Positions 1 to 64,000 of a stretch of DNA of 64,000 bases are shown here, in pieces. The notes beneath the pieces were generated by a model that saw only the letters and a list, made by a program, of their open reading frames with translations, made no database searches and was not told where the DNA came from. The translations under genes and the position numbers were made by a program. The stretch comes from a virus, in IMG/VR virus record IMGVR_UViG_3300008108_000118; one strand, written 5' to 3'. How positions within the stretch are numbered: the stretch's first letter is position 1; the number at the start of each line of letters is the position of its first letter.

Positions 1-1269
1 CAACAATATATTGTTAACGGTTTAACACAAGGACTACCTGGTGTAATAAAAGTAGAAGATTTTTTTAATGATTATTATTCAACAGTAGAATTACCTGATA
101 TTGAACAAATAATTAAAAACGCCATGTATTTGAGTTTAGGTGGAGGTGGAGGTGACAACCCTTCTTTTCAAAAGGGAGTAGATTTTTTAAATAGACTTAT
201 AGCAAAATTATTTGCGGTTTGTGGATCACCAAAAGAAGGACAAAATCTAAAACAAAATGCGGTAGACATGTTTAATGAAAATGACGAAGATATTGAAAGT
301 TATTTTGATTTTACAAACACGGAAGGTATTGATTTAGATGATGAAAATAATAGATTTAGGAGAGTTCTTAAATTTACTGATTGTAATAATTTTGAAATAC
401 CTGTTGATGACAAAATATTAGAAGATTTTGTTTATTTAACAAATAGTAAATCGATAAATGATGTAATTAATGACGCATTAAATGATGCTGCCACAGCCGC
501 TTTTGATAGGTCGGATGGAACAATACCACAGATAAATTTTAATTTAAATTTAATGAATGATTTCATTATAAATTTACCAAAAGCTTTAATAATGTCGATA
601 TTAACACCTAAAGTATTTTTACCGATTTTAATAATATATAAATTATTTAAATCATTGTTAAATATTAGAATTGATGTTAAAGAAATAATGAAAAAATTAA
701 GTAAATTATTTAATGCTATTATTAAAGATTTATTTTGGCTTTTTATTAGAGAATTTTGGAGATTATTAAAAATAGATTTATTGGAATTCGTTTATCAAAT
801 TGCGGCTAAAATATTAAAAAACAAATATAAAAGATACTTAACAATTATTAGATCAATAATCTCAATACTACAACAAATAGTTGTTAATCCACCTGATAAT
901 TGTTTTGATATTTTTAATCTAATATTGACAACAATCACCAGTGCACTTAGGGGAGGTATTTCAAATGCAATTCCTGCAATTTTATTATCATTCGCAGATA
1001 AATTACCTGGTTATAGTCAGGATAGAGCATATATGAATATTGCCGAAAGATTAGAAGCGGCTGGTATCCCAATGGGACCACTGTATGGTGCATCAAATGA
1101 TTTACCGGCATTAGTTAAATCAATAATTGATGGCCACACTGAAGAAGAAGATAAAAACGGATTTATTGCCGGAGGAAATCAATTCTTTACTGTACCTATT
1201 CCACCTATGGGTGCAGGACCATTAATTGTTCCACCCGGTATGATAAGAGTTTTTGGTAAAAAACAATAA
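1..1269 (+). CDS. hypothetical protein, 5' end runs off the window edge; Gly-rich N-region, long hydrophobic/helical middle
   Basis: Frame 1 is open from base 1 with no stop before the ATG at 124, so the ORF continues upstream of the window. No family recognised. Confidence 0.55.
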   Translation, partial: QQYIVNGLTQGLPGVIKVEDFFNDYYSTVELPDIEQIIKNAMYLSLGGGGGDNPSFQKGVDFLNRLIAKLFAVCGSPKEGQNLKQNAVDMFNENDEDIESYFDFTNTEGIDLDDENNRFRRVLKFTDCNNFEIPVDDKILEDFVYLTNSKSINDVINDALNDAATAAFDRSDGTIPQINFNLNLMNDFIINLPKALIMSILTPKVFLPILIIYKLFKSLLNIRIDVKEIMKKLSKLFNAIIKDLFWLFIREFWRLLKIDLLEFVYQIAAKILKNKYKRYLTIIRSIISILQQIVVNPPDNCFDIFNLILTTITSALRGGISNAIPAILLSFADKLPGYSQDRAYMNIAERLEAAGIPMGPLYGASNDLPALVKSIIDGHTEEEDKNGFIAGGNQFFTVPIPPMGAGPLIVPPGMIRVFGKKQ

Positions 1270-1471
1270 TATGGATATAAATAAAATAATTGAAATATCT
1301 GAAAATGCCGAAAATAAACCAAACAAAGATTTAATTTCTGCCAGAGATATTTTAATTGAAGAATTTGAAAAAACAAAAGATTTAATAATAAATCTAACAA
1401 AACATCTTGAAGGTGTTGAAGAAATGTACGACAAAGTAAATAACGAAATAAAGAAAAGAATTATTAACTAA
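1253..1471 (+). CDS. small hypothetical protein (72 aa; may start at the Met at 1271)
   Basis: Short ORF that is translationally coupled to the next gene by a TAATG stop/start overlap at 1469-1473. Confidence 0.4.
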   Translation: MVKNNNMDINKIIEISENAENKPNKDLISARDILIEEFEKTKDLIINLTKHLEGVEEMYDKVNNEIKKRIIN

Positions 1472-2979
1472 TGAAAATAATTGATATTGCGGTATGTGAC
1501 GATAATAAAGACCCTAAAGGTTTGGGTAGAATAAGATATAAATTACATAGTTCAGGTGGTGGTGCAAAAGAAAAGGCTGTTGATTATGAAAAATGGGGTG
1601 AAACAGATTTGTTTGTTGCTCAACCATTTTTACCATTAAATATAAATTTTATACCAGAGATTGGACAGGCGGTCAAAATAATAAGATATGATGTTAATAA
1701 AGAGAGTGTAAATCAGGAATACATTGCAGGACCATTTGGAAATCCCTATGATTTTAATAATACAGTGTTGTCGTCACAATTACAAAACACTACTTATGGT
1801 TCAATTGCCAAAAAATCACCAGACATATATAAAAACGGTGAAATAGATGAAAGATATAAGGCGGCATTTACTGAAATAAATCATTATGGAGTTTATGGTA
1901 AATATGGTTCGGATTTAATTTTTACTGACAATGGATTACAGTTAAGAGGAGGTAAACTTTTATCAAAAGAAGCTGCAAGTTCAAAAAATAGGGAAACACT
2001 TATCAATTTTCCGATAATGTCGAAAAAATCATCTAGAATTTATTTAAAAAAATTTCCTAAAGTAATGGAGTTAAAACCGGTGGAAGAAAAGACGGAAAAA
2101 GTACAATTTGCGGTTTTAAAGACAATAATTGAATATAGTTTAGATAGTCTAACAAATCCACAATTTGTAAACATATATATGTATGATGTTGAAAAACCAT
2201 ATGGGAATTTATACAATACAAATTCATTTAACGAACATACTGAATTAGATTTTAATTATTTAAAATTGTATACATTATCAGGTAATACACCAACACTAAC
2301 ATTACCAATACCTCCATCCCCACCATCATTAACACCAACTATTAATGATGCATATCTTTTTCTAAGAGACGGATTTAAAAAGATAATTGAAAATGGTCCC
2401 TTTTCTTTAAACCCATTGTATAGAAAAACCACAGATTTATACCCATTATATTTTAGACCAACTAAAGAATTTAGAGAAAGAGTGGGTAATAATACAGAAA
2501 AACTAAAATTTTTAGATAATGTTTTTATAAGAAATAAAAAAACATCTGGTTTAATATGGTCATTCACACAAGTCGATCCACAAGTGATCCCAAATGTTGA
2601 AATAAAATTAAAACCATTTGTAAATGAAAATTCATCAGAACAAACTTTTGGTTCTATTTTATCTGATAAAATATTTTTATTATCTACAGAATATTCTTTA
2701 GGAACACCTGGTGGATCACCAAATATTAATTTTGAGGGATTAAGTAAATATGATTTAACTCAAGAGGATTACATATCAAAAATAGAACCTAGTACCTATG
2801 CAACAGTAAGGGGTGAAAAATTATTGGAATTCCTATTTGCATTGAAGGAAGTTTTATATGGTCACGTGCATAATATTAATAAAACATATATTAAGGAATG
2901 GGACGAACATGAAAATTTAGATAGATTATATCAATCTTTAGCAAATGACTTATTAAATACCTCAATTAGAATAAACTAA
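1471..2979 (+). CDS. hypothetical protein, 502 aa, possible virion/baseplate protein
   Basis: Long ORF coupled to the upstream gene. Has a Pro-rich stretch (PIPPSPPSLTP). No family recognised. Confidence 0.55.
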   Translation: MKIIDIAVCDDNKDPKGLGRIRYKLHSSGGGAKEKAVDYEKWGETDLFVAQPFLPLNINFIPEIGQAVKIIRYDVNKESVNQEYIAGPFGNPYDFNNTVLSSQLQNTTYGSIAKKSPDIYKNGEIDERYKAAFTEINHYGVYGKYGSDLIFTDNGLQLRGGKLLSKEAASSKNRETLINFPIMSKKSSRIYLKKFPKVMELKPVEEKTEKVQFAVLKTIIEYSLDSLTNPQFVNIYMYDVEKPYGNLYNTNSFNEHTELDFNYLKLYTLSGNTPTLTLPIPPSPPSLTPTINDAYLFLRDGFKKIIENGPFSLNPLYRKTTDLYPLYFRPTKEFRERVGNNTEKLKFLDNVFIRNKKTSGLIWSFTQVDPQVIPNVEIKLKPFVNENSSEQTFGSILSDKIFLLSTEYSLGTPGGSPNINFEGLSKYDLTQEDYISKIEPSTYATVRGEKLLEFLFALKEVLYGHVHNINKTYIKEWDEHENLDRLYQSLANDLLNTSIRIN

Positions 2980-3001
2980 TTGATATTTATAAAATAAAAA
3001 G

Positions 3002-4372
3002 ATGTCATATTTTCGTTCTTATTTTGAAAAAAATAATACTATACTTAAAAATTCTAGTATTAATACTGCCAAAAATCCGAATACCGAGATAATATACGGC
3101 ACCACATTCTCAAAATATCTGTTTAAGATAGATTTATCAACTTTACAACAAAAAATCGATTCCGGTGAGTATGTTATTGATGAAAACACAAAACACACTT
3201 TACATTTAACAAATACTATTTTTGGTGATGAGGCCCTATTGGGTGATGATAGGGGTAATAGTAATAGAAGAGCAACTTCTTTTGATTTGATATTATTTAG
3301 GGTTAATGAATTTTGGGACGAAGGTGTTGGTTTTGATTATGATAAAGTATATGATTTAGCAACTGGAGAACAGTTATTTGACGTTAGACCATCAAATTGG
3401 TTTAATAGAACAAGTGTTGATACATGGGGGGAAGAAGGTGTTTATTCAACTTCACCCGATATAATTGAAACAATACATTTTGATAATGGTAATGAAGATA
3501 TTAATATAGATCTAACAGATTATGTTAACGGTATTTTAGAAAATGGTGACGATAATTATGGTCTTGGTTTGGCGTTTTCTGTTATATATCAGGATGTAAC
3601 GACGGATGTTGGTCAAAGTGTTTCATTTTTTTCAAAGTATACACAGACGTTTTTCGAACCATATCTTGAGACTTATTTCCATGACGTAATAGAAGATGAT
3701 AGACAAAATTTTGTACATGGTGTTGAACAAAATCTATATCTGTATGTGACAAAGGGTACAAATTTTTATGATTTAGATTCATTACCATCTGTAGATATAT
3801 TAGATAGTACAAAAACACCGATAGCGGGATTAGAAAATCTAACACCAGTAAAAGTTAAAAAGGGTGTTTACAAGGTTACATTTGGTATTGAGGGTATTTT
3901 ATGTGATGGTAAAAAGTTTTTTTATGATAAATGGAAAAATATAGAAATTGATGGAGTATCAATTGATGATATACTACAAAAGTTCGTACCAAAACCATAT
4001 ACTTCACAATATACAATAGGTGAAAATCCAACAGAATTACAGAGATATGCAATACAATATTTTGGTATTAAACTTAATGAAAAAATAAATAGAGGAGAAA
4101 AAAGAAAAGTTGTGGTAACTTTCAGATCAATCGATTATCCAAAAACAGTTTTATTTGATGAGGTATATTATAGAATATATATAAGGGAAGGTAGAACACA
4201 AGTAAATGTATTTGATTGGACTAAATTAGATAGGACAAATGAGAATTCTTTTGTTTTTGACACATCCTACATGATACCGAGAGAATATTATTTGGAGATA
4301 AAAGGTAAAACACATTCTGAAGAAATTTTTTACAAAGAAAATATAAACTTTGAGATTGTGTCAGAAAAGTAA
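3002..4372 (+). CDS. hypothetical protein, 456 aa
   Basis: Long ORF preceded by a TATTTATAAAA motif. No family recognised. Confidence 0.55.
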   Translation: MSYFRSYFEKNNTILKNSSINTAKNPNTEIIYGTTFSKYLFKIDLSTLQQKIDSGEYVIDENTKHTLHLTNTIFGDEALLGDDRGNSNRRATSFDLILFRVNEFWDEGVGFDYDKVYDLATGEQLFDVRPSNWFNRTSVDTWGEEGVYSTSPDIIETIHFDNGNEDINIDLTDYVNGILENGDDNYGLGLAFSVIYQDVTTDVGQSVSFFSKYTQTFFEPYLETYFHDVIEDDRQNFVHGVEQNLYLYVTKGTNFYDLDSLPSVDILDSTKTPIAGLENLTPVKVKKGVYKVTFGIEGILCDGKKFFYDKWKNIEIDGVSIDDILQKFVPKPYTSQYTIGENPTELQRYAIQYFGIKLNEKINRGEKRKVVVTFRSIDYPKTVLFDEVYYRIYIREGRTQVNVFDWTKLDRTNENSFVFDTSYMIPREYYLEIKGKTHSEEIFYKENINFEIVSEK

Positions 4373-4385
4373 AATATTTATAAAT

Positions 4386-4841
4386 ATGAAAAATTTAAAT
4401 CAAATTATAAGAAAACACCTCAGAGTTATATCTGAAAATGATGGAAAACCTGAACAGGAAAATTATATGTTTTTTGGTAACATAGAACAAATGAAAAGAC
4501 AATGTGAACTATTAATGGGGGAAGATAAAAACCAAATAGATTCAATTTTAAAGGAACACGATTGGGCACAAGATCATATTTCTGAGGCAAAAAGTTTACT
4601 AGACCAAGTTTTTGATTTTTTAATGAATCAAACAAAAGGAGAACAATATGAAGATGAAATGATTAATGAAGAAAGTCAAATTGATGAGGGAAAAAACAAA
4701 CCAACAAATCCTAAATTATGGGCAAGAGCTAAATCTATGGCAAAATCCAAATTTAAGGTTTATCCAAGTGCATATGCAAATGGTTGGGCGGCAAAATGGT
4801 ATAAAAAACATGGTGGTGGTTGGAGAAAAACTAAAAAATAA
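4386..4841 (+). CDS. hypothetical protein with conserved C-terminal KVYPSAYANGWAAKWYKKHGGGW motif
   Basis: Track ORF 4350..4841 overlaps the end of the upstream gene. The in-frame ATG at 4386 lies directly behind TATTTATAAATA, so that start is preferred. Confidence 0.5.
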   Translation: MKNLNQIIRKHLRVISENDGKPEQENYMFFGNIEQMKRQCELLMGEDKNQIDSILKEHDWAQDHISEAKSLLDQVFDFLMNQTKGEQYEDEMINEESQIDEGKNKPTNPKLWARAKSMAKSKFKVYPSAYANGWAAKWYKKHGGGWRKTKK

Positions 4842-4853
4842 ATTTTATTACAA

Positions 4854-6149
4854 ATGAATCAATTGGGTATAATAGTATCAAAAGAGGATAAAGAATACAT
4901 CGAAGAATGTATACAATCTGGCGAGGTACTAAAGGAGGATTTAAGAAGGTGGTTTAAGGAAAAGTGGGTTGATGTAAGTAGAAAAGTTGATGGTAAACAT
5001 CCACCATGTGGACGTAAAAAAGCAACAGGTAAAGGTTATCCAAAATGTCGACCAAAAAAGAAAGTATCAAAAGAAACACCTAAAACCGCGGGATCATATT
5101 CTAAAAAAGAAAAAAAGGCAATGACTTCTCAAAAAAGAAGAGCAGAAAAAAAAGACCCGAAACCCGGTAAAGGAAATAAACCAACATTTACGAGATATGT
5201 AAATGAGGCCTTCGATGTTGATCCGAATGAATATAAAAAAATACTACAAACTAAAGATTTTTTATTAGTTGTTCCATTTACACATAAAGCATCTTGTAAA
5301 TATGGTGCTAATACTAAATGGTGTACAACTAAAAGACATGACGATGAGGATTTTGAAGATCATGTTTCATCGGGTGTATTAGCGTATTTAATAGTAAGAA
5401 ACCCTGAATATAGAGATAAATTAAATAATTCAAAATTTGCATTATTTAGATATAAAGGAGAAGAGGGTGATGAAGATGGTTTGGTTTACACTGAATTAAA
5501 TAATGAATATCCAATAAAGTGGTTTAAAAACTTAATGGGTAAAAATGGTTTAACAGATGATTATTCTGAAATAATTGAAAAATATAATAATTTTTATAAA
5601 AAATATACAAACATGGCGTTAAATGAAAATATAGTTAAAAAATTAACTAATTTAGTTATGGAAGAATTAAGTAATGAGATAACTTTTGAAGATTTAGAAA
5701 CACTAAAAAAAATAAATAAGTTCGTTAAAAAACAAGAAGTAATTGATTGGTTTAATGAAAACGATATTGAGTATTTTGACATGAATGATATGGAAATGTA
5801 TATAATGTACATCGAAAAAAACATGGAGGATTCTGAAGATTTAGGATCAGTAGAAGAAACTGACTTTATTGCTGATGATTTATTAAATGAGGCAGAATAT
5901 CAAGGACGTAAAGTTCAATTAGGTAAGATCATGCAAGGTGATATTAAGAAATTTAAAGTATACGTTAAAAACGATAAAGGAAAAGTTGTTAAAGTTAATT
6001 TCGGTTTCGGTGGTAAATCTGCCAAGGGAAAAAGAATGGTTATTAAAAAGAATAACCCTGAAAGAAGAAAATCATTTAGAGCAAGACATAATTGTGACAA
6101 TCCAGGTCCTCGTTGGAAACCAAGATATTGGGCTTGTAGAACATGGTAA
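4854..6149 (+). CDS. paralog-family protein A (core motif KYGANTKWCTT); basic Cys-containing N-region and a C-terminal FRARHNCDNPGP...YWACRTW motif
   Basis: Shares the block L-x-P-x-T-x3-S-x-K-Y-G-x-N-T-x-W-C-T...F-x-Y...G-h-h-h-h with ORFs 21896..22756, 54534..56093 and 59961..61811. Confidence 0.65.
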   Translation: MNQLGIIVSKEDKEYIEECIQSGEVLKEDLRRWFKEKWVDVSRKVDGKHPPCGRKKATGKGYPKCRPKKKVSKETPKTAGSYSKKEKKAMTSQKRRAEKKDPKPGKGNKPTFTRYVNEAFDVDPNEYKKILQTKDFLLVVPFTHKASCKYGANTKWCTTKRHDDEDFEDHVSSGVLAYLIVRNPEYRDKLNNSKFALFRYKGEEGDEDGLVYTELNNEYPIKWFKNLMGKNGLTDDYSEIIEKYNNFYKKYTNMALNENIVKKLTNLVMEELSNEITFEDLETLKKINKFVKKQEVIDWFNENDIEYFDMNDMEMYIMYIEKNMEDSEDLGSVEETDFIADDLLNEAEYQGRKVQLGKIMQGDIKKFKVYVKNDKGKVVKVNFGFGGKSAKGKRMVIKKNNPERRKSFRARHNCDNPGPRWKPRYWACRTW

Positions 6150-6590
6150 TTAATAAAAGATAATTTTAATATCACATTCATTAAGGAGTTCTAAACTCCT
6201 TTTTTGTTGCTCTTCCCACATCTCTTTATTGTTTGTTGTACAAACCTCTTTACAATAAACTGTTTTTATACCCGAGTTAACAATACCCCTTGCACAATCC
6301 ATACAAGGTAAACCCGACGTAAGATATATTGTTGAATTTTTTAATGAAACACCTATTCTTGCTGCGTTATATATGGCATTACGTTCCGCATGTTCAAACC
6401 AGAAGTATTTTTCGGGTCTTTCCTGACGTTCTTCTTTTGAATCATATAAACCCCTTGGGAATGAATTATAACCTGTAGAAAGGATCTCATTATCCTCACC
6501 AACTATAACTGCACCTATTTGGGTGTATTTGTCTTTTGACTTTAACTTAACCTGTTCTGCGATCCCCAAAAAATAGTCTTTCCAATCCAT
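6150..6590 (-). CDS. cd: deoxycytidylate (dCMP) deaminase
   Basis: Zinc-binding motifs HAERNAI and PCMDCA are typical of the CMP/dCMP deaminase family. Track ORF starts with TTG at 6614. The ATG at 6588-6590 overlaps the upstream stop in an ATGA overlap. Confidence 0.85.
   Translation of the reverse strand: MDWKDYFLGIAEQVKLKSKDKYTQIGAVIVGEDNEILSTGYNSFPRGLYDSKEERQERPEKYFWFEHAERNAIYNAARIGVSLKNSTIYLTSGLPCMDCARGIVNSGIKTVYCKEVCTTNNKEMWEEQQKRSLELLNECDIKIIFY
6183..6206 (+). terminator. intrinsic terminator for the plus-strand gene ending at 6149, embedded in the 3' coding end of the convergent dCMP deaminase gene
   Basis: AAGGAGT-TCTAA-ACTCCTT hairpin followed by TTTTTG. Confidence 0.5.
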
Positions 6591-6916
6591 CACATTAATT
6601 TTTGTGGAGACCAATATTGTAATCTATTATCTGAATACCTATCCAATCTACGAGCCTCTTTTTTCTCGATAAGTTTATTAATTTCTGTCATGTGTTTTTT
6701 ATTTCTAATATCAACACCGACAATGTATCCTCCGTCCGATTTTTCATATGTTGTTTCAAATATGAATTTACCCTCATCATCTTTTTTTAATAGTTCAACA
6801 ATACCATTTTTGGTATCATTTTCTTTCTTATAAATTTTGTAGGGAATCGAACGTAATTCAATTAACTTTTGAAGAACGTCTAATCTTAGTTTTTCGTATT
6901 CATTTTCATCTGTCAT
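6590..6916 (-). CDS. hypothetical protein, 108 aa
   Basis: ORF with TTTG-N20-TATATTTG promoter-like elements ending 4 nt before its ATG (possible leaderless mRNA). Confidence 0.5.
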   Translation of the reverse strand: MTDENEYEKLRLDVLQKLIELRSIPYKIYKKENDTKNGIVELLKKDDEGKFIFETTYEKSDGGYIVGVDIRNKKHMTEINKLIEKKEARRLDRYSDNRLQYWSPQKLM

Positions 6917-6920
6917 TTAA

Positions 6921-6958
6921 CAAATATAACGAATAAAACAATAAACACCAAAATTAAT
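6921..6958 (-). promoter_or_regulatory. putative Bacteroidota-type sigmaA promoter (TTTG-N20-TATATTTG) abutting the start codon of gene 6590..6916
   Basis: Minus strand reads aatTTTGgtgtttattgttttattcgtTATATTTGttaaATG. Only 4 nt lie between the -7 box and the ATG. Confidence 0.4.
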
Positions 6959-7148
6959 TCACTTTAAGTAACCAAAATTTTCTATCATTTATTTTTACAA
7001 AGGTGGTATTTGATGTCATCCTATCAACATAAGTTTCTTTAACTCCATTTGTAAATGTGAGAACAAATCCTGTTTTTGTTGAATTCCATTTAATTTTATT
7101 CATATAATGTATTTGAATTAATATAAGATTTTAACGGGATTATGTAAA

Positions 7149-7178
7149 CAAAAAACCCCCGATTTCTCGAGGGTTTTT
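7149..7178 (-). terminator. intrinsic terminator downstream of the major capsid gene (A-tract/GC hairpin/T-tract, potentially bidirectional)
   Basis: AAAAACCCCCGATTTCTCGAGGGTTTTT located 20-50 nt past the MCP stop codon. Confidence 0.7.
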
Positions 7179-7197
7179 ATATTGACATCAATTAAGA

Positions 7198-8937
7198 TTA
7201 TCTTAATGTATCCAAGCTAAATGTAGTTAAACCATTTACTGTGATAGTACCGAAGTAACGGTTGTTAACCATTTTCTTCGCGTATCTTGTCATGATACCT
7301 TTGATAGGTGTCATTGTGAATGGATTATACATTGTTGGAGTCAACTGTAAAGGTACGTATGGAGCGTAGATGTAACCAGCGTCCAATAAAGATTTACCTT
7401 TATGACCAATCAAGATCTTATTCGCAGGGAAGTAAGGATCACGATAAACTTGGTAACGACCAGCAAGTGAACCTACTTTTTCGATACCCATGTTATATTG
7501 ATCTTGCTCAGGAGCTGCGTTTGATACGTGGAAATACTCTAAATCATCGAATACTGCAGAAACTTCTGAAGAAACAACGATCCAGTTAGCACCACCTCTC
7601 AAAGTAGTCTTGTGGATTTGAGCAGAAATTTGGTTGATCTTGGTAACCAAAGTTTGGTTCCAGTCTTTCTGAGTGTAACCTTGAAGAGTTGCACCACCTG
7701 TTCCACCATATTTCCATTCGTTATAGTCACATTTAGCCGTCCAAGCTGCACCTTTTCTAAGGTCACGTAAGATTTCACGATCAACCTCAGCTGCGATTTG
7801 CTCAGATAACAATGCTGTTAACTCAGCTTCAGCGTCGATGTTGTGGAATGCACTTACGTCTTGAGCCAATTCAGGAGACCAAGTAGCTCTCAACTTTCTT
7901 TCAGTAACAGAAACTGTTACAGATTGAAGATCGAAAGAAACTTCACCAATTTCATCTTCGAATTCTAATGTTTCATACACTCTGAAGTGTAAAACGAAGT
8001 CAGCAAGAGCGAATGTACTATTAAGTGTTGTGTTAGAGTAACCGGACACAGAAGAATAGTTTTGTAAATCTACTTGAACATAAATTGTTCCTGTTTCATC
8101 ACAAATGTCATTATACTTAGCAGTACCACCCATAGCACCTGGGAAAGTAGCTGTTGATTTTTGACCGTATTCAACAATACCTTTACCGTATTTTTGAGTT
8201 ACGATATTGAAGTTTTTAGAAACACCACTGAATTTAATTTCAGCAGATGCTAAAAATTCTTCAGTATCCATAATCTGACCGTTAGGTCCAATTAATTTAC
8301 CTTGACCGTCTTTAGCGAATCCGGTGAACGTAAGAATTAATGAAGGAACGCTTTGACTATTTAATGAACTTAATGGACTTACAGGTGTAGCCACACCGTT
8401 ACTGAAATTAACTACACTAGCAGCATTCATTGTGATAGCACTGAATCTACCTTTAGAATAATCGAAAAGTCCTGTGTCAGGTGCGTTACCGTCACCAGTC
8501 TCATAGAAACGATCATAAAGGTTTACTCCAGTATATCCATCATCAGCAGAACCTGTTCCACCAGGAATACCATATGGTGTGTAGTGTGATCCACTGTTTC
8601 TTTCCTGAATTTTAGGAATGAAGTAGAATAATTTACCGATAGGTAAGTTCATAGCTTGTACAGACACGATGTCATTAGCTAATAATTTAGAGAATACACG
8701 TCTGATGATTGGGAATACAACAGTTTCGAAAGAACCTGATGCATCCGCAACCGCAGCTTCGTTGATTAAGTATGAAGCTTGGTTTTCATACAATTGTGCA
8801 ATGTTATCTTTTTGGTGACCATCAAGACCTTCTAAAAAGCCTAAGTCATCCCATTTTTTAATGGTATCTTCTTTGATAACACGAAGGTGCTTAAGACCGA
8901 TGTTACCAACCATACCTGATTCTAATAATGCTCCCAT
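7198..8937 (-). CDS. major capsid protein, T4 gp23-like
   Basis: Blocks ATWSPELAQDVSAFHNIDAEAELTALLSEQIAAEVDREIL and YIYAPYVPL...TRYAK align with T4 gp23 (AAYSIELAQDLRAVHGMDADAELSGILATEIMLEINREVV; YYAPYVAL...TRYG). Sits at the end of a terminase-portal-protease-scaffold block. Confidence 0.9.
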   Translation of the reverse strand: MGALLESGMVGNIGLKHLRVIKEDTIKKWDDLGFLEGLDGHQKDNIAQLYENQASYLINEAAVADASGSFETVVFPIIRRVFSKLLANDIVSVQAMNLPIGKLFYFIPKIQERNSGSHYTPYGIPGGTGSADDGYTGVNLYDRFYETGDGNAPDTGLFDYSKGRFSAITMNAASVVNFSNGVATPVSPLSSLNSQSVPSLILTFTGFAKDGQGKLIGPNGQIMDTEEFLASAEIKFSGVSKNFNIVTQKYGKGIVEYGQKSTATFPGAMGGTAKYNDICDETGTIYVQVDLQNYSSVSGYSNTTLNSTFALADFVLHFRVYETLEFEDEIGEVSFDLQSVTVSVTERKLRATWSPELAQDVSAFHNIDAEAELTALLSEQIAAEVDREILRDLRKGAAWTAKCDYNEWKYGGTGGATLQGYTQKDWNQTLVTKINQISAQIHKTTLRGGANWIVVSSEVSAVFDDLEYFHVSNAAPEQDQYNMGIEKVGSLAGRYQVYRDPYFPANKILIGHKGKSLLDAGYIYAPYVPLQLTPTMYNPFTMTPIKGIMTRYAKKMVNNRYFGTITVNGLTTFSLDTLR

Positions 8938-8965
8938 TTTAGTTTGTTTTTATTTTTTTGGTTTA

Positions 8966-10252
8966 TTATTTTATTTTACTCATCAAATCTTTCATTCTCT
9001 TGAACTGTGGATTTTCGTATGCTTTTGATTCCGACAATACATTTGAAGAAGATGTTGATGGAGTTGAAGTGATTTTTTCTGAAACTGTTTCGGTTACTGG
9101 TTTTTTAGTTCCCAATTCAGATTTTATTGTGTTAAATAAGTTTTTAGACTCATTCATAGTAGAAATCGAATCAAATCTCTTCATAATATTCAATTTCTCC
9201 TGTTTTGTTGTTGAATGTTCAGTGAACAAACGAGTAGCGTAAGCCAAATTAGCATTGAATACCGCAACTTCATTTAATTTTTCCTTAAAAAGAACTAAAG
9301 CCTTTTTGTATTCTGCGTTTTGTTTTCTTAATTTAGAAACTTCTTCATTAATACCAAAAACACCTGAACCTGCTTTATATTTTTTCTTACTTGGTAATCC
9401 GGATCTGTCTAAACCACCTTTATTACCATGAGGATTTGATTTAGTTCTTGCGGCTTCAGTCGCCTCAATTGGTGTCCCATCTTCAGAACCTTCTGGTTCT
9501 TCGTATGTGAATGGTTCCTCTTCAGAAATATCTAATGTTGGATCTTCTTCATCAAGTGTTATTTCATAAACATTTTCTTCACCTAATTCAGGATCCATGT
9601 CCATTTCTTCTTCCAATTCAGGTTCCATACCCATTTCTTCTTCCAATTCAGGTTCCATACCCATTTCTTCTTCCAATTCAGGATCCATGTCCATTTCTTC
9701 AGAAAGATCTTCTGTGTATGGTGATTCTTCTTCTAGATCTTCGTCACCTTCACCATCTAATTTAATGATATATTCATCACCGTCGATTTCAAGATCAAGT
9801 TCATCATCATCTTTTTTAACAATAATACCATCTTCAGGTTTCATTGCTTTAAAAACTTTAAGAACTTCATCGTGAGAAGCGCCTGTCATGTCCATAACAC
9901 CACTATCGTCAGATGGTTCGTCTTCATATGATGTTTCGTCTTCATCATCAGAAGGTAATTCTTCATCATCAGAAGTCTCATCATCAGAAGGTAACTCTTC
10001 ATCATCAGAAGTTTCATCTTCATCGGAGGTTGTGTCATCACCAGCATCATCGGCTGTTACATCATCTTCCTCTTCTTCAGGATTGGGTTGTTCTTCAACA
10101 TCCTTTTCCTCTTCTTCCAAACTTTCTTTAAGCAATTCGTTTAGTTCTTGTTTCATTGTTGAAGCAAGTATACCTTTTGCATTTGCTTTTACTGCTTCTT
10201 CAAGATTTTGTACTTGAAGTAACGCTTGTTCTAAAACTGATTTTTCGGTCAT
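8966..10252 (-). CDS. prohead scaffolding protein (highly acidic, repeat-rich), T4 gp22-like by position
   Basis: About 40% Asp/Glu. Tandem in-frame repeats (EEEMGMEPEL; ETSDDEELPSDD). Lies immediately upstream of the MCP gene. Confidence 0.65.
   Translation of the reverse strand: MTEKSVLEQALLQVQNLEEAVKANAKGILASTMKQELNELLKESLEEEEKDVEEQPNPEEEEDDVTADDAGDDTTSDEDETSDDEELPSDDETSDDEELPSDDEDETSYEDEPSDDSGVMDMTGASHDEVLKVFKAMKPEDGIIVKKDDDELDLEIDGDEYIIKLDGEGDEDLEEESPYTEDLSEEMDMDPELEEEMGMEPELEEEMGMEPELEEEMDMDPELGEENVYEITLDEEDPTLDISEEEPFTYEEPEGSEDGTPIEATEAARTKSNPHGNKGGLDRSGLPSKKKYKAGSGVFGINEEVSKLRKQNAEYKKALVLFKEKLNEVAVFNANLAYATRLFTEHSTTKQEKLNIMKRFDSISTMNESKNLFNTIKSELGTKKPVTETVSEKITSTPSTSSSNVLSESKAYENPQFKRMKDLMSKIK
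9597..9700. repeat. in-frame 33-bp tandem repeats (about 3-4 copies) inside the scaffold gene
   Basis: ccatttcttcttccaattcaggttccatac repeated. A second 39-bp repeat family lies at about 9905-10020. Confidence 0.8.
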
Positions 10253-10332
10253 TTGCGAATTTTATTTTTATATAAATACTTTGATTATATAGAAAATTTA
10301 CTTTTAAGATATTAATATCAATAAAAAATTTA

Positions 10333-11016
10333 CTATTTTGATAAAAATGTATCTAGTCTACCCATTAATTTTTTCATTCTATCATCAACAACAGGTTTTC
10401 TCTCAATTGTTTCTTGATATTGTTCTCTGTCTTTTAAATCACTAAACACATATGCTCCGGGAGTCGATGGTGAGGAGACTAAGTCAAAACACACTAATTC
10501 AAAATCATCTTGTACTATGTTTTGTCCTTTTATATTTTTCAATGATCCTACACCTCTTGATGAAATACCTAAAGTGGCACCATTCATAATTAACATTGCC
10601 GCTTGATCACCTCTTGTACTTACGATACCCATTTTTTTCCAACCTGGTGATGTAAATAATTTAATTTTACCCATTAACATTTTACCATCCCACCATGTTT
10701 CAATGATTGAATGTGATACTCTATCTAAATCAATTAATGAAGATGAGGGGTGATTTAATTCATTTAAAGCACCACCTTTTTTTATTAAAGATTGATATTT
10801 TTCATTTTCTCTTTTTAATAAAACTTCAGGATAAATTCTACCATTTTTGTTTGGGGTATCGTATTTCTGTAAAACAGCAAAAAGGATAAGGTCTTGCGAA
10901 AAGTCCATATCCTTCATTTCTGAAATTATTTTTTTATTATCTTCTGGTGAGATATGGCCGGCATCATATTCTATTAATATACCATGTCCGGTTTCTTTTG
11001 GTCCTAATATCTTCAT
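10333..11016 (-). CDS. prohead core protease (T4 gp21/peptidase U9-like), putative
   Basis: Position between core/scaffold genes. Candidate catalytic His (LNELNHP) and Ser (GISSRGVGS) motifs. NGRIYPE motif present. Confidence 0.55.
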   Translation of the reverse strand: MKILGPKETGHGILIEYDAGHISPEDNKKIISEMKDMDFSQDLILFAVLQKYDTPNKNGRIYPEVLLKRENEKYQSLIKKGGALNELNHPSSSLIDLDRVSHSIIETWWDGKMLMGKIKLFTSPGWKKMGIVSTRGDQAAMLIMNGATLGISSRGVGSLKNIKGQNIVQDDFELVCFDLVSSPSTPGAYVFSDLKDREQYQETIERKPVVDDRMKKLMGRLDTFLSK

Positions 11017-11052
11017 TTATAGTTTTTATACTATAAATACATCGATATCGTA

Positions 11053-11478
11053 CTATTTTTTTGTTTTATAAAAATTAAACAAGTTTTTATCTACCAATGA
11101 TTCGTTAATTATTGTTTTTATAATATCCGTAATTATTCTTTTTGTGTCTTTAGATTTAACATCAAATTTATTTTCAACATATAATGTTATTTCTAAATTC
11201 ATAAAAGATCTTTTTTCTTTTTTTATTCCTTTGGTTCTTATGTCTAAATCTACAATAGATTGTGGTTTAAAATTTTGATGATTTAAATCGTATATTAATC
11301 TTTTTATATCTCTCCTTGTTTTAAAAATCACACTATCAAAGTCATCATTTTCATTATTTGGTTGTAACCAAGAATTTAATTTTAAATAAATTGTTTTTAG
11401 ATTTTTAAAATCTACGGTTCCATATCCGATCTTAACATCATCGTATGTTCCCAAAGGAATAAACTTTCCTGTCTTCAT
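11053..11478 (-). CDS. hypothetical protein (prohead core protein by position)
   Basis: Sits between the portal/core genes and the protease gene. Confidence 0.4.
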   Translation of the reverse strand: MKTGKFIPLGTYDDVKIGYGTVDFKNLKTIYLKLNSWLQPNNENDDFDSVIFKTRRDIKRLIYDLNHQNFKPQSIVDLDIRTKGIKKEKRSFMNLEITLYVENKFDVKSKDTKRIITDIIKTIINESLVDKNLFNFYKTKK

Positions 11479-11580
11479 TATTTTTTACATATTAAAAATA
11501 TTTTATGGTGTAAATAAAAAATATGAAAAATTATCCACAAAACCAAATTTTTTTTGTATATATGGGTATAATTATAAAAT

Positions 11581-11772
11581 ATGATTATTATTGATTTAAC
11601 TAAAGAAAAAAATTTGGAGTCTGCGTTAAGAACCTATAAACATAAAGTTCAAAAAACAAAATTGATCCAAGAACTTAGAAAAAGAAAGGAGTTTGTAAAA
11701 CCTTCGGTAGAAAAAAGAGATTTGAAATTAAAAGCAATCCACACCAGTAAAATTAAAAATGGTCTCGATTAA
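11581..11772 (+). CDS. rpsU: ribosomal protein bS21 (RpsU) homolog, phage-encoded
   Basis: 63-aa basic protein. KEKNLESALRTYKHKVQKTKLIQELRKRKEFVKPSVEKRDLKLKA matches the S21 pattern (ALRRFKR...RRREFYEKP...RKR). Lone plus-strand gene inside the minus-strand head module. Confidence 0.7.
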   Translation: MIIIDLTKEKNLESALRTYKHKVQKTKLIQELRKRKEFVKPSVEKRDLKLKAIHTSKIKNGLD

Positions 11773-12521
11773 TCAAGACCATTTTTTAATTCTTTAAGTT
11801 TATAGTAACCGTACTTTGTGGTTTCCGTTTTCATCACTTCAGTTTTCACATTATTTAATTTAGTTACTAATTCAACATCATCTTTTGATTCAAGAATAGT
11901 TGAATCTATTTTAGATACTATGGATTCTTTTAAATTTTTAACTTTATCTTTAAGTTCATTTTCATTTAAAGAAACAATTTCTTTTAATTCTTTCTTTTCG
12001 TTTTCATTTAAAGAATTGTCAAATATAGTGTTAAAATTATTTGTCAATACGGCGTGTAGTAAATTTTGATTTTTAATAAAAATGGAAGATTTATTTTCAT
12101 TTACTGTTTTGTTTTTTTTTCCAGTTAAAAAATCAATTAATTTTTTCTTTGCGGATATTTTTTTGTCTATGTTTAATAGATTATCATTCTCAGACAATAG
12201 ATCTAACATTTTATAAATCTCATTATTATCCTCAACTTGAACATCTTTTAATTCGACATCCAATTCTTCCATTATTTTATTTAGACTTTTTAAATTTTTT
12301 GATTTAAGTAATGAACTTATTTGATCTACATATTCTTTAGCAACATCAAGATCTTCAATGTCTTTATTTTCGATGTCTTCATACAACAAATACAATTCCT
12401 TAAAATCTTTATTTTCTTTAATTGTACCTAATATGTCCTTTAATTCACCCTTGTTATTTTTAATATAAGAGTCTGTTATTTTTTTTAACAACTTCATCTT
12501 TAATGATCCAAAATTTTTCAT
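11769..12521 (-). CDS. hypothetical coiled-coil, Lys/Glu-rich protein (prohead core/scaffold-associated by position)
   Basis: Lies between the portal and core genes. Low complexity. Confidence 0.45.
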   Translation of the reverse strand: MKNFGSLKMKLLKKITDSYIKNNKGELKDILGTIKENKDFKELYLLYEDIENKDIEDLDVAKEYVDQISSLLKSKNLKSLNKIMEELDVELKDVQVEDNNEIYKMLDLLSENDNLLNIDKKISAKKKLIDFLTGKKNKTVNENKSSIFIKNQNLLHAVLTNNFNTIFDNSLNENEKKELKEIVSLNENELKDKVKNLKESIVSKIDSTILESKDDVELVTKLNNVKTEVMKTETTKYGYYKLKELKNGLD

Positions 12522-12525
12522 TTTT

Positions 12526-14367
12526 TTAATCGTTTAATATATCTTTTATTTTATTTTCTATTTCATAAATATTCTCTTGTGCCTTATTAAAATTAAATAA
12601 ATCATTTAAATCTTTTTTTTCATCACCTAACATACTTAAAATTTTACTTTTTTTACTTTTGTTTTCACCTTCGGATAGTGTCTCTCCTCCACCTCCACCG
12701 GCTGGTGGCGGCGGTGCTGCTGATGCTCCTCCACCCATATCCATTCCACCACCTCCAGGTGATTCACTACCCGCTGATCCAGACGCCTCTAATTTCTTCC
12801 TCTCTTCTTCCGGTATACCGTATTTTCTATCAACTTCATCAAACACACCCGAACGTTTTATTATGTTCTGTGTATTTGTTAATTCAAATCCGATCGCTCT
12901 TTCAAGACGTTGTTGTTCTAAGTCTAATATAACTTCATTATCACTAAAACCTAAAATATTTTTCTTAGCCCAAGTATGTGAAACAGGTAAAATACCTATT
13001 TGTGATTGGTCGGATGTTGCATCTTTATAAAGAGTTATTTTTTCTTTCCATTGTTCTATTTTTAACAAATCAGACTGAGAGGAAGGATTTGTTAAAGATA
13101 ATTGGAAATTATGTAGTTCATCCTCCAAACCCACAAGTGATAGGTGTATTAATGCAATTTTATTTAATTCTTGAATTAATGATTTCTGTATTTTATTAAT
13201 TGTTCTGGCAAATCTAATATCCATTAATGCCAAATTCTTACCATCCCCAACAACTTCCTCAAAACCTAAAAACGCCTTAGGAATTCTAAGTGCCGCCAAC
13301 ATTTTCTTTTGAATATATTCAATATCGGCAATTTCACCTAAGTTCTGTGCTCCTGCCAATGTTTCAATTGGATTTGCGGCTGAAGGGTCACGAACGGGAA
13401 TAAAATAATCTTGATCAACGGCCATTTGATTATATCTCATATCGACTTGACCGTTTTTAGGATCAGGTACCGCTTGTCTTTTAAATTTATTTGCAACTCT
13501 TTGTACATATGGTTCGATATCCTTATCATCCATATTACCAACAAATATTTTAAATACACGTCTCTCAGGTGCTCTTGATGTTCTATAAATTAACATTGCG
13601 TCTTCCGCTAATAGAAGTTGTTTCCAAATTCTTCTAATTTTATCTAACATAGAGGTACCATATGGTAATTTTCTATCGTCACCCAATAACCTAAAATGAG
13701 CAATTTCCCAGGCTTGGAATTCCATGTCTTTATTTTTCCACTGAAATCTTAACTCTCTTGTTGGTATTTTAATATCTCTTTGATTTGGTGTTTTAGAAGA
13801 CGCGCCTTCAATTCTTTCTATCTCTATGTTTGGTAATTGTTGACAACCAACAATACCATCTTTAGGGTCTATTTTAAGGTATACAAAATCATCACCATAT
13901 TTACAAAGACCTCTCGTCCACATTTGTAGATTTGTTGCTATGTCTAACTTATTATTGAATAGATCTTGTAGTATGGATTTAACTCTATCTGATTCTGAAT
14001 ATATTGTTAAAATTTCACCTTTTTCTGATGGTGTCGTACTTTCTTCTGCGTATATATCCAATGCCGCGGAAATTTCGGGTGTGAATTCCATTGATTCATA
14101 ATCATAATATGCGGCCAATCTATTTGGTTCATAATAAACAGATTGATTATATAATGATTGATCTAATTTAGCCCACTTATCTGCAATATATTGACTTTGT
14201 TGGGATTGTAATAAAGCCGAATCATATTCTTCTTTACTACTTGTTTTTAATAATTCTTCTTTAGAGAAATTAAATGACGGATTTTCTGGTTGAGTAGGTT
14301 TATTTTGACCAACAAAACCAAACATCTTGGTTAATTTCTGAAATACTGTAATATTTTGATCTGCCAT
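12526..14367 (-). CDS. portal protein (T4 gp20-like by size and synteny)
   Basis: 613 aa. Immediately downstream of the large terminase and upstream of the prohead core genes. Gly-rich C-terminal tail. CTATTTATAAAC motif directly before the ATG. Confidence 0.6.
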   Translation of the reverse strand: MADQNITVFQKLTKMFGFVGQNKPTQPENPSFNFSKEELLKTSSKEEYDSALLQSQQSQYIADKWAKLDQSLYNQSVYYEPNRLAAYYDYESMEFTPEISAALDIYAEESTTPSEKGEILTIYSESDRVKSILQDLFNNKLDIATNLQMWTRGLCKYGDDFVYLKIDPKDGIVGCQQLPNIEIERIEGASSKTPNQRDIKIPTRELRFQWKNKDMEFQAWEIAHFRLLGDDRKLPYGTSMLDKIRRIWKQLLLAEDAMLIYRTSRAPERRVFKIFVGNMDDKDIEPYVQRVANKFKRQAVPDPKNGQVDMRYNQMAVDQDYFIPVRDPSAANPIETLAGAQNLGEIADIEYIQKKMLAALRIPKAFLGFEEVVGDGKNLALMDIRFARTINKIQKSLIQELNKIALIHLSLVGLEDELHNFQLSLTNPSSQSDLLKIEQWKEKITLYKDATSDQSQIGILPVSHTWAKKNILGFSDNEVILDLEQQRLERAIGFELTNTQNIIKRSGVFDEVDRKYGIPEEERKKLEASGSAGSESPGGGGMDMGGGASAAPPPPAGGGGGETLSEGENKSKKSKILSMLGDEKKDLNDLFNFNKAQENIYEIENKIKDILND

Positions 14368-14419
14368 GTTTATAAATAGTCTTTTTATAAGATACGTGTT
14401 TTTTTTATCACTTTAAAGT

Positions 14420-16195
14420 TTATTTACGTTTAGTAAATAACCAAGAATATTCTTTATATATGTCTTTTCCAACATTCATTGTGTTATCTTTGTGATAAAA
14501 ACTATTATCCATTGCTAATGCACCTATTGGGTCTAAAGTTGTTCCATATGAATAAAAAGTTTTATTGGCTTCATATGTTCTTTCGGATGATACCCAAGAT
14601 TCTAACATTGCTTTATTAGTTGAATCGGCTCTTTGTAATTGATTAAAACAAATTTCACCAGCATATAATGCCATGGATAGACTCATAATAGAATCATCGT
14701 GAGATCCCTTCATATGGTCTGGTCTACCGTTTATGTAAACAAATGTGTTTAATTCATTTAGTAATCTATTTGATCTAACAATAAAACCTTTTCTTAGTTG
14801 TTCTTCAAATGATGCGACTATCTGGGTTCTTTTATTGTTAAAATTAATACCGGGAATTTTTTCCATCGCTTTCTTATTGTATTCCCAAATATTTTGTGTA
14901 TTAATACCGTCAATATAAATGTTTTTATAATTTAATTCTTGTAATTTTCTTGATGTTGCAACACCCATACCACCAGTTATATCCACAACCACAAAGGCGT
15001 TTCCATAAAGGATACCCCATTTATAAACAATTGACGCTAAATCATCTGGTGGTATTTTACCAATATATTCTAACACCTGTTCTCTATCATCAAAATCAAT
15101 AATATTGATCGAAGAAAAATCTTCACTATCACCTCTACTCACATCAACACCCATAATATAACGATGACCCTCAACTGGTTCTTTCCATTGCCAAAGTGTA
15201 CCTTGCATGTACTTTTCCATTGGTTGTCTGATCATATTTTTTGCAATATTTTCTTGGGTTTCACTTGGAATAACACCATCACCTGAACCTAAAAAGTCAC
15301 ACTCCAATTCCTGTGCAATTTTACGTCTATCATATTTGAATTTTTTAGACATTGATTCAAACCAAGATGAAAATGGTTTATATCCTTGTTCTTCATATTC
15401 TCTATATTTTTCAACATCAAAATCATACATTACCACTTCATCATCATTATATTGTTCTCTATTCAACATATAATGACATATGTCAGCACATTTAACCCAA
15501 CGTAAGTCTTTAGTGTAACGAGGGTCTTTAAACCATCTTAAATCTGTTATATGGAAATCATTTATACCACGTAACGCTTGGTCATAAACACCATAATAAA
15601 TCGGATCATAACCATTTGGTGTTGATATAAGAATAATCTTACCACCCGTAGATAGTGACGCCATAGATGCCGCCCAAAAGTCTTCTCCCGCTTCAATATA
15701 TGCCGCCTCATCAAATACAAGTATCGTTGGTGTGTAACCACGTAATGCATCCGCAGATGTCGCAACCGCTTTAACTTCACATCCATTATTTAATCTAAAT
15801 CTACTTTCTGAGTTTTTATCAGGGTGAAAACCCACATTAATCCATTCTGGCCATTGATCCAAGAAATGTCTAACTTTATTGGCCATTTCAATCGCGGTAT
15901 CTCTCTTATTCGCAATAATCAGAACCCTTTCAGGATTTTCGGGTTTTGCGGTTTGGAGTTTTTTTGAAATCCAAGCGGCTGTTACTGTAGATACACCCGC
16001 CTGTCTATATTTTCTTGTTATATTTTCATTATAAGTTTCATAATCCTTAATCAATTGAACTTGATCAGGAAACAATTCTAAGGGTACGAATTTCTTTTGT
16101 GTATTATCATAAGTTGTTAAGTATGTTTTTAAGGCATACGGAGCATCTTTGATAATCTTAGCGTATTCTTTTAACTGTTCAATCTTTGTGTTCAT
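14420..16195 (-). CDS. terminase large subunit (gp17-like)
   Basis: 591 aa. ATPase-like YRQAGVST(V)T region resembles the T4 SRQLGKT Walker A. C-terminal nuclease-like IMGVDVSRGDSEDFSSINIID. Lies upstream of the portal gene. Confidence 0.75.
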   Translation of the reverse strand: MNTKIEQLKEYAKIIKDAPYALKTYLTTYDNTQKKFVPLELFPDQVQLIKDYETYNENITRKYRQAGVSTVTAAWISKKLQTAKPENPERVLIIANKRDTAIEMANKVRHFLDQWPEWINVGFHPDKNSESRFRLNNGCEVKAVATSADALRGYTPTILVFDEAAYIEAGEDFWAASMASLSTGGKIILISTPNGYDPIYYGVYDQALRGINDFHITDLRWFKDPRYTKDLRWVKCADICHYMLNREQYNDDEVVMYDFDVEKYREYEEQGYKPFSSWFESMSKKFKYDRRKIAQELECDFLGSGDGVIPSETQENIAKNMIRQPMEKYMQGTLWQWKEPVEGHRYIMGVDVSRGDSEDFSSINIIDFDDREQVLEYIGKIPPDDLASIVYKWGILYGNAFVVVDITGGMGVATSRKLQELNYKNIYIDGINTQNIWEYNKKAMEKIPGINFNNKRTQIVASFEEQLRKGFIVRSNRLLNELNTFVYINGRPDHMKGSHDDSIMSLSMALYAGEICFNQLQRADSTNKAMLESWVSSERTYEANKTFYSYGTTLDPIGALAMDNSFYHKDNTMNVGKDIYKEYSWLFTKRK

Positions 16196-16198
16196 ATA

Positions 16199-16209
16199 CC
16201 TATAAATAC
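16199..16209 (-). promoter_or_regulatory. GTATTTATAGG motif (coding strand) 4 nt upstream of the terminase start codon
   Basis: One of about 14 occurrences of TATTTATA(G/A) close upstream of start codons (see findings). Confidence 0.4.
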
Positions 16210-16210
16210 A

Positions 16211-16240
16211 AAAAAGGGAGGTAAAACCTCCCTTTTTATT
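16211..16240 (-). terminator. intrinsic terminator (GGGAGG-TAAAA-CCTCCC with flanking A/T runs) between a 439-aa gene and the terminase gene
   Basis: Perfect 6-bp GC stem with a T-run on the minus strand. Confidence 0.7.
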
Positions 16241-16252
16241 ATCTTTACTTGA

Positions 16253-17572
16253 TTATGATAGATCAATACCTAAGCCACCAAGGAAATCTTTTAAATCATC
16301 ATCATCAGTTTCATCTGAGATATCTGTAAGTTTATCGTCAAATTCACTCATCGATTCTTCATAATCATAATTTCTTATTTCCGCCTCTATAGAATCAACA
16401 ATAATTTTCATTAAATTTCTACCATTTTCTGATCCTGAAATAACTTCTTTCATGAATACTAAAAATTCTTTAGCTGGCTTTTTAACTATATGTGAAAATA
16501 ACATTAATTGTATATTCTTCTTATTTTCATCAGTTAACACATCTTCTGGTATTTGACTTCTAATTCTATCCCATATCGCTGGACCCAATCTTAAATCCCA
16601 AATTTCTTTTTCCATTGTGTTTTCACTACTAATTACTCTTTGAGCAATTTCAGGATTACGCGATTGTCCTTTAATTGCAGCAATCACTTCAAAAGTACCT
16701 TTTATTAGTTCATGAACCAATATTGGGAAATTCAATCCTTGTGCCATTACTTTTGGTGGATTTGAATTAGGGTCAATACTTTCTTTACCTCCAACCATAT
16801 TACCACCACCTCCACCACCCATGGAAGCTTTCATTTGTTGATCACTGACTTGCCAATATAATGTATCATTAATTGACATTAAAATACCATATTGATTAAT
16901 TAATGATTCTGAACCGGTAATTTCTCTAATTTTATCTGTAACATAATGATACATATAATGACCTCTTTTCGATGCACCTTGTATCATACTACCAATTAGT
17001 CTTGCTTTAGCTTTTTCTAAATTTAATGTTTGTAAATCATCAAATAATTCCTGTTCAATTTCGACCTCTTCCATTTCAGGTTGTTGTTGACCCGGTTGAT
17101 CTCTATTAAAGTCCTGAGTATCAATTTCACCCATACCAACAATTTTTGCCTCAAACTCAATGTCACCTTCCTCAATTCCAAATTCTTTCATGACCAAATC
17201 AATTGCCAATCTTTCTAATTCTTCTCTATGTTCTCTTTCGGTTTGAACAATTTCATTATGTGCCATCATCATGGTTTGCATTAATGGCATCATATTTTGC
17301 ATACCAACCATTGGTGTTTGAATGTTAGTATATTGTCTAACTTTCTGAACAACTTGTTTATATCTCTCTGAAGCCAAAAGTTCCTGGAAATTTTGATTTG
17401 GTTCATTACCTGTTTTAGGTAAGGGAATTTTTTTCAAAGGAGTTTCACCTTGACTAAGTTTAGACTGTACACCAGAATCGGGCCTATCGGCAGAATCAAA
17501 ATCCATTGCCATTTCTTCAATATTTTCTTTAACTAAAGATAGTAAATTTTTTTTGCTTATAACAATTTTCAT
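16253..17572 (-). CDS. hypothetical protein, 439 aa (acidic; Met/Gln-rich segments)
   Basis: Long ORF upstream of the terminase. No family recognised. Confidence 0.55.
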   Translation of the reverse strand: MKIVISKKNLLSLVKENIEEMAMDFDSADRPDSGVQSKLSQGETPLKKIPLPKTGNEPNQNFQELLASERYKQVVQKVRQYTNIQTPMVGMQNMMPLMQTMMMAHNEIVQTEREHREELERLAIDLVMKEFGIEEGDIEFEAKIVGMGEIDTQDFNRDQPGQQQPEMEEVEIEQELFDDLQTLNLEKAKARLIGSMIQGASKRGHYMYHYVTDKIREITGSESLINQYGILMSINDTLYWQVSDQQMKASMGGGGGGNMVGGKESIDPNSNPPKVMAQGLNFPILVHELIKGTFEVIAAIKGQSRNPEIAQRVISSENTMEKEIWDLRLGPAIWDRIRSQIPEDVLTDENKKNIQLMLFSHIVKKPAKEFLVFMKEVISGSENGRNLMKIIVDSIEAEIRNYDYEESMSEFDDKLTDISDETDDDDLKDFLGGLGIDLS

Positions 17573-17573
17573 T

Positions 17574-18491
17574 TTATTTTTTCTTTTTCCCTTCTTTTAT
17601 TGTTGATCCTGCTCTTGGACCGGGATTCGGAATCGGATTTGGGTCATCTTTTCTGAATGGATCTTTTCTTGGATCTTTTCTTGGTGGGGTTTTTTCACCC
17701 GGATCTTTTGTTGGTGTGGGTTTTGTTGAAGGTTCTTTTGTCGGTGCTGTTTCAGTTGATGTTATTGAATCATAAGTCATAAACTCAGGAATACCATTAT
17801 GACCTTTATGACCTTTTTTAGCTTTTTTGGGCATAGGTATCATTGTTTCAGTTTCATTAAGTTTTCTTTGTAAAAGTTCCATGATTTCTCCTTTTGATGT
17901 GAATGGATGATAATTTGTTTCTGCTAAGTTATTAACCCATTCTGATATTTCATGATTTTCTTTTAACTTTTTTAAAGTCATAGCCAATTTTGCTCTTTGA
18001 CCTAATTTACGACCTTCCTTAACTTCAGATTTTTTTGATCCTAACTTTTTAAAATCGGCAGAAGTTAATTTACCTTTAGGTTCAGCAACATCTAATTTTT
18101 TCTGATTACCTTTTAACTCTTCTTTAACATCTTTTTTATTTCTCAATAATTTGAAATCTTCTTTATCTATTCTCTTATTTTTATTTTTATCTAAAGCAGA
18201 TAATTGTTTTTGAGTAGGTTTCTTTTTCCCTTCTTTCATTTCTGTTTCCTTTGTTACTTGTATGTGACCTTGTTTAGAAATATCGGTAACTTTTTTAGGA
18301 TCATTAATAATTGTATTAATTTCTGCGGCGTCACTTGGATTACTCATACTGTAAACTTTAACTTGTTTAACAAGTGCTTCATTTAACATTCTATCACATA
18401 GTGATCTAAGTTGATTATCACTAAAATTAACCAATGTTTTTGTGGAAAGACCCTCATTTACAAGTCTTTTAACCATTTCTGATCTTGTCAT
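17574..18491 (-). CDS. hypothetical Lys-rich protein, 305 aa
   Basis: Long ORF adjacent to and co-oriented with its neighbours. Confidence 0.5.
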   Translation of the reverse strand: MTRSEMVKRLVNEGLSTKTLVNFSDNQLRSLCDRMLNEALVKQVKVYSMSNPSDAAEINTIINDPKKVTDISKQGHIQVTKETEMKEGKKKPTQKQLSALDKNKNKRIDKEDFKLLRNKKDVKEELKGNQKKLDVAEPKGKLTSADFKKLGSKKSEVKEGRKLGQRAKLAMTLKKLKENHEISEWVNNLAETNYHPFTSKGEIMELLQRKLNETETMIPMPKKAKKGHKGHNGIPEFMTYDSITSTETAPTKEPSTKPTPTKDPGEKTPPRKDPRKDPFRKDDPNPIPNPGPRAGSTIKEGKKKK

Positions 18492-18889
18492 ATTATTTTA
18501 ATTTTTATTTCTTCATTTATTAGGTGATAACCTCTTTCTTTTATTTTTTTTGTTACACTTTCTAATGTTTCTCCAAACTTAAATGTCAATCTTTCATCTT
18601 GACTTTCAGGATTGAATTTTTCCCAACCTAATGCAACTACACCATCCACAGCATCAATAACTCCGAAATAATCGGAGTTTTGAACAAGTTCTAATTCTAT
18701 GTCTGAATTTTTTAAAAGACCAACTAAGTCAATATATTCAACATCGGGAGACTTAGATTGTGTTGAAATTGATGCCGGTATAACAAACCATTCCTCTATG
18801 TCAAGTTCTGTAGATTTACTGAAGATAAATTCATACTGTTTTTGACCTTTATAATCTGCACCAATTTCATTAACATAGATAAGTCTCAT
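18488..18889 (-). CDS. hypothetical protein, 133 aa
   Basis: 4-nt overlap with the downstream gene. Confidence 0.5.
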   Translation of the reverse strand: MRLIYVNEIGADYKGQKQYEFIFSKSTELDIEEWFVIPASISTQSKSPDVEYIDLVGLLKNSDIELELVQNSDYFGVIDAVDGVVALGWEKFNPESQDERLTFKFGETLESVTKKIKERGYHLINEEIKIKII

Positions 18890-18892
18890 ATT

Positions 18893-19987
18893 TTATTTAA
18901 AATATTTACTCAACGTCTCACCAATACTTTTGCTTATGTCAGCTTTTATTTCATCCATATCAATTTCAACCTCTAAAAGATCATCACTTTCAGAAACACC
19001 TAAATCATTGTAATCATCTAAATTAACTTCATCTATTTCTTCATCAGTTGCGATCGGTGTATTTATGAAATTTTCTAATTTATCCATTGTTTCACCCAAT
19101 TCTTCTTCCCCACTTTCCGGTGCTTGTGGAATTTCTTCCCCACCTTCTGGTGTTTGTGGAATTTCTTCCTCACCTTCTGGTGTTTGTGGAATTTCTTCCT
19201 CACGATCGAATTTTTTAGATATTTCCTCGATATCTTCATCCTCTAATTTATCTAAATCAACTGCCGATATTATCATGTTTAAAACATATTTAATATCGTC
19301 ACTTTCCATTTTTTGTTTTTGATCTCTTAATTCTTGACCAAGTTTCCCTGAAAATTTTTGTACTTCAGCCATGTAATCTGAAGGTTTTCCTGATTCTCCA
19401 CCTTCAGGTGCGAATGGAACTTCTTCTCCACCTTCTGGTGCCATTGGAACTTCTTCTCCACCTTCTGGCGCCATTGGAACTTCTTCTCCGCCAGGAGTAG
19501 GTGCCCCACCTTCTGGTGCCATTGGTGCTTCAGGTGCCCCACCTTCTGGTGCCATTGGTGCTTCAGGTGCCCCACCTTCTGGTGCCGCTGGTGCGGGTGC
19601 CATTGGTGCTTCAGGTGCAGGTGCCCCACCTTCTGGTTTTTGTTTTAAAACGTATTTTGTTGCTTCTTGTAAATTTTCTTGACCAACAAGTAAATCCATT
19701 CTTTTCAACGCCTCAGCATATGAAGAAAATCTATTTTTGTTTTTCATGAACATTCCACCAATATAATCTAGTGAATTTTCATTTAAACCTTTTTTTACAT
19801 AGTAACCGTCTCTTTCTTTTACGATACCATATACTCCATTACCAATAGATTCTTTAATCATTTCGGCTTTAGTGTTATTATTTGTTGATTTTTTGGGTGT
19901 ACTATTATAGTAGGTTAATTCGAGAATTCTTTTTAATTTGTCATCTCCATTTAACTTTTCACTACCCAATGGTTTTAAATCTCCCAT
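18893..19987 (-). CDS. hypothetical acidic repeat protein (PEGGAPEAPMA and EEIPQTPEGG repeats)
   Basis: In-frame tandem DNA repeats at about 19085-19200 and 19380-19620. GTATTTATAGG motif about 38 nt upstream. Confidence 0.55.
   Translation of the reverse strand: MGDLKPLGSEKLNGDDKLKRILELTYYNSTPKKSTNNNTKAEMIKESIGNGVYGIVKERDGYYVKKGLNENSLDYIGGMFMKNKNRFSSYAEALKRMDLLVGQENLQEATKYVLKQKPEGGAPAPEAPMAPAPAAPEGGAPEAPMAPEGGAPEAPMAPEGGAPTPGGEEVPMAPEGGEEVPMAPEGGEEVPFAPEGGESGKPSDYMAEVQKFSGKLGQELRDQKQKMESDDIKYVLNMIISAVDLDKLEDEDIEEISKKFDREEEIPQTPEGEEEIPQTPEGGEEIPQAPESGEEELGETMDKLENFINTPIATDEEIDEVNLDDYNDLGVSESDDLLEVEIDMDEIKADISKSIGETLSKYFK
19380..19620. repeat. in-frame tandem repeats (about 30-33 bp units) within gene 18893..19987
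   Basis: Repeated ccaccttctggtgccattgg...cttcaggtgcc units encoding P-E-G-G-A-P-E-A-P-M-A. Confidence 0.75.
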
Positions 19988-20055
19988 GTTTTTTGTTTAA
20001 TAAATATAATTATTCTTATCCTATAAATACAAGGATATATTAAAAAAATTGTTGT

Positions 20056-21159
20056 TTATTGATTTGATAGAGATAATTTTTTATCGATTATCTTACTTTT
20101 TAAATCTAATATTTTTTCTATATACCCATTTCTTCTAAGTAACTTGAATGTTAAGTTTTCATATGAGTACTCACCACCAGATTCTAAACCACTCTGTCTA
20201 AAGTTTTTTATCTTCTTATATAAGTCTTTAGTTTCTTTTGTTATATCATCACCACTTTCCATTTTAGATAATAAATCATCTATTTGCTTTCCATATTCTT
20301 CACCCTTTTGTAATATTTTTTTATCATCTATTTTTGGATTTGTCTTTTCAGGTGTGACAACCCATTTGTTATTTAATATAGAGTAAACACCAGATGATAC
20401 ATGTTCTTGATGAATATCTTGAACGTATATTTCAAGATCAAAACCTTTTATTTTAATGTCGTGTTTCGATTTCCAAACTTTTTCTTTTGAATCAAAAAAA
20501 TCTTGAACTATTTTATGTAAGATAGTGGAATCTTCTTTTTCTTTATTATCAAATTCATCCATGTCAACTAATATGTGTAAATCAACATCTGAAAATTCCG
20601 ACCAATTATAGTTTGCCAAAGATCCGGTAAGAACTATATCGTGAATAAAAAATTCAACATCAATAAAATCTAAATATTCATTGGTGATTTCCAATAGTTT
20701 TTTTCTAATGTCGTCTTTAATAACATATTCTTTCCCAACTCTACGAAATATGTTTGGACATAATGTATCTTTACTTCTAAAAGATTTAATTATCTTTTTA
20801 TCAACTTCCTTGTCTTCAATTAGTTCTTCAAATAAAGATTTTTTTGGTTTTTTATTTAAAATATAATTAATCAAGTTAATCATATTTTCAGATGTAAAGC
20901 CCTGAGTACCTATCGTACCATTTGGTCTTCTAAGTAATTCTATTGGAACCAATTTAAATTCACCATCAATAATTGATGGAATATTATCAACTTTTAAAAG
21001 ATTAAGTAAATTCGACCTGTGATTACCATCTGATATGATATATGTATCGTCTGGCATTTTTGATAAAGTAACAGGATCTGTTTTTACGTATTCGTAAATT
21101 TTTTCAATTTTATCGGGATCCTCTCTTAATTTAAAAATTAGTTCTTTAAATTCACTCAT
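20056..21159 (-). CDS. two-domain protein: N-terminal ParB/Srx-like (DGNHR motif) plus pol-beta-superfamily nucleotidyltransferase (GS-x9-SDVD)
   Basis: IISDGNHRSNLL resembles the ParB-like DGHHR/DGQQR box. LTGSLANYNWSEFSDVDLHILVD is a classic NTase hG[GS]...[DE]h[DE]h motif. Confidence 0.55.
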   Translation of the reverse strand: MSEFKELIFKLREDPDKIEKIYEYVKTDPVTLSKMPDDTYIISDGNHRSNLLNLLKVDNIPSIIDGEFKLVPIELLRRPNGTIGTQGFTSENMINLINYILNKKPKKSLFEELIEDKEVDKKIIKSFRSKDTLCPNIFRRVGKEYVIKDDIRKKLLEITNEYLDFIDVEFFIHDIVLTGSLANYNWSEFSDVDLHILVDMDEFDNKEKEDSTILHKIVQDFFDSKEKVWKSKHDIKIKGFDLEIYVQDIHQEHVSSGVYSILNNKWVVTPEKTNPKIDDKKILQKGEEYGKQIDDLLSKMESGDDITKETKDLYKKIKNFRQSGLESGGEYSYENLTFKLLRRNGYIEKILDLKSKIIDKKLSLSNQ

Positions 21160-21401
21160 TTTACCTTTTTGTACTTATAAGTTTTCGCAATATTTGCGTT
21201 AAAAAACTTCCCTTGAGATTCCGCTAATCTTAATTTAGCAAAAATATCCCACGGTACTTTATTATACTCATAAATACCACCATTATTGAAAGTAATCGTC
21301 AAATCTTGACTTTCAGTATCATACAATGCTGATTTTAGATTTGATGAATTGATTTCAACTGTAATAAGTTTTCCTTCGATTTTTTCTGAAATGATTCCCA
21401 T
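21156..21401 (-). CDS. KTSC-domain protein
   Basis: SSNLKSALYDTESQDLTITFNNGGIYEYNKVPWDIFAKLRLAESQGKFFNANI matches the KTSC domain consensus (SSNI..IGYD..S..L.V.F.NG.VY.Y..VP..VY..L..A.S.G.YFN..I). Confidence 0.65.
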   Translation of the reverse strand: MGIISEKIEGKLITVEINSSNLKSALYDTESQDLTITFNNGGIYEYNKVPWDIFAKLRLAESQGKFFNANIAKTYKYKKVK

Positions 21402-21441
21402 AATATAGTTTTTACTATAATATACGAAATATATGGGAAAT

Positions 21442-21470
21442 AAAAAACCCCGAAAATTTCGGGGTTTTAA
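21442..21470 (-). terminator. intrinsic terminator downstream of the sHSP gene
   Basis: AAAACCCCGAAA-ATTTCGGGGTTTT hairpin. Confidence 0.7.
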
Positions 21471-21471
21471 T

Positions 21472-21831
21472 TTAATTAAGAGAAATTAGTTTTTCCAAAG
21501 TTTTTTTCTTTGAAATTGGTAATGTTAATTCTAACACACCATTTTCGACCTTACCTTCAATTTGATTTTCATTTACCTCATCAGGTAAAGTGTAGGTTTT
21601 TGTGAAGTTTGGTACAAATGTCGAACCACCTTCTTTTTCAAAAGTGATTTTCAAAATACCATCTTTTGTGGTGATCTTGAGATCACTCTTGGTTAGTCCC
21701 GGTACAGGAATAGTTACAACATAACCTGTTTCATCTTTATTAACTTTGGTTTTCGGAACATTAAGTTCTCTTTCAAATTCAAACATTTTATCAAATGCCT
21801 GAAAAAATGGGTCTTTAAATAATGTAATCAT
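21472..21831 (-). CDS. small heat shock protein (Hsp20/alpha-crystallin family)
   Basis: 119 aa. C-terminal ENGVLELTLPISKK matches the sHSP G-V-L-T-h-T-h-P-K signature. Confidence 0.8.
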   Translation of the reverse strand: MITLFKDPFFQAFDKMFEFERELNVPKTKVNKDETGYVVTIPVPGLTKSDLKITTKDGILKITFEKEGGSTFVPNFTKTYTLPDEVNENQIEGKVENGVLELTLPISKKKTLEKLISLN

Positions 21832-21895
21832 AATTATTAATTTTAGTAACCCATTTTCAATTTTTATACCATAAAGATACTGATGACATTTTGTC

Positions 21896-22756
21896 TTATC
21901 TTTTTATTTTGATCGGACTATTTGTCATATCAGTATGGTCATTATTTCTAAATTTAATTCTCTTACGAACTGTAGATTGATGATTGACAGTAGTTTTTTT
22001 ATTTAATAATGAATTATTACTTATATTTTCTTTTAATGATTTCTGTAGAACATTTATAATATGGAATGGGAGATTCGTTTCAGATTGTTCTATTTTTTTA
22101 TCTAACTGACTCCAATATGTTACCGAGTTATTCCTTAATAATTTATGTACTGCGGTCTTTTTACCTGTTTTCATATTAATAATGTAAATCAACATACCAT
22201 TTCTACTGTAATCCTCAAAATATTGTGGAGCATCTTCCGATGCGGTACACCATTTTGTATTTGATCCATATTTTTTTGATGATTGATGTGTTAATGGTTT
22301 TAATATTAACCATTCTTCGTCTTTAAATAACACAACTATCTGACCCTCAAGTTCTTTTTCGTATTCTTTTATTTCTGCTAATGATATTGACGATTTAATC
22401 TGTGAAAAATTTTTATATGTACTTAAATCGTTTTTTGGTATTAGATTTTTTTCATTATATTCACAAAACCTTTGAAATGATTTTAAGTCATCGATACCAA
22501 TCATATTTTCCATAAACGTATGATAAAACAATAAGTGATCTTCTGGAATATTTTTTATATCCTCTTCCGATATATTCAATTCATCATTTAAAAATTTTTT
22601 TATTTCTTTTATATGTTGTTTATGTTTTTTTTCATTTTTAATGATCCTCATCAACGTCTCAACATATTTTGTTTTTTTAACACAAAGAATAGATAAAAGA
22701 TCAATAATATTTATAATATTTTTTTCATCATTTTTTAATTCTTTTATTCTTGACAT
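21896..22756 (-). CDS. paralog-family protein B (core KYGSNTKWCTA)
   Basis: LKPLTHQSSKKYGSNTKWCTASEDAPQYFEDYSRNGMLIYIIN aligns with the cores of the other three paralogs. Confidence 0.6.
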   Translation of the reverse strand: MSRIKELKNDEKNIINIIDLLSILCVKKTKYVETLMRIIKNEKKHKQHIKEIKKFLNDELNISEEDIKNIPEDHLLFYHTFMENMIGIDDLKSFQRFCEYNEKNLIPKNDLSTYKNFSQIKSSISLAEIKEYEKELEGQIVVLFKDEEWLILKPLTHQSSKKYGSNTKWCTASEDAPQYFEDYSRNGMLIYIINMKTGKKTAVHKLLRNNSVTYWSQLDKKIEQSETNLPFHIINVLQKSLKENISNNSLLNKKTTVNHQSTVRKRIKFRNNDHTDMTNSPIKIKR

Positions 22757-22820
22757 ACGTTGTTTACTATAATTATCAATTTTTGTTAATAATTGATTTT
22801 TTTTTTAATTTAAAATAACG

Positions 22821-22828
22821 TATGTTTG
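22821..22828 (+). promoter_or_regulatory. TAnnTTTG (-7 box, TATGTTTG) upstream of the ClpB-like gene
   Basis: Motif lies 18 nt before the ATG at 22847. Weak -33 element. Confidence 0.3.
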
Positions 22829-22846
22829 TAGTAAAATAATTAAAAT

Positions 22847-24862
22847 ATGTCAGTAGATTTCATTGATGATGGGCAACCAACAAACCAAAATAAGAAAGGT
22901 AAGAGAAATTCTAATACACCTATATTAGATAATTTCTCAAGAGATTTGATAAAATTAGCACAAGAAGGTAAAATAGACCCTATTGTTGGTAGAGATAAAG
23001 AAGTAAAAAGAATTGCACAAATTCTTTCAAGAAAGAAGAAAAATAATGTTGTTATTGTGGGTGATGCCGGTGTGGGTAAATCGGCATTGGTTGAAAAATT
23101 GGCGCTATTGATTAATAAAGGTAACTGTCCTTCAAATCTTTTAGATAAAAGAATAATGTCATTGGATTTGACATCTTTAGTTGCGGGTACCAAGTATAGG
23201 GGTCAATTTGAAGAAAGGATTAAAGCGATATTAAATGAATTACAAGAAGCACCGAATGTAATTGTTTTTATTGATGAATTACACACAATGGTCGGTGCAG
23301 GTAATGCCAGCGGATCAATGGATGCAGCCAACATATTAAAACCCGCACTTGCTCGTGGTGAAATTCAATGTATTGGTGCAACAACTTTTGATGAATACAA
23401 AAAGAACATCGAAAAAGATTCTGCGTTAGTTAGAAGATTCCAAAAAATAATCTTACCGGAACCAACAGAAAAAGAAACTGTTGAAATTTTGGAAAATCTT
23501 AAAACATCATATGAGAATTTTCATAAAGTAAAATATGAAGATGGTGTTATTGATACTATTGTTAAAGTATCAAAAAGATTTATGACTGACAGACAATTTC
23601 CTGATAAGGCAATTGATATTATGGATGAATTAGGTTCAGAAAAGAAAATATCTAATAAAATACCTGAAAGTGTTGAAAAATTAAAACAAGAAGTTGAGGA
23701 AATAAAACAAAAAAAATTAGATGTCGTTAAAACACAGAATTATGAATTGGCAGCTAAATTAAGAGATACAGAAAAAACTGTTCTATCAAAATTAGAACAA
23801 GAAAAAGAAAAATGGTTGATAAACCAACAAAATAATAAAACACCAATTAGTATTGAAGATGTTTACCAGATAATTTCAAATATTACTGGTGTACCAATTA
23901 CAAAATTGGATTCAAAAGAAACAGAAAAACTTTTGAATTTAGATAAAATTTTAACATCTAAGGTTATTGGACAGAATGAGGCGATATCAATCATATCTAA
24001 ATGTATCAGAAGAAATAGAGTTGGTATTAAAGATACAAATAAACCAATCGGATCATTTATATTCTTAGGATCAACTGGTGTCGGTAAAACATATCTTGCA
24101 AAATCATTGGCTGAAATATTATTTGGTGATCCCGAAAAAATGATTCGTGTGGATATGAGTGAATTTATGGAGAAACACAATGTATCTAAATTAATTGGTT
24201 CACCTCCCGGTTACGTTGGATATGATGAAGGTGGTCAATTAACAGAAAAGGTAAAAAACAATCCATTTTCAGTTATATTGTTTGATGAAATTGAAAAGGC
24301 ACATAAAGATGTTTTCAATTTGTTGTTACAAATTTTAGATGAAGGACACTTAACCGATTCTTTTGGTAGAAAAGTTAACTTCACCAATACTTTGATTATT
24401 ATGACATCAAATGTTGGGGCTAAAAAAGTTTCTGAATTTGGTGGGGGAGTTGGTTTTGAAACATCTTCAACAAATAAACAAAAAGAAGAAGTTAAAAAAA
24501 CAATGATACAAAAATCATTGAAACAACAATTCAATCCTGAATTTTTAAATAGAATTGATGATGTAATCCTTTTCAATTCTTTAGACGAAAATGCACTAAA
24601 ACAAATTATTGGTGTTGAATTAAATAAATTAAAAAATAGATTAACTGAAAAAGGATACAAAGTTAATTTTGACGAATCAGTATCACAAAAGATATATGAA
24701 TTAAATCAACAAGAAGAATATGGAGCGAGACCCATAAAAAGAATAATACAAAATCTTTGTGAGGATTTCTTAAGTGAAGAAATTCTAAAAGGTACTATAA
24801 AAGAAAATGTTTTAGCAAATTTGAAAATTAAAGACGGAGAATTGGTAATTAGAAAAAAATAA
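22847..24862 (+). CDS. ClpA/ClpB/ClpC-family AAA+ chaperone (Hsp100), two ATPase domains, no N-domain
   Basis: D1 Walker A GDAGVGKS and D2 Walker A GSTGVGKT, sensor/arginine-finger regions, and a coiled-coil middle segment. Typical Clp/Hsp100 architecture. Confidence 0.85.
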   Translation: MSVDFIDDGQPTNQNKKGKRNSNTPILDNFSRDLIKLAQEGKIDPIVGRDKEVKRIAQILSRKKKNNVVIVGDAGVGKSALVEKLALLINKGNCPSNLLDKRIMSLDLTSLVAGTKYRGQFEERIKAILNELQEAPNVIVFIDELHTMVGAGNASGSMDAANILKPALARGEIQCIGATTFDEYKKNIEKDSALVRRFQKIILPEPTEKETVEILENLKTSYENFHKVKYEDGVIDTIVKVSKRFMTDRQFPDKAIDIMDELGSEKKISNKIPESVEKLKQEVEEIKQKKLDVVKTQNYELAAKLRDTEKTVLSKLEQEKEKWLINQQNNKTPISIEDVYQIISNITGVPITKLDSKETEKLLNLDKILTSKVIGQNEAISIISKCIRRNRVGIKDTNKPIGSFIFLGSTGVGKTYLAKSLAEILFGDPEKMIRVDMSEFMEKHNVSKLIGSPPGYVGYDEGGQLTEKVKNNPFSVILFDEIEKAHKDVFNLLLQILDEGHLTDSFGRKVNFTNTLIIMTSNVGAKKVSEFGGGVGFETSSTNKQKEEVKKTMIQKSLKQQFNPEFLNRIDDVILFNSLDENALKQIIGVELNKLKNRLTEKGYKVNFDESVSQKIYELNQQEEYGARPIKRIIQNLCEDFLSEEILKGTIKENVLANLKIKDGELVIRKK

Positions 24863-24883
24863 TTTATAAATATCTTGACTTTT
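24862..24883. repeat. 22-bp repeat ATTTATAAATATCTTGACTTTT (second copy at 59929..59950)
   Basis: Exact 22-nt match between the two loci. Contains the TATTTATA/TATAAATA motif. Confidence 0.8.
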
Positions 24884-24983
24884 TGTAAAATTATATATAT
24901 TTATATTCTCGGAGGTTCTCTTTGTCGATTACCTTTTCGTTTTTTTTCATAAGTAAATGGGGTTGAACCCATTGAAAGACCTT

Positions 24984-25014
24984 AGTCCCGACATATCGTT
25001 GGGACTTTTTTTTA
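24984..25014 (+). terminator. intrinsic terminator-like hairpin plus T8 downstream of the ClpB-like gene
   Basis: AGTCCCGACATATCGTTGGGACT followed by TTTTTTTT. Confidence 0.55.
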
Positions 25015-25056
25015 TTATATTTTGTTATTAAATTTATTTTTCGTATATTTACAGGT

Positions 25057-25236
25057 ATGAAAAAATATATGTTTATTTTGATTGTTAGTGCGATTTTCGC
25101 GTTAACATCATGTGGATCTGAGTCAACCACAACAATCGAAACTACTGACTCTACAGAAGTTTCTGTTGATACTTTAGTACCAACAGGACAAGACACTACA
25201 GTAGAAGTAAAAACTGATAGTGCTGATGTAAAATAA
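25057..25236 (+). CDS. small predicted lipoprotein (59 aa; signal peptide plus lipobox LTSC)
   Basis: MKKYMFILIVSAIFALTSC followed by a Thr/Ser-rich tail. Flanked by two terminators. Below the track's 60-aa cutoff. Confidence 0.45.
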   Translation: MKKYMFILIVSAIFALTSCGSESTTTIETTDSTEVSVDTLVPTGQDTTVEVKTDSADVK

Positions 25237-25237
25237 A

Positions 25238-25270
25238 ATTTGGGGGGAATATAAATTCCCCCTAATTTTG
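25238..25270 (+). terminator. intrinsic terminator after the lipoprotein gene
   Basis: GGGGGAAT-ATA-AATTCCCCC hairpin followed by TAATTTT. Confidence 0.6.
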
Positions 25271-25291
25271 TTAAACTAAAATTCCCAATTT

Positions 25292-25717
25292 ATGGAAGAA
25301 AAAAAATATGTCGGAGATTTAATTCTTTTAAGAGGAGTACCAGGTAGTGGTAAATCTACATTAGGTAAAACAATTTTAAGATGTTTAGCTTCAGATGATC
25401 CTGACGTTATTTCTGCGGATGATTTTTTTCTTGACGAAAAGGGTAATTATATTTTTGATTCCACAAAATTAAAAGAGGCACATGCACAATCACAACAAAG
25501 ATGTGCAACAAAAATGAAAAATGAATTTTCAAGAATTGTTGTCGCGAATACCTTTACACAGAAATGGGAAATGGACGCATATTACGAAATGGCGGAAAGA
25601 TACAATTACAGGGTTTTTAGTGTGATTGTTGAAAATAGACACGGAAATTTAAATATTCACGATGTTCCCGAAGAAAAAGTTGAACAAATGAAAAATAGAT
25701 TTGATGTTTCTCTTTAA
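25292..25717 (+). CDS. P-loop polynucleotide kinase-like protein (kinase domain only)
   Basis: Walker A LLRGVPGSGKST and a downstream ISADDFF region. Lies directly upstream of, and overlapping, an RNA ligase gene. Confidence 0.55.
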   Translation: MEEKKYVGDLILLRGVPGSGKSTLGKTILRCLASDDPDVISADDFFLDEKGNYIFDSTKLKEAHAQSQQRCATKMKNEFSRIVVANTFTQKWEMDAYYEMAERYNYRVFSVIVENRHGNLNIHDVPEEKVEQMKNRFDVSL

Positions 25718-26787
25718 TGTTAGATATATTAGAAAAATATCACAATGATGGTCTGTTATTAAAACAGACACACCCAACATTACCTTTAACAATTTGGAAT
25801 TACTCACCAAAAGTTCAATATGATAACTTATGGGATGATGTTATTATTCAATGTAGAGGATTAGTTACCGATGTTGATGGTAATATTGTTGCTCGACCTT
25901 TTCCAAAATTTTTTAATTACGAAGAATTAAAACCCGAACAGATACCAAACGAACCATTTGATGTTTTTGAAAAATTAGATGGGTCTTTAGGTATATTATT
26001 TAATTATGAAGGTCAATGGGTATTTGCAACTCGTGGATCATTTACATCCGATCAAGCAAAAAGAGGATGGGAACTTCTTCAAAAATATGACTACCAAAGA
26101 TTAATTGAGGATAAAACATATCTATTTGAAATAATTTATAAAGAAAATCGTATTGTTGTTGATTATGATTATGAAGATCTAATAATGCTCGGTGTAATTG
26201 ACAATATCGATGGTTACGAATATAAAATATTTGACGAAAGAATCCATCTTGAAGGTGTTAGGTTCGTTAATATGTATAGAAATCTTGGATTTAAATTTGT
26301 TAAAAAATATGATGGTATAAAAGACTATTCAACCCTAAAAGAAATAATCAAAGATAATGAAGAGGGATTCGTTATTAGATTTCAAAATGGGTTTAGAATG
26401 AAAATAAAAGGTGTAGAATATTGTCGTCTCCATAAAATCCTAACAAACATCTCAAATAGAGATATTTGGGAATCTTTAAAAAATGGAGAATCATTAGATA
26501 AAATTATTGAAAAGGTACCCGATGAATTTTATAATTGGGTAAAAGAAACAAAAAATAAATTTGAGTCAGAATTTGATAAAATAAAAAAAGAATATGAATG
26601 GATATTCAAAGTTATTATGAGATCGGAAAATTCAAATGAAAGAAAAGTATTCGCACAATTTGCAATAAAATACAAATATTCTTCAATTCTATTTTCTATG
26701 TATGATAATAAACCATATAATCAAACAATATGGAAAATCCTATATCCTGAGTATTCGAAACCTTTTAAAAAAAATGATAATGAGTAA
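25717..26787 (+). CDS. RNA ligase (Rnl, nucleotidyltransferase superfamily)
   Basis: Motif I FEKLDGSLG (KxDG) and motif IV-like EGFVIRF are typical of T4 Rnl1/Rnl2-type ATP-dependent RNA ligases. Confidence 0.75.
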   Translation: MLDILEKYHNDGLLLKQTHPTLPLTIWNYSPKVQYDNLWDDVIIQCRGLVTDVDGNIVARPFPKFFNYEELKPEQIPNEPFDVFEKLDGSLGILFNYEGQWVFATRGSFTSDQAKRGWELLQKYDYQRLIEDKTYLFEIIYKENRIVVDYDYEDLIMLGVIDNIDGYEYKIFDERIHLEGVRFVNMYRNLGFKFVKKYDGIKDYSTLKEIIKDNEEGFVIRFQNGFRMKIKGVEYCRLHKILTNISNRDIWESLKNGESLDKIIEKVPDEFYNWVKETKNKFESEFDKIKKEYEWIFKVIMRSENSNERKVFAQFAIKYKYSSILFSMYDNKPYNQTIWKILYPEYSKPFKKNDNE

Positions 26788-27208
26788 ATTAAAATTGTAT
26801 TTAGACGATGTTCGTGTTCCAAAAGACAATAGTTGGATTCTTGTAAAAGACTATGGTGAATTTGTAAGTACCATATTAAAACATGGTTTAGAAAGTTTTG
26901 ATACCATTTCTTTGGATCACGATTTGGGTGAGACTGCAATGGCTGAATATTTTAACAATGTTTACCCAAACTATGAACTGAACTACGATAACATAAAAGA
27001 AAAAACTGGATTGGATTGTGCGAAATGGTTGGTGAATCATTATTTGGAAAAACCAAAAGAAAATTTTACCTTTCCACTTGTTTATACTCATTCCGCAAAC
27101 CCGATAGGTTCCGCAAATATTATGGGTTATATAAACAATTTTTTAAAAAACATGAGACAACCCCAAACATGTATTAGGGTACGTATTGATCACACAATAA
27201 ACGAATAA
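26774..27208 (+). CDS. hypothetical protein with receiver-like N-terminus (KLKLYLDDVRVP ... ISLDHDLGE)
   Basis: Track ORF 26702..27208 overlaps the ligase gene, so the start was moved to the in-frame ATG at 26774. Possibly a CPR-type (cyclic-phosphate processing receiver-like) domain by context. Weak. Confidence 0.45.
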   Translation: MIMSKLKLYLDDVRVPKDNSWILVKDYGEFVSTILKHGLESFDTISLDHDLGETAMAEYFNNVYPNYELNYDNIKEKTGLDCAKWLVNHYLEKPKENFTFPLVYTHSANPIGSANIMGYINNFLKNMRQPQTCIRVRIDHTINE

Positions 27209-27672
27209 TGAATATATTTTTTTTAGATAAAGATCCAAAAAAATGTGCAGAATACCATTGTGATAAACATGTTGTTAAAATGATATTGGAAACCGCACAA
27301 TTATTATGTTCCGCACATTGGGTAACAGGTTCACAAGCACAATACAAATTATCTCACAAAAATCACCCATGTTCAATATGGGTCAGGGAATCACTATCAA
27401 ACTATTTGTACCTTTGCGAAATTGGATTGGAATTATGTTACGAATACACATATCGTTATGGTAAAAAACATAAATCACAAGAAGTAATTGAATGGTGTGT
27501 AATAAATAAAGTAAAAATTTCTGACAAAGGTATTACAGAATTACCTAAAGCAATGCCAGATAAATACAAAGTTAGTTGTCCAATACAATCATATAGAAAT
27601 TATTATATTGGTGACAAAATAAATTTTGCATCTTGGAAAAATAGAGAGACACCTTTTTGGTTTTCCAATTAA
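27208..27672 (+). CDS. hypothetical Cys/His-rich protein, 154 aa
   Basis: ATGA overlap with the upstream gene. Several conserved-looking Cys/His residues (CDKH, CSAH, HPCSIW, CYEY). No family recognised. Confidence 0.5.
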   Translation: MNIFFLDKDPKKCAEYHCDKHVVKMILETAQLLCSAHWVTGSQAQYKLSHKNHPCSIWVRESLSNYLYLCEIGLELCYEYTYRYGKKHKSQEVIEWCVINKVKISDKGITELPKAMPDKYKVSCPIQSYRNYYIGDKINFASWKNRETPFWFSN

Positions 27673-27687
27673 TTTTAAATATCTTTG
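27656..27687 (+). promoter_or_regulatory. putative sigmaA promoter TTTG-N20-TATCTTTG for gene 27700..28020
   Basis: -33 TTTG at 27656-59. -7 TATCTTTG at 27680-87. ATG 12 nt downstream. Confidence 0.45.
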
Positions 27688-27699
27688 AAAAAAAATTTA

Positions 27700-28020
27700 A
27701 TGAAAACATACAGCAATGACATCGTGGTTGATTTGACTAAAAATTATCAAGATTTTCGCCATTTCTATGATGAAAATAAAAGTATAATTTATAAATCAAT
27801 TATTGAGATTTTCGAAAAATTTAAAACAACCAAGAAAAAAAATCTAAAACTTCTTGTTAAAGCAACAATCATGGATTTGGAATTTGAAACCGAATTCTGT
27901 TATCGTAAAAATGAGAATTTTGTATTAATGAGGGATCTAATGCCGTATTTTGAACAAATAGAAGATTTCGAGACTTGCACGAGAATAAGAGATTTAAGTA
28001 AAGAATTAAACACCATATAA
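27700..28020 (+). CDS. hypothetical protein, 106 aa
   Basis: Track ORF starts at TTG 27685. The ATG at 27700 behind the promoter is preferred. Confidence 0.5.
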   Translation: MKTYSNDIVVDLTKNYQDFRHFYDENKSIIYKSIIEIFEKFKTTKKKNLKLLVKATIMDLEFETEFCYRKNENFVLMRDLMPYFEQIEDFETCTRIRDLSKELNTI

Positions 28021-28370
28021 TGAAAATAATCGTTGCGGGTGGTCGTGATTTTAGTGATTACGAACTACTAAAAGAAAAATTAGACGAATTGATTGGTGAA
28101 AATAAAGAGGATCTCGAAATAGTTTCAGGAATGGCTAGAGGGGCTGATACTTTAGGGGTACAATACGCGAATGAGAGAGGTTACAAAATTAAGAAGTTTC
28201 CAGCACAATGGGATAAGTACGGAAAGAGTGCGGGTTATAAAAGAAATGAAGAAATGGCGAATTATGGTAATACTTGTATTTGTTTTTGGGATGGTAATAG
28301 TAAGGGCACGAAACATATGATCGATCTATCAAATAAATATAAATTAAACACTATTGTTATTAGATATTGA
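28020..28370 (+). CDS. SLOG/DUF2493-like Rossmann-fold protein (GGRDF ... SGMARGAD)
   Basis: 116 aa. Motif pattern resembles LOG/DprA-like SLOG families. ATAATG overlap with the upstream gene. Confidence 0.45.
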   Translation: MKIIVAGGRDFSDYELLKEKLDELIGENKEDLEIVSGMARGADTLGVQYANERGYKIKKFPAQWDKYGKSAGYKRNEEMANYGNTCICFWDGNSKGTKHMIDLSNKYKLNTIVIRY

Positions 28371-28399
28371 TCTATATTTAACAAAAAAATATTACATAA

Positions 28400-28433
28400 A
28401 TGTCAACTAAAAAAAAGTTGACATTTTTTTTTT
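28400..28433 (+). terminator. intrinsic terminator (ATGTCAACT-A8-AGTTGACAT plus T9)
   Basis: Perfect 9-bp stem followed by a T-run, 30 nt after the stop of gene 28020..28370. Confidence 0.65.
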
Positions 28434-28479
28434 AATTATAAAACTTTTCAAGTATTTATTGTTGATTCCATTTTAATAT

Positions 28480-29538
28480 ATGAATAAAAATAAAGTACTT
28501 TTCATCTTAAAAAGAAAAAATAATTATGATGGAATAAAGGATTCACATGTCGGTATGAGTACCGGATTGTACAATTCGGCATCTTTTATGAACGATATGT
28601 TAAATGATTCAGGTATTGAGTCCCATATTTCAGTCGTGATTGATAATAATTGTATTGATAGGGAAGTTACAAAATACAAACCAACACATGTTATTATTGA
28701 GGCACTTTGGGTTGTACCGTCTAAATTTTATGTTCTATGTAAACTACACCCAAAGGTAAAATGGATAATTAGATTACATAGTGAAATACCATTTTTAGCA
28801 AATGAAGGTATGGCATTAGATTGGTTGGGTGATTATATATTTTATGAAAATGTTTATATTGGGACAAATGCACCCAGAGCAACGAGAGAATTGAGAGATT
28901 TCATAAAACATAAAGTGAATTGGTCAAGTAAACAGATAAATGAAAAGATAATTTATCTTCCAAATTTTTATCCTCAAGAATATAAAATAAAAAAATACGA
29001 TAGAAATAAAGATACCATCGATATAGGTTGTTTTGGTGCAATTAGACCAATGAAAAACCATTTAATGCAAGCAATTGCGGCAGTTAAATTTGCTGAAAGT
29101 ATAGGTAAAAAATTAAGATTTCATATAAATTCAGGTAGAGTTGAACAAAAAGGAGATGCAGTATATAATAATTTAAAAAGTTTTTTTGCACATTTATCCG
29201 ATTCAGAACATCAATTAATTAACCACTCTTGGGCACCGAGAGAAGATTTTTTGGAAATATGTGGTAAAATGGATATAGGTATGCAGGTTTCATTTTCAGA
29301 AACATTTAATATTGTTGCCGCGGATTTAGTTAGTCAGGGTGTCCCTGTAATTTCCTCGGATGAACTTCCTTGGATCAACCGTATTTTTACCGCAAAACCA
29401 ACAGAAACAAGAGATATATATTTAAAATTATTGTTAACACATTTATTACCAAAGGTAAATTTGATAACAAACCAATATTTATTAAGGGGTTATACCAATA
29501 AGACACGTAAAATTTGGGTAAATTATTTTAAAAAATGA
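28480..29538 (+). CDS. glycosyltransferase, GT-B fold (GT4-like), putative
   Basis: C-terminal SFSETFNIVAADLVSQGVPVISSD resembles the GT4 E-x7-E/nucleotide-sugar binding region. IGCFGAIRPMKN. Confidence 0.5.
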   Translation: MNKNKVLFILKRKNNYDGIKDSHVGMSTGLYNSASFMNDMLNDSGIESHISVVIDNNCIDREVTKYKPTHVIIEALWVVPSKFYVLCKLHPKVKWIIRLHSEIPFLANEGMALDWLGDYIFYENVYIGTNAPRATRELRDFIKHKVNWSSKQINEKIIYLPNFYPQEYKIKKYDRNKDTIDIGCFGAIRPMKNHLMQAIAAVKFAESIGKKLRFHINSGRVEQKGDAVYNNLKSFFAHLSDSEHQLINHSWAPREDFLEICGKMDIGMQVSFSETFNIVAADLVSQGVPVISSDELPWINRIFTAKPTETRDIYLKLLLTHLLPKVNLITNQYLLRGYTNKTRKIWVNYFKK

Positions 29539-29843
29539 CAAATAAAAAAGAAAAAAACAATAAAATGAAAAACTATTCAGGAAAAAAGAAAAAAGAAATT
29601 ATAGAACACAAAACAAAAGAAAAAAATAAAGATTATTCTGTTATTATTTTTGATTGGGTTGATGGTGTTTTAGTAAAAACAGAAACATTTTTTAAAACAA
29701 TAGAAGAAGCAAAAGAATTTGTTGAAACTAAAACAGGAGACATAAAAATATATAACATAGACAAACAAGTAATACATTCTGAAAAAAAAGAAAAGAAATA
29801 TGCTAAAATAAAAAATAAAGAAGATGACGATACTTACGCATAA
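29535..29843 (+). CDS. hypothetical Lys/Glu-rich protein
   Basis: ATGA overlap with the upstream gene. Low complexity. Confidence 0.4.
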   Translation: MTNKKEKNNKMKNYSGKKKKEIIEHKTKEKNKDYSVIIFDWVDGVLVKTETFFKTIEEAKEFVETKTGDIKIYNIDKQVIHSEKKEKKYAKIKNKEDDDTYA

Positions 29844-29958
29844 TTTTAATAATTAAATGTAACGTAAAAAAAAATCTCTTAAAATTTTAAGAGATTTTTT
29901 GTTTTAAGGAATATATTGTTTATCTTTGTTTTGTTCTTTGACATTTTTGGAAATAGTT

Positions 29959-30047
29959 GCCCCGGTGGTGGAACAGGTAGACACGCAGGACTTAAAATCC
30001 TGTGGACCGAAACGTCCGTGCGGGTTCGATTCCCGCCTGGGGCACCA
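29959..30047 (+). tRNA. tRNA-Leu (anticodon TAA), type II, CCA encoded
   Basis: GCCCCGG...acceptor, anticodon loop CTTAAAA, variable arm GGACCGAAACGTCC, T-arm GCGGGTTCGATTCCCGC, ends GGGGCACCA. Confidence 0.85.
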
Positions 30048-30084
30048 ATACTATCGTTCTTTGACATATAAGGAGAAACAAATT

Positions 30085-30450
30085 ATGGAAATACTTTTCT
30101 TTATTTTAGGAATTACTTCCGTGGTGGTTATTGCGACCGCAATAGTTGCTGTGGTAAGTATTGTTAAGGTAACAAAGTTACAAACAAAAGTTAAAGATGG
30201 TTTTGATGGTGTTTATCATTCAATTGATAATACACATACTTCCATCGATAACACAAAAAGAGATACTCACGATAACATCGGAAGATTAAATGAAGAAGTT
30301 AATCGTAGAGTTGATAACCTCGAAAGAGAAACCTTCTCACAGTTAGATTCTCGATTAGATAAGTTGGAAACGAAGTTAAAAACTTACGTTCACACTAATG
30401 CAACCATGATGAAACTTGCATTAGATACACATAAAGCAACATCAAAATAA
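30085..30450 (+). CDS. small membrane-anchored coiled-coil protein (121 aa)
   Basis: AGGAG SD 9 nt upstream. N-terminal TM helix (ILFFILGITSVVVIATAIVAVVSIV). Track ORF 29926.. overlaps tRNA-Leu and was trimmed. Confidence 0.55.
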   Translation: MEILFFILGITSVVVIATAIVAVVSIVKVTKLQTKVKDGFDGVYHSIDNTHTSIDNTKRDTHDNIGRLNEEVNRRVDNLERETFSQLDSRLDKLETKLKTYVHTNATMMKLALDTHKATSK

Positions 30451-30606
30451 AATAAAAGTCAAAAGAACGATAGTATTAAGGTTGAACGGGGAATGAAGAT
30501 TAAGACACCTGTTGGTGGTTGGTGATTATCTTCGGAGTTGGAACCAACATAGTAATGCCGTTCGTAAAAGAGGATGTCCACTCGACCATCTTCCTCTTTC
30601 CTTCTT

Positions 30607-30677
30607 GGTCTCATAGTTTAAGGGAAAAACGGTAGCCTTCTAAGCTTCTGATCCTAGTTCGAGTCTAGGTGAGACTA
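30607..30677 (+). tRNA. tRNA-Arg (anticodon TCT)
   Basis: GGTCTCA/TGAGACT acceptor (G1-U72), D-stem GTTT/AAAC, anticodon loop CTTCTAA, perfect T-arm CCTAG-TTCGAGT-CTAGG. Embedded in a GC-richer ORF-free region. Confidence 0.7.
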
Positions 30678-30898
30678 CAAAGTTCCTGTAGGCCGCGGGA
30701 TCGTAGTTCCTCTATTCCACTGACAAAAGTCAAGAAAAGAGCCAGATCGTAAGCTGGATGGGTTGACAACTTTCCCACTGACTCGGAAAAAAGTTGTAAA
30801 TTTTAAGCGGGTCCTCGCTTCCCACGGTTTAATAGTACAAGGATAATGAAGGGAATAATACGACCCCTAAGACCTGCTTTTATTAAAAAAAATAAAAT

Positions 30899-31330
30899 AT
30901 GAATTACAAATTAAAAGAAATGCCCGAAAAAGTATATTGGGCGGAAACAAAACAATTTACAGTTGAAAATGAAAATGGTGAAACATTTGATATTCGAATT
31001 GGTGAAAGTTCAAAATTTACTGAATATTGGATTTGGAAAGATCCGGGTGGATGGGAAGAAATTGATGATGATGATCTTATGGAGTATATAAATGAACAAT
31101 TTGCCGATGATGAATGGGAATTTGAACTTTCTGCACAAAAAGAAAGAGAAGAAAAAATGGATAAAATTATTGATGAATATATTAAAGAAAATGGTGATCA
31201 AATAAAAATAGATGAATTAGTGTCTAAAATAAGTAGAGAAAATCTATATCCACGAAATATCACATTTTACGAAGAGTTTTATCACAACTATCATTATGTC
31301 AATAAAAAAATAAAACAACTTAATAAATAA
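30899..31330 (+). CDS. hypothetical acidic protein, 143 aa
   Basis: ORF with AT-rich upstream region. No family recognised. Confidence 0.5.
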   Translation: MNYKLKEMPEKVYWAETKQFTVENENGETFDIRIGESSKFTEYWIWKDPGGWEEIDDDDLMEYINEQFADDEWEFELSAQKEREEKMDKIIDEYIKENGDQIKIDELVSKISRENLYPRNITFYEEFYHNYHYVNKKIKQLNK

Positions 31331-31332
31331 AA

Positions 31333-31536
31333 ATGGAAAATTATAGAAAAGTATTAATTTTTGTGATGTGTTTTTTGGTCACATTTATCGGTGGCATTAT
31401 TGTTACAGAATTATCCGCCTATCTTTTAACTTTACCAAATACAATTGCAAATATTTTTGGTTATATCATTTTAATCACTACCTTTGTATTGATCCTCTTA
31501 TTAGGACATAAATTAGTAAAATCTTTAAACAAATAA
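31333..31536 (+). CDS. small membrane protein (67 aa, 2 TM)
   Basis: Hydrophobic segments FVMCFLVTFIGGIIVT and IFGYIILITTFVLILLL. Confidence 0.45.
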   Translation: MENYRKVLIFVMCFLVTFIGGIIVTELSAYLLTLPNTIANIFGYIILITTFVLILLLGHKLVKSLNK

Positions 31537-31547
31537 AAAAAACAGTT

Positions 31548-32492
31548 ATGATTGGAATTATCACATTTACCTTATCGGTAGTAGTATTAGGAATTTTATT
31601 CGGAGTATTTAACTTCAAAAATTATTTGTCAGAACCTGACAAGTACAATAATACAAAAATAAAAGCGAGTGCAGTTATTAAAGCGGTTGTTGTGTTTATT
31701 GTATCTATTATCTTGGCAATCATCAATCCAATTTCAGTTGAACGAATTGATGTTGGACACGTAGGATTAAAAATCAACAACACCGGAGATGAAAAAGGTA
31801 TCAGTAAGACCACATATGTAACGGGTTGGGTGTTTTATAATAGTTGGTTATCTCGTATTAAGGAGTATCCCGTGACCCAACAACATGTAGATTACGAAGA
31901 AACCGCAATCATCACAAAAGGTGGGTTCCAAGCGGTAATTAAACCAAGTTTTAACTGGTCTGTGAATCCATCCAATGCCGCTGATATGTATCAAAATCTC
32001 AGACAAGATGTTGATCAGATTAAAGAAACTTGGTTGAAGAACGCTATTATAGGTGCCGTGAATGATGTTGCCAACTTATATAGTGTCGATTCAATTTTTA
32101 ATCATCGAGCCGAATTTGAATCTGACATTGTAAAAGAATGTAATTTAAGGGTTAGTAAATGGTTTAACGTATCTCAATTAAGAACAAATATTGTTCCTCC
32201 AAAAGAGATCACGGAAGCCATCAACCAAAAGACCAAGGCGGTTCAAGAAGCTCAAGCGGCTATCCAACAAAAGATCGTGGCCGAAGCTCAGGCTTTAACA
32301 CAGATCGCAAAGGCAAAAGGTGATAGTGCTCAAGCGGTGATTGCAGCATCCGGTAGGGCTGAAGCGGTGAGAAAAGAACAACAATACTTAACACCGATGT
32401 ATATTGAGTATATTAGAGCACAAAGATGGGATGGTAAGTATCCACAAACAATGCTCGGTTCTGGTGGAAATGTGTTGTTAAATTTGAAATAG
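31548..32492 (+). CDS. SPFH/band-7 (stomatin/prohibitin/HflKC-like) membrane protein
   Basis: N-terminal TM followed by IDVGHVGLKIN ... VTGWVFYNSW ... and a coiled-coil Ala/Gln-rich C-region. Typical SPFH architecture. Confidence 0.65.
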   Translation: MIGIITFTLSVVVLGILFGVFNFKNYLSEPDKYNNTKIKASAVIKAVVVFIVSIILAIINPISVERIDVGHVGLKINNTGDEKGISKTTYVTGWVFYNSWLSRIKEYPVTQQHVDYEETAIITKGGFQAVIKPSFNWSVNPSNAADMYQNLRQDVDQIKETWLKNAIIGAVNDVANLYSVDSIFNHRAEFESDIVKECNLRVSKWFNVSQLRTNIVPPKEITEAINQKTKAVQEAQAAIQQKIVAEAQALTQIAKAKGDSAQAVIAASGRAEAVRKEQQYLTPMYIEYIRAQRWDGKYPQTMLGSGGNVLLNLK

Positions 32493-32499
32493 AATATTA

Positions 32500-32704
32500 A
32501 GTCAGGTGGCGGAATAGAATGTAATGATGATTTGGACGATTAGTCGACACGTAATCACGTGACTATTTCTATCCTTATCAGATGTTGAATCATCGAATCT
32601 TACATTCTTTGGTAGACGATAATCACGGAAACCTAATGAGGTAGAGAACGCAAGTGAGAGGTATCTGCGGATACCGTACGGGTTCGAATCCTGTCCTGAC
32701 TACA
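32500..32704 (+). ncRNA. tRNA-like RNA with ~130-nt internal insertion (perfect 7-bp acceptor stem plus canonical T-arm)
   Basis: 5' AGTCAGG pairs with 3' CCTGACT (then A, CA). T-arm ACGGG-TTCGAAT-CCTGT. Internal 9-bp inverted repeat AGAATGTAA/TTACATTCT encloses the insertion. No ORF. Confidence 0.45.
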
Positions 32705-32716
32705 ATTTTGATATTT

Positions 32717-33277
32717 ATGGGAATGTTAAGAAAAATAAAATATTGGTTTGAATACGAAGGAAGATATCTTCACAAAGATTTTATTAAAGGTGTAAAAAAT
32801 CTGTGGAAATGGTTTCCAACTATTTGGAAAGATAGAGAACATGACTATCATTTTATTTTAGTTCTTCTTGAAAAGAAACTTAATTTTCAATCAAAATATA
32901 TTGGTTATAAAAATAGACATTCAGAAGCAACTAGAGATTCTGAACGTATGATGACATGTGTTCGTCTTATACAAAAAATAAAAGAAGATTACTATAATAC
33001 GGAATATGTGGATTATCAAAAAAGTGAATTTCATTTTGATCCCATTCCCGATAGACCTACCCACAAACAACTTCGTATTGAGGAAATTTCAGATAATTTT
33101 GATGATTATTTTAAAATATATCCTCGTATCTATAAAAAAGTTTTTAATGAACTTGATGTGGATCAAAGAAACTCAAAAAGAATTATTGCTATTCGTATGA
33201 GTTGGGAAAATCACAACAGAGCAAAAAAACTTTTATTTAAAATGATGGAAAATCATATCGAGTCTTGGTGGGATTGA
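32717..33277 (+). CDS. hypothetical protein, 186 aa (Trp/Tyr-rich)
   Basis: Track ORF 32654.. overlaps the tRNA-like element. Start moved to the in-frame ATG at 32717. Confidence 0.5.
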   Translation: MGMLRKIKYWFEYEGRYLHKDFIKGVKNLWKWFPTIWKDREHDYHFILVLLEKKLNFQSKYIGYKNRHSEATRDSERMMTCVRLIQKIKEDYYNTEYVDYQKSEFHFDPIPDRPTHKQLRIEEISDNFDDYFKIYPRIYKKVFNELDVDQRNSKRIIAIRMSWENHNRAKKLLFKMMENHIESWWD

Positions 33278-33314
33278 TTTTTTTTCTTATATTATATAAA
33301 ATAAAACATAAATT

Positions 33315-33500
33315 ATGAAATGTATCAAATCAATTAAGTCAACTAAAAACACCGAAATCGGGGTAATTAAAAGAATTGACGACAAAGAAGCAGAATCAAT
33401 GGTTAAATCAGGTTATTGGAAATATGTTCCTAAATCTGAATTTAAAATTAAAAAAGTAAAAGAAGATGAAACATTAAGGGAACAATATCCCGCCAATTAA
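33315..33500 (+). CDS. small hypothetical protein, 61 aa
   Basis: Short basic ORF. Weak. Confidence 0.3.
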   Translation: MKCIKSIKSTKNTEIGVIKRIDDKEAESMVKSGYWKYVPKSEFKIKKVKEDETLREQYPAN

Positions 33501-33697
33501 AAAAAATAATAAAAAAGTTTCGAAATAATTTTTTTATTATTTCAAATTTACATATATTTGCATATATTTATAAGACAATGACAAACTTGTTTAACATACT
33601 AACGATAGAGAATACACCAAATAATGGTGGTGGGTATGATGTGCCAGTATACAAACAAGTTCGGAGTTAAAAAAATTTATTAAAACAAAATAAACAT

Positions 33698-33730
33698 AAA
33701 CCCGAACACAAAAAGTTCGGGTTTTTTTTG
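33698..33730 (+). terminator. intrinsic terminator (ACCCGAAC-ACAAAAA-GTTCGGGT plus T8) 20 nt upstream of tRNA array 1
   Basis: 8-bp stem followed by a T-run. Confidence 0.6.
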
Positions 33731-33751
33731 TTAATAGATCTTTGAAATAAT

Positions 33752-33825
33752 CGGGATGTAGTTCAGTCCGGTAGAATGCTTGGTTTGGGACCAAGATGTC
33801 GTAGGTTCGAATCCTGCCATCCCGA
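33752..33825 (+). tRNA. tRNA-Pro (TGG)
   Basis: Acceptor CGGGATG/CATCCCG, anticodon loop TTTGGGA, T-arm GTAGGTTCGAATCCTGC. Confidence 0.8.
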
Positions 33826-33831
33826 CATAAT

Positions 33832-33903
33832 GTCTTCTTAGCTCAACGGTAGAGCAATTGGCTGTTAACCAATAGGTTTTAGGTTCGAATCCTAAAGAGG
33901 ACG
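33832..33903 (+). tRNA. tRNA-Asn (GTT)
   Basis: Acceptor GTCTTCT/AGAGGAC, anticodon loop CTGTTAA, T-loop TTCGAAT. Confidence 0.8.
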
Positions 33904-33908
33904 CAATC

Positions 33909-33990
33909 GCCCCGATGGTGGAATTGGTAGTCACGGCAGACTTAGGATCTGTTGCCTTATGGTGTGAGAGTTCGAGTCTCTCTTGGGGTA
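33909..33990 (+). tRNA. tRNA-Leu (TAG), type II
   Basis: Anticodon loop CTTAGGA, long variable arm, T-arm GAGAG-TTCGAGT-CTCTC. Confidence 0.75.
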
Positions 33991-33999
33991 CATTAAATT

Positions 34000-34072
34000 G
34001 GCCGATTAGTTCAGCAGGTTAGAATGCGTGACTTGTAATCATGAGACGACAGTTCGATTCTGTCATTGGCCT
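34000..34072 (+). tRNA. tRNA-Thr (TGT)
   Basis: Acceptor GGCCGAT/ATTGGCC, anticodon loop CTTGTAA, T-loop TTCGATT. Confidence 0.8.
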
Positions 34073-34077
34073 CATAA

Positions 34078-34151
34078 GCGGATTTCGCCTAGTTGGCATG
34101 GCACCACACTTCCACTGTGGAATAGGGTCGGTTCGAGACCGTCAATCCGCT
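34078..34151 (+). tRNA. tRNA-Gly (TCC)
   Basis: Acceptor GCGGATT/AATCCGC, anticodon stem CCACA/TGTGG with loop CTTCCAC. Confidence 0.8.
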
Positions 34152-34197
34152 CAGAATTTTTTTTATTCAAATATATTTTGTATGTTTGAATTTGTAA

Positions 34198-34280
34198 GGT
34201 GTAGTTGAGCAATTGGTTGGCTCGCCGGACTGTAAATCCGGTCCCTTCGGGGCTTGTAGGTTCGAGTCCTACCTACACCA
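34198..34280 (+). tRNA. tRNA-Tyr (GTA), type II
   Basis: Acceptor GGTGTAG/CTACACC, anticodon loop CTGTAAA, variable arm TCCCTTCGGGGCT. Confidence 0.8.
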
Positions 34281-34286
34281 CAAATT

Positions 34287-34358
34287 GCCGCTGTCGTCTA
34301 ACGGTTAGGACGCGTCCCTTTCACGGACAAAATGCGAGTTCGATTCTCGTCGGTGGTA
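34287..34358 (+). tRNA. tRNA-Glu (TTC)
   Basis: D-region TCGTCTAACGGTTAGGACG is typical of tRNA-Glu. Anticodon loop CTTTCAC. G-U-rich acceptor stem. Confidence 0.7.
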
Positions 34359-34363
34359 CGATT

Positions 34364-34435
34364 GGTCTCATAGTTAATCGGCTATAATATTGCCCTGTCA
34401 CGGCAAAGTGCCGGGTTCGATTCCCGGTGGGACCG
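34364..34435 (+). tRNA. tRNA-Asp (GTC)
   Basis: Acceptor GGTCTCA/TGGGACC, anticodon stem TTGCC/GGCAA with loop CTGTCAC. Confidence 0.8.
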
Positions 34436-34591
34436 CAAACTTCAGGAGTAATTAACCTGAAGATGGAAGGTTCGAAACTTTCGATTGGCTATGGTGTAAT
34501 GGGCACACTGGTCCCGTGATTGGCTCGGTTATCGTCGAGTTTCAGTCGGGACCGGGGGATTCAGGTTCAATTCCTGATTGGTCAGCAAAAT
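34436..34591 (+). other. tRNA-like remnants/unresolved structured RNA (T-arm-like GAAGG-TTCGAAA-CTTTC; hairpin CTTCAGG-N9-CCTGAAG; second T-arm TCAGG-TTCAATT-CCTGA; GGTCCCG/CGGGACC inverted repeat)
   Basis: Contains two canonical-looking T-arms, but no acceptor stem can be paired for either. Could be tRNA pseudogenes or a noncanonical/intron-bearing tRNA. Confidence 0.3.
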
Positions 34592-34665
34592 GGACCCTTA
34601 GCTCAGTAGGTTAGAGCAAATGACTCATAATCATTAGGTGCACGGTTCGAGCCCGTGAGGGTCCA
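34592..34665 (+). tRNA. tRNA-Met (CAT) (elongator Met or lysidine-Ile type)
   Basis: Acceptor GGACCCT/AGGGTCC, anticodon loop CTCATAA, T-arm CACGGTTCGAGCCCGTG. Confidence 0.8.
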
Positions 34666-34670
34666 CATTT

Positions 34671-34742
34671 AGTCCTTTAGCTTAGTGGGAAAGCGGTTGT
34701 CTTACATGCAACATAGAGTGTGTTCGATTCACACAGGGACTA
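34671..34742 (+). tRNA. tRNA-Val (TAC)
   Basis: Acceptor AGTCCTT/AGGGACT, anticodon stem GTTGT/GCAAC with loop CTTACAT. Confidence 0.75.
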
Positions 34743-34850
34743 CCCCCGATATGTATGTGTAAGCAAGAAGCATATCATCAGTTGGGATCTTACAGTCCAC
34801 GAACTGGGGTCCGGTGGGAACCGGGATGAGAGTACCCGAACCTCTCAAAC
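34743..34850 (+). other. unresolved ~108-nt spacer with hairpins (GATATG...CATATC; CCGGTGGGAACCGG), possible degenerate tRNA
   Basis: No canonical cloverleaf could be built on either strand. Confidence 0.25.
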
Positions 34851-34922
34851 GCAGATATAGCACAATGGTTAGTGTTCGGCCTTGCCAAGGCTGAGATGCC
34901 AGTTCGAATCTGACTATCTGCT
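34851..34922 (+). tRNA. tRNA-Gly (GCC)
   Basis: Acceptor GCAGATA/TATCTGC, anticodon region CCTTGCCAAGG, T-arm GCCAGTTCGAATCTGAC. Confidence 0.8.
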
Positions 34923-34923
34923 C

Positions 34924-35078
34924 AAATTGTACTGTGGTGAAATTGGCAGACACCCCCACTCGTCTCGTGGGCGTCGACAACGAAATAGGTAAATGGATAA
35001 GGGTTGACCACAAGCTAGCTAGCATATTTGTCCTTTACCGAATCGCGACATAGACGGTTCGAATCCTCTCGGTACAGC
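34924..35078 (+). other. ~150-nt tRNA-like element (acceptor-like TGTACTG/CGGTACA pairing, anticodon-like CCCAC-TCGTCTC-GTGGG, TTCGAAT T-loop with poorly paired stem); possible intron-containing or pseudo tRNA
   Basis: The termini pair like an acceptor stem, but the body is too long and the T-stem is mismatched. Confidence 0.3.
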
Positions 35079-35106
35079 ATATATTTTTGACAAATAAAAA
35101 TAGTTT

Positions 35107-35346
35107 ATGACGATCTTAATCGGCATCAATGAATTAGAAGAAGAATTTCAAATACCGTGGAAGATGGGATTAGTTAATCATTTGGTCATTGATTACGCAG
35201 ACAACGCAATCTATGGTACATTTGAGAAAAAAGAAGTAATTATTTTTAGGTTCAAAAAATATGGTTGGGTTTGTGATAATAGATACAATTTATACACACT
35301 ATCAAGTGGTGAGGCAGGTATCATGATTAACATGAATTCAACATAA
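35107..35346 (+). CDS. hypothetical protein, 79 aa
   Basis: Short ORF between the tRNA arrays. Confidence 0.4.
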   Translation: MTILIGINELEEEFQIPWKMGLVNHLVIDYADNAIYGTFEKKEVIIFRFKKYGWVCDNRYNLYTLSSGEAGIMINMNST

Positions 35347-35370
35347 AATATTTATTAATAACAACATGTT

Positions 35371-35832
35371 ATGAGAAAATTTAAAACATTATTCGGAATT
35401 GAGATTGATAATCTTGCTGAATATATTAAAGAATATATTTCAACAAGAGAAAATGTGGAGATATTAGTTGGCGCCGATTCTCAAAATTATAGTAATAGAA
35501 AAACTATATATGGAGTTGTTATTGCCTTATACACAAAAGGTAAAGGTGCACATGTTTTGTGTTCAAGAGATACTGTTCCAATTGAGAGAAACACATCAAC
35601 CAGATTACTTACTGAAGTTTGGAAATCAATTGAGACCGCAGAATTTTTAAAAGAAAATGGTTTACCAAAACCATTATGGATTGATATTGACTTAAATCCT
35701 GATCCGAAATTTAAATCAAATACCGTATTAAGACAAGCGGTTGGTCTTGTTGAAGGTATGGGTTATCAAGTTAGATATAAACAATTAGGTGCTATGGTAA
35801 CATACGCCGCAAATCACTTAGTTAGAAATTAA
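35371..35832 (+). CDS. RNase H-fold DUF458/YkuK-like protein, putative
   Basis: ILVGADSQ ... IYGVVIALYTKGKGAHVL resembles the IGTDSQ..GG.A.FVT.IV....GKGA core of the YkuK family. Recalled from memory only. Confidence 0.4.
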   Translation: MRKFKTLFGIEIDNLAEYIKEYISTRENVEILVGADSQNYSNRKTIYGVVIALYTKGKGAHVLCSRDTVPIERNTSTRLLTEVWKSIETAEFLKENGLPKPLWIDIDLNPDPKFKSNTVLRQAVGLVEGMGYQVRYKQLGAMVTYAANHLVRN

Positions 35833-35844
35833 ATTATACTTTTC

Positions 35845-35875
35845 TTTGTTTTTACAATATTTATTATTATCTTTG
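35845..35875 (+). promoter_or_regulatory. sigmaA-type promoter TTTG-N19-TATCTTTG
   Basis: -33 at 35845-48 and -7 at 35868-75. Drives a ~170-nt unit that ends at the terminator at 36027-36062. Confidence 0.5.
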
Positions 35876-35904
35876 TAAAACAAAAGATTAAAAAAATAAA
35901 TTCG

Positions 35905-36006
35905 ATGAAACAGTTCAAACATATTATGTCGTTTATTAGTTGTTCAAAATGGGCAAGTCAGCGTCATATCCGTATGTCCCGATCTGTTTGTATGAATTTG
36001 TGTTAA
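35905..36006 (+). CDS. possible small Cys-rich peptide (33 aa, MKQFKHIMSFISCSKWASQRHIRMSRSVCMNLC) or sRNA
   Basis: Only ORF within the promoter-to-terminator unit 35876-36062. Confidence 0.2.
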   Translation: MKQFKHIMSFISCSKWASQRHIRMSRSVCMNLC

Positions 36007-36026
36007 AATATTTTAATAAGTAATTC

Positions 36027-36062
36027 AAAAAAACCTCGGGACAAAATCTCGAGGTTTTTTGT
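36027..36062 (+). terminator. intrinsic terminator (ACCTCG-N11-CGAGGT plus T6)
   Basis: A-tract, hairpin, T-tract. Confidence 0.65.
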
Positions 36063-36067
36063 TTTAT

Positions 36068-36140
36068 GGGCTGTCATGTTCCAAGGCTGGCGAAGGACCC
36101 TTGCAAGGTCTTTGGGAGATTTCGATTATCTCACGGTCCA
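36068..36140 (+). tRNA. putative tRNA-Ala (TGC), weak D-arm
   Basis: Acceptor GGGCTGT/ACGGTCC (two G-U pairs), anticodon stem GGACC/GGTCT with loop CTTGCAA, perfect T-arm GAGAT-TTCGATT-ATCTC. D-stem pairs poorly. Confidence 0.4.
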
Positions 36141-36146
36141 CATAAT

Positions 36147-36220
36147 GTTCGGGTAGATCAATTGGTGAGATCATTCGCCTGATACGCGAAAGGTTGTAGG
36201 TTCGAGTCCTACTCCGAACA
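36147..36220 (+). tRNA. tRNA-Ile (GAT)
   Basis: Anticodon stem TTCGC/GCGAA with loop CTGATAC. T-arm GTAGGTTCGAGTCCTAC. Confidence 0.8.
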
Positions 36221-36225
36221 CGAAT

Positions 36226-36298
36226 GGTACACAAGCTAACTTAGTAGAAGCATTGGACTGAAAATCCAAGGGACTTGGAGCGTAACCAAGGTGTACCA
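36226..36298 (+). tRNA. tRNA-Phe (GAA)-like with noncanonical T-loop (AGCGTAA)
   Basis: Perfect acceptor GGTACAC/GTGTACC. Anticodon stem TTGGA/TCCAA with loop CTGAAAA. T-stem CTTGG/CCAAG, but the loop lacks the TTCRANY signature. Confidence 0.5.
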
Positions 36299-36307
36299 CA
36301 AACATAT

Positions 36308-36381
36308 TCCCTCGTAACTCAATTGGCTAGAGTACCACACTTTTAATGTGGGAGTTTCGAGTTCGAATCTCGACGGGGGAA
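36308..36381 (+). tRNA. tRNA-Lys (TTT)
   Basis: U1-A72 start. D-stem ACTC/GAGT. Anticodon stem CCACA/TGTGG with loop CTTTTAA. T-arm TCGAG-TTCGAAT-CTCGA. Confidence 0.75.
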
Positions 36382-36385
36382 CAAT

Positions 36386-36456
36386 GGTCGGATGGCCGAG
36401 TGGATTAGGTGGAGGTCTGCAAAACCTCTTACGTCAGTTCGATTCTGACTCCGACC
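36386..36456 (+). tRNA. tRNA-Cys (GCA)
   Basis: Acceptor GGTCGGA/TCCGACC. Anticodon stem GAGGT/ACCTC with loop CTGCAAA. T-arm GTCAG-TTCGATT-CTGAC. Confidence 0.8.
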
Positions 36457-36463
36457 TCAAATA

Positions 36464-36536
36464 CACGGGTGTGGTGAAATTGGTTATCATTTCGGTCTCC
36501 AAAACCGACGTTTCAGATTCGAATTCTGACATCCGT
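36464..36536 (+). tRNA. tRNA-Trp (CCA)
   Basis: Acceptor ACGGGTG/CATCCGT. Anticodon stem TCGGT/ACCGA with loop CTCCAAA. T-arm TCAGA-TTCGAAT-TCTGA. Confidence 0.8.
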
Positions 36537-36540
36537 GCAA

Positions 36541-36613
36541 TGGTTCTATGGTGTAATGGATTAGCACACGAAGCTACGGACTTCGGAGTTTGGGTTCGAG
36601 TCCTAATAGAACC
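36541..36613 (+). tRNA. tRNA-Arg (ACG)
   Basis: Acceptor GGTTCTA/TAGAACC. Anticodon stem CGAAG/CTTCG with loop CTACGGA. Confidence 0.8.
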
Positions 36614-36618
36614 ACATA

Positions 36619-36691
36619 TTGTTCCGTGATGTAATGGTTAGCATACAAGAATTTGACTCTTGTAGTATAGGTTCGAGTCCTATCGGAACAT
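36619..36691 (+). tRNA. tRNA-Gln (TTG)
   Basis: U1-A72 acceptor TGTTCCG/CGGAACA. Anticodon stem CAAGA/TCTTG with loop ATTTGAC. Confidence 0.75.
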
Positions 36692-36697
36692 CATAAA

Positions 36698-36780
36698 GGA
36701 GAGGTCGTATAGTGGTTTAGTACAGTAGTCTTGAAAACTACCGAGTTTAGGCTCCGTGGGTTCGAATCCCACCCTCTCCG
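36698..36780 (+). tRNA. tRNA-Ser (TGA), type II
   Basis: Acceptor GGAGAGG/CCTCTCC. Anticodon loop CTTGAAA. Long variable arm. Confidence 0.8.
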
Positions 36781-36785
36781 CATAT

Positions 36786-36864
36786 GGTGGCCTGAGATGG
36801 GTTGGTTACATCGTCAGATTGTGGCTCTGAAGAACACGGGTTCGACTCCCGTAGGTCACACCAA
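36786..36864 (+). tRNA. tRNA-His (GTG) with extra 5' G(-1), CCA encoded
   Basis: G-1 precedes acceptor GTGGCCT/AGGTCAC. Anticodon stem TCAGA/TCTGA with loop TTGTGGC. Confidence 0.75.
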
Positions 36865-36867
36865 AAG

Positions 36868-36955
36868 GAGAGTAAACTACGACGGTGAGTAGACATGCCT
36901 GCTAAGCATTGTGTTCGTTAATTCGGATGAGGTTCGATCCCTCTACTCTCCGCCA
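36868..36955 (+). tRNA. tRNA-Ser (GCT), type II, CCA encoded
   Basis: Acceptor GGAGAGT/ACTCTCC. Anticodon loop CTGCTAA. Long variable arm. T-arm GAGG-TTCGATC-CCTC. Confidence 0.75.
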
Positions 36956-36958
36956 AAT

Positions 36959-37031
36959 GCCGTGGGTTAGTGGAATACGACTATCTCTCATAAGGATGGA
37001 GAACACAGTTCGAACCTGTGCTACGGTACCA
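36959..37031 (+). tRNA. tRNA-Met/Ile2 (CAT) with short D-loop, CCA encoded
   Basis: T-arm CACAG-TTCGAAC-CTGTG. Anticodon stem TATCT/GGATG (2 G-U) with loop CTCATAA. G-U-containing acceptor stem. Confidence 0.55.
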
Positions 37032-37051
37032 AAAAAAAGTTTTAAAAAGAT

Positions 37052-37082
37052 TTTGTATTTTAAAAAAGTATTTATATCTTTG
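37052..37082 (+). promoter_or_regulatory. sigmaA-type promoter TTTG-N19-TATCTTTG upstream of the initiator-like tRNA
   Basis: -33 at 37052-55 and -7 at 37075-82, 18 nt before the tRNA 5' end. Confidence 0.5.
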
Positions 37083-37100
37083 TAAAAGTTCTTTAAACAT

Positions 37101-37172
37101 CGTGGCGTGGAGAAGTGGTATCTCACTAGGCTCATAACCTAGGGACCGTTGGTTCGAATCCAACCGCCGCAA
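37101..37172 (+). tRNA. initiator-like tRNA-fMet (CAT) with unpaired C1-A72
   Basis: The C1-A72 mismatch is the bacterial initiator hallmark. D-stem GAGA/TCTC. Anticodon stem CTAGG/CCTAG with loop CTCATAA. T-arm GTTGG-TTCGAAT-CCAAC. Confidence 0.65.
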
Positions 37173-37192
37173 CAAAAAAGTTTTAAAAAGAT

Positions 37193-37223
37193 TTTGTTTT
37201 TTGAAAAACTCTTTTTATATTTG
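37193..37223 (+). promoter_or_regulatory. sigmaA-type promoter TTTG-N19-TATATTTG (first of a tandem pair)
   Basis: -33 at 37193-96 and -7 at 37216-23. Confidence 0.5.
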
Positions 37224-37280
37224 TAAAACAATTCGGTAATACACACCGAAAAAGTTCTTAAAAAAAAAGTTTGACAAAAA

Positions 37281-37312
37281 TTTGGAAAGTTGAAAAACAC
37301 TTCTTATCTTTG
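37281..37312 (+). promoter_or_regulatory. sigmaA-type promoter TTTG-N20-TATCTTTG (second of a tandem pair), directed into the ORF-free GC-rich region
   Basis: -33 at 37281-84 and -7 at 37305-12. Confidence 0.5.
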
Positions 37313-37329
37313 TAAAACAATCGGAAACG

Positions 37330-38214
37330 ATAAAGTTCTTTGAAAATATTGGGCGGTCTATAGTCCATAAAATAAACCATGAAAGTGGTATAAAGTGGAA
37401 TACCTTGGTTTTGGTATTCTGCGGCTTGGGTAACCGAGCTCGAGTAGACAAACGAGATATCGTCTGACCTTTAGTACTGAGGGTAACACTGTAGGGAAAG
37501 TGGTTGGGCGATCAAGCGATGTGGGTCGTTTGGTTGAGGTGGGAACACCAATAAGAATAACTCGTAGAATTATTGCAAGAAATGTTGTTATCCGACTTCA
37601 TAATTGCGTTTTTCAATATTATGGTTGTCTTAAAACCGAAAGGTATGTTAGTGTACAGGTGGTGCTGTTATTAACCTTAACCTTAGCCTACCAAGGCATG
37701 AGTTATGAAGATGAGCAAAAATATGGAGGTGGGGACATCTCAGAGGGTAGTTTAGTATTTAGCCGTTCAAAAGATGGCTGAGCTGGTGACGAACCACTAC
37801 CTTCACAATCCACAAACCAATAACTTGCATCCATTTAATTGCAAAATTAATAAATCAAGGAAAAGTGTTCGTCAGTTGTGGATGACAGGTCACTACATAG
37901 TCATGAGTTGTTCATGGCCATGAAGGGTCCCAAGCCCAACATGATTTTCACCAAAGTTCTCTAATCTCGCAAGGATTAATTGGGGTGGCAACCTCGAAGA
38001 GTGATGAGTAATGAGAGAGTGATTCACAACTTAAGGATTGGTTAATCTAATTGACCGTGACTGATTATTACTACTCAAAAGGTAGTGGATAAGGGAAGAA
38101 TCAATAATGTCCCAAAGATAATCACCCGAACGTGTAATCTCAGCGTTTTATTTTCCTGATTTTTATAAAATCATGGTGGTGGAGTAATAAAAAGATTTCA
38201 TGCCGCAAGGCCCC
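37330..38214 (+). ncRNA. candidate large structured noncoding RNA (~0.9 kb, GC-richer than flanks, no credible ORF), bounded by the tandem promoters and the terminator at 38215-38244
   Basis: No ORF over 93 aa in any frame inside a genome that is otherwise about 90% coding. Base composition shifts to GC-rich. Many local inverted repeats. Defined promoter and terminator. Adjacent to tRNA arrays. Confidence 0.4.
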
Positions 38215-38244
38215 AAAGGTTAGATTTTTCTAACCTTTTTTTGT
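38215..38244 (+). terminator. intrinsic terminator (AGGTTAGA-TTTT-TCTAACCT plus T7)
   Basis: Perfect 8-bp stem followed by a T-run. Ends the ORF-free unit. Confidence 0.7.
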
Positions 38245-38274
38245 TTTTATATTTTTTTTATTTATATTATACCT

Positions 38275-39027
38275 ATGAGATTAATTTGTATATCAGACAC
38301 ACATTCTTTACATGAAAGAATGACACATAAAGTTGAAAAATATATCGATCCTGATCAAGACAATATACTCATCCATGCGGGGGATTGTACTAATATGGGT
38401 AGAGAACCTGAAATTATTGAATTTGTTTATTGGTATCAAAATTTAAAAGGATTTGATACCAAGATCTTTATTGCGGGTAATCATGATTTTGGTTTTGAAC
38501 ATTATAATGGTCTTCGTCATAGTAATGAGGCACCTTGGTTACATCATATAATAAATGAGGAGAATTTATCTCAATCAGATGTCGTTTATCTTCATGATTC
38601 TGAATTTGTAATTGAACATCCGAAATTTTCAAGACCAATTAAATTTTATGGAAGTCCTTGGCAACCTGAATTTTATAATTGGGCATTTAATCTTCCAAGA
38701 AATGGTTGGGAGTTAGAACTTAAATGGAAAGAAATACCAGATGATACTGATATATTGATCACACACGGACCTCCACATGGTTGTAGAGATTTTACACCAC
38801 AAAATTTACAAGTTGGTTGTGAATTGTTGAGATATAGATTAGATACATTAAAACCACTTGTCCATGTGTTTGGACATATTCATCATGCATATGGTGGTGC
38901 ATATATTGATGATGTTTTATACATTAACGCATCAACATGTACAGAAAGATATGTCCCACGTAATAGACCTATTGTTGTTGATTTAAAAGAAGAAGATGGT
39001 AAAATAGTTACTACCTATATTGATTAA
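38275..39027 (+). CDS. calcineurin-like metallophosphoesterase
   Basis: Motifs DTH, GDCTN (GD), GNHD and GHIHH match the MPP superfamily signature D-x-H...GD...GNH[DE]...H...GH-x-H. Confidence 0.85.
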   Translation: MRLICISDTHSLHERMTHKVEKYIDPDQDNILIHAGDCTNMGREPEIIEFVYWYQNLKGFDTKIFIAGNHDFGFEHYNGLRHSNEAPWLHHIINEENLSQSDVVYLHDSEFVIEHPKFSRPIKFYGSPWQPEFYNWAFNLPRNGWELELKWKEIPDDTDILITHGPPHGCRDFTPQNLQVGCELLRYRLDTLKPLVHVFGHIHHAYGGAYIDDVLYINASTCTERYVPRNRPIVVDLKEEDGKIVTTYID

Positions 39028-39068
39028 GTTTTTCATTTTTATATGATATTTATATATAAACAATATCT

Positions 39069-39269
39069 ATGAAAAATATAATTGATTTTTTAAAAAACCT
39101 ATTAACAAAAAAATCTGAAGAAGTTATTTCAGAAATAAAACAAAAGGTTGTATCTGAAATAAAGGGTGAACCTGAGAAAGTAGAAGAACCTGTTAAGGTT
39201 GAGGAACCAAAAGAAGAAATCGTCGAAGAAAAACCCAAAAAAAGAGGTAGAAAGAAAAAGGTAGATTAA
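39069..39269 (+). CDS. small Lys/Glu-rich hypothetical protein
   Basis: 66 aa. Low complexity. Followed by a terminator. Confidence 0.35.
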   Translation: MKNIIDFLKNLLTKKSEEVISEIKQKVVSEIKGEPEKVEEPVKVEEPKEEIVEEKPKKRGRKKKVD

Positions 39270-39291
39270 TAAAAAAAATAAAAGATAAATT

Positions 39292-39320
39292 GGGTTAAAT
39301 TTTTATTTAACCCTTTTTTT
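39292..39320 (+). terminator. intrinsic terminator (GGGTTAAAT-TTTT-ATTTAACCC plus T7)
   Basis: 9-bp stem followed by a T-run. Confidence 0.6.
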
Positions 39321-39350
39321 GTCTATATTTGTGAAAGTTCTTTAAAATAT

Positions 39351-39743
39351 GGGGGTGTCCAGGTATTGATTGGCGTTTATATGGTAAATGGGCACGTAGT
39401 CAGATGTCATCTATGACTTAAATCTACGGTGGTAAAAATCAAACGGCAACGTTTACAACAACATGGAAATTGCAGGTATCCTTGCAACTTCTAAAGTAGC
39501 TGCTTAATAAGTACCTACTGTCGGGTCGGTTAGGACATATAACCCAGGAACAGAAGTCCGTTATACGGGTCACAGGTCAGAGCTCGTTTAAAATAATTCT
39601 GAGACCAAGTTGTTTGTAGGTAGGTTTCTCACATATATCAAACCTAATATTTTGGAACATTGAGAACCAATGTTATACTAAACGTGTAGTCCATCTATTG
39701 TATGGCGAACAAGACAAGGGTTCGATTCCCTTCACCTCCACCA
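39351..39743 (+). ncRNA. ssrA: tmRNA-like (SsrA-like) RNA, ~393 nt
   Basis: 5' GGGGGTG pairs with 3' CACCTCC-ACCA, giving a 7-bp acceptor stem with G3-U70. T-arm AAGGG-TTCGATT-CCCTT. Possible internal tag frame ...AGILATSKVAA followed by TAATAA. Preceded by TATATTTG and followed by a terminator. Confidence 0.55.
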
Positions 39744-39747
39744 AAAA

Positions 39748-39778
39748 TTAAACCCATCGAATTCGATGGGTTTTTTAT
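39748..39778 (+). terminator. intrinsic terminator (AACCCATCGAATTCGATGGGTT plus T6) after the tmRNA-like gene
   Basis: Perfect palindromic stem followed by a T-run. Confidence 0.7.
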
Positions 39779-39916
39779 TTATAATAACTGAGGTTTATAA
39801 ACGAACAAAGAGGTCTTTAGGACCCCTTTGTCGAGATTTGGAATACCCCCTTTCGTTTTTTTCGAGTTATCATCTAATGGCGACCAAACCATTAAACTCT
39901 AATATAAATATCTAAT

Positions 39917-40867
39917 TTAATAGTTTTGTGCTATTGTTTTCAAAAAATTTAATCCAAATTGACTATTCATATCCATTAAACCACCACCCTGTTGTTGTAG
40001 ATTCTCTTGTCCATTAATCCCTAATCTATCAATTTGGACCAAATCTTCTTGACTTGTTGATTGATTAACAACTTGTGAAAATCTTGGATCGTTTGCCAAT
40101 TTTTCTCTAAATTGTTCATCTTCATTGAATTTCTTTTCAAACGCATCAAAACTCGGTAATCCAAACATGGCTAAAACACCATTAGCGATTATAAATTGTT
40201 TTACCATATTTCTTCTACCACGTCTTGCAGGCATAACTACGTTCCACCAATTAGATAACCAAGTACTTGGTGCTTTTCCTGTTTTTGCAATATATTCTGC
40301 CAATTTTTCTCCTTGAAAGAAATTTTTAAAACCTGTACTAAATTTTCCACCAGCAGAGATCGTAGATCCAATCTGTTTACCTAATCCAACAGGTCTTTGT
40401 AATATTTTACCAATCGCGGTTGTGTGTTCCGCCATTGCATGTCTTAATCCACCAGCGGCTTTGGTACCAATAATTGGTACTTTTTCTAAACTTCTAATTG
40501 TGTTGGTAACAGGTGCGGAATTTATGTATTTACCTAACTCAACATATTTTTTTGCGAACGTTGGATTTTTAGCCGCAAAGGCAACTAAGTTATCTGTATT
40601 TTTCAACGCACCTCTCGCAATAGGACTTTTAAGTAGTCTAATTATTGGTTTAGCGAAAAAATCACCCACTGTCGGTATTAGTGCAATTAACATTAAACCA
40701 GCGTAAAGATATTCCTTTTTGTATATGTAACGAATAATCAATATAATGTCAGCAACCTCACCTATCACAGGTATAAAACCTGCGATCATTAATGCATTTT
40801 CTAAACCATCTTCTTTTAGTAGTTGTTTAGATTCTAAGATTTCCTTTTTTGTATAAATTCTAGACAT
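39917..40867 (-). CDS. hypothetical membrane protein, 316 aa
   Basis: Multiple hydrophobic helices in the N-half. Part of a minus-strand block of probable virion proteins. Confidence 0.5.
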   Translation of the reverse strand: MSRIYTKKEILESKQLLKEDGLENALMIAGFIPVIGEVADIILIIRYIYKKEYLYAGLMLIALIPTVGDFFAKPIIRLLKSPIARGALKNTDNLVAFAAKNPTFAKKYVELGKYINSAPVTNTIRSLEKVPIIGTKAAGGLRHAMAEHTTAIGKILQRPVGLGKQIGSTISAGGKFSTGFKNFFQGEKLAEYIAKTGKAPSTWLSNWWNVVMPARRGRRNMVKQFIIANGVLAMFGLPSFDAFEKKFNEDEQFREKLANDPRFSQVVNQSTSQEDLVQIDRLGINGQENLQQQGGGLMDMNSQFGLNFLKTIAQNY

Positions 40868-40874
40868 TTCAATT

Positions 40875-41495
40875 TTATTTATGGATTAATTTACAAAAGG
40901 GTTGACTAATCGCCTCACCTAAACCAGTATTTCTTATCATTTCACCTGAAAGGTTACCTAATATTGATCCAGGTATACCTGAAAATCCATCATTATTTCT
41001 ATTTAGACCAAATAATGTAGACACACCTGCTCTAAGTGATACCTCAACAACAGCATCCATAATATGTGGAGCATGTTTTAAACAAGTGGGACTATCTTTA
41101 AAAATTCTAATAAAATCAATTGGACTTAAATCAGCAAATGCCTGAGATAAAGTTGTTGACCAACCAGGACTAACACCCATGTATCTTAAAACCCAATTTA
41201 TTGCCAATTCCTTTAAAAATGAAATACCACCTTCTTTTGCTAAATCACCAAAATCAAGTTTATCTAAACCAAGAGATGTTGGTAATGAAAATTCTTTTAA
41301 TAATTGATCATTTACTTCTTTTTCAGTATATCCTTCATTTATCAATTTAATAGATGTATTAAAACATTCTTTTAAATAAATGTTAGGATCATCAATATCT
41401 CTCAAATGTGAAAAAGATTCATTAAGATTAGATTTTCTTTTTTCATTTAATTTTTTACTAACTATACTCTTAGTATCTATTACTATTTTTTTCAT
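40875..41495 (-). CDS. hypothetical protein, 206 aa
   Basis: Co-oriented with and adjacent to its neighbours. Confidence 0.5.
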   Translation of the reverse strand: MKKIVIDTKSIVSKKLNEKRKSNLNESFSHLRDIDDPNIYLKECFNTSIKLINEGYTEKEVNDQLLKEFSLPTSLGLDKLDFGDLAKEGGISFLKELAINWVLRYMGVSPGWSTTLSQAFADLSPIDFIRIFKDSPTCLKHAPHIMDAVVEVSLRAGVSTLFGLNRNNDGFSGIPGSILGNLSGEMIRNTGLGEAISQPFCKLIHK

Positions 41496-41496
41496 T

Positions 41497-43530
41497 TTAG
41501 AATTCTGCGTTTGAGTTAATCCATTTATATTTCATATCACCATCCCCTTTATCGACTTGTTTTGTTTCTACATATCCCTTATCTTCTAAATATTTGTTTA
41601 ATATGTAGTAATCATTACCCGATAATTGTTTTCCTCTCCATACTGCGGCCAATCCTTTTTTAGGCCATCTTTTTCTTTTAATTAATTTATTACTAGCCAA
41701 TAATTCCTGTAATCTGTTTTCATCATATACAGGTTTAATTGGTGTTGGAGGAGGAGGTGCAGGTGTTGGTGCAACTGTAGGTGCTGGTGTTGCAGTAGGT
41801 CCTGGTACTGGTGTGCCGGTTGGACTTGGGTTTTTACCACAAATCTCTTTTTTAACATAATCGTAAACTTCTTTAGTTATAGGATTAATTGGCATCTTCA
41901 CACCTCTTTTTTCAATGATTTCCTCTCTAAGTTTCGCCATCGTTTTAGGTCCAAAATAACCTTTTTGACTTGGTAAATCTAAACATGCTTGTATTTCGGC
42001 TATTTTTTCATTTCTACATCCGAATTCAAACGGGAAATCTTTACATTCTTTATATGGTACCGGTTCTTTTGTTGGTCTAGGTTCTTTTGTTGGACCAGGT
42101 ACAGGAGGTACAGGACCATCTGTTGGTTTTGGTTGACCATCCCAAGTAATTTCAACACCACCTAAATCACCGGTATTGGTACCACCTCCACCGCCTTTAC
42201 CACTTTCAATTTGGTTTATTAATGAATACATCTCTTGTTTGGCTCTAACAGATGATGCGTTTACTGTGTAGATATAATCTAATGATTTTTTTAGACTACC
42301 ACCACCTAAACCTGATGCTTGGTATAGTTTCAAGAATTCTTTACCATTAGCACTTCCAGCATATTTTTTAAGTAATGCTAATGCACTTTGTAAATCACTA
42401 CCTGAAACAGGGAAATCCAATAAATCAATCATTGTTTCAACATCATTATCTATTGATGAAGTTGCTGCCTCATTTATATCTTCATCTATAGTTTGGATGT
42501 TACCACCTTTACATTTCCAACTACCCATGGCCCCCGTCTCTGTATTCATTACTCTACCATTTGTGAAAAATTGTACTCCTTTAGGATATTCACTTGATTT
42601 AACAATAACCCAAACTTGGCCAGTTGAACTTGTCTCTACTTTACCTTGTTGTTTATTTATTAAATCTTGAATACATGGTGCCCATTGTCCATCATTTGGT
42701 GGTGGTGTTGGTGGGAAATCTTCTGGAACAGTTTCTCCACTATCTGCCATCATCCACCATAAGGCCGCTGCAGTTAAACCACCGGCTAGACCCCATTTTA
42801 ATATATCTTTCCAACTCTTTCCTTGTTTTATCCAAATAATTATTTTAATATACCAAGGTCTTGGAATTGGTGGTGGCGGTACCGGTGGTGGTTTTGGTAA
42901 AGTTATCTCTCCACCGCCAGTTTTTTTAATTCTTCTATTTATGGCTTTATCAACTGCTTTAGTTGATACCCCGCCTCCCGATTTCATTTCTCTCGCACCT
43001 TTTTGAAGTAATGCCTCCGCTTCTTTAGCGGACATTCCATATGTTTTTTGTAATGTTTCAGATGCCAATTTAAAGTTTTCAGGATTTGCTGGCATTGCAC
43101 CTCCTTTAGGATAAACCTTTTTTAGAATTTCTTTAAATGTTGGTGATTCACCAATAAGACCTTTTAATTTTAGTGCAATTTCAGGAACTTTATTTGCTTG
43201 TTTAATTACAAGAAATTTCTCAGCAGTACTGAGAGCCCCTGCTTCACCCGGTGCCTTTTTCATTGCGATTAATAACTCGTCAGCGGTTTTAAATCTAGAA
43301 AGTGCGGGTATTTCATTTTTTAATGTGGAAAATAAACCTTTTTCTGATTTTAAAATACTACCGATTGCTTCAATACCTTGTTGAGCAACTTTTGTTACTT
43401 GTTCTTCAATATTTTCAGGATTTTCTTCTTCTGATACCTCGATATTGGGATCTTCATTTTCTAATTTATCATTAACTGATTCAACTAATGATATCATTTT
43501 TCTAATTAATAATGCGTCTCTATTTTCCAT
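41497..43530 (-). CDS. large Pro-rich protein with TM segment and a putative peptidoglycan-binding-like region (possible ejection/virion-associated protein)
   Basis: 677 aa. PPPIPRP, PTPPP and PTPAPPPPTP linkers. The region IAEIQACLDLPSQKGYFGPKTMAKLREEII resembles a PG_binding_1 helix pair. Confidence 0.5.
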   Translation of the reverse strand: MENRDALLIRKMISLVESVNDKLENEDPNIEVSEEENPENIEEQVTKVAQQGIEAIGSILKSEKGLFSTLKNEIPALSRFKTADELLIAMKKAPGEAGALSTAEKFLVIKQANKVPEIALKLKGLIGESPTFKEILKKVYPKGGAMPANPENFKLASETLQKTYGMSAKEAEALLQKGAREMKSGGGVSTKAVDKAINRRIKKTGGGEITLPKPPPVPPPPIPRPWYIKIIIWIKQGKSWKDILKWGLAGGLTAAALWWMMADSGETVPEDFPPTPPPNDGQWAPCIQDLINKQQGKVETSSTGQVWVIVKSSEYPKGVQFFTNGRVMNTETGAMGSWKCKGGNIQTIDEDINEAATSSIDNDVETMIDLLDFPVSGSDLQSALALLKKYAGSANGKEFLKLYQASGLGGGSLKKSLDYIYTVNASSVRAKQEMYSLINQIESGKGGGGGTNTGDLGGVEITWDGQPKPTDGPVPPVPGPTKEPRPTKEPVPYKECKDFPFEFGCRNEKIAEIQACLDLPSQKGYFGPKTMAKLREEIIEKRGVKMPINPITKEVYDYVKKEICGKNPSPTGTPVPGPTATPAPTVAPTPAPPPPTPIKPVYDENRLQELLASNKLIKRKRWPKKGLAAVWRGKQLSGNDYYILNKYLEDKGYVETKQVDKGDGDMKYKWINSNAEF

Positions 43531-43547
43531 TTTTTTATTTTTTATTT

Positions 43548-44831
43548 TTATTGCATTTTATTTAATAAATTTGCCATATCATCCTCCACACCTTGTTTTA
43601 TTTGTTCATCGGGTATTGCACTTGCGATTTTTGTTAAGTCTTCCTGTGATGCTACCGATCCATCTTCTCCTTTATTTTTACCGGCAAAATATTGTGCTCC
43701 CTTTTCCATACCCTTCATCGCCACAGCGGTACCCCCACCCCATGTTAAACCTTTTCTTACTGCCGTTGCGGTACTAACAGGACCTTTACCCTTTAGTGCG
43801 GCGTTTATTGGTTTTGTAAAATCTTTTTGAATGAATTTTTTACCAAGTGAGGTTAAAGTCTCGGCACCTTGAACTCCCGCCTTTTGTGCTGCAGGTGCAA
43901 AAACATTTTTCATATTTTCTAAAACTTTACCAACACCTGATTTAAATGAAGAAATCATACCTGCTGCTTTTGGTCCGAAAGCCTTAGCGATCCATTCTAA
44001 TGGTTTTATTAATATATTCATTATACCACCAAGACCTTTACTTAAAACAGTAATGATTGGTTGTAAAATTTTTCCACCAACTTTCATAACACTACCACCC
44101 GCAGCTTTAAAGGCCGCTTTAAGACCTTTGGCAGCACCAGAAAAAAGAACACCCGCTAAACATACTGCGAGATCAATATAAGTCCATACACTTTTTGAAT
44201 CAGTTTTACCACTTAATAATTGATAAACTTTCCAAACAAATAGAATACCCCAAACTATACCTGTGGCTAATTTACCAATACCTAATGCGGTTAATGCCAC
44301 GTCCAAACCGATACCAACAGGACTCATCATGAAATGTTCTATTTTTTCCATTATCCATGGTAATCCTTTATTTAACACCCATGCACCCGCATCTTTTATA
44401 CCTTGCCAAGCTTTTCCCGCAACTTCTTTTGTTTTATCCCAAAGATCACCAAAAAAACCCTCAGCAAGTGTTGGATATTTTTGAGATATTTTATTTTTTA
44501 CAAATTCCCAAGAATCAGTTATAACTTGTTCAGTTGATAATGAATTGATTGATTCTATGATTAAATTTCTACCAAATTTTATTTCATATTCCATTATTAT
44601 ATTCATATCCGATTCCATCAAACGATATAATAATTTTCTTATATTACTAAATAACTGTGTAGATTCCATTATTGAATGTCTATAAATGAATATACTTTGA
44701 TTTTTAAACATTTCACAAATAAAAAATGGATTTGGGTTATTAATATCAGTATATAACCCTGTTTCTACATCAATAATTCGATTTAAACCCGAAACATACC
44801 TACCATCTCTTGTGAATAATAAATCTTCCAT
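43548..44831 (-). CDS. hypothetical Gly/Ala/Lys-rich protein with hydrophobic stretches, 427 aa
   Basis: Long ORF. Possible internal virion protein. Confidence 0.5.
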   Translation of the reverse strand: MEDLLFTRDGRYVSGLNRIIDVETGLYTDINNPNPFFICEMFKNQSIFIYRHSIMESTQLFSNIRKLLYRLMESDMNIIMEYEIKFGRNLIIESINSLSTEQVITDSWEFVKNKISQKYPTLAEGFFGDLWDKTKEVAGKAWQGIKDAGAWVLNKGLPWIMEKIEHFMMSPVGIGLDVALTALGIGKLATGIVWGILFVWKVYQLLSGKTDSKSVWTYIDLAVCLAGVLFSGAAKGLKAAFKAAGGSVMKVGGKILQPIITVLSKGLGGIMNILIKPLEWIAKAFGPKAAGMISSFKSGVGKVLENMKNVFAPAAQKAGVQGAETLTSLGKKFIQKDFTKPINAALKGKGPVSTATAVRKGLTWGGGTAVAMKGMEKGAQYFAGKNKGEDGSVASQEDLTKIASAIPDEQIKQGVEDDMANLLNKMQ

Positions 44832-44851
44832 GTTATATAAATATATTGATT

Positions 44852-45109
44852 TTACTTAAGTGGATTTCCTTTACCTCTTTTTAATATAGATCCAACAACA
44901 TCACTCCATTTAGTTACACCAACTTGATTTGATGGTCCTCTAGTTACACCACTTTCCCATTTACCAACTTGTGGATATCCCGAACCCCCACCACTTGATG
45001 ATGTACCCGCACTAGGTGCTGCTGCCGCATCTTGTTCACTTATCTCTTCTTCCTCCAAATCTTTAGAGAGAATTAGTTTAAGTTGTTTTTCATTTATTAA
45101 AACTTTCAT
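44852..45109 (-). CDS. hypothetical protein, 85 aa
   Basis: AAGTATTTATAGTAG lies immediately upstream of its ATG. Confidence 0.45.
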   Translation of the reverse strand: MKVLINEKQLKLILSKDLEEEEISEQDAAAAPSAGTSSSGGGSGYPQVGKWESGVTRGPSNQVGVTKWSDVVGSILKRGKGNPLK

Positions 45110-45159
45110 CTACTATAAATACTTAAATTTTCTTGTTTTTTATACCATAAACTAAAAAA

Positions 45160-45543
45160 TTATTCATCATATATTGTCTCATCAATTTTTGAAAACATTT
45201 TAACAAACTGTCCCGCTTTTGCATTAGCTTCATCTTCAATCTCACCACCAATATCTGGCGGCTTAACTTTTAAACGACCTTGTTCGTATTGTTTATGATG
45301 GACAAGTTCATGTGCTAAACTTCTCATTACATCAACAAGTGCCCTATTTTTAGCATTAACTTTAATTATTTTATTTTTTTTAGTGTAGTCATAGCTAGCA
45401 GTAGTCTTTAATTCTTTTCTACCATTTTGAATAGAAATAGTTGGCACTGTTTTTAAATCCAATTCCTTTTTAACGAATTTTACAAATTCTTGTAATTTCT
45501 TCTTTTTTTCGTCAGATAAAAATTCCATAAATATAAATATCAC
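45160..45543 (-). CDS. putative Zn-metallopeptidase-like protein (HExxH: LAHELVHHKQ)
   Basis: HELVH motif with a downstream Glu (EDEANAKAG). Family not resolved. Confidence 0.45.
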   Translation of the reverse strand: MIFIFMEFLSDEKKKKLQEFVKFVKKELDLKTVPTISIQNGRKELKTTASYDYTKKNKIIKVNAKNRALVDVMRSLAHELVHHKQYEQGRLKVKPPDIGGEIEDEANAKAGQFVKMFSKIDETIYDE

Positions 45544-45779
45544 AAACTTACCCGTTCGGGTAAATCGTTTTCTTTTAAATATTCAGATAATAATTCAATT
45601 ACAAATTCTTCATCAATATCTAATATATCGTGTTCAGATATTATCGTTGGACTATAATATTCTATGGAATCAAATTCAATGTCTAATACTCTATAAAAAT
45701 TATCACCGTCTTCTTCGGTTGAGAATTCAACATGTAGAGTACTTTTTTCTTCTGTGTAGTAATACTCGTGTATAACCAT
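45540..45779 (-). CDS. hypothetical acidic protein, 79 aa
   Basis: 4-nt overlap with the downstream gene. Confidence 0.4.
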   Translation of the reverse strand: MVIHEYYYTEEKSTLHVEFSTEEDGDNFYRVLDIEFDSIEYYSPTIISEHDILDIDEEFVIELLSEYLKENDLPERVSL

Positions 45780-45876
45780 TCTAAATATGTGGATTACGTA
45801 AACTTAATTAAAAAATAATTATGTTGATTTTTATCAAAAACCATAAATAATTGAATTATTCTAAATAATTACTAGT

Positions 45877-46206
45877 ATGATGGATTGGTATATTATAGAA
45901 TATTTGTATCCTGAATCATTTAAAAGATTCATTGACGTAACATTCCCAAATATTGGTATTGTAAGTACTAATTCTTTATCGTTTTATAAAACAAAAAATT
46001 TATACAATTTTTTTGACAAAGAAGGTTTATATTTTAATGTCGAACAATGTTGTCCAAAAAGATGGATTTATACAATATCAATAAAAAATATAATAGTGCT
46101 CGGACCAATTAATTTAAAAGAAAATACCAAAGAGGATATCGAAATAGAGGGATTTACGGAGTGTTTTAAAATACTAGATAAAATTCTAATAACCCATCAA
46201 TTATAA
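45877..46206 (+). CDS. hypothetical protein, 109 aa
   Basis: ORF. No family recognised. Confidence 0.4.
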   Translation: MMDWYIIEYLYPESFKRFIDVTFPNIGIVSTNSLSFYKTKNLYNFFDKEGLYFNVEQCCPKRWIYTISIKNIIVLGPINLKENTKEDIEIEGFTECFKILDKILITHQL

Positions 46207-46219
46207 ATGTATTTATAAT

Positions 46220-46513
46220 ATGGAAATATCTATAAAATTTCTATTACAGTCTGTAAAAGTTATAACAGAAAAAAAATATCATTTAGAGGATCTATATCTT
46301 ATATATGACTTTTTAATTTCTGTTAAAAAAGATGAATTAATTAAATACCTAAAATCTAATACAGTTTTGTCCTATAAGAACGATTTAGAATTATATAAGG
46401 ACACAATCATTCATTTAATGAAAATTTTTGAGGATTTAGAAAACTATGAGGAATGTTTTGTATTAAAACAAAAGTATGATGAATGTGAATTTTTAATAAA
46501 TGAAAAAACCTAA
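46220..46513 (+). CDS. hypothetical protein, 97 aa
   Basis: ORF. No family recognised. Confidence 0.4.
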   Translation: MEISIKFLLQSVKVITEKKYHLEDLYLIYDFLISVKKDELIKYLKSNTVLSYKNDLELYKDTIIHLMKIFEDLENYEECFVLKQKYDECEFLINEKT

Positions 46514-46539
46514 TCAATAACGATTAGGTTTTGTATAAA

Positions 46540-46767
46540 TTATTTACTTACACGTTTTCGCAATAAAAAATAAAAAATAAAAAATAGACCCGATATAAAA
46601 TACATAATAATATTGGCTCTCCAAATGTTTCCGGTTATAGACATTAACGTATATTGTACAACATCGAACCCAAATGGGAGAAAGAACATCGCTAACATTA
46701 GAGACGTATCTTTGTATAACACCAATCTTTTTTCCTTGTTTTTTATTGTTTTTAGTCGATTCACCAT
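46540..46767 (-). CDS. small membrane protein (75 aa, 2 TM), putative
   Basis: Chosen over the overlapping frame 46544..46777 for its cleaner TM helices. Lies downstream of the glycan genes. Confidence 0.3.
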   Translation of the reverse strand: MVNRLKTIKNKEKRLVLYKDTSLMLAMFFLPFGFDVVQYTLMSITGNIWRANIIMYFISGLFFIFYFLLRKRVSK

Positions 46768-46817
46768 CGGTATCCATGTATGAATAATTTATCTAATTAT
46801 GTCTTAATGACTTTTAA

Positions 46818-47918
46818 CTATAAATATGTCTCTATTTCTGTTTTAACTTTTTTTAACGCGGAGGCGATTACTTGGTGCATATCATAATACTTATATTCCG
46901 CCAACCTACCACCAAAAATGACATTATTTTCCATTTTTGTTAAATCTTGGTACTTGTTAAATATATTTTGATTTATTAAATCATTTATTGGGTAATATGG
47001 TTCTTCATTTTTATTCCATTCAATTGGATATTCTTTTGTTATTATTGTTTTAGAAGAAATATCATTATTAAAATGTTTGTGTTCAATAATTCTCGTAAAA
47101 GGTATTTCAATGTCTGTAAAATTTATAACTGAATGACCTTGATAATTTTCTTTGTCGAGTATTTCAGTTTCAAATCTCAATGGTCGATACTCTAAATCAC
47201 CATAACAATAATTATAAAATTTGTCTACCGGTCCTGTATAAATTATTTTTCTAGATAATGAATTGAAATATTCTCTATTTTCAAAATAGTCAACATTTTT
47301 TCGTACTTCAATATTTTCTAATAATTTTTCAAATAATTCTGTATAACCGTTTTTTGGAATTCCTTGGTATGTGTCAAAAAAATAATTATTATCGTATGTG
47401 AATCTTACAGGTAATCTTTTTATGATAAAAGGTGGTAATTCTTTTGGGTTTTTCATCCATTGTTTTTCAGTGTAACCCTTAATTAATTTATCATATACAT
47501 CTCTACCTACTAATGATAATGCTTGTTCTTCTAAATTATTGGGTACACCTCCATATCTTTGACTTTCTATTATTTTTATCGCTTCTTCCGGATTATTGAC
47601 CCCCCACAGTTTATTAAACGTAAACATATTGAAGGGTAAAGAGTATAGTTGATCTTTATGTGACGCCAAAACATGATGTCTATAATTGTTAAACTCAACA
47701 AATTTATTTACATAATCCCAAACTTCTTTATCTGAAGTATGAAATATATGTGCACCATACTTATGTACATTAATTTCTAAATTTTTTTCAGTATAACAAT
47801 TACCACCAATATGATCTCTTTTTTCTATAACCAATACTTTTTTTCCGACATTGGTTAATTCTCTGGCAAAAATAGATCCAAAGAGACCCGATCCAACTAT
47901 TAAATAATCATACATCAT
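46818..47918 (-). CDS. glf: UDP-galactopyranose mutase
   Basis: FAD-binding N-terminus DYLIVGSGLFGSIFA...KKVLVIEKRDHIGGNCYT and HKYGAHIFHT are characteristic of Glf. Confidence 0.9.
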   Translation of the reverse strand: MMYDYLIVGSGLFGSIFARELTNVGKKVLVIEKRDHIGGNCYTEKNLEINVHKYGAHIFHTSDKEVWDYVNKFVEFNNYRHHVLASHKDQLYSLPFNMFTFNKLWGVNNPEEAIKIIESQRYGGVPNNLEEQALSLVGRDVYDKLIKGYTEKQWMKNPKELPPFIIKRLPVRFTYDNNYFFDTYQGIPKNGYTELFEKLLENIEVRKNVDYFENREYFNSLSRKIIYTGPVDKFYNYCYGDLEYRPLRFETEILDKENYQGHSVINFTDIEIPFTRIIEHKHFNNDISSKTIITKEYPIEWNKNEEPYYPINDLINQNIFNKYQDLTKMENNVIFGGRLAEYKYYDMHQVIASALKKVKTEIETYL

Positions 47919-48552
47919 TAATTCTTTTTACCGGCCTGTTGTATGCATTTACGAATATATTATCATAACCAAGAAATCCACCAATATTATCACTAACACT
48001 ATCTATTTGAGAAATTAACAATGGATATCCACCATATTTAATAAAATTATTTTGATAAATCCACGCGTCTATTGGGACATCAACTTCTGGGTCGTATTTT
48101 AACATTTTTTCATATGCCTGTTTATTGACAGCATATGCGTGAACACAATAACATCCATGGATATACATTAAATTATCATCAATTAAGTTTATTGGGTTAT
48201 CAAAAATATTTGCACTAAAATAATAAACATCCCAATTATCTATTTTCGAAAGACTATCTAATGATTTTTCTATAAGTTCCTCCGCACCTTCTTTGAAAAA
48301 AACATCATCCTCAAAAATTAAAATATTTTCTAAATCATTATTGTAGGCATATTCAATAATATTTCTGTGTGATTTACCGCTGGCAATTACACAATTTTGA
48401 GGTGTTTTAATATCCGCCTTTATTGCTGAATATCTTTTTACAAATTTATCTAAATCAACTCTCGATAGTTCTCGTTTCATGTGATCTTGTCTATCAACTC
48501 TATCGTCTAAATTTATATAAAAAGCGTCTTTAAAAAATTCTTGTATTTTCAT
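47908..48552 (-). CDS. glycosyltransferase family 25-like (LPS/LOS beta-1,4-galactosyltransferase family)
   Basis: N-terminal FYINLDDRVDRQDHMKRELSRV matches the GT25 signature (YVINL..R.DR...M..EL). Confidence 0.6.
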   Translation of the reverse strand: MKIQEFFKDAFYINLDDRVDRQDHMKRELSRVDLDKFVKRYSAIKADIKTPQNCVIASGKSHRNIIEYAYNNDLENILIFEDDVFFKEGAEELIEKSLDSLSKIDNWDVYYFSANIFDNPINLIDDNLMYIHGCYCVHAYAVNKQAYEKMLKYDPEVDVPIDAWIYQNNFIKYGGYPLLISQIDSVSDNIGGFLGYDNIFVNAYNRPVKRINDV

Positions 48553-48558
48553 TTTTTT

Positions 48559-49788
48559 TTAAATTTTAAAATATGATGGTCTTTTCCATTCTAAATCTTC
48601 AGAGTATGGCCAAATTAATAGTTGTGTTGGTATTTGCCTATTTTTGGATCTATAAAATTTAAATGTACGAGAATTTATTTTACCATCGATTATATCTTTA
48701 TTTTCGTTATAAGTTAAATCTTCTCTATGTATTGCAATACCCCCCTGATCTAACACAATCATCGCCCAAAATCTAACATTATTTATTTTTTCAATTTTAT
48801 CATAATCCCAAGAAATTGTGTCATTGAAATAAACTTGTTCATTGTCCCAACCTTCTTCAGAATTTGAACATGGAGGTTCGATACCCTTCTCAGTATCTTT
48901 ATGTACAATACATTTAACAAAATCGATTCCAGAATAATCGGTATACTCTTGTAATGTTCTTTCTTTACCTAAACCATACATACCTAAACCAAACAAATCA
49001 TTTCTACCAAGTAAACAATCTAATCTATCATGTGCAACTTTATTTAAATTCCCCCAATTATTATGGTCACCCCAATGTTTAGGGTTATCTAACCTTTGAT
49101 AAAAATGATGTACAATTGTTCTATGAGAATTATATATATTATAACCGTGTGTGAAATACCTAATCGCCATGGCCGCTTCCTCACCCGAAAAATAAAAATC
49201 AGGATCGTATGGTACTTCTCTGTTTATTTGACCAGGACCAAAGATAAAACCTGCAGATATATAAACACCTTTGACAGGAAAATTCTTAGATTGCCAATCT
49301 TCCATATTCATTGGTCTACTCATCGGATACTTATGATCGAACCTATAAACATTACATATTTGTGGTACGTTATACCATTTACTTTCATCCATTTCTGGAT
49401 TATAGTTTGGGGGGTATCCAGTAATGATTGCTTTTTCGTCATTTAGTGACTCCCAAATGTTTATCAACTTTTCATCCCAATTTTCAACAAATCTCATATG
49501 TGAATCTATCTGAAGTGAAAATTTCTCATCTTTCCACAACATTTGTGTTATATTTCTGGCCCAACACGCTCCTTTTGATTCTTTGTAATCAAAATCAATT
49601 ATTTCTATATTTTCATTATTTTTTATTTCATCTAAATTATCCCATATATCATCTTTTGAATGTTGCCAACATATAACAAACCTCAAATTCTCGGGAAATT
49701 TAGATCTACTAATCGCATGTTTTATTGTTGGCAATAACTCTTTATCTCTATACGATGCGATTTGAACAAAAATTTTATTATTACTCAT
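48559..49788 (-). CDS. GT-A fold glycosyltransferase (GlcNAc-transferase-like), putative
   Basis: N-terminal IFVQIASYRDKELLPTIKHAI ... LRFVICWQ and a DxH-like QIDSHMRF resemble the GlcNAc-transferase family. Confidence 0.5.
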   Translation of the reverse strand: MSNNKIFVQIASYRDKELLPTIKHAISRSKFPENLRFVICWQHSKDDIWDNLDEIKNNENIEIIDFDYKESKGACWARNITQMLWKDEKFSLQIDSHMRFVENWDEKLINIWESLNDEKAIITGYPPNYNPEMDESKWYNVPQICNVYRFDHKYPMSRPMNMEDWQSKNFPVKGVYISAGFIFGPGQINREVPYDPDFYFSGEEAAMAIRYFTHGYNIYNSHRTIVHHFYQRLDNPKHWGDHNNWGNLNKVAHDRLDCLLGRNDLFGLGMYGLGKERTLQEYTDYSGIDFVKCIVHKDTEKGIEPPCSNSEEGWDNEQVYFNDTISWDYDKIEKINNVRFWAMIVLDQGGIAIHREDLTYNENKDIIDGKINSRTFKFYRSKNRQIPTQLLIWPYSEDLEWKRPSYFKI

Positions 49789-49882
49789 ATGTCTTAAACA
49801 TAAATAAAAATTGTTAAAAAGTAAAACACTATTATTTTTTTTTTCTATTTAATTTTTTTATTTTTATCTAAAATAATTACAA

Positions 49883-50251
49883 ATGAATAAAGTTTATCAA
49901 CCAGTCGTATTAGAAAGATCAAATGAAATTGTTCAAAGTTTGGTCGAATCTGGATTTTTTAAAGATTATGAATTACCAAGTACCGATTTTGCTAAAGAAT
50001 ATCTGTGTGAAAAATTGACAGAAAAGTTCATAGAAAATGGTTCAGATATAAATGATACGATTTTCACTGAAAACGAATTTGAGAATATTTTAAGAGTAAT
50101 TGTAACTGGATCAATTTTAGGTGAATTAAAGAGAAAAGGATATATAAATTCTTATGAAGATGAAAATACGGAAGAAACTTTTTTTCTAACCGAAGATGGT
50201 AAAGAAATGTTAAAAAACCTAAAAAGTACAGATGATAAAACTAAAGAATAG
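49883..50251 (+). CDS. hypothetical protein, 122 aa
   Basis: ORF. No family recognised. Confidence 0.45.
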   Translation: MNKVYQPVVLERSNEIVQSLVESGFFKDYELPSTDFAKEYLCEKLTEKFIENGSDINDTIFTENEFENILRVIVTGSILGELKRKGYINSYEDENTEETFFLTEDGKEMLKNLKSTDDKTKE

Positions 50252-50581
50252 TTATTTCTTTTTTTCATCAACTTGTTGACTAAGACTGTTCTTTTTATGT
50301 TGTCTTATTTTTTCTTTTAATTGCGATAAAATTTTTTGTGTGTTAGATAAATTTGTGGAAATAGTTGAAACTCTACCATTAGATAATGTTTTTAAACCTT
50401 CAGGAATACTATCCTCTAATTTTCTAAATTCCTTTATTGTTTCAGATAATGAGTTTTGTAACTCCTCAATTTTATATTGCACTCTATTATATTCCTGTCT
50501 ATTAACTTTGGACGTTTCCTCATTTAATAGGTCATTTAACACTTTTTTTACCGTTTCTTCTGATATTAATCTACCTTCCAT
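50252..50581 (-). CDS. hypothetical coiled-coil protein, 109 aa
   Basis: Convergent with the upstream plus-strand gene. Confidence 0.4.
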   Translation of the reverse strand: MEGRLISEETVKKVLNDLLNEETSKVNRQEYNRVQYKIEELQNSLSETIKEFRKLEDSIPEGLKTLSNGRVSTISTNLSNTQKILSQLKEKIRQHKKNSLSQQVDEKKK

Positions 50582-50661
50582 AATATTATAAATACTTTTT
50601 AATCACCAATTTTTTTTATTAAAGAAAATTTCTTAAATTTAAAATACAAAAATAAATACAA

Positions 50662-51546
50662 ATGAGAAATGTTGAATTTACATTATTTGATTTTGATGAT
50701 CTACTAATTGAACCTGCACATATTTCACCAATCAGGTCCAGAAAAGAAATTAACCCAAAGTATGATAATGGTTACTATCCATTGATGACCGCTCCGATGG
50801 ATACGGTCATTTCCAAAGATAATCACAAACTTTTTGGTAATTTGGGTATTAGATCTGTAGTCCCAAGAGGTGAGGGTTATTATGATCAAAATTATAATGA
50901 CACACACTTTAATTCATATGGATTAGATGAATTTAATGAAATTTTCATAAATGGTGATGTGGAAATTCTAACAGATTCCAAAATTTATGTGTTAATTGAT
51001 ATTGCAAATGGCCATATGAGGGCGTTATACGATTCCGCTAAGACCGCAAAGGAAAAATATGGTGATAAAATGGTCTTAATGATTGGGAATGTTGCAAACC
51101 CCAAGACTTTTGCGGAATATTGTTCAATAGGTGTCGATTATATTAGAATTGGTATAGGTAATGGTGGTGGTTGTTTAACAACTGTTCAGACTGGTGTTGG
51201 ATTCCCAATGGCATCACTAATTGAAGAGTGTTATGATGTTAAAAAATATATGGAATTTCCAAATATTAAGATAGTTGCGGATGGAGGATTCAAATCATAT
51301 TCTGACATCATAAAGGCACTCGCGTTAGAAGTACAAAAATCGTGGGGAAAAGAAGAATTAAAGACATCTGAAGGTGTTGTTAGAACACATAAGGTTGAAT
51401 ACACATTAGAAGGGTGGATTAATAATTTTGATTCATATTTGAGATCTGCGATGAGTTATACAGGAAAAAAAGAACTCCACGAATTTATCGGTGGAGTTCA
51501 GTTGAATTTCATAAGTCAAAATTCCTATAAGAGATTTAGTAAATAA
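50662..51546 (+). CDS. IMP dehydrogenase/GMP reductase-family TIM-barrel protein (GuaC-like, no CBS domains)
   Basis: Catalytic loop GIGNGGGCLTTVQTGVGFP and ADGG match the IMPDH/GMPR active-site Cys loop GIGPGS(I/V)CTTR. Confidence 0.65.
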   Translation: MRNVEFTLFDFDDLLIEPAHISPIRSRKEINPKYDNGYYPLMTAPMDTVISKDNHKLFGNLGIRSVVPRGEGYYDQNYNDTHFNSYGLDEFNEIFINGDVEILTDSKIYVLIDIANGHMRALYDSAKTAKEKYGDKMVLMIGNVANPKTFAEYCSIGVDYIRIGIGNGGGCLTTVQTGVGFPMASLIEECYDVKKYMEFPNIKIVADGGFKSYSDIIKALALEVQKSWGKEELKTSEGVVRTHKVEYTLEGWINNFDSYLRSAMSYTGKKELHEFIGGVQLNFISQNSYKRFSK

Positions 51547-51783
51547 TTATACTCTGAATTCTCTATCTTCAGAACTTGATAATTCTTTATCTCTCTTCAT
51601 ACCTTCTTTGATATAACTTCTAATAAGTCTTGAAACGGTTACCTTTTTCTTATCCGCAACTTTTTCAATCTCCTTATAATAAGCGGGAACAACTCTAAAT
51701 GACAACATTTGAATGAGTTGTTTGTGCTTTGGTAAACTAGAACCTTCAGGTTGTTTTTCTTCTTTTGATGCTTTTGATGCCAT
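51547..51783 (-). CDS. ribbon-helix-helix (Arc/CopG-like) DNA-binding protein, putative
   Basis: LSFRVVPAYYKEIEKVADKKKVTVSRLIRSYI fits a beta-strand-helix-helix RHH. AAATATTTATAAAAAAAG lies 15 nt upstream of the ATG. Confidence 0.5.
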   Translation of the reverse strand: MASKASKEEKQPEGSSLPKHKQLIQMLSFRVVPAYYKEIEKVADKKKVTVSRLIRSYIKEGMKRDKELSSSEDREFRV

Positions 51784-51852
51784 TATACACTTTTTTTATA
51801 AATATTTGGTTTTTCGGTAATTTTTAATTATTTTAATAAAAACAACATATAT

Positions 51853-52212
51853 ATGTCAGAAGAAAAATCTACAGTAAATCCCGCAATTAAGGAAATCGAG
51901 GAAAAATACCCCGAAATGACTAAAGAATTCAAAAGAATTATGAGAGAACAATATGAAATGTTCTGTAAAAAACAATTAACTTACGGTACAGGAAATATTT
52001 CCGTGGGAACGAGGTTGGAAACACCCGAAGAAGTTAAATTATCCCAAACAGGTCTTTGGTTTAGAAAAATGGACAAAATAAACAGATTAAAACAGTTAGT
52101 TTTGTTGAATAAAGAGGATGTAGTTAGTGAAACCGTAGAAGATACGTATTCAGACCTATCGGTTTACTCAATTATCTCACAAATCGTTAGTAGGGGTAAA
52201 TGGGGAAAATAA
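51853..52212 (+). CDS. hypothetical protein, 119 aa
   Basis: ORF. No family recognised. Confidence 0.45.
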   Translation: MSEEKSTVNPAIKEIEEKYPEMTKEFKRIMREQYEMFCKKQLTYGTGNISVGTRLETPEEVKLSQTGLWFRKMDKINRLKQLVLLNKEDVVSETVEDTYSDLSVYSIISQIVSRGKWGK

Positions 52213-52269
52213 AAGGGATATATATATCCCTTTTTTTTATTTAAAAATATTTATAATAAACGAAAAGAT

Positions 52270-52620
52270 ATGACAGTCAATGTGAATCACCCAACTTTTA
52301 TTGCATTTTTAGAACAAGTAACTAATAAGATCCTATCTTCCACACAGGTTGAAAATTACTTTAAATTAACACCAGAAAAAAAATTACGTGTTCAATATAT
52401 GGTGTTTAAATTAATGAAAAATTCAACAAAAATGAGAGGAAAATTTAATGATTCTGAATTAAAAAGTTTTGTAATGATTTTATGTAAAAAAAATGAAGAT
52501 GATGAGAATTATGAATTTTCTGCAATATTGAATGACATACATAATAATTTTGATAAGATAAATGATGTTACAAAAATAAAAACTAAAACCAATAAACCAA
52601 TAAAAGTAGAAACAAAGTAA
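52270..52620 (+). CDS. hypothetical protein, 116 aa
   Basis: ORF. No family recognised. Confidence 0.45.
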   Translation: MTVNVNHPTFIAFLEQVTNKILSSTQVENYFKLTPEKKLRVQYMVFKLMKNSTKMRGKFNDSELKSFVMILCKKNEDDENYEFSAILNDIHNNFDKINDVTKIKTKTNKPIKVETK

Positions 52621-52622
52621 CT

Positions 52623-53018
52623 ATGAAAAACAAAACTGCGGATTTTGATGCAAAGAAAAAGTGTGCGGTTTTAGCAATGAAATGGTGTAAAACAAATTTG
52701 GGTGTCAATAAAAAGAAAAAAAATAAAATAAAGATATCTATTAGAGTTAGACCCAAAAAAGAAGGAAATTATTTCTTCTATGGTGACTTTAATTCAAAAG
52801 AGAATAAAATTATAGTATATGGTGCAAACGAACAAAGCTTAGACGATATTGTTTCAACCGTTATACACGAATATACACATTATCTACAGTCAACTAAAAA
52901 ATATTGGGAATATTTTGAAACACATTATTACTCAACACACCCTTACGAAAGACAGGCAAAAAGGAATGAAATAAAGTATACATCAGAATGTTTAAAAGAG
53001 ATAAAGAAATTAATTTAA
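52623..53018 (+). CDS. putative Zn-metallopeptidase-like protein (HExxH: IHEYTHYLQ), SprT/WLM-like
   Basis: HEYTH motif with a downstream Glu. Basic N-terminus. Confidence 0.45.
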   Translation: MKNKTADFDAKKKCAVLAMKWCKTNLGVNKKKKNKIKISIRVRPKKEGNYFFYGDFNSKENKIIVYGANEQSLDDIVSTVIHEYTHYLQSTKKYWEYFETHYYSTHPYERQAKRNEIKYTSECLKEIKKLI

Positions 53019-53210
53019 TATCTCTAGTTCGGGTATTTCTCTTAAAAACAATAAAAGATCATCCTCATTATGTCTGTGTTTTACCACTAAATCACAATTC
53101 CAATAATTTTTAATATCTTGGACAAATCCTTCCTTAATTCTATCATTTTTTACCTTTCTATAGATCCAATATAATCTATTTTGGTAATTTACAAATTCTT
53201 TAGGATACAT
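53010..53210 (-). CDS. hypothetical protein, 66 aa
   Basis: Short ORF overlapping both neighbours by a few nt. Confidence 0.3.
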   Translation of the reverse strand: MYPKEFVNYQNRLYWIYRKVKNDRIKEGFVQDIKNYWNCDLVVKHRHNEDDLLLFLREIPELEILN

Positions 53211-53781
53211 TGTTATTAATTATATAATTAAAAATATCCACATGTGTCGTATCATTGACTTCAAATTCAACAAATGGGATATTATAGGTTATTAGTTTAT
53301 TTTTGATGTCCCCATCAATTTCTTTTGCCTCTTCTAATTTTTGAAATCTACCATTTTCATCATACGAACTATCGTTTCTCGTTAGTAATATATTAAAATT
53401 CCTATATTTTTTAAATAATTGTAATATAAAAAAATCAAAAGAATTATCATAAAACATTGCAGGATATTCTGGTTCAGTGTTATATCTTTCTTTGTAGACC
53501 ATACCCAAAATTATTGGAGAATCTACTATAATATATTTGACTTTATTATATAACCTACTTATGTTTCTATGTTGATTTGCGGTAATGTAGAATTGATCTT
53601 TAATTGCCGAATAATTCTCTTCCCAAGAGACTATTTTAGGAAATTCATAAGTTAACTCAACATCCATGTGTTGTTTTTTCATTTCAGTAAATAAACCTGC
53701 CGATTGTGTTGATTTACCTATACCAGGACCACCAAAAAAATTTATTATTAAACTCATAAGATAATATAACAAATTAGACAC
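53200..53781 (-). CDS. P-loop nucleoside/nucleotide kinase-like protein
   Basis: Walker A FFGGPGIGKSTQS. 193 aa. Possibly a (d)NMP or nucleoside kinase. Confidence 0.5.
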   Translation of the reverse strand: MSNLLYYLMSLIINFFGGPGIGKSTQSAGLFTEMKKQHMDVELTYEFPKIVSWEENYSAIKDQFYITANQHRNISRLYNKVKYIIVDSPIILGMVYKERYNTEPEYPAMFYDNSFDFFILQLFKKYRNFNILLTRNDSSYDENGRFQKLEEAKEIDGDIKNKLITYNIPFVEFEVNDTTHVDIFNYIINNNVS

Positions 53782-53865
53782 AAATTACCAAATGAAAATT
53801 AGACATTTATATATTTGTTTATATTTATTGGAATAAATGTTAATCACACCCTGAAATAAAGAAAT

Positions 53866-54486
53866 ATGGACACAAATATTAGTATGTTAGGTGCAATAAT
53901 AGTTGCGGTAATTTCAACAATAATAGGACCAACTATTATGGAATATGTTAAACAAAAGTTTAGAAAGAAAAAAGGTGATTTAATAAAAAAAGATTTAGAA
54001 AAAAATGTAATTGTTGATCAAGAATTGAGATCCATATCTGAGGTATTAGATGCCGATAGAGTTTGGATAACACAATTCCATAACGGAGGTCATTTTTTAC
54101 TTTCAAATAAATCTATTCAAAAATTTTCAATAACATATGAAATAACAAAAATTGGTGTTAGTCCAGCGAGTCAAGTTTTTAAAGATATTCCCATATCTTT
54201 ATATTCAAGAGCAATGAATAAAATTTTAGAAGATGGTTACATTTATGTTTCCGATTTTGATAATCCTTGTATAGAATCATATTGTTTAAAAAGTGCGGCA
54301 TATGCCACCGGAACTAAGTCCAGTTATATTGTGGCATTAAATGATATTGTGACCGACAGGTGTATCGGTACAATTGGTGTTGAATATTGTAATAAAAAAG
54401 AGTTGCACCAAGACGAAATTGAATTTATAACAGAAAAAAGTAATAGAATTGCGGGATATCTATCAGTATTTTTAAAAGAGAAATAA
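53866..54486 (+). CDS. membrane-anchored hypothetical protein (N-terminal TM), 206 aa
   Basis: N-terminal helix GAIIVAVISTIIGPTIM. Confidence 0.45.
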   Translation: MDTNISMLGAIIVAVISTIIGPTIMEYVKQKFRKKKGDLIKKDLEKNVIVDQELRSISEVLDADRVWITQFHNGGHFLLSNKSIQKFSITYEITKIGVSPASQVFKDIPISLYSRAMNKILEDGYIYVSDFDNPCIESYCLKSAAYATGTKSSYIVALNDIVTDRCIGTIGVEYCNKKELHQDEIEFITEKSNRIAGYLSVFLKEK

Positions 54487-54533
54487 ATATCTTTTTAATT
54501 TAAAAAGATATTTATCAATATATTTATGTTTTT

Positions 54534-56093
54534 ATGAAAATAAAAAATTTGATTTATGATTTATTGTTAGAGGAAGTTAAAAACAAAAAACTTCTTGACT
54601 ATCTCTCAAACAAATGGTTTGGTGAAAATCCAACACAGGAACAAAGAATAGAATCTGAAAAACTATATACTGAATTCCAAAAAATACAAAACGGTCTGTC
54701 AACAAAAAGACCTCAAGTAATTTCATTTTTAACTCGTTTTGATGGTAATCACGGTTTTAGTGTGTTTGATCCAAATAATCTTAGAGATATTACAAAATAT
54801 ACGTTACAACAAATAAGATCATTAGTTGACGAATATAGAGATGATGATTTGGATCTTGGAGGAGATGTTTTTTCTGGTAAAGACACAAAACCAACGACCG
54901 AAAGATTAGATGCTTCTAAATCACTATGGGAAGGAGATCAAAATTTAATAATAAATGAAGGCGGTCTTAGGGTTTATGACATTAAAGATCAAAAAATGTC
55001 AGTTAAGTATGGTTATTATGTTGAAAATGTAAATAAAGACCAAGGTGGTACCATGCCGTGGTGTGTGACATGGAGACCTGATCAACCAAATAGAACAAAT
55101 ATGTGGGGTCATTACAGAAGTCAAGGAAGAAGTTTTTATTTTGTTATTGATACCAACAAAAACCCTAAAAAAGACAGATATTATTTAGGTGCATTACAAA
55201 GAGTAAAAAGTAACACAACTGGTTTTATTTTAACATCTGTTTTAAATGATGGTGATAATACAATGTCTTGGGATCAAATAATTGGAATATATCCACAATT
55301 AAAAAATTATAAAGAATTATTCATAGAAAAACCATATAGTCAAGATGAATTGGAGGAAAAAAATATTGTAGGTCAAATTACAGAAAGACCAGGTAGTCAA
55401 TATGAATTTAGAAGAATGGATAGACAACTTAAAAAGGCATATATCAATAATCTAGGTACTTTAACTTTACCTGAATCTTGGCAATCAATGGACGAAAAAC
55501 TAAGAGCACTTTATATTACAACAACTAGAGAAAATGATATAACCAATAAATTTAGTAATTTATCATTTGTAAATGAAATAAAAAAAGTTGGTAACGAATA
55601 CACTTTACTTAAAAATAGATTAATTGCCCTTAAAAAGAGTCCCGGTTTCATTATTGAACATTTAATGAAAAATGAATTTGATATCGTTATGAGAAATGTT
55701 GCTAATGATAATATCAAATTATTACAAAGTAAAAACACAAGAAAATATGGTTTATTCGATTCGTTAAAAAACGATTGGGTAAAATTAAATGGTGTTGAAT
55801 ATTTTGTTAATTATCAAAAAATAGATCATAAAATAGTTGAGGACGATAATGGAACCGAATATTTCCTTCATGTATTTTCAACATCACCAGAACCAAATCA
55901 ACAATCATTTTATTGTTTATATGATTCAAATAGTGAAGTATCTAGTGGACAAATACAAGATTCTTATTTTGTATCTAAAAATAAATGGGACGATTTAATC
56001 AAATCAGAGAAAATAATCGATGATGAAATGATGGCAACATCTAAAGATGTTGATTTGGGTACAGATTCCGACATAAAAGAAATGTTTAAATAA
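54534..56093 (+). CDS. paralog-family protein D (divergent core GGTMPWCVTW ... FYFVIDT)
   Basis: Shares the W-C-[TV]-T core and a downstream aromatic/hydrophobic strand with the other three paralogs. Confidence 0.5.
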   Translation: MKIKNLIYDLLLEEVKNKKLLDYLSNKWFGENPTQEQRIESEKLYTEFQKIQNGLSTKRPQVISFLTRFDGNHGFSVFDPNNLRDITKYTLQQIRSLVDEYRDDDLDLGGDVFSGKDTKPTTERLDASKSLWEGDQNLIINEGGLRVYDIKDQKMSVKYGYYVENVNKDQGGTMPWCVTWRPDQPNRTNMWGHYRSQGRSFYFVIDTNKNPKKDRYYLGALQRVKSNTTGFILTSVLNDGDNTMSWDQIIGIYPQLKNYKELFIEKPYSQDELEEKNIVGQITERPGSQYEFRRMDRQLKKAYINNLGTLTLPESWQSMDEKLRALYITTTRENDITNKFSNLSFVNEIKKVGNEYTLLKNRLIALKKSPGFIIEHLMKNEFDIVMRNVANDNIKLLQSKNTRKYGLFDSLKNDWVKLNGVEYFVNYQKIDHKIVEDDNGTEYFLHVFSTSPEPNQQSFYCLYDSNSEVSSGQIQDSYFVSKNKWDDLIKSEKIIDDEMMATSKDVDLGTDSDIKEMFK

Positions 56094-56123
56094 TAAAAAA
56101 GGGAGGTTAACCTCCCTTTTTTA
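56094..56123. terminator. bidirectional intrinsic terminator (A7-GGGAGGTTAACCTCCC-T6) between convergent genes
   Basis: Perfect palindromic GC stem flanked by A and T runs. Confidence 0.75.
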
Positions 56124-56720
56124 TTTAAGTAAACTATAGTACTCTTTAAAGTGTTTAATTCTATCAGGTAATCCAATAGTTCCACCATTTACTCTTTTCG
56201 TAATTGAAGTAACATCAACATCAGTAGCACCTTTATCGGCTAATGTGTTTAATCCATTTTTACCCCAAAACCAAGCCGCAGATAGTAATGGATATTTTGT
56301 CGCAACTAAATCAGGATTTTCTAAAATGTTTTCAGTAACAACTTTATCAAATTCAGTATAATTTGCTTTACCGGTTAATTGGATATAACCTCTGCCGCGA
56401 AATTTATAACCTTCTTTTGTTGGTTCAGCACCATTACCCATTCTTCCACCATAAACTCTCGATGCAATTAGTTCAGGTTTTCTTTCATACTGTTCTGCAA
56501 GTGCCTGAGTTGGGAAATACTTTTTAAACGTAGTTAATAAACCTTTTGCCCCGTAATTAAGGTTCTCGTTTACAAACTTAAATCCACCACTTTCATGTCC
56601 ACACTGAGCAAGAAAATGAGATAATCTCAAGGGTGTGTTTATGTTAAATTTAGCCATAACATCGGGAATTTGTCCGATCACTGTGTCAGGAACATGTCCT
56701 TTTAATTTGTTTAAATCCAT
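56121..56720 (-). CDS. endolysin, glycoside hydrolase family 19 (chitinase-like lysozyme)
   Basis: HFLAQCGHESGGF ... YGGRMGNGAEPT ... GYKFRGRGYIQLTGKANY are GH19 catalytic-region signatures found in phage endolysins. Confidence 0.85.
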   Translation of the reverse strand: MDLNKLKGHVPDTVIGQIPDVMAKFNINTPLRLSHFLAQCGHESGGFKFVNENLNYGAKGLLTTFKKYFPTQALAEQYERKPELIASRVYGGRMGNGAEPTKEGYKFRGRGYIQLTGKANYTEFDKVVTENILENPDLVATKYPLLSAAWFWGKNGLNTLADKGATDVDVTSITKRVNGGTIGLPDRIKHFKEYYSLLK

Positions 56721-56746
56721 TGTTTTTTGTTTTTATTTATTGTTTA

Positions 56747-57019
56747 TTATTCTACTGTTTCTTCATTTGTTTCTTCTGCCGGTTTACCATGTTTCATAAC
56801 GATAAATTTATCAACTGAGGCAATACCAAATGACCCCAATGTCATAATTAGGAACGAATTAAAGATGAAGTCTGTAACTAATAATTCTTTACCTAAAGAA
56901 CCTGTTACGATGTCTGCAACGGCAAATATTACCATTACAACAAAAGATGCAAAACCAACAACCGATTTTTCATTTATATCGTTGTTGTCACTAAATAAAT
57001 TTTTAAAAAATTTTTTCAT
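56747..57019 (-). CDS. putative holin (90 aa, two TM helices), immediately upstream of the endolysin
   Basis: TM1 VVGFASFVVMVIFAVADIVTG. TM2 FIFNSFLIMTLGSFGIASV. Charged C-terminus. Preferred over the overlapping plus-strand ORF 56727..57047. Confidence 0.5.
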   Translation of the reverse strand: MKKFFKNLFSDNNDINEKSVVGFASFVVMVIFAVADIVTGSLGKELLVTDFIFNSFLIMTLGSFGIASVDKFIVMKHGKPAEETNEETVE

Positions 57020-57040
57020 AGGATACGGATTTTATTTTTA

Positions 57041-57472
57041 TTATTGACTTATACCAGTTATAAAGATGGTTAACCAAACAACAAGTGCCGATACCACACC
57101 AATCGTTACTCTTTGTTTTACTTTTTTATCCTCAAATTCCATCTTTTTATATTTTTCAATTTCTTTAACGTAAACGTCATTTAATAATAAAGTTCTTTTT
57201 AAGGAATCTTGTGTTTTTGATAAATTTTTATTTGTATTAATTAATGATTCACTTGTTAATCTCAAATTTTCTTTATTTTGAAATAAAGAAACATTTATTA
57301 ATTTAATACTATCTTTTAATAATAAAAATTTATTATCAATTGCTTTGGCTTGAGGTACGGTCATTATAACAACTTCCTCACCTTTAATAATCTTCGTAGT
57401 CGGATATTGTGCGAATGATATATGGCTCACCACGATCATTGTCAATATCATAAAGTATTTTTTTAAGTTCAT
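57041..57472 (-). CDS. membrane protein with N-terminal signal/TM and C-terminal TM; lysis-associated (spanin-like) candidate
   Basis: Overlaps the 3' end of the lipoprotein ORF 57384..57716 in another frame. Coiled-coil middle region. Confidence 0.4.
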   Translation of the reverse strand: MNLKKYFMILTMIVVSHISFAQYPTTKIIKGEEVVIMTVPQAKAIDNKFLLLKDSIKLINVSLFQNKENLRLTSESLINTNKNLSKTQDSLKRTLLLNDVYVKEIEKYKKMEFEDKKVKQRVTIGVVSALVVWLTIFITGISQ

Positions 57473-57716
57473 TATTTTCTTCTTTTAATTGTTTTATTTC
57501 ATTTTCCATTTTTTGAATCTTTTTTACAGTTTTTTCTACTTTTCCTGTAATTGCAGAATCAGATTTGGAAGAGGCTTCTTGTGCTACTTCTGAATTTAAT
57601 TTACTTTGTTGTATCAGAGAATCTATGGTAGAAGTTGTATTGTCAACCTTTTCCATTTTAATGGTTTTTGAGTTACAAGAAAGTAATAAAATACAGAAAA
57701 ATAATAGTTTTTTCAT
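57384..57716 (-). CDS. predicted lipoprotein (lipobox LLLSC), o-spanin-like candidate
   Basis: MKKLLFFCILLLSCNS signal plus lipobox. Coiled-coil/charged mature region. Lies in the lysis cluster. Confidence 0.5.
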   Translation of the reverse strand: MKKLLFFCILLLSCNSKTIKMEKVDNTTSTIDSLIQQSKLNSEVAQEASSKSDSAITGKVEKTVKKIQKMENEIKQLKEENNELKKILYDIDNDRGEPYIIRTISDYEDY

Positions 57717-57718
57717 GA

Positions 57719-58021
57719 TTACTTAATTTTTCCTAATTCTTGTAATACCGCAATTTTAGATGCCGCTGCGGACAATGTACTATCGGATCTACGAAGAGCT
57801 TCAGTTAATTGATCAACTTTTCCTTCTAATTTTGTTATTTTTTCGTTCATTGTTTTTTGTGTATTTGAGTTAGTCATCTTTATATCAACATAAAGATAAC
57901 CTACAGCAATTATACAAATGAACATTAAACCTTTAACAGGTTCTTTAGCGAATTCTTTGAAAGAGATTGGTGGTTTTACTGTACCAGCAACTGTTTCTAC
58001 TGCGGATTTAGCCTTAGCCAT
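57719..58021 (-). CDS. single-TM coiled-coil protein, i-spanin-like candidate
   Basis: N-terminal TM GLMFICIIAVGYLYV followed by a periplasmic coiled coil. Confidence 0.4.
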   Translation of the reverse strand: MAKAKSAVETVAGTVKPPISFKEFAKEPVKGLMFICIIAVGYLYVDIKMTNSNTQKTMNEKITKLEGKVDQLTEALRRSDSTLSAAASKIAVLQELGKIK

Positions 58022-58189
58022 TTAAATAGGATTTTGGATATATTATTATAACTATAAATATTGACATTTTTTAAAAATTCATATATATTTATTGTAGACC
58101 TTGTGATTGAATCGGAAGTGTTTAAGTAACATTTGAGTTGGAATTGATACCAACGAATTCGGGTTCAAATACAAAAAAATATAAGGAAA

Positions 58190-58987
58190 ATGAGAAGAAG
58201 AATTTCACTTCAAAGTGGTCTTGCTGTACCACAATCTTTTATTACCAAGGGTAAACAAAGATTAAAACAAAACGTAGACACCGTATATATGAACAACGGT
58301 GATGAGTTCGAGATCGAACTTTATAATCCCACACAAAATAAGATTTTAGCAAAAATTGAAATGAATGGTAGTTCTATTGGTAATGGAATTATCCTTCGTC
58401 CTGGTGAAAGGGTATTTTTAGAAAGATACTTTGATGAAGCCAAAAAGTTTTTGTTTGAAACTTATACTGTCGACGGAAATAATGAAGAAGTACAAAATGC
58501 AATTGCAAAAAATGGTGATGTTACTGTTAGTTTCTACAATGAAAATAAACCACAACTGTATAATACAATCACTCCAAATGTAAATTGGACTGCAACAAAT
58601 GTGGGTGGTTCTTTTTCTTACACGGGTGATATTGGTGTATATAACACAACAACATCTGGCACTGTTAGTTATAGTAGTACATCGGGAACTTATACTACCA
58701 CAAATGAACCAATATTATTTTCAAGTTCTGTTAAATCCACACTTGATAAAAAATCGAGAGAAATTGAAACGGGTAGGGTTGAGAAGGGTTCAAATTCCGA
58801 TCAATCATTTGTTTATGATAACTCAAGTTTCGAATATTATTCATTTCATACTAACTGGTGGAGAATAAAACCTATGCAGGAAAAACCATGCACTAAGGAC
58901 GATTTAGTGGTTTACTGCACGGAATGCGGTGCAAAACGTAAGAAAGATAACCATAAATTTTGTCCACATTGTGGAACAAAATATTAA
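58190..58987 (+). CDS. hypothetical protein with C-terminal zinc ribbon (CTEC...CPHC)
   Basis: VVYCTECGAKRKKDNHKFCPHCGTKY. Confidence 0.5.
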   Translation: MRRRISLQSGLAVPQSFITKGKQRLKQNVDTVYMNNGDEFEIELYNPTQNKILAKIEMNGSSIGNGIILRPGERVFLERYFDEAKKFLFETYTVDGNNEEVQNAIAKNGDVTVSFYNENKPQLYNTITPNVNWTATNVGGSFSYTGDIGVYNTTTSGTVSYSSTSGTYTTTNEPILFSSSVKSTLDKKSREIETGRVEKGSNSDQSFVYDNSSFEYYSFHTNWWRIKPMQEKPCTKDDLVVYCTECGAKRKKDNHKFCPHCGTKY

Positions 58988-59011
58988 TAAAAAATAAAAC
59001 ACAAGGTCAAT

Positions 59012-59040
59012 AAAAAAGGGGAGTTAAACTCCCCTTTTTT
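59012..59040. terminator. bidirectional intrinsic terminator (A6-GGGGAGT-TAA-ACTCCCC-T6) between convergent genes
   Basis: 7-bp GC-rich stem flanked by A and T runs. Confidence 0.75.
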
Positions 59041-59057
59041 AATTTGTATTTTCTCAA

Positions 59058-59918
59058 TTATAGAATTGATTTTCCGTTAAAAGCAATTGCTTCAGATAAA
59101 ATACTTAAAGTATTTTTACCGGTAAAACTGTGATATCTTTCAAACATTTCTTGTAAGAAACCTTTAATACCACCCCAAACATTTCCAGCGACATTTGCCG
59201 CCTTATTTGCAAAACCAGTCACTCCCTGTTTAACGGTGTTGTACGCACTACTTACAGTTTGTTTGGCTTTATTATATGCACCTGATGCCCAACTTGCTGC
59301 CTTATCCCAAGCAACACCAACTTGATTTTGTATTGTACCCCACTGTTGTCCCAACCAACCTGAAACAGCACCACCAAATTCTTTAATAGCAGCGGCACCG
59401 ACTAATATTTTTGCCCATGCCTGAACACCAAATTGTTTGAATGCCTGTATAACCCACTTAACAACACCGAATGTAGCTTCTTTTGCTGAGTTAAGTCCTT
59501 GTAAAATAGCTTGTGATCCTTTTTCGATTGCGATACCAGCCGCTTTCAATGCATCCATTCCCGATTTTCCAACTGCTTGAGCACCACTAACAACGGCCTT
59601 ACCTGTTGAGGCCAAAAATTTCAATATTGCATTACTAACCGCCGCACTTACTTTGTAAAGACCTTTACCTATTAAATAAACAACAGTTGCACCTGCAATA
59701 AAAATGTTAAATGTTATTTTACCTATCGTTACCACAATTTGTTTACCTATATTAACAGCCTTTACAGCTGCGGTATTTACCGCTTGTCTGACTTTCTGTC
59801 CTGCTTGTGTACCGGTTTGAACACCTTGATTATAACTTTGTTTAATGTCTTCTTTGAGGATTATTTCATTTATCAAATCCTTTAATTGGGATTCCGTTAA
59901 TTTAACTACTCTAGCCAT
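59058..59918 (-). CDS. hypothetical Ala/Gly/Lys-rich protein with central hydrophobic segment (possible virion protein)
   Basis: TATTTATAAATA lies 11 nt upstream of the ATG within the 22-bp repeat. Confidence 0.5.
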   Translation of the reverse strand: MARVVKLTESQLKDLINEIILKEDIKQSYNQGVQTGTQAGQKVRQAVNTAAVKAVNIGKQIVVTIGKITFNIFIAGATVVYLIGKGLYKVSAAVSNAILKFLASTGKAVVSGAQAVGKSGMDALKAAGIAIEKGSQAILQGLNSAKEATFGVVKWVIQAFKQFGVQAWAKILVGAAAIKEFGGAVSGWLGQQWGTIQNQVGVAWDKAASWASGAYNKAKQTVSSAYNTVKQGVTGFANKAANVAGNVWGGIKGFLQEMFERYHSFTGKNTLSILSEAIAFNGKSIL

Positions 59919-59928
59919 AATGTTTTTT

Positions 59929-59950
59929 ATTTATAAATATCTTGACTTTT
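59929..59950. repeat. 22-bp repeat ATTTATAAATATCTTGACTTTT (copy 2)
   Basis: Identical to 24862..24883. Confidence 0.8.
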
Positions 59951-59960
59951 ATAAAAAAAA

Positions 59961-61811
59961 TTATTTTATTACTTTTTTAAATTTAATAAAACTTTCAAAT
60001 AACTGATAATTTGTCACATATGACGCTAAATTTTCTACCTTAACATTACCTCTGTAAGATTTACCTGTGTCTTTATTTTGAAAATGTATCTCGACTGATT
60101 TTTCAGAACAGTCAACACCAGATAATATTTTTACAATCACATGTTCATTTTCAAAAAAGTCTTTATTTTTGAAAATTTTACTATATACATCATTAAATTT
60201 TTGTCTAACTTCTAAACATTCTTTTGTTACCTCACCATCATCTATTAATTCTTCAAAAAATTTTTCAACATCATATTCCATTTTATCCCATCCTGCGGTT
60301 TCCCCCACATATTCATAAATGTATTCATATTCCGTTTGAACATTATTATCCGTTATATAATCCTCAATTATATTAAGTAAATCGGATCCCCCTTCCCCAT
60401 CCATTTTTGTTATGTTATTTTTAACCAAATATTGTACAAAATATACAATATTTAATTCGACGTTAGAATTACGATAACCATTATCTATTTTTATATACTT
60501 TTCAATATCATTTATTAATTTTTGTGCCTCAGCTTCAAAACTTTCTTGATTTAATCTCGTTGATTGATCTAAAAATTCTTCTTGTATTTTGCTACTTTTA
60601 TAAAAAATTTCAAAATAATCTTTTTTAAATTGTTCATAATTAAAAGAACCTAAACCTTGTTTTACTTTATCTGAATTTTCTTCATAATATTTTTTGAATA
60701 AAGGTTCAAGTTCAATTGCAACATCATCATCATTATAAAATCTATCTCTTAAATCATCATATATTCTATCATAACTACTATTAATGTCCCCATTATACCC
60801 CGCAAGTACACTTTCCACATCACCAATTGTACTATAACTTCTGTAAGAATCTACTTCGAAATTAACATATCCACCACCAATCTGAATATCAACTAATCGT
60901 TCATGTTCTATCTTTTCTTTCAATCCATCTATATTATTATTTAATAAATCATATACAATTGGATTTGATGTTGCATCTTCAGAAATTGATTTTTTCAATA
61001 ACTCAAGTGAATCTTCACCACTTAAAACAGTCATTCTTTTTATTTGAGCATCTATTTGTTTTTGATCAGTAACATTTGTAAAAAGTGATGGGAAAAAATA
61101 TTTTTTAATTTCGGGATTTTCATTTAAAAAATCACCAGTATTAATTTGTTTGTCAGCCGGATTCATGAATTGTTTAGACTCAAAATGAAACTGATACTTA
61201 TCATTTTCATTTGTTTTATTAATCATAATAAACAATGGTCCCTGTGTGTTATATCTACTGAAATAATTATCCTTACCCTTATGTTTATCATTTAAAGAAT
61301 ATGGACCCCATGTTGTACACCATTCAGTATTAACACCTAAATAACACGATGCCCTTTCGGTTAATGGTTGAACAATATACCAATTTTCTCCGTTATGTAA
61401 AATTTTATATTCTTGTTCAGATAAAGATTTTAATATCGTAGATATATCTCTTTTATCTTGAACAATGTATTTTTTAACTAAATCATATAAATCACTAAGT
61501 TGATTTACTTTATTTATGTCTACTGCTATTTTGTGTTTATATAGATACCCAAGATAATCCTTGGCTCTATCTAAATCTTCCAATTTCAATGTACCCTTAC
61601 CATATAATAACAATAATAATTTAGAATACTTTCCAATTCTTTGTACCCTTTTTTCAATACTTGTATCAACTCCCGGATTTACCGCTGATTGTGGATCTGC
61701 TGAAATTACTTTAATAAATGTTGCGGGAGGTATTTTACTATAATATTTTGTATATATCTCACTGGGGGTGGCCTCAACTAATAATTCCTCAAATAGTAAT
61801 TTTAATTTCAT
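59961..61811 (-). CDS. paralog-family protein C (core YLGVNTEWCTTW ... LFIMINK), 616 aa
   Basis: IVQPLTERASCYLGVNTEWCTTWGP...YFSRYNTQGPLFIMIN aligns with paralogs A and B. Confidence 0.6.
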   Translation of the reverse strand: MKLKLLFEELLVEATPSEIYTKYYSKIPPATFIKVISADPQSAVNPGVDTSIEKRVQRIGKYSKLLLLLYGKGTLKLEDLDRAKDYLGYLYKHKIAVDINKVNQLSDLYDLVKKYIVQDKRDISTILKSLSEQEYKILHNGENWYIVQPLTERASCYLGVNTEWCTTWGPYSLNDKHKGKDNYFSRYNTQGPLFIMINKTNENDKYQFHFESKQFMNPADKQINTGDFLNENPEIKKYFFPSLFTNVTDQKQIDAQIKRMTVLSGEDSLELLKKSISEDATSNPIVYDLLNNNIDGLKEKIEHERLVDIQIGGGYVNFEVDSYRSYSTIGDVESVLAGYNGDINSSYDRIYDDLRDRFYNDDDVAIELEPLFKKYYEENSDKVKQGLGSFNYEQFKKDYFEIFYKSSKIQEEFLDQSTRLNQESFEAEAQKLINDIEKYIKIDNGYRNSNVELNIVYFVQYLVKNNITKMDGEGGSDLLNIIEDYITDNNVQTEYEYIYEYVGETAGWDKMEYDVEKFFEELIDDGEVTKECLEVRQKFNDVYSKIFKNKDFFENEHVIVKILSGVDCSEKSVEIHFQNKDTGKSYRGNVKVENLASYVTNYQLFESFIKFKKVIK

Positions 61812-61823
61812 AAAGTTTAATTA

Positions 61824-62918
61824 TTACATACAACCACCTTGAATATCCCAAATAGTAGTACCAATTGGACTATATACAAATATATCAACAGAATTCATTG
61901 ATTCATCTTTCACAAAATTGGTAACACCAACTATTCGTCCTGGAAATAATTCATCTCTTCCTTCTGTTTTTATAACATCAGAAGTGAATGTCCAAAACCC
62001 ACCCGCCTTTTTTATTCTTTCAACATTCCTCTCCCCTGATTTTGACCAATTTATATTGACAACATGACCAAGAAGTTCTTGTAAACCACCATCATCATTA
62101 AAACTTGAAGGATCGGGAATATTTTTTATATTACTTGGGAACATACCGGGTATTTTTTGACCATTTTTAACATATGTGTGATACAATATTGTTCCCAACA
62201 TAATATTCCAGTAAGTTTTTGGTTCGTCACCAACAAATCCCGTATTTATAATTTTATTACCCGATCTTACAACTAACATATCAGGAACCATACGTGGATA
62301 CATAACAATTTTAAATTTAGACCCGACCGGCATTTTTGATATATCAATAGATTTACTATATCCTAAGAAATTGTTATTTGGGTACGCAACACCACCATTC
62401 ATTGTTTCTTTAAAATCACAAATATTGTTTGTAGTGGTGCCGGTATTAACTGGTGTTTCTTTTTCACCCGAAACAGATGCAAACAACTTTACATATTGCC
62501 AAGCTGTATAATCGGGGTGTTTTGAACCTTTTTTAGTATCCCAATCAGGTCCTTGAGCACCTTTATTATCTATTATTAAATTTACATTTTGTGGTAATTT
62601 CTTATCTAAATAATTTTTAACCTCTTCAGCCCTTAATCTTGAAAGATCTCCGGGTTTCAAACCAACACCACTATTTGGTACTTTAGACTCCGAAGATTCT
62701 ATGGTTACATTTATTGCCGTATTTTTTGGGTATTTTGAAATATACCCATTAATTTGAGCTAGTGCACCATCTATAGCTTGTGTATTTATTGGTCTATATT
62801 GACCACTTGGAAAACTATTTGGTGGTAATTTAATTTCTAACGCTTGACCCCTTTCTACTACGGGGTCCTGTTCTAGAATTATTCTTTTTAATTGATTTTC
62901 TGTTATAATAATTTTCAT
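61824..62918 (-). CDS. hypothetical protein, 364 aa
   Basis: Long ORF. No family recognised. Confidence 0.5.
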   Translation of the reverse strand: MKIIITENQLKRIILEQDPVVERGQALEIKLPPNSFPSGQYRPINTQAIDGALAQINGYISKYPKNTAINVTIESSESKVPNSGVGLKPGDLSRLRAEEVKNYLDKKLPQNVNLIIDNKGAQGPDWDTKKGSKHPDYTAWQYVKLFASVSGEKETPVNTGTTTNNICDFKETMNGGVAYPNNNFLGYSKSIDISKMPVGSKFKIVMYPRMVPDMLVVRSGNKIINTGFVGDEPKTYWNIMLGTILYHTYVKNGQKIPGMFPSNIKNIPDPSSFNDDGGLQELLGHVVNINWSKSGERNVERIKKAGGFWTFTSDVIKTEGRDELFPGRIVGVTNFVKDESMNSVDIFVYSPIGTTIWDIQGGCM

Positions 62919-62968
62919 ATAGATAAATATAATATCAAAATAAAAAAAATGAAGTTATATTTATAAAT

Positions 62969-63334
62969 ATGAGGAAGTTTTTTACGATTCTACTTTCAGA
63001 TAGTAATAAAATATCAACCAAAAGGTTTATTGGGTTGATATGTTTAATTATGTTTATTGCATATGGTATCTCAGGATTACTAAGACCGTTTAATGTTCAA
63101 TTTTGGATTTTTTATGTTTCTTTATGTACAATAACAATTTGGATTGCATTCAAGTTTATGTCTTCTGAAAAAATATTGAAGTATGATGTTATATCAAAAT
63201 TAACTAAATTTGGTGCAGTAAAAGAAGTTGTGGATGGATTTATAGAAAATGAAAATACAATAGATGGTATAATACAACCTAATAATAATGAAGAGGTGGG
63301 GGAAGAAGAAACTGTTTGGAATAAAGTAGAATAA
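62969..63334 (+). CDS. membrane protein (2 TM), 121 aa
   Basis: GTTATATTTATAAAT lies immediately upstream of the ATG. Helices LICLIMFIAYGISGLL and FWIFYVSLCTITIWIAF. Confidence 0.45.
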   Translation: MRKFFTILLSDSNKISTKRFIGLICLIMFIAYGISGLLRPFNVQFWIFYVSLCTITIWIAFKFMSSEKILKYDVISKLTKFGAVKEVVDGFIENENTIDGIIQPNNNEEVGEEETVWNKVE

Positions 63335-63335
63335 A

Positions 63336-63842
63336 TTATCTATTAAAATACATCTTAATAAATTCACTTTTCGACATCCCGACTTTGTTTGTTTCTTTTG
63401 GTTTTTCTGTAACTTTATTATCTACTACCTTTTTCTCTACGATTTTCTTTTCAACAATTTGATTTTTTGTGGTTGTTGGAGTTAAAGTAATTTCATTAAC
63501 CACAATTTTAGGTTTTTTATCTTCAACTTGTTCTTGAACTGTTACACTAACCTTCTTATCTGAAACAACATCAAATTCTGAACTCCAAGGTTCAAAATGT
63601 ACATCATCGGCTATGATCTCCAATTTTATTGTACCAACCTCACCTTCACTAAGGATATTTTTTAATTTTGGTAAATTAAATTCACACACACCATTATCAA
63701 ATAATTTACCTCTAAAAAGATATGACATTTCGTTCTTTGTTTCCAAAATAACTCTAGCTTGAGAATTACTTAAAGAAGTACCTTCAACCTGTACAGTACA
63801 TTGAAATTTATTGGTCTTGTCGGTATATAATTTGTAACCCAT
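63336..63842 (-). CDS. hypothetical protein, 168 aa
   Basis: ORF convergent with 62969..63334. Confidence 0.45.
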   Translation of the reverse strand: MGYKLYTDKTNKFQCTVQVEGTSLSNSQARVILETKNEMSYLFRGKLFDNGVCEFNLPKLKNILSEGEVGTIKLEIIADDVHFEPWSSEFDVVSDKKVSVTVQEQVEDKKPKIVVNEITLTPTTTKNQIVEKKIVEKKVVDNKVTEKPKETNKVGMSKSEFIKMYFNR

Positions 63843-64000
63843 ATTAAACTATAACTTTTACGTTTATTTGTCTTATTTCTTTTATAAATAGTTTCATATC
63901 CTTAATTGTTACATCAACATCGGTATTTTTTGATTTATTACTAGTGATGACCAATTCTTTATTTTGTTCCGTTTTTATTCTTGTTATCAGTCCTATTAAT

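Follow-up and report, generated by a model that had tools for sequence, protein, structure and literature searches.

Related systems in mobile genetic elements

The PcfJ-like domain (PF14284) is named for pcfJ of the Enterococcus faecalis plasmid pCF10. Besides C. elegans pCFJ plasmids, our literature searches returned a single passing mention of PcfJ, in a DGR survey, and none among the papers listed when directed at plasmids and anti-defence. GNAT acetyltransferases possess a complete β1-β6 core with a Q/R-x-x-G-x-G/A acetyl-CoA loop. In phage T4, the internal proteins and Alt are packaged and injected, and their N-terminal capsid-targeting sequence is cleaved at L/I-x-E. Phages and conjugative elements also produce polyvalent proteins, single polypeptides with at least two distinct effector domains (Iyer et al. 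2017, PMC5512222); the name PcfJ is absent from the main text of that paper, in which no description of the domain presented below was found either.

The DNA analysed here, a 64,000-nucleotide stretch (hereafter the window) of an uncultivated large phage, viral record IMGVR_UViG_3300008108_000118, encodes four proteins sharing a domain, termed WC, that we read from profile comparisons and structure models as a divergent Trp-Cys branch of the PcfJ-like superfamily, the relation being distant.

Four paralogs in the window

The region has no megablast match among GenBank phages. The T4-like affiliation suggested in a preliminary description agrees with the presence of T4-like head genes together with a head maturation protease. 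The four open reading frames listed there are all present, at 4854..6149, 21896..22756, 54534..56093 and 59961..61811, and encode proteins of 431, 286, 519 and 616 aa (A, B, C and D, respectively). Each contains one copy of a domain of ~130 aa with the common block P-x-T-x2-A-S-(C)-x-Y-G-x-x-T-x-W-C, and no fifth copy turned up when every stop-to-stop frame of 40 aa or more in the window was scanned. Pairwise BLASTP on the block is significant for A-B (2e-12), A-D (5e-8), B-D (3e-8) and C-D (2.6e-5), and not for A-C or B-C. An HMM of 263 domain copies from outside proteins and zero window sequences, although these copies had been gathered via a profile that contained window sequences, recognises B (E 6e-35), D (5e-31), A (5e-29) and C (2.5e-6) in a search space of one million. 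A chance or low-complexity match in an AT-rich genome (30.7% G+C, with proteins rich in Lys, Asn and Glu) could be invoked for a resemblance in which A-C and B-C lack pairwise significance, and was named at the outset as what might undo the proposed family. Its probability is negligible in view of the HMM E-values (1e-29 to 1e-35 for three members, 2.5e-6 for C), of homologues numbering thousands and of a common fold predicted confidently. The four are true paralogs, built around an invariant Cys/Trp core.

Paralog A (4854..6149, plus strand) starts with the C-terminal part of DUF5872 (aa 13-100), followed by the WC core (aa 116-255, 5199..5618, plus strand, W156/C157), delimited by the outside-only HMM and the motif position, and by a basic, Cys-containing C-terminal module (phrog_7595, aa 350-431), neither DUF5872 nor phrog_7595 having an assigned function. 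The C-terminus of the upstream ORF (4350..4841, plus strand) corresponds to positions 1-39 of the DUF5872 profile. One TAA and four codons separate this ORF from A, whose frame it shares, so it may represent an N-terminal portion detached from A. Paralog B (21896..22756, minus strand) consists of an N-terminal helical module, the WC core (aa 125-255, 21992..22384, minus strand, W169/C170), placed by the same HMM and modelled by AlphaFold2 with a pLDDT of 92.8, and a short tail. It is divergent from a ClpB-like gene and has an Hsp20 gene downstream. Paralog C (54534..56093, plus strand) is the divergent member, with an 11-residue insert ahead of the G-x-x-x-W-C loop of its core (aa 127-275, 54912..55358, plus strand, W176/C177) and no P-x-T. 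Paralog D (59961..61811, minus strand) has an N-terminal helical module (aa 9-119, 61455..61787, minus strand), the WC core assigned by the HMM (aa 127-239, 61095..61433, minus strand, W164/C165) and a C-terminal region of 370 aa in which no domain was recognised.

The helical module, with the consensus DPT..KYLkW ... KDINkYksf.eL, precedes the core in B and many outside members as well, and an HMM of 154 upstream segments matches it in D (7e-9) and B (4e-5). The four proteins, previously considered dissimilar apart from the block, are indeed so outside it, except that B and D have this extra ~110-aa module in common where A has DUF5872 instead. Similarly, the spacer of about 15 aa reported between W-C and F-x-x-Y suits C and D (13-17 aa) but only about 7-9 aa separate these motifs in A and B. 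Among PHROGs, phrog_17056 is matched by A (2.4e-4), B (2.5e-12) and D (2.7e-8) and phrog_28193 additionally by A, while C matches neither; both clusters, listed as ‘unknown function’, are also matched by gp205 of the Pseudomonas jumbo phage PA5oct and by stand-alone WC forms.

Distribution and architecture of the family

At 50% identity, the family numbers 8,975 representative clusters (E≤1e-3), or 5,153 at ≤1e-10, and it is almost confined to jumbo-phage and giant-virus sequence. IMG/VR yielded 149 relatives, many on contigs of 100-335 kb, a search of 185,579 cellular genomes by the same narrow pattern gave one locus only, in a MAG, and structural matches in BFVD were jumbo-phage or giant-virus proteins without exception. 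The WC domain is a module specific to mobile elements, of which jumbo phages retain several diverged paralogs. Genomes often contain several copies (five in Salicola phage SCTP-2), or copies occur in tandem inside one protein, many relatives being proteins of 800-3,300 aa with 2-5 copies spaced by ~450-520 aa. A scan of 86 proteins revealed fusions to repeat arrays (LRR_5 in eight, also Ank, WG, LRV and HEAT) and to effector-type domains (ART-PolyVal in two, GNAT in three and lysozyme in two). At the other extreme, stand-alone forms of 150-170 aa are found among small accessory genes, one of them overlapping a ParB_N gene. No functional partner is conserved near 92 family genes in 81 viral loci, where synteny is only clade-specific.

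These architectures recall polyvalent proteins, the relatives being likewise long and multidomain, with several WC copies plus ART-PolyVal, GNAT, lysozyme, topoisomerase or repeat arrays, and one stand-alone member being coupled to a ParB_N gene. While some relatives are polyvalent by definition, A-D are single-module proteins with one recognisable core each, to which A adds DUF5872 and phrog_7595. Neither Pfam-A nor NCBIfam has a model for the core, PADLOC detected nothing, a PDB sequence search with the WC and PcfJ profiles gave no match, and our literature searches found no description of the domain.

Invariant residues and predicted fold

Residue conservation was assessed over 267 copies. 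Trp is present in 266 of 266 and Cys in 265 of 266, followed by Gly (260), Pro (241) and the Thr at -3 (241). The family motif is W-C-[T/V/I], Val following the Cys in 40 of 266 copies, and a second Cys lies eight residues upstream (C-x8-C) in two thirds of the copies. An invariant acid/base partner is absent, His, Asp and Glu being unconserved across the family in which only Gly, Trp and Cys are invariant, so the Trp-Cys pair by its Gly turn could be purely structural.

AlphaFold2 predicts the succession helix, β-hairpin, helix, G-x-x-T-x-W-C loop, helix, three-stranded meander and helices, with the invariant Cys opening a short helix and the aromatic residue just before it. Past the meander, only two Asp/Asn positions are conserved. 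Foldseek searches with such models, the check initially recommended, point to a GNAT-like fold and include a match to a ‘PcfJ like protein’ (E 2e-3). In these models the domain resembles the N-terminal two thirds of a GNAT acyltransferase and, judging by the order of secondary structure elements, the invariant loop would occupy the place of the GNAT α1-α2 acceptor-binding loop. Nevertheless, it is very improbable that this is a bona fide GNAT acetyltransferase diverged past sequence recognition. The WC domain stops after the β4-α3 equivalent, without the C-terminal β5-α4-β6 arm, and has no acetyl-CoA pyrophosphate-binding motif, be it a conserved Q/R-x-x-G-x-G/A loop or any Gly-rich motif past the meander, whereas the GNAT fold has no equivalent of its conserved Cys loop. 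Identity is 3-14%, no GNAT Pfam model matches the core even at E≤10, and where relatives have a GNAT domain, the long protein in question also holds 2-5 WC copies recognised by the family HMM. With the CoA-binding half absent, a true GNAT enzyme is largely refuted and was dropped.

Relationship to PcfJ

The PF14284 model does not match the four window proteins at E≤1, but PcfJ was the only recurrent weak Pfam match in the family (4 of 43 members, sub-threshold, best E 6e-4). A PcfJ HMM built from 29 sequences, including 22 database hits of which 21 have a precomputed PF14284 annotation, matches 18 of the 267 WC copies at E≤1e-3 (best 5e-6) and none of the reversed or shuffled controls. The window proteins fall short of significance with this HMM (for the B domain, E 0.006 in a four-sequence search), and by these profile matches their link to PcfJ is transitive, via one subfamily. 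Alignment of the two profiles by hhalign lends weak support (P=0.016 across 58 columns, in matching register); with a PcfJ alignment of 12 sequences it fell short of significance (E 0.1). Word-index searching with one PcfJ module retrieved a single match. On one chain, P0124, three PcfJ modules are found together with two WC modules, and AlphaFold2 models of PcfJ and WC have the same element order, fold and topology.

PcfJ and WC domains are equal in size and order of secondary structure, and their blocks are in register, i.e. a strand, (P)-x-T, a helix, G-x-x-x-aromatic-C, a helix with Tyr and a strand with a basic end. Each is confined to mobile elements and is a C-terminal or internal module after a helical region, tandem modules also occurring. 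They also differ. PcfJ has H-C-V where WC has W-C-T/V (C-V is nearly invariant in the PcfJ alignment, with His or Asn ahead of the Cys) and E-G where WC has Y-G, and the T-x-E, Gln and Asn positions invariant in PcfJ are unconserved in WC. PHROGs treats the two as separate families, and the WC branch belongs to jumbo phages and giant viruses whereas the PcfJ sequences collected are from plasmids and metagenome contigs, although PcfJ also matches PHROG phage families. The initial description could not assign the block to a known family: it is absent from Pfam-A and NCBIfam, and PHROGs gives no function, but it can be tied to the PcfJ-like PF14284. Since PcfJ itself has no assigned function, the block has not turned out to be a known domain of assigned function, an outcome named at the outset as a refutation.

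The Trp/His interchange between the branches is better suited to stacking than to acid-base chemistry, and the domain could accordingly be a module binding a nucleotide, a nucleobase or a signalling molecule. The aromatic side chain just ahead of the Cys would stack on a base together with the conserved Tyr/Phe, and tandem copies, which do occur as multi-copy arrays alongside small stand-alone forms, would serve as sponge or sensor. We find this quite unlikely, given that the cap-binding matches cover only 57 residues and rank under dozens of GNATs, and that it leaves the invariant Cys without a reason.

Possible roles as virion proteins or host-directed modules

PA5oct gp205 is a member of the WC family (E 9e-17) annotated as ‘structural protein, ESI-MS/MS’, and its gene adjoins the terminase gene. 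The mass spectrometry of PA5oct, which its authors describe as a very sensitive technique, listed 93 proteins, seven virion-unrelated enzymes among them (PMC7318152), so the detection of gp205 is weak evidence of specific packaging. The window's phage resembles T4 in its head genes and in having a head maturation protease, but WC proteins have no sequence homology with IPI-III or Alt. A stereotyped tag with an L-x-E, MKIxLTESQL..L.E, opens many small proteins in this group of phages, stand-alone WC forms and several unrelated proteins among them; in the window the tag is absent from A and B, and a loose version is seen in C and D.

The annotation of gp205 and its terminase neighbour, the major head protein gene 1 kb from A, the missing catalytic partner and the lack of a sequence match to any enzyme family would all suit a virion domain that serves as structure or scaffold and not as an enzyme (e.g. 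a head-internal or decoration protein), whose Trp, Cys and Gly are kept for a tight turn and hydrophobic core and whose paralogs take different structural positions. This is unlikely in our opinion. A buried structural residue would not usually be kept as strictly as this single Cys is (265 of 266 copies) in clusters that otherwise share about 20% identity; the stand-alone forms have small accessory genes as neighbours, with the ParB_N overlap; fusions to ART-PolyVal, GNAT, lysozyme and LRR/ankyrin arrays typify effectors, not capsid parts; and PcfJ relatives reside on plasmids, which have no virion.

The best explanation overall, which we consider somewhat probable, is that the WC branch of the PcfJ-like superfamily is a host-directed, Cys-centred effector or recognition module, carried in the virion in some cases. 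The invariant Cys, with the preceding aromatic residue (Trp, or His in PcfJ), would form a reactive or ligand-contacting centre, the variable regions on either side of the core may choose each paralog's target, and some members are probably virion-carried and act early in infection. The plasmid loci would offer a parallel, PcfJ genes being placed there among anti-defence and establishment genes: AcrIIA9-family genes adjoin PcfJ in two of eight loci, and DNA methyltransferases, a topoisomerase and a large helicase in others. A bolder version has WC as a virion-packaged, Cys-dependent enzyme derived from half a GNAT fold (a transferase of acyl or other groups, a hydrolase or a thiol-redox switch via C-x8-C), ejected with the DNA against host defence or to take over host proteins. 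In that scheme, flanks or LRR/ankyrin arrays would aim each paralog or tandem module at a different target, the MKIxLTESQL..L.E tag would be capsid-targeting and cut at L-x-E by the head maturation protease, and PcfJ of plasmids would play the corresponding part for conjugative elements, during establishment. This version is, in our judgement, quite unlikely.

Significance

This family of jumbo phages and giant-virus bins, nearly 9,000 clusters strong at 50% identity, has no Pfam or NCBIfam model, and through its tie to PcfJ two large families without known function become one mobile-element superfamily with a GNAT-like fold. Two invariant residues, a Cys and an aromatic one, provide a handle for experiments. 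Were the domain a structural fold only, this would be a useful annotation and little beyond. If it is an injected effector, paralog expansion and repeat-array fusions would represent a widespread way for large phages to vary their host targets.

Four paralogs in a large myovirus

The window comes from an uncultivated large or jumbo myovirus with a G+C content of 30.7%. It carries genes for a T4-type major head protein (7198..8937), a portal (12526..14367), between them a head maturation protease (10333..11016, minus strand; phrog_207, E = 4e-39), and a large terminase (14420..16195), as well as a GH19 lysin gene located after paralog C and a plus-strand cluster of 23 tRNA genes (29959..37173) whose anticodons cover the 20 amino acids, with two tRNAs apiece for Leu, Arg, Gly and Met. 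Near this cluster, at 25292..26787, the gene for a 141-aa AAA_33 kinase-like protein adjoins that for a 356-aa T4 Rnl1-type RNA ligase (Pfam labels taken from the matching metagenome contig L091), a possible tRNA-repair pair. No near-identical relative of the window was found among GenBank phages; the exact paralog B protein turns up again in assembled metagenomes, where the contigs that carry it reach 0.2-1 Mb.

Paralogs A (4854..6149, plus strand, 431 aa), B (21896..22756, minus strand, 286 aa), C (54534..56093, plus strand, 519 aa) and D (59961..61811, minus strand, 616 aa) lie exactly where the preliminary description had placed them, and in a six-frame motif scan of the window they are the only long ORFs with the N/G-T-x-W-C block. 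Pairwise BLASTP of the block linked A with B (2e-12), A with D (5e-8), B with D (3e-8) and C with D (2.6e-5), the A-C and B-C pairs not being significant on their own. A profile of 263 domain copies from outside proteins, which left out the window sequences but whose copies had been gathered beforehand with a profile that did contain them, scored B at 6e-35, D at 5e-31, A at 5e-29 and C at 2.5e-6 (search space 1e6), and found no further core copy among the window's stop-to-stop frames of 40 aa or more. On these scores, paralog C, in which an 11-residue insertion precedes the G-x-x-x-W-C loop and P-x-T has been lost, is a genuine though divergent member. The pairwise and outside-profile scores thus bear out the original observation of four paralogs with a common block. 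They also reject a chance low-complexity match, the possibility that its author had raised against it.

Ahead of paralog A, the DUF5872 (PF19197) profile is divided, the C-terminus of ORF 4350..4841 holding positions 1-39 and the N-terminus of A positions 39-115. The two ORFs share a frame, with nothing but TAA (4839-4841) and four codons between them, and in two homologues from outside the window (P0004 and P0032) DUF5872 and the core lie within a single protein. The gene may be truly split, the assembly may be at fault, or the stop may be read through.

Paralog B is surrounded by a chaperone set (21472..24862), in which a ClpB-like double-AAA ATPase gene (22847..24862, plus strand) is divergent from B and an Hsp20 gene (21472..21831, minus strand) comes after B; next on the minus strand are a KTSC-domain gene and a nucleotidyltransferase-like gene (20056..21159). 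Three independent metagenome contigs have this whole order unchanged. Immediately upstream of C, and on the same strand, is a gene for a GAF-domain protein with a hydrophobic N-terminus (53866..54486, plus strand), itself preceded by an AAA_28 kinase-like gene. Directly downstream of D, 59058..59918 (minus strand) encodes a 286-aa Ala/Gly/Lys-rich protein, whose weak match to tape-measure-protein PHROGs (E = 6.5e-8) may be a compositional effect.

A large viral family

The four cores matched 39 unnamed proteins in a word-index search, including stand-alone forms of 150-170 aa, and when 1.84 billion representatives were searched exhaustively with an HMM, 8,975 clusters were matched at E <= 1e-3 (5,153 at <= 1e-10). 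In an alignment of 267 copies of this Trp-Cys (WC) domain, the core Trp is invariant (266/266) and the Cys nearly so (265/266), followed by Gly (260 copies), Pro and Thr(-3) (241 each), Ala (230) and Ser (221). In 176 of the 267, another Cys lies eight positions before the conserved one. Many members are 800-3,300 aa long, with two to five core copies at a period of ~450-520 aa. In many, a helical module of ~110 aa (consensus DPT..KYLkW ... KDINkYksf.eL) precedes the core; among the window paralogs it was matched in D (7e-9) and B (4e-5), absent from A and undetectable in C. Most Pfam matches in 86 long members are repeat arrays (BspA-type LRR in eight, also ankyrin, WG, LRV and HEAT), with occasional enzyme domains (ART-PolyVal, GNAT, phage lysozyme, poly(A) polymerase and topoisomerase I).

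The distribution of the domain is viral. IMG/VR holds 149 confirmed relatives, many from contigs of 100-335 kb, Salicola phage SCTP-2 has five copies and the PA5oct-like Pseudomonas jumbo phages have one each. Among 185,579 cellular genomes, a narrow peptide pattern, and hence a limited test, found one locus, on a MAG contig.

Probable relationship to PcfJ

No model matching the core was found in Pfam-A or NCBIfam, and no match in PADLOC or, by sequence, in the PDB; the corresponding PHROGs, phrog_17056 and phrog_28193, are both labelled function unknown. The only recurrent signal was PcfJ (PF14284), named after pcfJ of the E. faecalis plasmid pCF10. When 43 members were scanned against Pfam at a lax threshold, four matched it (best E = 6e-4), and no other family was matched more than twice; bona fide PcfJ domains occur in three of 36 long members. 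Both kinds of module, arranged in the same way, are found in the single chain of one outside protein, P0124: PcfJ three times (…EEGRMMGHCVGSYY…) and WC twice (…ASKYFGSGTEWCTAA…). An HMM of 29 PcfJ sequences (seven domain segments from P0124 and plasmid genes, P0188 and 21 of 22 database hits, all but one of the hits carrying a precomputed PF14284 annotation) matched 18 of the 267 WC copies at E <= 1e-3 (best 5e-6), and no reversed or shuffled WC copy below 0.1. The register was constant, 'f.ivPktpedl.eEGnalnHCVGs…Y…kg…IlfLRk' aligning with 'yLvvkPeT.eAScKYGsnTkWCV…F.rYt.G..gLYFIinK', and hhalign recovered 58 columns in that register (P = 0.016); an earlier comparison, for which the PcfJ alignment was thin, did not reach significance. 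Since the window paralogs themselves did not reach significance against the PcfJ HMM, the link is transitive.

Structural models point the same way. When the AlphaFold2 model of the B core (pLDDT 92.8) was searched with Foldseek, as had been proposed, matches were confined to uncharacterised proteins from jumbo phages and metagenomic 'Marseillevirus' bins, with a 'PcfJ like protein' (E = 2e-3) directly behind the family's own members. Its order of elements is identical to that in the PcfJ domain of the outside protein P0190 (pLDDT 94.2): helix, hairpin, helix, Cys loop, helix, three strands, helix. In the model, the conserved Cys starts a short helix, and the residue before it is aromatic, Trp in the WC branch and His in PcfJ. 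The WC domain and PcfJ thus probably belong to one superfamily. The statement that the core cannot be assigned to a known family therefore calls for revision: the HMM, hhalign and Foldseek results and the shared P0124 chain suggest a Trp-Cys variant of a PcfJ-like superfamily with a predicted GNAT-like half fold.

Possible function

The WC domain is a compact module specific to mobile elements, which has multiplied into paralogs and tandem arrays and is fused with protein-recognition repeats or effector enzymes. Because of this pattern and the conserved Cys, host-directed effector or recognition modules fit better than capsid building blocks. The domain would present a Cys-centred catalytic or ligand-contacting site, whose target would be a host macromolecule at an early stage of infection and whose specificity would come from the variable flanks of each protein. 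An effector-type role has an even chance of being correct, and true catalysis by the Cys is rather doubtful. One member of the family, gp205 of Pseudomonas jumbo phage PA5oct, whose gene adjoins that for the terminase, has been annotated from ESI-MS/MS data as virion-associated; the study, however, lists 93 proteins, seven virion-unrelated enzymes among them, and its authors rate the technique as very sensitive (PMC7318152). As to other readings, a purely structural domain is unlikely. A nucleotide- or ligand-binding module, in which the Trp or His before the Cys would stack on a base, is quite unlikely, and a cryptic GNAT highly improbable. Among the neighbours of 92 family genes, there was no conserved partner to tell these three alternatives apart.

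One stand-alone WC gene overlaps the start of a ParB_N gene. Plasmid PcfJ genes adjoin AcrIIA9-family genes in two of eight loci, other neighbours being DNA methyltransferases, a topoisomerase and a large helicase. In both cases, an E. faecalis plasmid (L002, 1292..3330) and an Alicyclobacillus plasmid (L006, 1..1785), PcfJ is directly downstream of a 'Cas9 inhibitor AcrIIA9 family' gene, whose stop overlaps the PcfJ start in the former. The two Bacillota plasmids are distant, and the two genes may form a conserved pair.

A stereotyped N-terminal tag, MK[IV]x[ILV][TS]E[ST]Q[LYF]..h..E, seen in the window and in loci L014-L055, opens the stand-alone WC proteins and several protein groups with no obvious relation to one another (about 77, 172-174, 206, 275 and 363 aa). 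It is carried by 49 of 3,328 non-family ORFs of related viral loci, against ~0.3 expected from its internal frequency. In the window it is found on 44852..45109, 59058..59918 and 61824..62918 (all minus strand) and, in a looser form, on D (59961..61811, minus), C (54534..56093, plus) and 16253..17572 (minus); 61824..62918, D and 59058..59918 are consecutive minus-strand genes, each starting with one form or the other. L/I-x-E is the T4 prohead-protease site and, because it occurs within the tag, the latter may be a capsid-targeting or processing signal.

The caution on function in the preliminary description was appropriate. The profile searches led to no known domain with an assigned function and, since PcfJ itself has none, the link does not explain the WC domain. 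What the link does is unite two large orphan families and point to residues for mutation.

What the first reader, a model, noticed from the sequence alone, without database searches (positions are those of the whole stretch)
32500..32716. tRNA-like RNA with perfect acceptor/T-arm but a ~130-nt internal insertion
The 5' AGTCAGG pairs perfectly with the 3' CCTGACT, followed by an A discriminator. The 3' part carries a canonical T-arm (ACGGG-TTCGAAT-CCTGT). Between them lie about 130 nt. The insertion begins right after a D-arm-like GGTGGCGGAAT segment and is enclosed by a 9-bp inverted repeat (AGAATGTAA ... TTACATTCT). This looks like either a tRNA gene interrupted by a small intron or insertion, or a second tmRNA-like or tRNA-mimic RNA. 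It is far too short to carry a group I intron core. The downstream protein gene appears to start immediately after it, at 32717.
Basis: seen in the sequence. Interest (0 to 1): 0.65.

Follow-up and report, generated by a model that had tools for sequence, protein, structure and literature searches.

The report
Phage tRNA-Leu-like RNA with extra domains
This is a real 203-base tRNA-shaped RNA gene in an uncultured phage: one member of a large, apparently undescribed family in which a conserved leucine-tRNA "chassis" carries swappable extra RNA domains where the anticodon arm should be and, in this copy, also in the D-loop.

Summary
Window 32500-32702 (+) has a perfect 7-bp acceptor stem, a canonical T-arm, a discriminator A, and a tRNA-Leu-type D-arm. 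The D-arm is split by a 93-nt insert (32516-32608) closed by a perfect 9-bp stem.

It is not a canonical tRNA, a tmRNA or a group I intron host. ARAGORN and Rfam do not call it.

A related phage contig (L003) carries the same gene without the insert. That 109-nt version still lacks a normal anticodon arm and scores only 30.6 bits on Rfam's tRNA model.

The exact 3' end recurs in more than 120 IMG/VR contigs, with up to 7 copies per contig. I collected 190 distinct copies of 68-258 nt. They share the acceptor stem, T-arm and D-arm and the leucyl-tRNA synthetase (LeuRS) identity positions. Their middles are unrelated to one another.

The same D-loop site holds other structured modules that are present or absent between otherwise identical genes.

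Best reading: a non-decoding, tRNA-Leu-derived scaffold RNA, probably cut out by RNase P and RNase Z, that carries modular domains shuffled by recombination. Its function is unknown. I found no description of the family in Rfam 15, in GenBank phage records, or in seven full-text literature searches.

The parts
32500..32506 (+). Acceptor stem, 5' strand (AGUCAGG)
   Evidence: 7/7 Watson-Crick pairs with 32695-32701. Identical in 173 family copies. Relatives show compensatory variants: GGTCAGG/CCTGACC, TGTCAGG/CCTGACA, TGTAAGG/CCTTACA and AGCCAAG/CTTGGCT.
32507..32515 (+). U8, G9, D-stem 5' strand GCGG (32509-32512), and A14 A15 U16
   Evidence: Matches the family consensus TGGCGGAAT, a tRNA-Leu-type D-arm. 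Family frequencies are U8 97%, G9 91%, A14 88% and A15 87%.
32516..32608 (+). 93-nt insert in the D-loop (between positions 16 and 17). It forms a rod- or Y-shaped hairpin closed by a 9-bp stem (32516-24/32600-08). A possible second 7-bp stem lies at 32526-32/32588-94. An alternative short hairpin is GAUG-UUGAAU-CAUC at 32581-32594.
   Evidence: Absent from the ortholog L003:11227-11335. Inverted repeats confirmed. Folds alone at -24.1 kcal/mol with z = -2.13. No other copy in the window, in 2 Mb of related loci, or in IMG/VR by two exact probes. Not matched by the covariance model of the conserved D-loop module.
32609..32619 (+). Rest of the D-loop (UUGGUAGA, with G18 G19 at 32611-32612) and D-stem 3' strand (CGA, 32617-32619; G10-A25 is a mismatch)
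   Evidence: Matches the family consensus TTGGTAGACGC except for the last base.
32620..32659 (+). Non-canonical domain that replaces the anticodon arm. A 4-bp stem UCAC/GUGA (32623-26/32655-58) encloses 28 nt, including the hairpin ACCU-AAUG-AGGU (32631-32642).
   Evidence: Fold. One mismatch in 65 nt against L003, compared with 72-84% identity in flanking DNA. Rfam's tRNA model treats this stretch as an unaligned 51-nt insert in the ortholog.
32660..32677 (+). Variable-arm-like hairpin GGUAUC-UGCG-GAUACC (32660-32675), followed by G and U48 (32677)
   Evidence: Fold. The family has U at this position in 84% of copies.
32678..32694 (+). T-arm ACGGG-UUCGAAU-CCUGU
   Evidence: The T-loop UUCGAAU occurs in 87% of family copies.
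32695..32702 (+). Acceptor stem 3' strand CCUGACU and discriminator A73. No CCA is encoded; the next bases are CAA.
   Evidence: A73 occurs in 174 of 190 family copies.
32717..33277 (+). Downstream protein gene (186 aa, no Pfam domain). It starts 14 nt after the RNA. It is not part of the RNA but defines the RNA's position inside an operon.
   Evidence: Homolog alignments begin at residue 24-43 of the longer 32654 ORF in most loci. No Pfam hit.
31548..32492 (+). Upstream SPFH/Band-7 gene. It ends 7 nt before the RNA and was used as the anchor to find related loci.
   Evidence: Pfam PF01145, E = 7e-23. 33 related loci found.

Best explanation
The locus encodes a non-decoding, tRNA-Leu-derived scaffold RNA of about 203 nt, or about 206 nt after CCA addition.

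It belongs to a large family found in uncultured freshwater phages whose hosts are probably Bacteroidota. The family keeps a near-invariant tRNA 'top half plus elbow'. This comprises the acceptor AGUCAGG/CCUGACU, the T-arm, a Leu-type D-arm, U8, A14, A15, G18G19, U48 and A73. The anticodon and variable-arm region is replaced by a different structured domain in almost every lineage.

A second insertion point, D-loop position 16/17, can hold a further hairpin module. The window copy carries a unique 93-nt module there.

Shown here:
- Family membership.
- The insertion polymorphism.
- The modular, recombining architecture.
- The absence of a canonical anticodon arm.

Inferred:
- The RNA is transcribed within the operon SPFH gene - RNA - ORF.
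- It is released by host RNase P at its 5' end and RNase Z at its 3' end. Both enzymes need only the conserved parts.
- It then receives CCA and accumulates as a stable L-shaped RNA that displays its extra domains.
- Excision also separates the flanking mRNAs.
- Because the conserved positions coincide with the bacterial LeuRS identity set, it may also be leucylated.

What the cargo domains bind or do is unknown.
For: 1. tRNA-like ends and D-arm are verified.

2. The insert-free ortholog passes Rfam's tRNA threshold only through its acceptor, D-arm and T-arm: 30.6 bits against a gathering score of 29, with the anticodon arm skipped.

I collected 190 unique copies of 68-258 nt, up to 7 per contig.

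4. ARAGORN calls only 32 of 190, with motley or unnatural anticodons. In intron mode it gives scattered anticodons and scattered intron sites.

5. Scaffold conservation is U8 97%, A14 88%, A15 87%, U48 84% and A73 92%. The D-stem covaries, for example GCG/CGC, GUG/CAC, GCA/UGC, GCU/AGC. The acceptor stem covaries in relatives.

6. The conserved positions are those reported as the bacterial tRNA-Leu identity set. The anticodon arm is reported to be dispensable for leucylation (PMC2377443).

7. The middles are unrelated to each other: 147 of 190 are singletons by clustering. Even so, they look constrained.
- The window and L003 copies are 97.8% identical over 92 nt, against 72-84% in flanking DNA.
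- Middles are more stable than shuffled controls, mean z = -0.58, p about 1e-11.
- A few compensatory changes occur within subfamilies.

8. The same D-loop site hosts a conserved 56-73-nt module. In that module 7 of 15 pairs show compensatory changes. The module is present or absent between genes with identical middles, as in L180 versus L184/L186. L188, L125 and L200 share a middle but differ in D-loop state.

9. Copies are packed between ORFs. In 31% of copies an ORF starts within 30 nt downstream, against 7% for random positions.

10. The phage already has a full decoding set, including tRNA-Leu(UAA) and tRNA-Leu(UAG).
Against: - There is no expression, processing or aminoacylation data.
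- The window subfamily has only two alleles, so its own middle and its 93-nt insert cannot be tested by covariation.
- The window copy has a G10-A25 mismatch in the D-stem, and the large D-loop insert might disrupt the elbow. This particular copy could therefore be inactive.
- The full 204-nt fold is not significantly more stable than shuffles (z = -1.43).
- The invariance of the acceptor and T-arm is partly an ascertainment effect, because I searched with that sequence.
- High identity to L003 could reflect recent transfer or gene conversion rather than selection.
- No shared motif, antisense target or linked protein was found that would name a function.
Confidence: 0.55

Rival explanations
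1. Intron-containing tRNA. The insert, and perhaps part of the anticodon region, is removed at the RNA level and the halves are rejoined to give a functional tRNA-Leu. The rejoining enzyme could be the phage's T4 Rnl1-like RNA ligase at 25717-26787. RNase P, RNase Z or RNase III cuts would leave 3'-OH and 5'-P ends that such a ligase can join.
For: - The insert sits exactly between consensus D-loop halves. Deleting it restores GCGGAAU-UUGGUAGACGA.
- It is closed by a perfect 9-bp stem.
- An Rnl1-type ligase is encoded about 6 kb upstream.
- A few family members are canonical tRNA-Leu: 8 ARAGORN calls with anticodons taa, caa or tag.
- L003 has two other tRNAs with 24-26-nt hairpins inside the anticodon loop.
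Against: - Removing the insert yields about 110 nt with a 27-nt 'anticodon loop' that begins GG. The natural insert-free allele is not a canonical tRNA either.
- ARAGORN's intron mode finds nothing at default stringency, and only a poor 'Gln' model at relaxed stringency.
- Across the family the implied anticodons and intron positions are scattered.
- There is no bulge-helix-bulge motif and no group I core.
- The phage already encodes two tRNA-Leu genes.
Confidence: 0.07
2. Decaying pseudogene. A duplicated phage tRNA-Leu gene has been wrecked by an insertion and by drift, and has no function at the RNA level.
For: - D-stem mismatch G10-A25, and a unique 93-nt insert with no relatives.
- The full-length fold has z = -1.43 only.
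- Not called by standard tRNA finders.
- Possible partial internal duplication of the D-arm/anticodon-stem region inside the insert (p about 0.02).
Against: - The 3' 92 nt are the best-conserved segment between the window and L003, 97.8% against 72-84% elsewhere.
- The ends remain perfectly paired.
- The family keeps its scaffold positions and shows covariation in hundreds of copies.
- The identical D-loop site carries structured, covarying modules in other members.
- The insert is closed by a perfect stem and folds better than 197 of 200 shuffles.
Confidence: 0.15
3. Pure processing signal ('tRNA punctuation'). Only the RNase P/RNase Z recognition surface matters. The element exists to cut the SPFH-ORF polycistronic mRNA, and the internal domains are filler.
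For: - The element lies 7 nt after the upstream stop and 14 nt before the next start codon.
- 31% of family copies have an ORF start within 30 nt downstream and an ORF end within 30 nt upstream.
- The conserved parts are exactly those needed by RNase P and RNase Z. This rests on general knowledge of those enzymes.
Against: - Filler should drift, yet the middle is 98% conserved between the window and L003.
- Subfamilies keep helices through compensatory changes.
- Ordinary tRNAs would serve equally well as punctuation.
- A73, A15 and U48 are conserved beyond what RNase P needs.
- This rival overlaps with the best explanation rather than excluding it.
Confidence: 0.15
4. DNA-level element. The conserved 25-30-bp ends act as portable homology or recombination sites that shuffle small gene cassettes between phages. 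The RNA fold would be incidental.
For: - The window copy sits at the SPFH-adjacent site but carries the middle of the L003 copy that lies after tRNA-Val, so the element has relocated.
- 5' parts (D-loop state) and middles occur in different combinations.
- In L003, tRNA-like elements alternate with small ORFs.
Against: - Recombination explains the shuffling but not the conservation of tRNA tertiary-interaction positions, the T-loop, or the covariation in the acceptor and D-stems.
- No recombinase is consistently linked. The best protein cluster occurs in 14 of 153 loci.
Confidence: 0.06
5. A second tmRNA or a tmRNA-like trans-translation RNA.
For: - A tRNA-like acceptor/T-arm pair with a long internal region.
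- A 7-bit Rfam tmRNA match to the T-arm only.
Against: - ARAGORN's tmRNA mode finds nothing.
- No tag ORF, no pseudoknots and no G3:U70.
- The D-arm is a full tRNA-Leu D-arm rather than the reduced tmRNA D-loop.
- A bona fide tmRNA lies at 39351-39743 (86.8 bits).
Confidence: 0.02

Closest known systems
Bacterial class II tRNA-Leu (Rfam RF00005)
   Same: 7-bp acceptor stem, U8, a Leu-type D-arm (GCGGAAUUGGUAGACGC), G18G19, U48, T-arm UUCGAAU and A73. This is the reported LeuRS identity set (PMC2377443). A variable-arm-like hairpin precedes the T-arm. A few family members are canonical tRNA-Leu(UAA/CAA/UAG).
   Different: There is no 5-bp anticodon stem with a 7-nt loop. A 93-nt domain sits in the D-loop. 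The length is 203 nt. ARAGORN and Rfam do not detect it in the window.
tmRNA tRNA-like domain
   Same: The acceptor and T-arm are formed by the two ends of a longer RNA, with a large internal region.
   Different: No mRNA-like tag, no pseudoknots and no alanine identity (G3:U70). It has a complete D-arm and is much shorter. The phage has its own separate tmRNA.
Engineered 'tRNA scaffold' for recombinant RNA expression (Ponchon and Dardel approach; see PMC3753655, listed)
   Same: The anticodon arm of a tRNA is replaced by an arbitrary structured RNA. The tRNA body provides folding, processing and nuclease resistance. The family looks like a natural version of this design.
   Different: That system is synthetic. 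Here the chassis is natural, phage-encoded and multi-copy, and it has a second insertion site in the D-loop. That the tRNA body gives processing and stability here is inferred, not shown.
Viral and cellular tRNA-like processing modules: MHV68 vtRNA/TMER, mascRNA of MALAT1, bacterial YrlA (from my own knowledge; the Rfam models for mascRNA and YrlA give only chance-level hits)
   Same: tRNA-shaped modules recognised by RNase P and RNase Z (and the CCA-adding enzyme) that do not decode.
   Different: In those RNAs the tRNA-like part is a complete small cloverleaf next to, or inside, another RNA. Here the extra domains are inserted within the tRNA fold. There is no sequence or covariance-model similarity.
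Archaeal tRNA introns at non-canonical positions, and rRNA intervening sequences removed by RNase III (from my own knowledge; review PMC4090602, listed)
   Same: A helix-closed insertion at an exposed loop of a structured RNA. D-loop positions are known intron sites in archaea.
   Different: No bulge-helix-bulge motif. The host is bacterial and has no known splicing endonuclease. Excision is untested.
Phage T4 'species 1 and 2' stable RNAs in the tRNA cluster (from my own knowledge; not tested)
   Same: Small stable RNAs of unknown function encoded among phage tRNA genes and matured by the tRNA-processing enzymes.
   Different: No sequence relationship was examined. The T4 RNAs are single-copy, not a hypervariable family.

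Membership tests
Canonical tRNA (RF00005 / ARAGORN) | 7-bp acceptor stem plus discriminator | tested here: met
   32500-06 pairs with 32695-01 at 7/7, and A73 is at 32702.
Canonical tRNA (RF00005 / ARAGORN) | T-arm with a UUCRANY loop | tested here: met
   ACGGG-UUCGAAU-CCUGU at 32678-32694.
Canonical tRNA (RF00005 / ARAGORN) | Contiguous D-arm with a 7-11-nt loop containing G18G19 | tested here: not met
   Both D-arm halves are present, but they are separated by a 93-nt insert, and G10-A25 is a mismatch.
Canonical tRNA (RF00005 / ARAGORN) | 5-bp anticodon stem with a 7-nt loop (Y32 U33 NNN R37) | tested here: not met
   A 4-bp stem encloses 28 nt that begin GG. In the ortholog, Rfam leaves the arm unaligned.
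Canonical tRNA (RF00005 / ARAGORN) | Score above the curated threshold | tested here: not met
   No RF00005 hit at the locus even at E <= 10. ARAGORN default and intron modes give none. The insert-free ortholog scores 30.6 bits against a gathering score of 29.
tmRNA (RF00023) | Tag-peptide reading frame with resume codon, pseudoknots, and G3:U70 alanine identity | tested here: not met
   ARAGORN -m finds nothing. The Rfam match is 7.2 bits over the T-arm only. Pair 3-70 is U-A.
Group I intron in a tRNA gene | Catalytic core P3-P9 (>= ~200 nt), inserted in the anticodon loop | tested here: not met
   The insert is 93 nt and lies in the D-loop. No intron family appears in the Rfam scan at E <= 10.
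Archaeal/eukaryal-type protein-spliced tRNA intron | Bulge-helix-bulge motif at the exon-intron junctions, and a canonical tRNA after removal | tested here: not met
   The junctions lie at the base of a continuous 9-bp helix with no 3-nt bulges. The product would be a ~110-nt non-canonical RNA.
AGUCAGG-type tRNA-Leu-like scaffold family (defined here) | Acceptor AGUCAGG/CCUGACU, T-arm RCRGG-UUCGAAU-CCUGU, A73 | tested here: met
   Exact match. The T-stem variant ACGGG is seen in 4 other copies.
AGUCAGG-type tRNA-Leu-like scaffold family (defined here) | Leu-type D-arm UGGCGGAAU...UUGGUAGACGC, with U8, A14, A15 and U48 | tested here: met
   All are present at 32507-15, 32609-19 and 32677.
AGUCAGG-type tRNA-Leu-like scaffold family (defined here) | A lineage-specific non-anticodon domain between the D-arm and the T-arm | tested here: met
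   The domain at 32620-32676 is shared only with L003, L172, L173 and L175.
Conserved D-loop module (nested minihelix, model R1) | Outer stem, 7-bp inner stem flanked by CAA and UCAAUG, and a T-arm-like hairpin 5' of the inner 3' strand | tested here: not met
   cmsearch with R1 and filters off gives no hit at 32516-32608 at E <= 10. Only the insertion site and the closing-stem architecture are shared.
Leucylatable tRNA-Leu mimic | Aminoacylation by LeuRS (identity: A73, U8-A14, A15-U48, G18-U55, G19-C56; anticodon arm dispensable) | not testable with these tools
   The identity nucleotides are present in the sequence (PMC2377443). The effect of the D-loop insert on the elbow is unknown, and charging needs an experiment.
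MITE or other multi-copy mobile insertion (for the 93-nt insert) | Terminal inverted repeats, a target-site duplication, and multiple copies | tested here: not met
   A 9-bp inverted repeat is present, but there is no target-site duplication. No second copy occurs in the window, in 2 Mb of loci, or in IMG/VR by exact probes.

The most novel reading that the evidence does not exclude
Freshwater phages maintain a natural 'tRNA scaffold' system. A single leucine-tRNA chassis has two defined insertion ports: D-loop 16/17 and the anticodon/variable-arm position. Through these ports hundreds of different structured RNA domains are displayed. Recombination between the shared ends shuffles these domains within and between genomes.

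The chassis would supply RNase P and RNase Z maturation, CCA addition and possibly leucylation. The cargo domains would act as rapidly evolving effectors, for example decoys or aptamers for host factors or defence systems.

The recurrent D-loop module is itself a nested acceptor/T-arm minihelix. It could be cut out by the same enzymes, giving split or re-ligated RNAs, and the phage encodes an Rnl1-type ligase.
Probability: 0.25. Interest if true: 0.85.

Novelty: new variant of a known kind. Interest (0 to 1): 0.68.

Why it matters
tRNA-shaped non-decoding RNAs are known: tmRNA, YrlA, viral tRNA-like structures and vtRNAs. I could not find any description of a family like this one. It is multi-copy and phage-borne. 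One tRNA-Leu chassis is kept almost invariant while the anticodon arm is replaced by hundreds of unrelated structured domains, and a second domain can be plugged into the D-loop.

If these RNAs are processed and stable, they would be a natural counterpart of the engineered tRNA scaffold. They would also be a new class of phage small RNAs and a possible reservoir of RNA aptamers or decoys.

If they are leucylated, they would be charged tRNA mimics with no codon, which raises questions about non-ribosomal uses of Leu-tRNA.

Practically, standard tRNA finders either miss these genes or mis-call them with odd anticodons such as AAU, AAA, AUA or four-base anticodons. This can mislead analyses of phage tRNA repertoires and of code reassignment.

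Tried and rejected
1. Standard detectors. ARAGORN in default, intron and tmRNA modes finds nothing. Only a poor 'tRNA-Gln with a 112-nt intron' appears at relaxed score. Rfam shows nothing at the locus at gathering threshold or at E <= 10, apart from chance-level hits.

2. GenBank phages. There is no match to the locus or to a typical family member beyond generic T-arms.

3. More alleles of the window's own subfamily. Exact probes in IMG/VR and JGI metagenomes return only the L003-type allele. Probes for the 93-nt insert return nothing. Covariation of the window-specific parts therefore could not be tested.

4. Homology of the insert to the conserved D-loop module. I built covariance model R1, and it gives no hit.

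5. MAFFT alignment of the insert with the modules was meaningless.

6. Consistent intron model across the family. ARAGORN -i gives scattered anticodons and positions.

7. Antisense or captured-fragment idea. The middles have no sense or antisense matches outside family members in 2 Mb of related phage DNA or within the window.

8. Shared motif in the middles. None was found beyond shifted D-arm and T-loop-like fragments.

9. Guilt by association. No protein cluster is linked to more than 14 of 153 loci.

10. Translation of the region as the N-terminus of the 32654 ORF is rejected by the homolog alignments.

11. Literature. Seven full-text searches found no description of such a family. The closest is a general mention of tRNA-like candidates in IMG/VR (PMC10690425).
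Full report
**1. What is in the sequence**

Window 32500-32702 on the + strand reads as follows:
- AGTCAGG (acceptor 5' strand)
- TG
- GCGG AAT
- a 93-nt insert, 32516-32608
- TTGGTAGA CGA
- T AATCAC...GTGAGA
- GGTATC TGCG GATACC
- GT
- ACGGG TTCGAAT CCTGT (T-arm)
- CCTGACT (acceptor 3' strand)
- A (discriminator)

The repeat finder confirms three features. The acceptor pairing at 32500-06/32695-01 is 7 bp and perfect. The 9-bp perfect inverted repeat that closes the insert lies at 32516-24/32600-08. A further 7-bp repeat inside the insert lies at 32526-32/32588-94. The 22-nt 3' end occurs once in the window, against none in 100 shuffles.

The RNA sits 7 nt after the stop codon of an SPFH/Band-7 gene (31548-32492) and 14 nt before ATG 32717. 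Homologs of the downstream protein in 13 other loci mostly align only from residue 24-43 of the longer GTG-started ORF. The RNA is therefore not translated.

**2. Standard tools do not recognise it**

ARAGORN finds 23 tRNAs in the window, but not this one. Its intron and tmRNA modes find nothing at default stringency. At relaxed stringency it offers only an implausible tRNA-Gln with a 112-nt intron.

Rfam 15 reports a GOLLD RNA, a tmRNA and the tRNAs. It reports nothing at this locus at gathering threshold. At E <= 10 there are only chance-level hits, including a 7-bit tmRNA match that covers the T-arm only.

GenBank phage records contain nothing similar.

**3. The insert is a real insertion polymorphism**

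I used the upstream SPFH protein as an anchor and retrieved 33 related IMG/VR loci. In L003, positions 11227-11335 carry the same gene without the insert. The 5' end and the 3' 92 nt (97.8% identical) abut directly there. Metagenome and virome probes recover only this allele, as L172, L173 and L175.

The insert-free RNA is 109 nt. Rfam's tRNA model scores it 30.6 bits against a gathering score of 29. The model aligns only the acceptor stem, D-arm and T-arm, and it treats the whole anticodon arm as a 51-nt unaligned stretch. Removing the insert therefore does not produce a normal tRNA. The 'anticodon' region is a 4-bp stem enclosing 27-28 nt, with an internal ACCU-AAUG-AGGU hairpin. It is followed by a 6-bp variable-arm-like hairpin.

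**4. It belongs to a very large family**

L003 alone has seven genes with the same acceptor stem and T-arm but unrelated middles. It also occurs in 18 metagenome-assembled genome (MAG) contigs from GTDB, mostly Bacteroidota: Chitinophagia, Sediminibacterium, Flavobacterium and Saprospirales.

From these loci I extracted 200 oriented copies, 190 of them unique. Lengths run continuously from 68 to 258 nt, with up to seven copies per contig.

Scaffold positions are strongly conserved:

| Position | Base | Frequency |
|---|---|---|
| 8 | U | 97% |
| 9 | G | 91% |
| 14 | A | 88% |
| 15 | A | 87% |
| 48 | U | 84% |
| 73 | A | 92% |
| T-loop | UUCGAAU | 87% |

A D-arm with three base pairs and GG in the loop is found in 150 of 190 copies. 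Its stem covaries, for example GCG/CGC, GUG/CAC, GCA/UGC, GCU/AGC and GAU/AUC.

An unbiased scan for T-arm plus acceptor pairing in the same loci shows that long forms (>= 95 nt) are concentrated in this lineage: 101 of 173 copies, against 28 of 227 for all other acceptors. Most of those 28 are near variants of the same acceptor stem. They include compensatory ones: GGTCAGG/CCTGACC, TGTCAGG/CCTGACA, TGTAAGG/CCTTACA and AGCCAAG/CTTGGCT. The helices are therefore under selection at the RNA level.

**5. They are not decoders**

ARAGORN calls only 32 of the 190. Eight are tRNA-Leu. The rest carry odd anticodons such as AAU, AAA, AUA, AGG and ACC, or anticodons of two or four bases. In intron mode it, with anticodons and intron positions scattered across the code. 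That is what a permissive search on non-tRNA middles would be expected to give.

The window phage already has a complete decoding set, including tRNA-Leu(UAA) and tRNA-Leu(UAG). At relaxed threshold it also has Ala(UGC), Ser(GCU) and a third CAU tRNA.

**6. The middles are diverse but not junk**

- Clustering leaves 147 of 190 as singletons.
- They share no motif beyond fragments of shifted D-arms and extra T-loop-like hairpins.
- They have no sense or antisense matches elsewhere in 2 Mb of related phage DNA.
- They are on average more stable than dinucleotide shuffles: mean z = -0.58 over 161 copies, p about 1e-11.
- Small subfamilies keep their helices through a few compensatory changes.
- The window and L003 copies are the best-conserved stretch between the two genomes: 97.8%, against 82.5% for the SPFH gene and 72-84% for other aligned segments. 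The only exception is a 96%-identical tRNA-Val.

**7. The D-loop is a second insertion port**

I searched for the window's flanks separated by 70-100 nt and found ten contigs with a 70-73-nt module at exactly the same site, after GCGGAAU and before UUGGUAGACG. Further variants of 56-69 nt exist.

The module has three parts:
- an outer stem that covaries;
- a 7-bp inner stem flanked by CAA and UCAAUG;
- a T-arm-like hairpin (ACGG-UUCGAAU-CCGU) directly 5' of the inner 3' strand.

In other words, it is a nested acceptor/T-arm minihelix. RNAalifold finds 15 pairs, 7 of them with compensatory changes. A search for the module core alone finds it only inside D-loops of this family. The other hits are GC-rich coding sequence and look like chance matches.

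The module is polymorphic between otherwise identical genes:
- L180:1934-2066 lacks it, while L184 and L186 carry it with a 100% identical middle.
- L188 (module), L125 (no module) and L200 (a different 31-nt insert) share one middle.
- L182 and L139 share a middle but carry different modules.

The window/L003 pair is a further example of this pattern.

The window's insert is not a detectable homolog of the module. A covariance model built from 14 modules gives no hit there, even with filters off and E <= 10. It shares only the site and the general design of a closing stem, a second stem and an internal hairpin. On its own it folds at -24.1 kcal/mol with z = -2.13.

**8. Recombination**

In L003 the SPFH-adjacent site holds two other family members, and the window-type gene lies 5.5 kb away, after tRNA-Val. 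In the window that latter site is empty, and the SPFH-adjacent site holds the chimeric gene.

Near the junction the window's D-arm (GGTAGACGA) differs from L003's (GATAGACGT), whereas everything 3' of it is nearly identical. The simplest account is gene conversion or unequal crossing-over between paralogs through their shared 16-30-nt ends. The same process would explain the combinatorial pairing of D-loop states with middles. This is inference.

**9. How it probably works**

The parts that are conserved are the acceptor/T-arm stack, the D-loop/T-loop elbow and the discriminator. General knowledge holds that these suffice for RNase P, RNase Z and the CCA-adding enzyme.

They also coincide with the reported bacterial tRNA-Leu identity set: A73, U8-A14, A15-U48, G18-U55 and G19-C56. 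For leucylation the anticodon arm is reported to be dispensable. Deleting it cost only 2.5-fold in affinity (PMC2377443).

The element lies inside an operon with almost no spacer. Across the family, 31% of copies have an ORF start within 30 nt downstream, against 7% for random positions.

I therefore favour the following sequence of events:
- The RNA is excised from the polycistronic transcript by RNase P and RNase Z. This also separates the flanking mRNAs.
- It receives CCA and persists as an L-shaped RNA that displays one or two extra domains.
- It may be charged with leucine.

The function of the displayed domains is unknown. Their diversity and turnover would fit an arms-race role, but nothing here tests that.

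The window copy could itself be impaired by its D-stem mismatch and its large insert. Its high conservation, and the fact that the same site tolerates modules elsewhere, argue against that, though not decisively.

**10. Context and host**

The window is a phage tRNA island:

| Feature | Coordinates |
|---|---|
| tRNA genes | 29959-37173 |
| GOLLD RNA | 37743-38146 |
| tmRNA | 39351-39743 |
| T4 Rnl1-like RNA ligase | 25717-26787 |
| Metallophosphoesterase | 38275-39027 |

Repeated TTTG...TAnnTTTG promoter-like blocks, the lack of Shine-Dalgarno sequences and the MAG hits all point to Bacteroidota hosts. The promoter consensus is from my own knowledge.

**11. Novelty**

Rfam 15 has no family for these RNAs other than partial tRNA matches. 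They are absent from GenBank phage records. Seven full-text searches found no description. One survey mentions unspecified tRNA-like candidates in IMG/VR (PMC10690425).

I classify it as a new variant of a known kind, namely tRNA-derived non-decoding RNAs. Some chance remains that it is a new modular RNA system.

Noticed in passing
window 37743-38146 (+): GOLLD RNA 3' conserved domain (338.5 bits, E = 2e-96). It lies downstream of the tRNA island and of repeated promoter-like blocks. The variable 5' domain probably starts near 37340.
   Followed up: partly
window 39351-39743 (+): Phage-encoded tmRNA (Rfam 86.8 bits) ending in CCA. ARAGORN did not list it in its default window scan, although it did call the tmRNA in the related locus L006.
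   Followed up: no
window 36068-36141, 36867-36955, 36959-37031 (+): Three further non-canonical tRNAs that default ARAGORN and Rfam gathering thresholds miss. One is Ala(UGC) with an aberrant D-arm. One is Ser(GCU) with an 8-bp acceptor stem and a tRNA-Sec-like fold (Rfam tRNA-Sec 38 bits, gathering score 47). One is a third CAU tRNA with encoded CCA. They complete the phage's amino-acid set.
   Followed up: partly
window 34440-34590 (+): Between tRNA-Asp and tRNA-Met lie two T-loop-like hairpins (GGAAGGTTCGAAACTTTC and TTCAGGTTCAATTCCTGA) with possible acceptor pairings. Relaxed ARAGORN calls a 95-nt 'tRNA-Asn'. This looks like another degenerate or chimeric tRNA-like element.
   Followed up: no
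window 25717-26787 (+) and 38275-39027 (+): A T4 Rnl1-type RNA ligase (PF09511, E = 2e-20) and a calcineurin-like metallophosphoesterase flank the RNA island. They could form a tRNA repair or ligation system.
   Followed up: no
window 35868, 37075, 37216, 37305 (+): Repeated blocks AAAAAGTTTTAAAAAGATTTTGT...TATCTTTGTAAAA. They match the TTTG/TAnnTTTG pattern typical of Bacteroidota promoters, and each precedes an RNA gene or the GOLLD region.
   Followed up: partly
L003 2227-2339 and 2537-2632: Two tRNAs, Leu(UAA)-like and Arg(UCU)-like (the latter scores 56 bits on Rfam's tRNA model), carry 26- and 24-nt hairpin insertions inside the anticodon loop that extend the anticodon stem. They resemble short protein-spliced introns. 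ARAGORN does not call them.
   Followed up: partly
L003 4000-4130, 4290-4470, 5845-5900, 11338-11443: GC-rich stretches that look structured lie between the tRNA-like genes. The last one is 72% identical to window 34738-34849. They may be further unannotated RNAs.
   Followed up: no
window 32530-32559 versus 32607-32627: The 5' part of the insert (TTTGGACGAT...TAATCACG) weakly resembles the D-arm/anticodon-stem region just downstream (TTTGGTAGACGATAATCACG). 21 of 1000 shuffles score as well, so a partial internal duplication is possible.
   Followed up: partly
L065 3721-3807, L162 2961-3078, L094 13264-13355, L091 2111-2231: Several family members carry extra T-arm-like hairpins (GGTTCGATYCC) inside their middle domains. 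This suggests nested or chimeric tRNA pieces beyond the D-loop module.
   Followed up: no

Follow-up and report, generated by a model that had tools for sequence, protein, structure and literature searches.

GOLLD is among the largest bacterial and phage RNAs of undefined role, and we know of no partner or role established for it. It exceeds 800 nt and has two domains, of which the 5' one is structured but less conserved, and its genes are usually found beside tRNA genes in phages or prophages. The structure of a GOLLD nanocage became available as late as 2025 (Kretsch et al. 2025, PMC12286853), when cryo-EM revealed a 14-mer (PDB 9MEE) of env-38, an RNA encoded on the marine metagenome scaffold JCVI_SCAF_1096627009515. 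In this cage, the 5' domain forms the cap and the 3' domain the ring, and the linker J13/15 is disordered and points into the interior (PMC12286853). The kissing interaction of L20 with J13/15, found by covariation in 2009, was shown in 2025 to be the inter-subunit bridge B7. GOLLD from Streptococcus agalactiae (Sag) is a 12-mer (PDB 9L0R), also an RNA-only cage, built through kissing loops and contacts in the minor groove, and the isolated 3' domain gives 8-, 10- and 12-mers, the 10-mer being PDB 9LMF (PMC12990946). GOLLD nanocages assemble at nanomolar RNA, GOLLD expression was reported to rise during phage lysis, ribosome pull-down was reported as well, and tRNAs are embedded in the linkers of some GOLLDs (PMC12286853; PMC12990946; PMC6582537). 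The Rfam family RF02032 includes GOLLDs of a Lactobacillus brevis prophage, Caulobacter phiCbK-like phages and Acinetobacter phages AM24, Ab15 and Herod (Weinberg et al. 2009). The GOLLD of a Mycobacterium tRNA array is part of a tRNA cluster that came from phages and was transferred horizontally (Morgado et al. 2020, PMC6582537).

The window considered here, a stretch of 64,000 nucleotides from the IMG/VR virus record IMGVR_UViG_3300008108_000118, contains a full-length GOLLD gene, which is a newly found locus of a previously described family. The preliminary description of this DNA had proposed a large ornate non-coding RNA of the GOLLD or ROOL type and suggested an Rfam cmscan search. This search gave a match to the whole GOLLD model (positions 1-416 of 416) with 338.5 bits and E 2.3e-96, more than twice the gathering threshold of 150 bits, and the score was reproduced in a second scan of 36850-38270 at E ≤ 1. 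The GOLLD alternative was thus borne out, and the accession quoted for it, RF01998, was wrong, the Rfam library having the family as RF02032. This model covers the conserved 3' half of GOLLD only, and the conserved RNA, roughly 800 nt long (about 37350-38146), consists of two domains:

37350-37742, + strand: GOLLD 5' domain, outside the Rfam model, aligned collinearly with env-38 from its residue ~4
37743-38146, + strand: GOLLD 3' domain (conserved core), full-length RF02032 match with 89 covarying predicted pairs

Almost certainly, this phage gene encodes a GOLLD RNA with an architecture of the env-38 type. The two RNAs have a collinear two-domain architecture from end to end with 65% identity; both genes lie downstream of a tRNA-Met (env-38 context: PMC12286853), and both RNAs have an A-rich unstructured linker without a tRNA, in contrast to the mycobacterial GOLLD, whose linker holds a tRNA or pseudo-tRNA (PMC6582537; PMC12990946). 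The window RNA differs from env-38 in several indels, e.g., a 10-nt insertion near 37522-37531 and a deletion of ~14-17 nt beside the L11a hairpin, in fewer complementary bases in the B4 kissing loops, and in a 68-nt 3' extension before the terminator that the env-38 construct does not contain. Sag GOLLD belongs to the same family and lacks P9, P11a-c and P21b (PMC12990946), whereas the window RNA has loops corresponding to L11a, L21a and L21b and therefore resembles env-38 more closely. With the members of RF02032, it shares the full-model 3'-domain match and the context of a phage and a tRNA array, but the 5' domains of cultured-phage GOLLDs are divergent from it. In blastn searches, Acinetobacter phages matched only the 3' part of the window RNA, no GenBank phage covered ≥80% of the unit, and the best GenBank phage matches were two uncultured huge phages with 67-72% identity. 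A megablast search with 20 kb of the window gave no match among GenBank phages, and a 50-mer taken from the GOLLD 5' domain had no exact counterpart in IMG/VR. The closest IMG/VR relatives are ~80% identical across ~810 nt, and the 5'-domain signature was found in at least 118 IMG/VR uncultured-virus loci.

Base pairing is strongly selected for in the two domains. RNAalifold predicted 199 pairs, 150 of them with compensatory changes. Among 45 full-length homologs, the 108 pairs predicted in the 5' domain are formed in 97.8% of cases, as compared with 81% in shuffled and 38-41% in slid controls; 82 of these pairs show compensatory changes, and the covariation score was 0.567 vs 0.233 (shuffled) and ~0.09 (slid). 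The 89 covarying pairs of the 3' domain are exemplified by alignment columns 558/580 (CG in 23 and UA in 22 sequences), 702/863 (GC 18, AU 18), 910/924 (AU 17, UA 17, GC 8) and 978/992 (CG 23, GC 20). RNAalifold also paired columns 27-28 with 969-970, connecting the 5' and 3' parts, and this was not counted as a helix, since a compensatory change was never seen there. The structured, GNRA-rich character noticed earlier is confirmed by a minimum free energy of -234.6 kcal/mol (-205.9 ± 6.0 in 20 shuffles, z = -4.8) and by many GNRA-type loops (GAAA, GGAA, GCAA, GGGA). The raised GC content was also found as described: 0.407 at 37347-38146 vs 0.307 in the whole window and 0.315 in the next gene.

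All elements of the env-38 bridges B1-B10, taken from the residue lists of PDB 9MEE, have counterparts in the window. The available copy of env-38 (supplementary PDF) has 815 nt rather than 833, with ~17 nt missing, and 129 of 140 named residues fit a monotonic offset; for this reason, the contacts were mapped by local sequence context:

37381-37384: contact element GAAA
37479-37487: contact element GAGGGUAAC
37542-37545: contact element GGAA
37590-37593 with 37732-37735: contact pair AUCC and GGGA
37659-37662 with 37690-37693: contact pair GUGG and ACCA
37768-37772: contact element CAAAA
37806-37873, + strand: A-rich variable linker J13/15, unpaired in the Rfam alignment
37858-37860 with 37928-37934: B7 kissing contact, J13/15 AGG and L20 loop UCCCAAG
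37968-37973: contact element CGCAAG
37987-37990: contact element GGCA
38087-38092: contact element GGAUAA

Both pairs of the B7 contact covary in 45 of 45 sequences, one existing as G-C (26), C-G (14) or A-U (5) and the other as G-C (39) or U-A (6). In the B4 kissing contact, one pair switches between U-A (39) and C-G (6), and the kissing helix appears to keep ~3 of the five Watson-Crick pairs of env-38 in this family. The loop L21a alternates between the palindromes GC and CG, a switch that was reported among env-38 relatives (PMC12286853). ARAGORN called no tRNA inside the linker 37806-37873. Judging from the conservation of these contacts, the RNA would fold without protein and self-assemble into a closed homo-oligomeric nanocage, with the A-rich linker probably facing the interior. 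By analogy with env-38, this cage is most likely a D7 14-mer.

The conserved RNA is embedded in a set of putative transcription signals:

37052-37082: third match to the pattern TTTG-N19/20-TAnnTTTG, in front of the tRNA
37193-37223, + strand: putative promoter P1, Bacteroidota-type pattern match with -33 TTTG, 19-nt spacer and -7 TATATTTG
37232-37250, + strand: small hairpin TTCGGT-AATACAC-ACCGAA after P1, followed by AAAGTTCTTA
37281-37312, + strand: putative promoter P2, pattern match with -33 TTTG, 20-nt spacer and -7 TATCTTTG
37319-37330, + strand: leader hairpin ATCG-GAAA-CGAT
37332-37341, + strand: leader AAAGTTCTTT, followed by GAAAA (leader 37319-37346)
38215-38245, + strand: intrinsic terminator from the terminator scan, with a 10-bp stem AAAGGTTAGA-TTTT-TCTAACCTTT (hairpin 38215-38238) and a T-run

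The pattern TTTG-N19/20-TAnnTTTG occurs 11 times in the window vs 2.0 ± 1.5 expected, and none of 100 shuffles reached 11, which upholds the tandem promoters proposed at 37193-37223 and 37281-37312; the textbook intrinsic terminator was likewise recovered. The three promoter sites sit in a 62-nt cassette present in three copies, two of which are 81% identical to the reference copy. P2 ends ~38 nt before the first GOLLD helix, and in relatives with the full promoter motif its end is most often 34-44 nt upstream of GOLLD. Such elements recur in relatives on both sides of the gene: the 60 nt preceding GOLLD contain GTTCTTT in 38 of 73, and a terminator-like hairpin occurs within 250 nt downstream in 51 of 69. 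These promoters point to a Bacteroidota host, whose RNA polymerase would transcribe the gene from one or both of them, P2 being the likelier main start. With its end at the intrinsic terminator, the primary transcript would be roughly 925 nt long, and it may be trimmed at the AAAGTTCTTT leader. Exact copies of this leader also stand 16-18 nt upstream of the tRNA-fMet (37085) and of a tmRNA (39334). The unit of ~0.9 kb described earlier holds as a stretch from promoter to terminator, and the conserved RNA within it is shorter, ~800 nt, with 68 nt more before the terminator. The terminator scan flags the small hairpin 37232-37250 on the - strand only.

The neighbouring genes include the following:

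37101-37173, + strand: initiator-type tRNA-Met(CAT) (ARAGORN; Rfam tRNA, 61.5 bits)
38275-39027, + strand: calcineurin-like metallophosphoesterase, 250 aa (Pfam PF00149, E 6e-17; PHROG 1649)
39351-39743, + strand: phage tmRNA with the tag frame ...GNVYNNMEIAGILATSKVAA and two stops (Rfam RF00023, 86.8 bits vs gathering 47; translation)

As had been stated, the unit lies next to tRNA genes: the nearest of the 23 tRNAs in the window, the initiator-type tRNA-Met, lies 174 nt upstream of GOLLD. A C1xA72 mismatch, discriminator A73 and acceptor strands CGUGGCG/CGCCGCA were read from its sequence. The same arrangement recurs in relatives. In 27 of 67 relatives, there is no tRNA within 600 nt upstream of GOLLD. 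A metallophosphoesterase homolog follows GOLLD in 18 relatives. The tmRNA, with its own -7 box and AAAGTTCTTT leader, starts 1.2 kb downstream of GOLLD, and homologous tmRNAs are located 1.9-2.5 kb downstream in nine relatives. ARAGORN did not call the tmRNA of the window, though it called the homologs in relatives, so the assignment rests on Rfam and the tag reading frame.

Between the last GOLLD hairpin and the terminator, alignment with relatives defines one more conserved region:

38147-38214, + strand: 3' extension, ~68 nt, made up of a U-run, an A/U hairpin (38157-38173), ATGGTGGTGG (38174-38183) and GCC-GCAA-GGC-CCC (38196-38208)

It lies outside both RF02032 and the env-38 construct and is common to ~17 relatives. 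Compensatory changes are seen in the hairpin of this extension, and 12 of 12 aligned sequences keep its UGGUGG unchanged. A pairing of UGGUGG with the conserved AUCCACAA at the linker start showed no covariation when the alignment was read by eye. It was rejected, because the linker-start flank varies (CGGU, UCGG, CUGC) in relatives carrying the invariant UGGUGG. The same motif is complementary to the CCACCA 3' end of tmRNA, with both sides invariant and their co-occurrence confounded by phylogeny; a pairing between them is a weak idea suggested by complementarity.

Other readings of the unit differ considerably in probability. By its size, GC content, GNRA loops and nearby tRNA genes, the unit might also be taken for ROOL (RF03087; 8-mer cage, PDB 9MDS), likewise a large RNA of phages and plasmids found near tRNA genes and forming an RNA-only nanocage (PMC12286853), but the sequence and fold of ROOL are unrelated to the GOLLD of the window, and it gave no match either at the gathering threshold in the window or at E ≤ 1 in 36850-38270. 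Indeed, across all 4227 Rfam models, no family other than GOLLD matched the unit at the gathering threshold or at E ≤ 1, and only GOLLD and tRNAs were matched in these whole-Rfam scans. A different class of large RNA, be it ROOL, a group I or II intron, RNase P, HEARO or OLE, is therefore extremely improbable, in agreement with the earlier remark that RNase P motifs do not fit. We assign an equally negligible probability to a decayed or frameshifted protein-coding gene, or to a unit encoding the longest frame present in it:

37500-37781: open reading frame of 93 aa with a GTG start (ORF listing)

This frame had not been regarded as credible in the preliminary description, and it has no match in Pfam or PHROGs. 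A frame of at least this length arises in 8.7% of mononucleotide shuffles, and just 14 of 45 homologs retain it. Relative to the window, 21 of 44 homologs have length differences over its columns that are not divisible by 3, and mismatch rates are flat across codon positions (0.28, 0.24 and 0.26); substitutions fall instead as pairs across helices. With the ORF list, Pfam, PHROGs, ORF conservation, frame-keeping indels and codon bias all negative, the coding reading may be counted as already refuted by comparative data. Two findings had been named that would speak against a structured RNA, namely the lack of an Rfam hit and of covarying structure in homologs, or an intact protein gene at this place in homologs. 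The Rfam match, the extensive compensatory covariation in both halves and a conserved ORF in none of the homologs dispose of both.

Two further alternatives accept the GOLLD assignment and concern what the RNA forms or yields. It seems rather unlikely, in our opinion, that this homolog does not build an env-38-like 14-mer and exists as a 10- or 12-mer, a monomer or a protein-bound RNA in vivo. The oligomeric state does vary among GOLLDs (PMC12990946), the window RNA has indels and a shorter B4 kissing helix relative to env-38, and its 3' extension is missing from the solved construct; however, none of the ten bridge elements is missing, two of them show covariation between their loops, and the L21a, L21b and L11a-like GAAA loops, which the window RNA has, are elements of env-38 absent from the 12-mer Sag GOLLD (PMC12990946). 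Much less probable is the reading in which the body of GOLLD serves chiefly as a carrier and the active small RNA is processed from the leader or the UGGUGG extension, or in which the transcript is a precursor co-processed with the neighbouring tRNAs. The identical leader before tRNA-fMet, GOLLD and tmRNA, the conserved extension with its covarying hairpin and invariant UGGUGG, and the tRNAs embedded in some GOLLDs would suit it, but ~27 relatives terminate ~11 nt past the last GOLLD hairpin without any extension, and the flanks are under much weaker selection than the ~200 base pairs of the body.

As for the function of the env-38-like cage, it is possible, and we propose this tentatively, that it acts in infection as part of the phage's module for the takeover of translation; this guess draws only on the gene neighbourhood and published hints. 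To this module would here belong 23 tRNAs, an initiator-type tRNA-Met, a tmRNA and a candidate phosphoesterase for RNA ends, and the cage would serve to bind, store or shield RNAs of translation or ribosomal particles. Catalysis, or the regulation of one particular mRNA, is in our view not the role of GOLLD. A narrower version, improbable as it stands, makes GOLLD the core of a stable-RNA module that is conserved and co-regulated (initiator-type tRNA-Met, GOLLD, metallophosphoesterase and tmRNA, in this order, the three RNAs having the AAAGTTCTTT leader) and lets it work directly with the initiator tRNA and/or tmRNA. The cage might capture these RNAs or protect them from host anticodon or acceptor-end nucleases, and the clade-specific 3' extension would join in through the complementarity of UGGUGG to the tmRNA end. 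If true, this would give GOLLD its first concrete molecular partner.

The locus leaves knowledge of the GOLLD family unchanged. As a clean example of the solved env-38 type, it has promoters, a leader and a terminator that can be delimited, and its environmental clade of more than 100 viral contigs holds enough covariation for testing inter-subunit contacts. The recurrent linkage to tRNA-Met, tmRNA and the phosphoesterase, together with the common leader, suggests experiments on a translation-related role.

The window, with its 23 tRNAs, tmRNA and T4-type portal, does not show the phage genome to be compact, as had been stated earlier. Pfam and PHROG matches identified genes for a T4-type portal, a major head protein and a large terminase in the window, and the identity of the portal protein with cultured phages does not exceed 38%.

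All defining features of GOLLD that can be checked by computation are present at the locus, and its RNA is another member of this known family. The Rfam scan proposed in the preliminary description, which had guessed at an RNA of the GOLLD or ROOL type, was run on the whole window with 4227 families. It gave a single outstanding match besides the tRNAs, GOLLD (RF02032; 37743-38146, + strand), with 338.5 bits (gathering score 150), an E value of 2.3e-96 and coverage of model positions 1-416 of 416. Since a permissive scan (E <= 1) of 36850-38270 found no further family inside the unit, the proposed test is positive for GOLLD, with a negative outcome for ROOL, introns, RNase P and the remaining Rfam families. 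The GOLLD part of the guess thus stands, and its accession, RF01998, was wrong, the library using RF02032.

Other properties of the unit had been described correctly. GC content is 0.407 in the RNA versus 0.307 across the window, and, relative to dinucleotide shuffles, the folding of the 800-nt core is better by 4.8 standard deviations. The longest reading frame, of 93 aa, was dismissed as a coding gene, as had been suggested: it has no family match, a length within chance and no conservation, and codon-position bias was absent in 44 homologs.

The Rfam model is limited to the conserved 3' domain of GOLLD. For the 5' domain (37350-37742), the unit was compared with env-38, a GOLLD from a marine metagenome (sequence taken from Kretsch et al. 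2025, Supplementary Table 4; PMC12286853), the D7 14-mer nanocage of which is PDB 9MEE (PMC12286853). The stretch from ~37350 to 38141 aligns collinearly with env-38 at 65% identity, and therefore the 5' domains are also homologous; judged by sequence, both domains of the locus resemble the env-38 type. A pattern of two invariant 5'-domain blocks, GAGGGTAAC and GGTGGTGCNGTT, 160-190 nt apart, was found in at least 118 IMG/VR loci, the closest among the matches listed having ~80% identity over ~810 nt. Of the GenBank phage records, LR756502 (642 kb) and LR745206 (635 kb), both from uncultured huge phages, are alone in matching the 5' part; matches to Acinetobacter phages AM24, Ab15 and Herod are confined to the 3' part. 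The full-length GOLLDs of LR756502.1 and LR745206.1, whose genomes rank among the largest uncultured phages known, score 275 and 287 bits, have the same 5'-domain type and are each directly adjoined by a tRNA. In Ab15 (PP763259.1), positions 26523-26704, matching the GOLLD 3' domain, are annotated as a 'hypothetical protein', probably a spurious call over the RNA gene; AM24 and Herod carry no annotation at the equivalent place.

The alignment comprised 45 full-length GOLLD sequences filtered to pairwise identities of <=93%. RNAalifold gave 199 pairs, 150 of them with one or more compensatory double changes. Within the 5' domain, which accounts for 108 of the pairs, 97.8% of cells are paired, versus 81.1% in column shuffles and 38-41% when the partner was shifted by 1-3 columns; double changes occur in 82 pairs (55.5 shuffled, 31-43 shifted), and the covariation score is 0.567 (0.233 shuffled, ~0.09 shifted). 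This covariation identifies the entire ~800 nt as a conserved structured RNA. In our opinion, what makes the locus valuable is this large covarying clade and its conserved neighbourhood, which lead to testable hypotheses on GOLLD function.

According to structures published in 2025, GOLLD assembles without protein (PMC12286853), and env-38 forms a hollow 14-mer with the 5' domains as caps, the 3' domains as rings and a variable linker facing inward (PMC12286853). The published inter-subunit bridges B1-B10 were placed in the window by sequence context; residues were mapped by motif and not by number because the available text copy of env-38 is ~17 nt short. All bridge elements have counterparts in the window, and most are invariant across the 45 sequences, including GAAA (B1), GAGGGUAAC (B2) and CAAAA (B6), each in 45/45; the GGAA loop of B3 is kept in 43/45. 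The GUGG and ACCA loops of B5 and the GC-containing loops of B8 and B9 were also found, and B8 alternates between GC and CG palindromes, as reported for relatives of env-38 (PMC12286853). Bridges B4 and B7 are base-paired kissing contacts open to a covariation test. One pair of B7 (the A-rich linker J13/15 with loop L20) is G-C in 26 sequences, C-G in 14 and A-U in 5, and the other is G-C in 39 and U-A in 6, neither being broken in any of the 45; one pair of B4 alternates between U-A (39) and C-G (6). Since all bridge elements were located and B4 and B7 covary, we infer that the RNA of the window would also form a cage. The oligomer would most likely be an env-38-like 14-mer, because counterparts of the loops L11a, L21a and L21b occur in the window; these belong to the elements that env-38 has and a 12-mer-forming Streptococcus RNA lacks (PMC12990946). 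The window differs from env-38 by indels, and the B4 helix is apparently shorter in its family.

The promoter-like sites lie exactly where they had been described, and a terminator scan found the predicted terminator followed by a T-run. The elements of this transcription unit and the exact copies of its leader motif are as follows:
37193-37223, first putative promoter
37281-37312, second putative promoter
37085-37094, AAAGTTCTTT before tRNA-fMet (37101)
37332-37341, AAAGTTCTTT before GOLLD
39334-39343, AAAGTTCTTT before tmRNA (39351)
57189, sole remaining exact copy of AAAGTTCTTT in the window
38147-38214, + strand, 3' extension
38215-38238, terminator

Both putative promoters and a third site before the preceding tRNA belong to a 62-nt cassette with three copies, two of them being 81% identical to the reference copy. 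The end of the second promoter is ~38 nt from the first GOLLD helix, and in relatives with the full promoter motif this distance is mostly 34-44 nt. Between the -7 box and GOLLD there are a small hairpin and the 10-mer AAAGTTCTTT, three of whose four exact copies in 64 kb sit 16-18 nt 5' of stable-RNA starts. Its location before all three RNAs suggests common regulation or processing, and it is probably a leader or processing signal shared by tRNA-fMet, GOLLD and tmRNA.

At the other end, 68 nt separate the last GOLLD hairpin from the strong terminator. Among the matches listed, relatives fall into two classes, with the terminator ~11 nt after the hairpin in ~27 and ~70 nt after it in ~17, including the window. 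The long class shares the order U-run, A/U hairpin with compensatory changes, invariant (A/G)UGGUGG, variable hairpin and GGCC(CC). This clade-specific extension is absent from the RF02032 model, the described GOLLD motif and the solved env-38 construct. UGGUGG is the complement of CCACCA, the tmRNA 3' end, and a possible pairing between them is only a lead.

The flanking genes are as follows:
34592-34666, second tRNA-Met(CAT)
35371-35832, + strand, RNaseH-like protein (PF04308), 5' of GOLLD
37101-37173, + strand, tRNA-Met(CAT) with initiator hallmarks (C1xA72 mismatch, A73, anticodon stem with two G-C pairs at its base)
38275-39027, + strand, calcineurin-like metallophosphoesterase, directly 3' of GOLLD
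39325-39332, tmRNA -7 box TATATTTG
39351-39743, + strand, phage tmRNA (RF00023, 86.8 bits, gathering score 47)
39750-39773, tmRNA terminator

As had been noted, the unit adjoins tRNA genes: 37173-38244 ends a run of 23 tRNAs, all on the + strand (29959-37173). A C1xA72-type mismatch and a discriminator A are hallmarks of bacterial initiator tRNA. Among the matches listed, upstream sequence of 600 nt or more was available for 67 relatives; the nearest upstream tRNA is a same-strand tRNA-Met(CAT) in 37 of them, and 30 of these 37 have a 1:72 mismatch (e.g. loci L043, L025 and L004). Location beside tRNAs is the textbook context of the family (PMC12286853, PMC6582537, PMC12990946), and a GOLLD beside a phage tRNA array would not surprise specialists.

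Two tRNA-like sequences lie between tRNA-His and the tRNA-fMet promoter, both below Rfam thresholds and without an ARAGORN call, possibly tRNAs that are unusual or in decay:
36866-36952, + strand, tRNA-Sec model, 38.1 bits (gathering score 47, E 1e-5), long variable arm, possible GCU anticodon
36959-37028, + strand, tRNA model, 19 bits, CAU anticodon loop, encoded ACCA end

ARAGORN called no tmRNA in the window, although it did call the homologous genes of relatives. Two stop codons follow the tag, whose frame reads (N)GNVYNNMEIAGILATSKVAA, and in at least nine relatives a tmRNA with a near-identical tag lies 1.9-2.5 kb 3' of GOLLD. A metallophosphoesterase homolog is carried by at least 18 relatives, and the RNaseH-like gene is immediately 5' of GOLLD in at least seven; both proteins may act in the repair or processing of RNA ends. 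As far as a limited literature search shows, the recurrent module of initiator-type tRNA, GOLLD, phosphoesterase and tmRNA, in this order and with a shared leader, is undescribed.

The window originates from a tailed phage, as it encodes a T4-type portal, major head protein and large terminase; portal identity to cultured phages is 38% at most. A megablast of 20 kb gave no match among GenBank phages, and an exact 50-mer of the GOLLD 5' domain had no copy in IMG/VR, so that by these searches the genome is in neither collection. TTTG-N19/20-TAnnTTTG, which we take to be the consensus for the Bacteroidota primary sigma factor, occurs at 11 sites (e.g. 25239, 27656, 29898, 31456, 35845, 37052, 37193 and 37281) versus 2.0 +/- 1.5 expected, a ~five-fold enrichment reached in 0 of 100 shuffles. 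Sigma-70-type TTGACA/TATAAT is not enriched near the locus (10 observed versus 13.8 expected). Enrichment of the former consensus makes a Bacteroidota host likely. Two further proteins are encoded near the tRNA region:
22847-24862, + strand, ClpB/ClpA-like double AAA+ ATPase, 671 aa
31548-32492, + strand, SPFH/Band-7 protein, 314 aa
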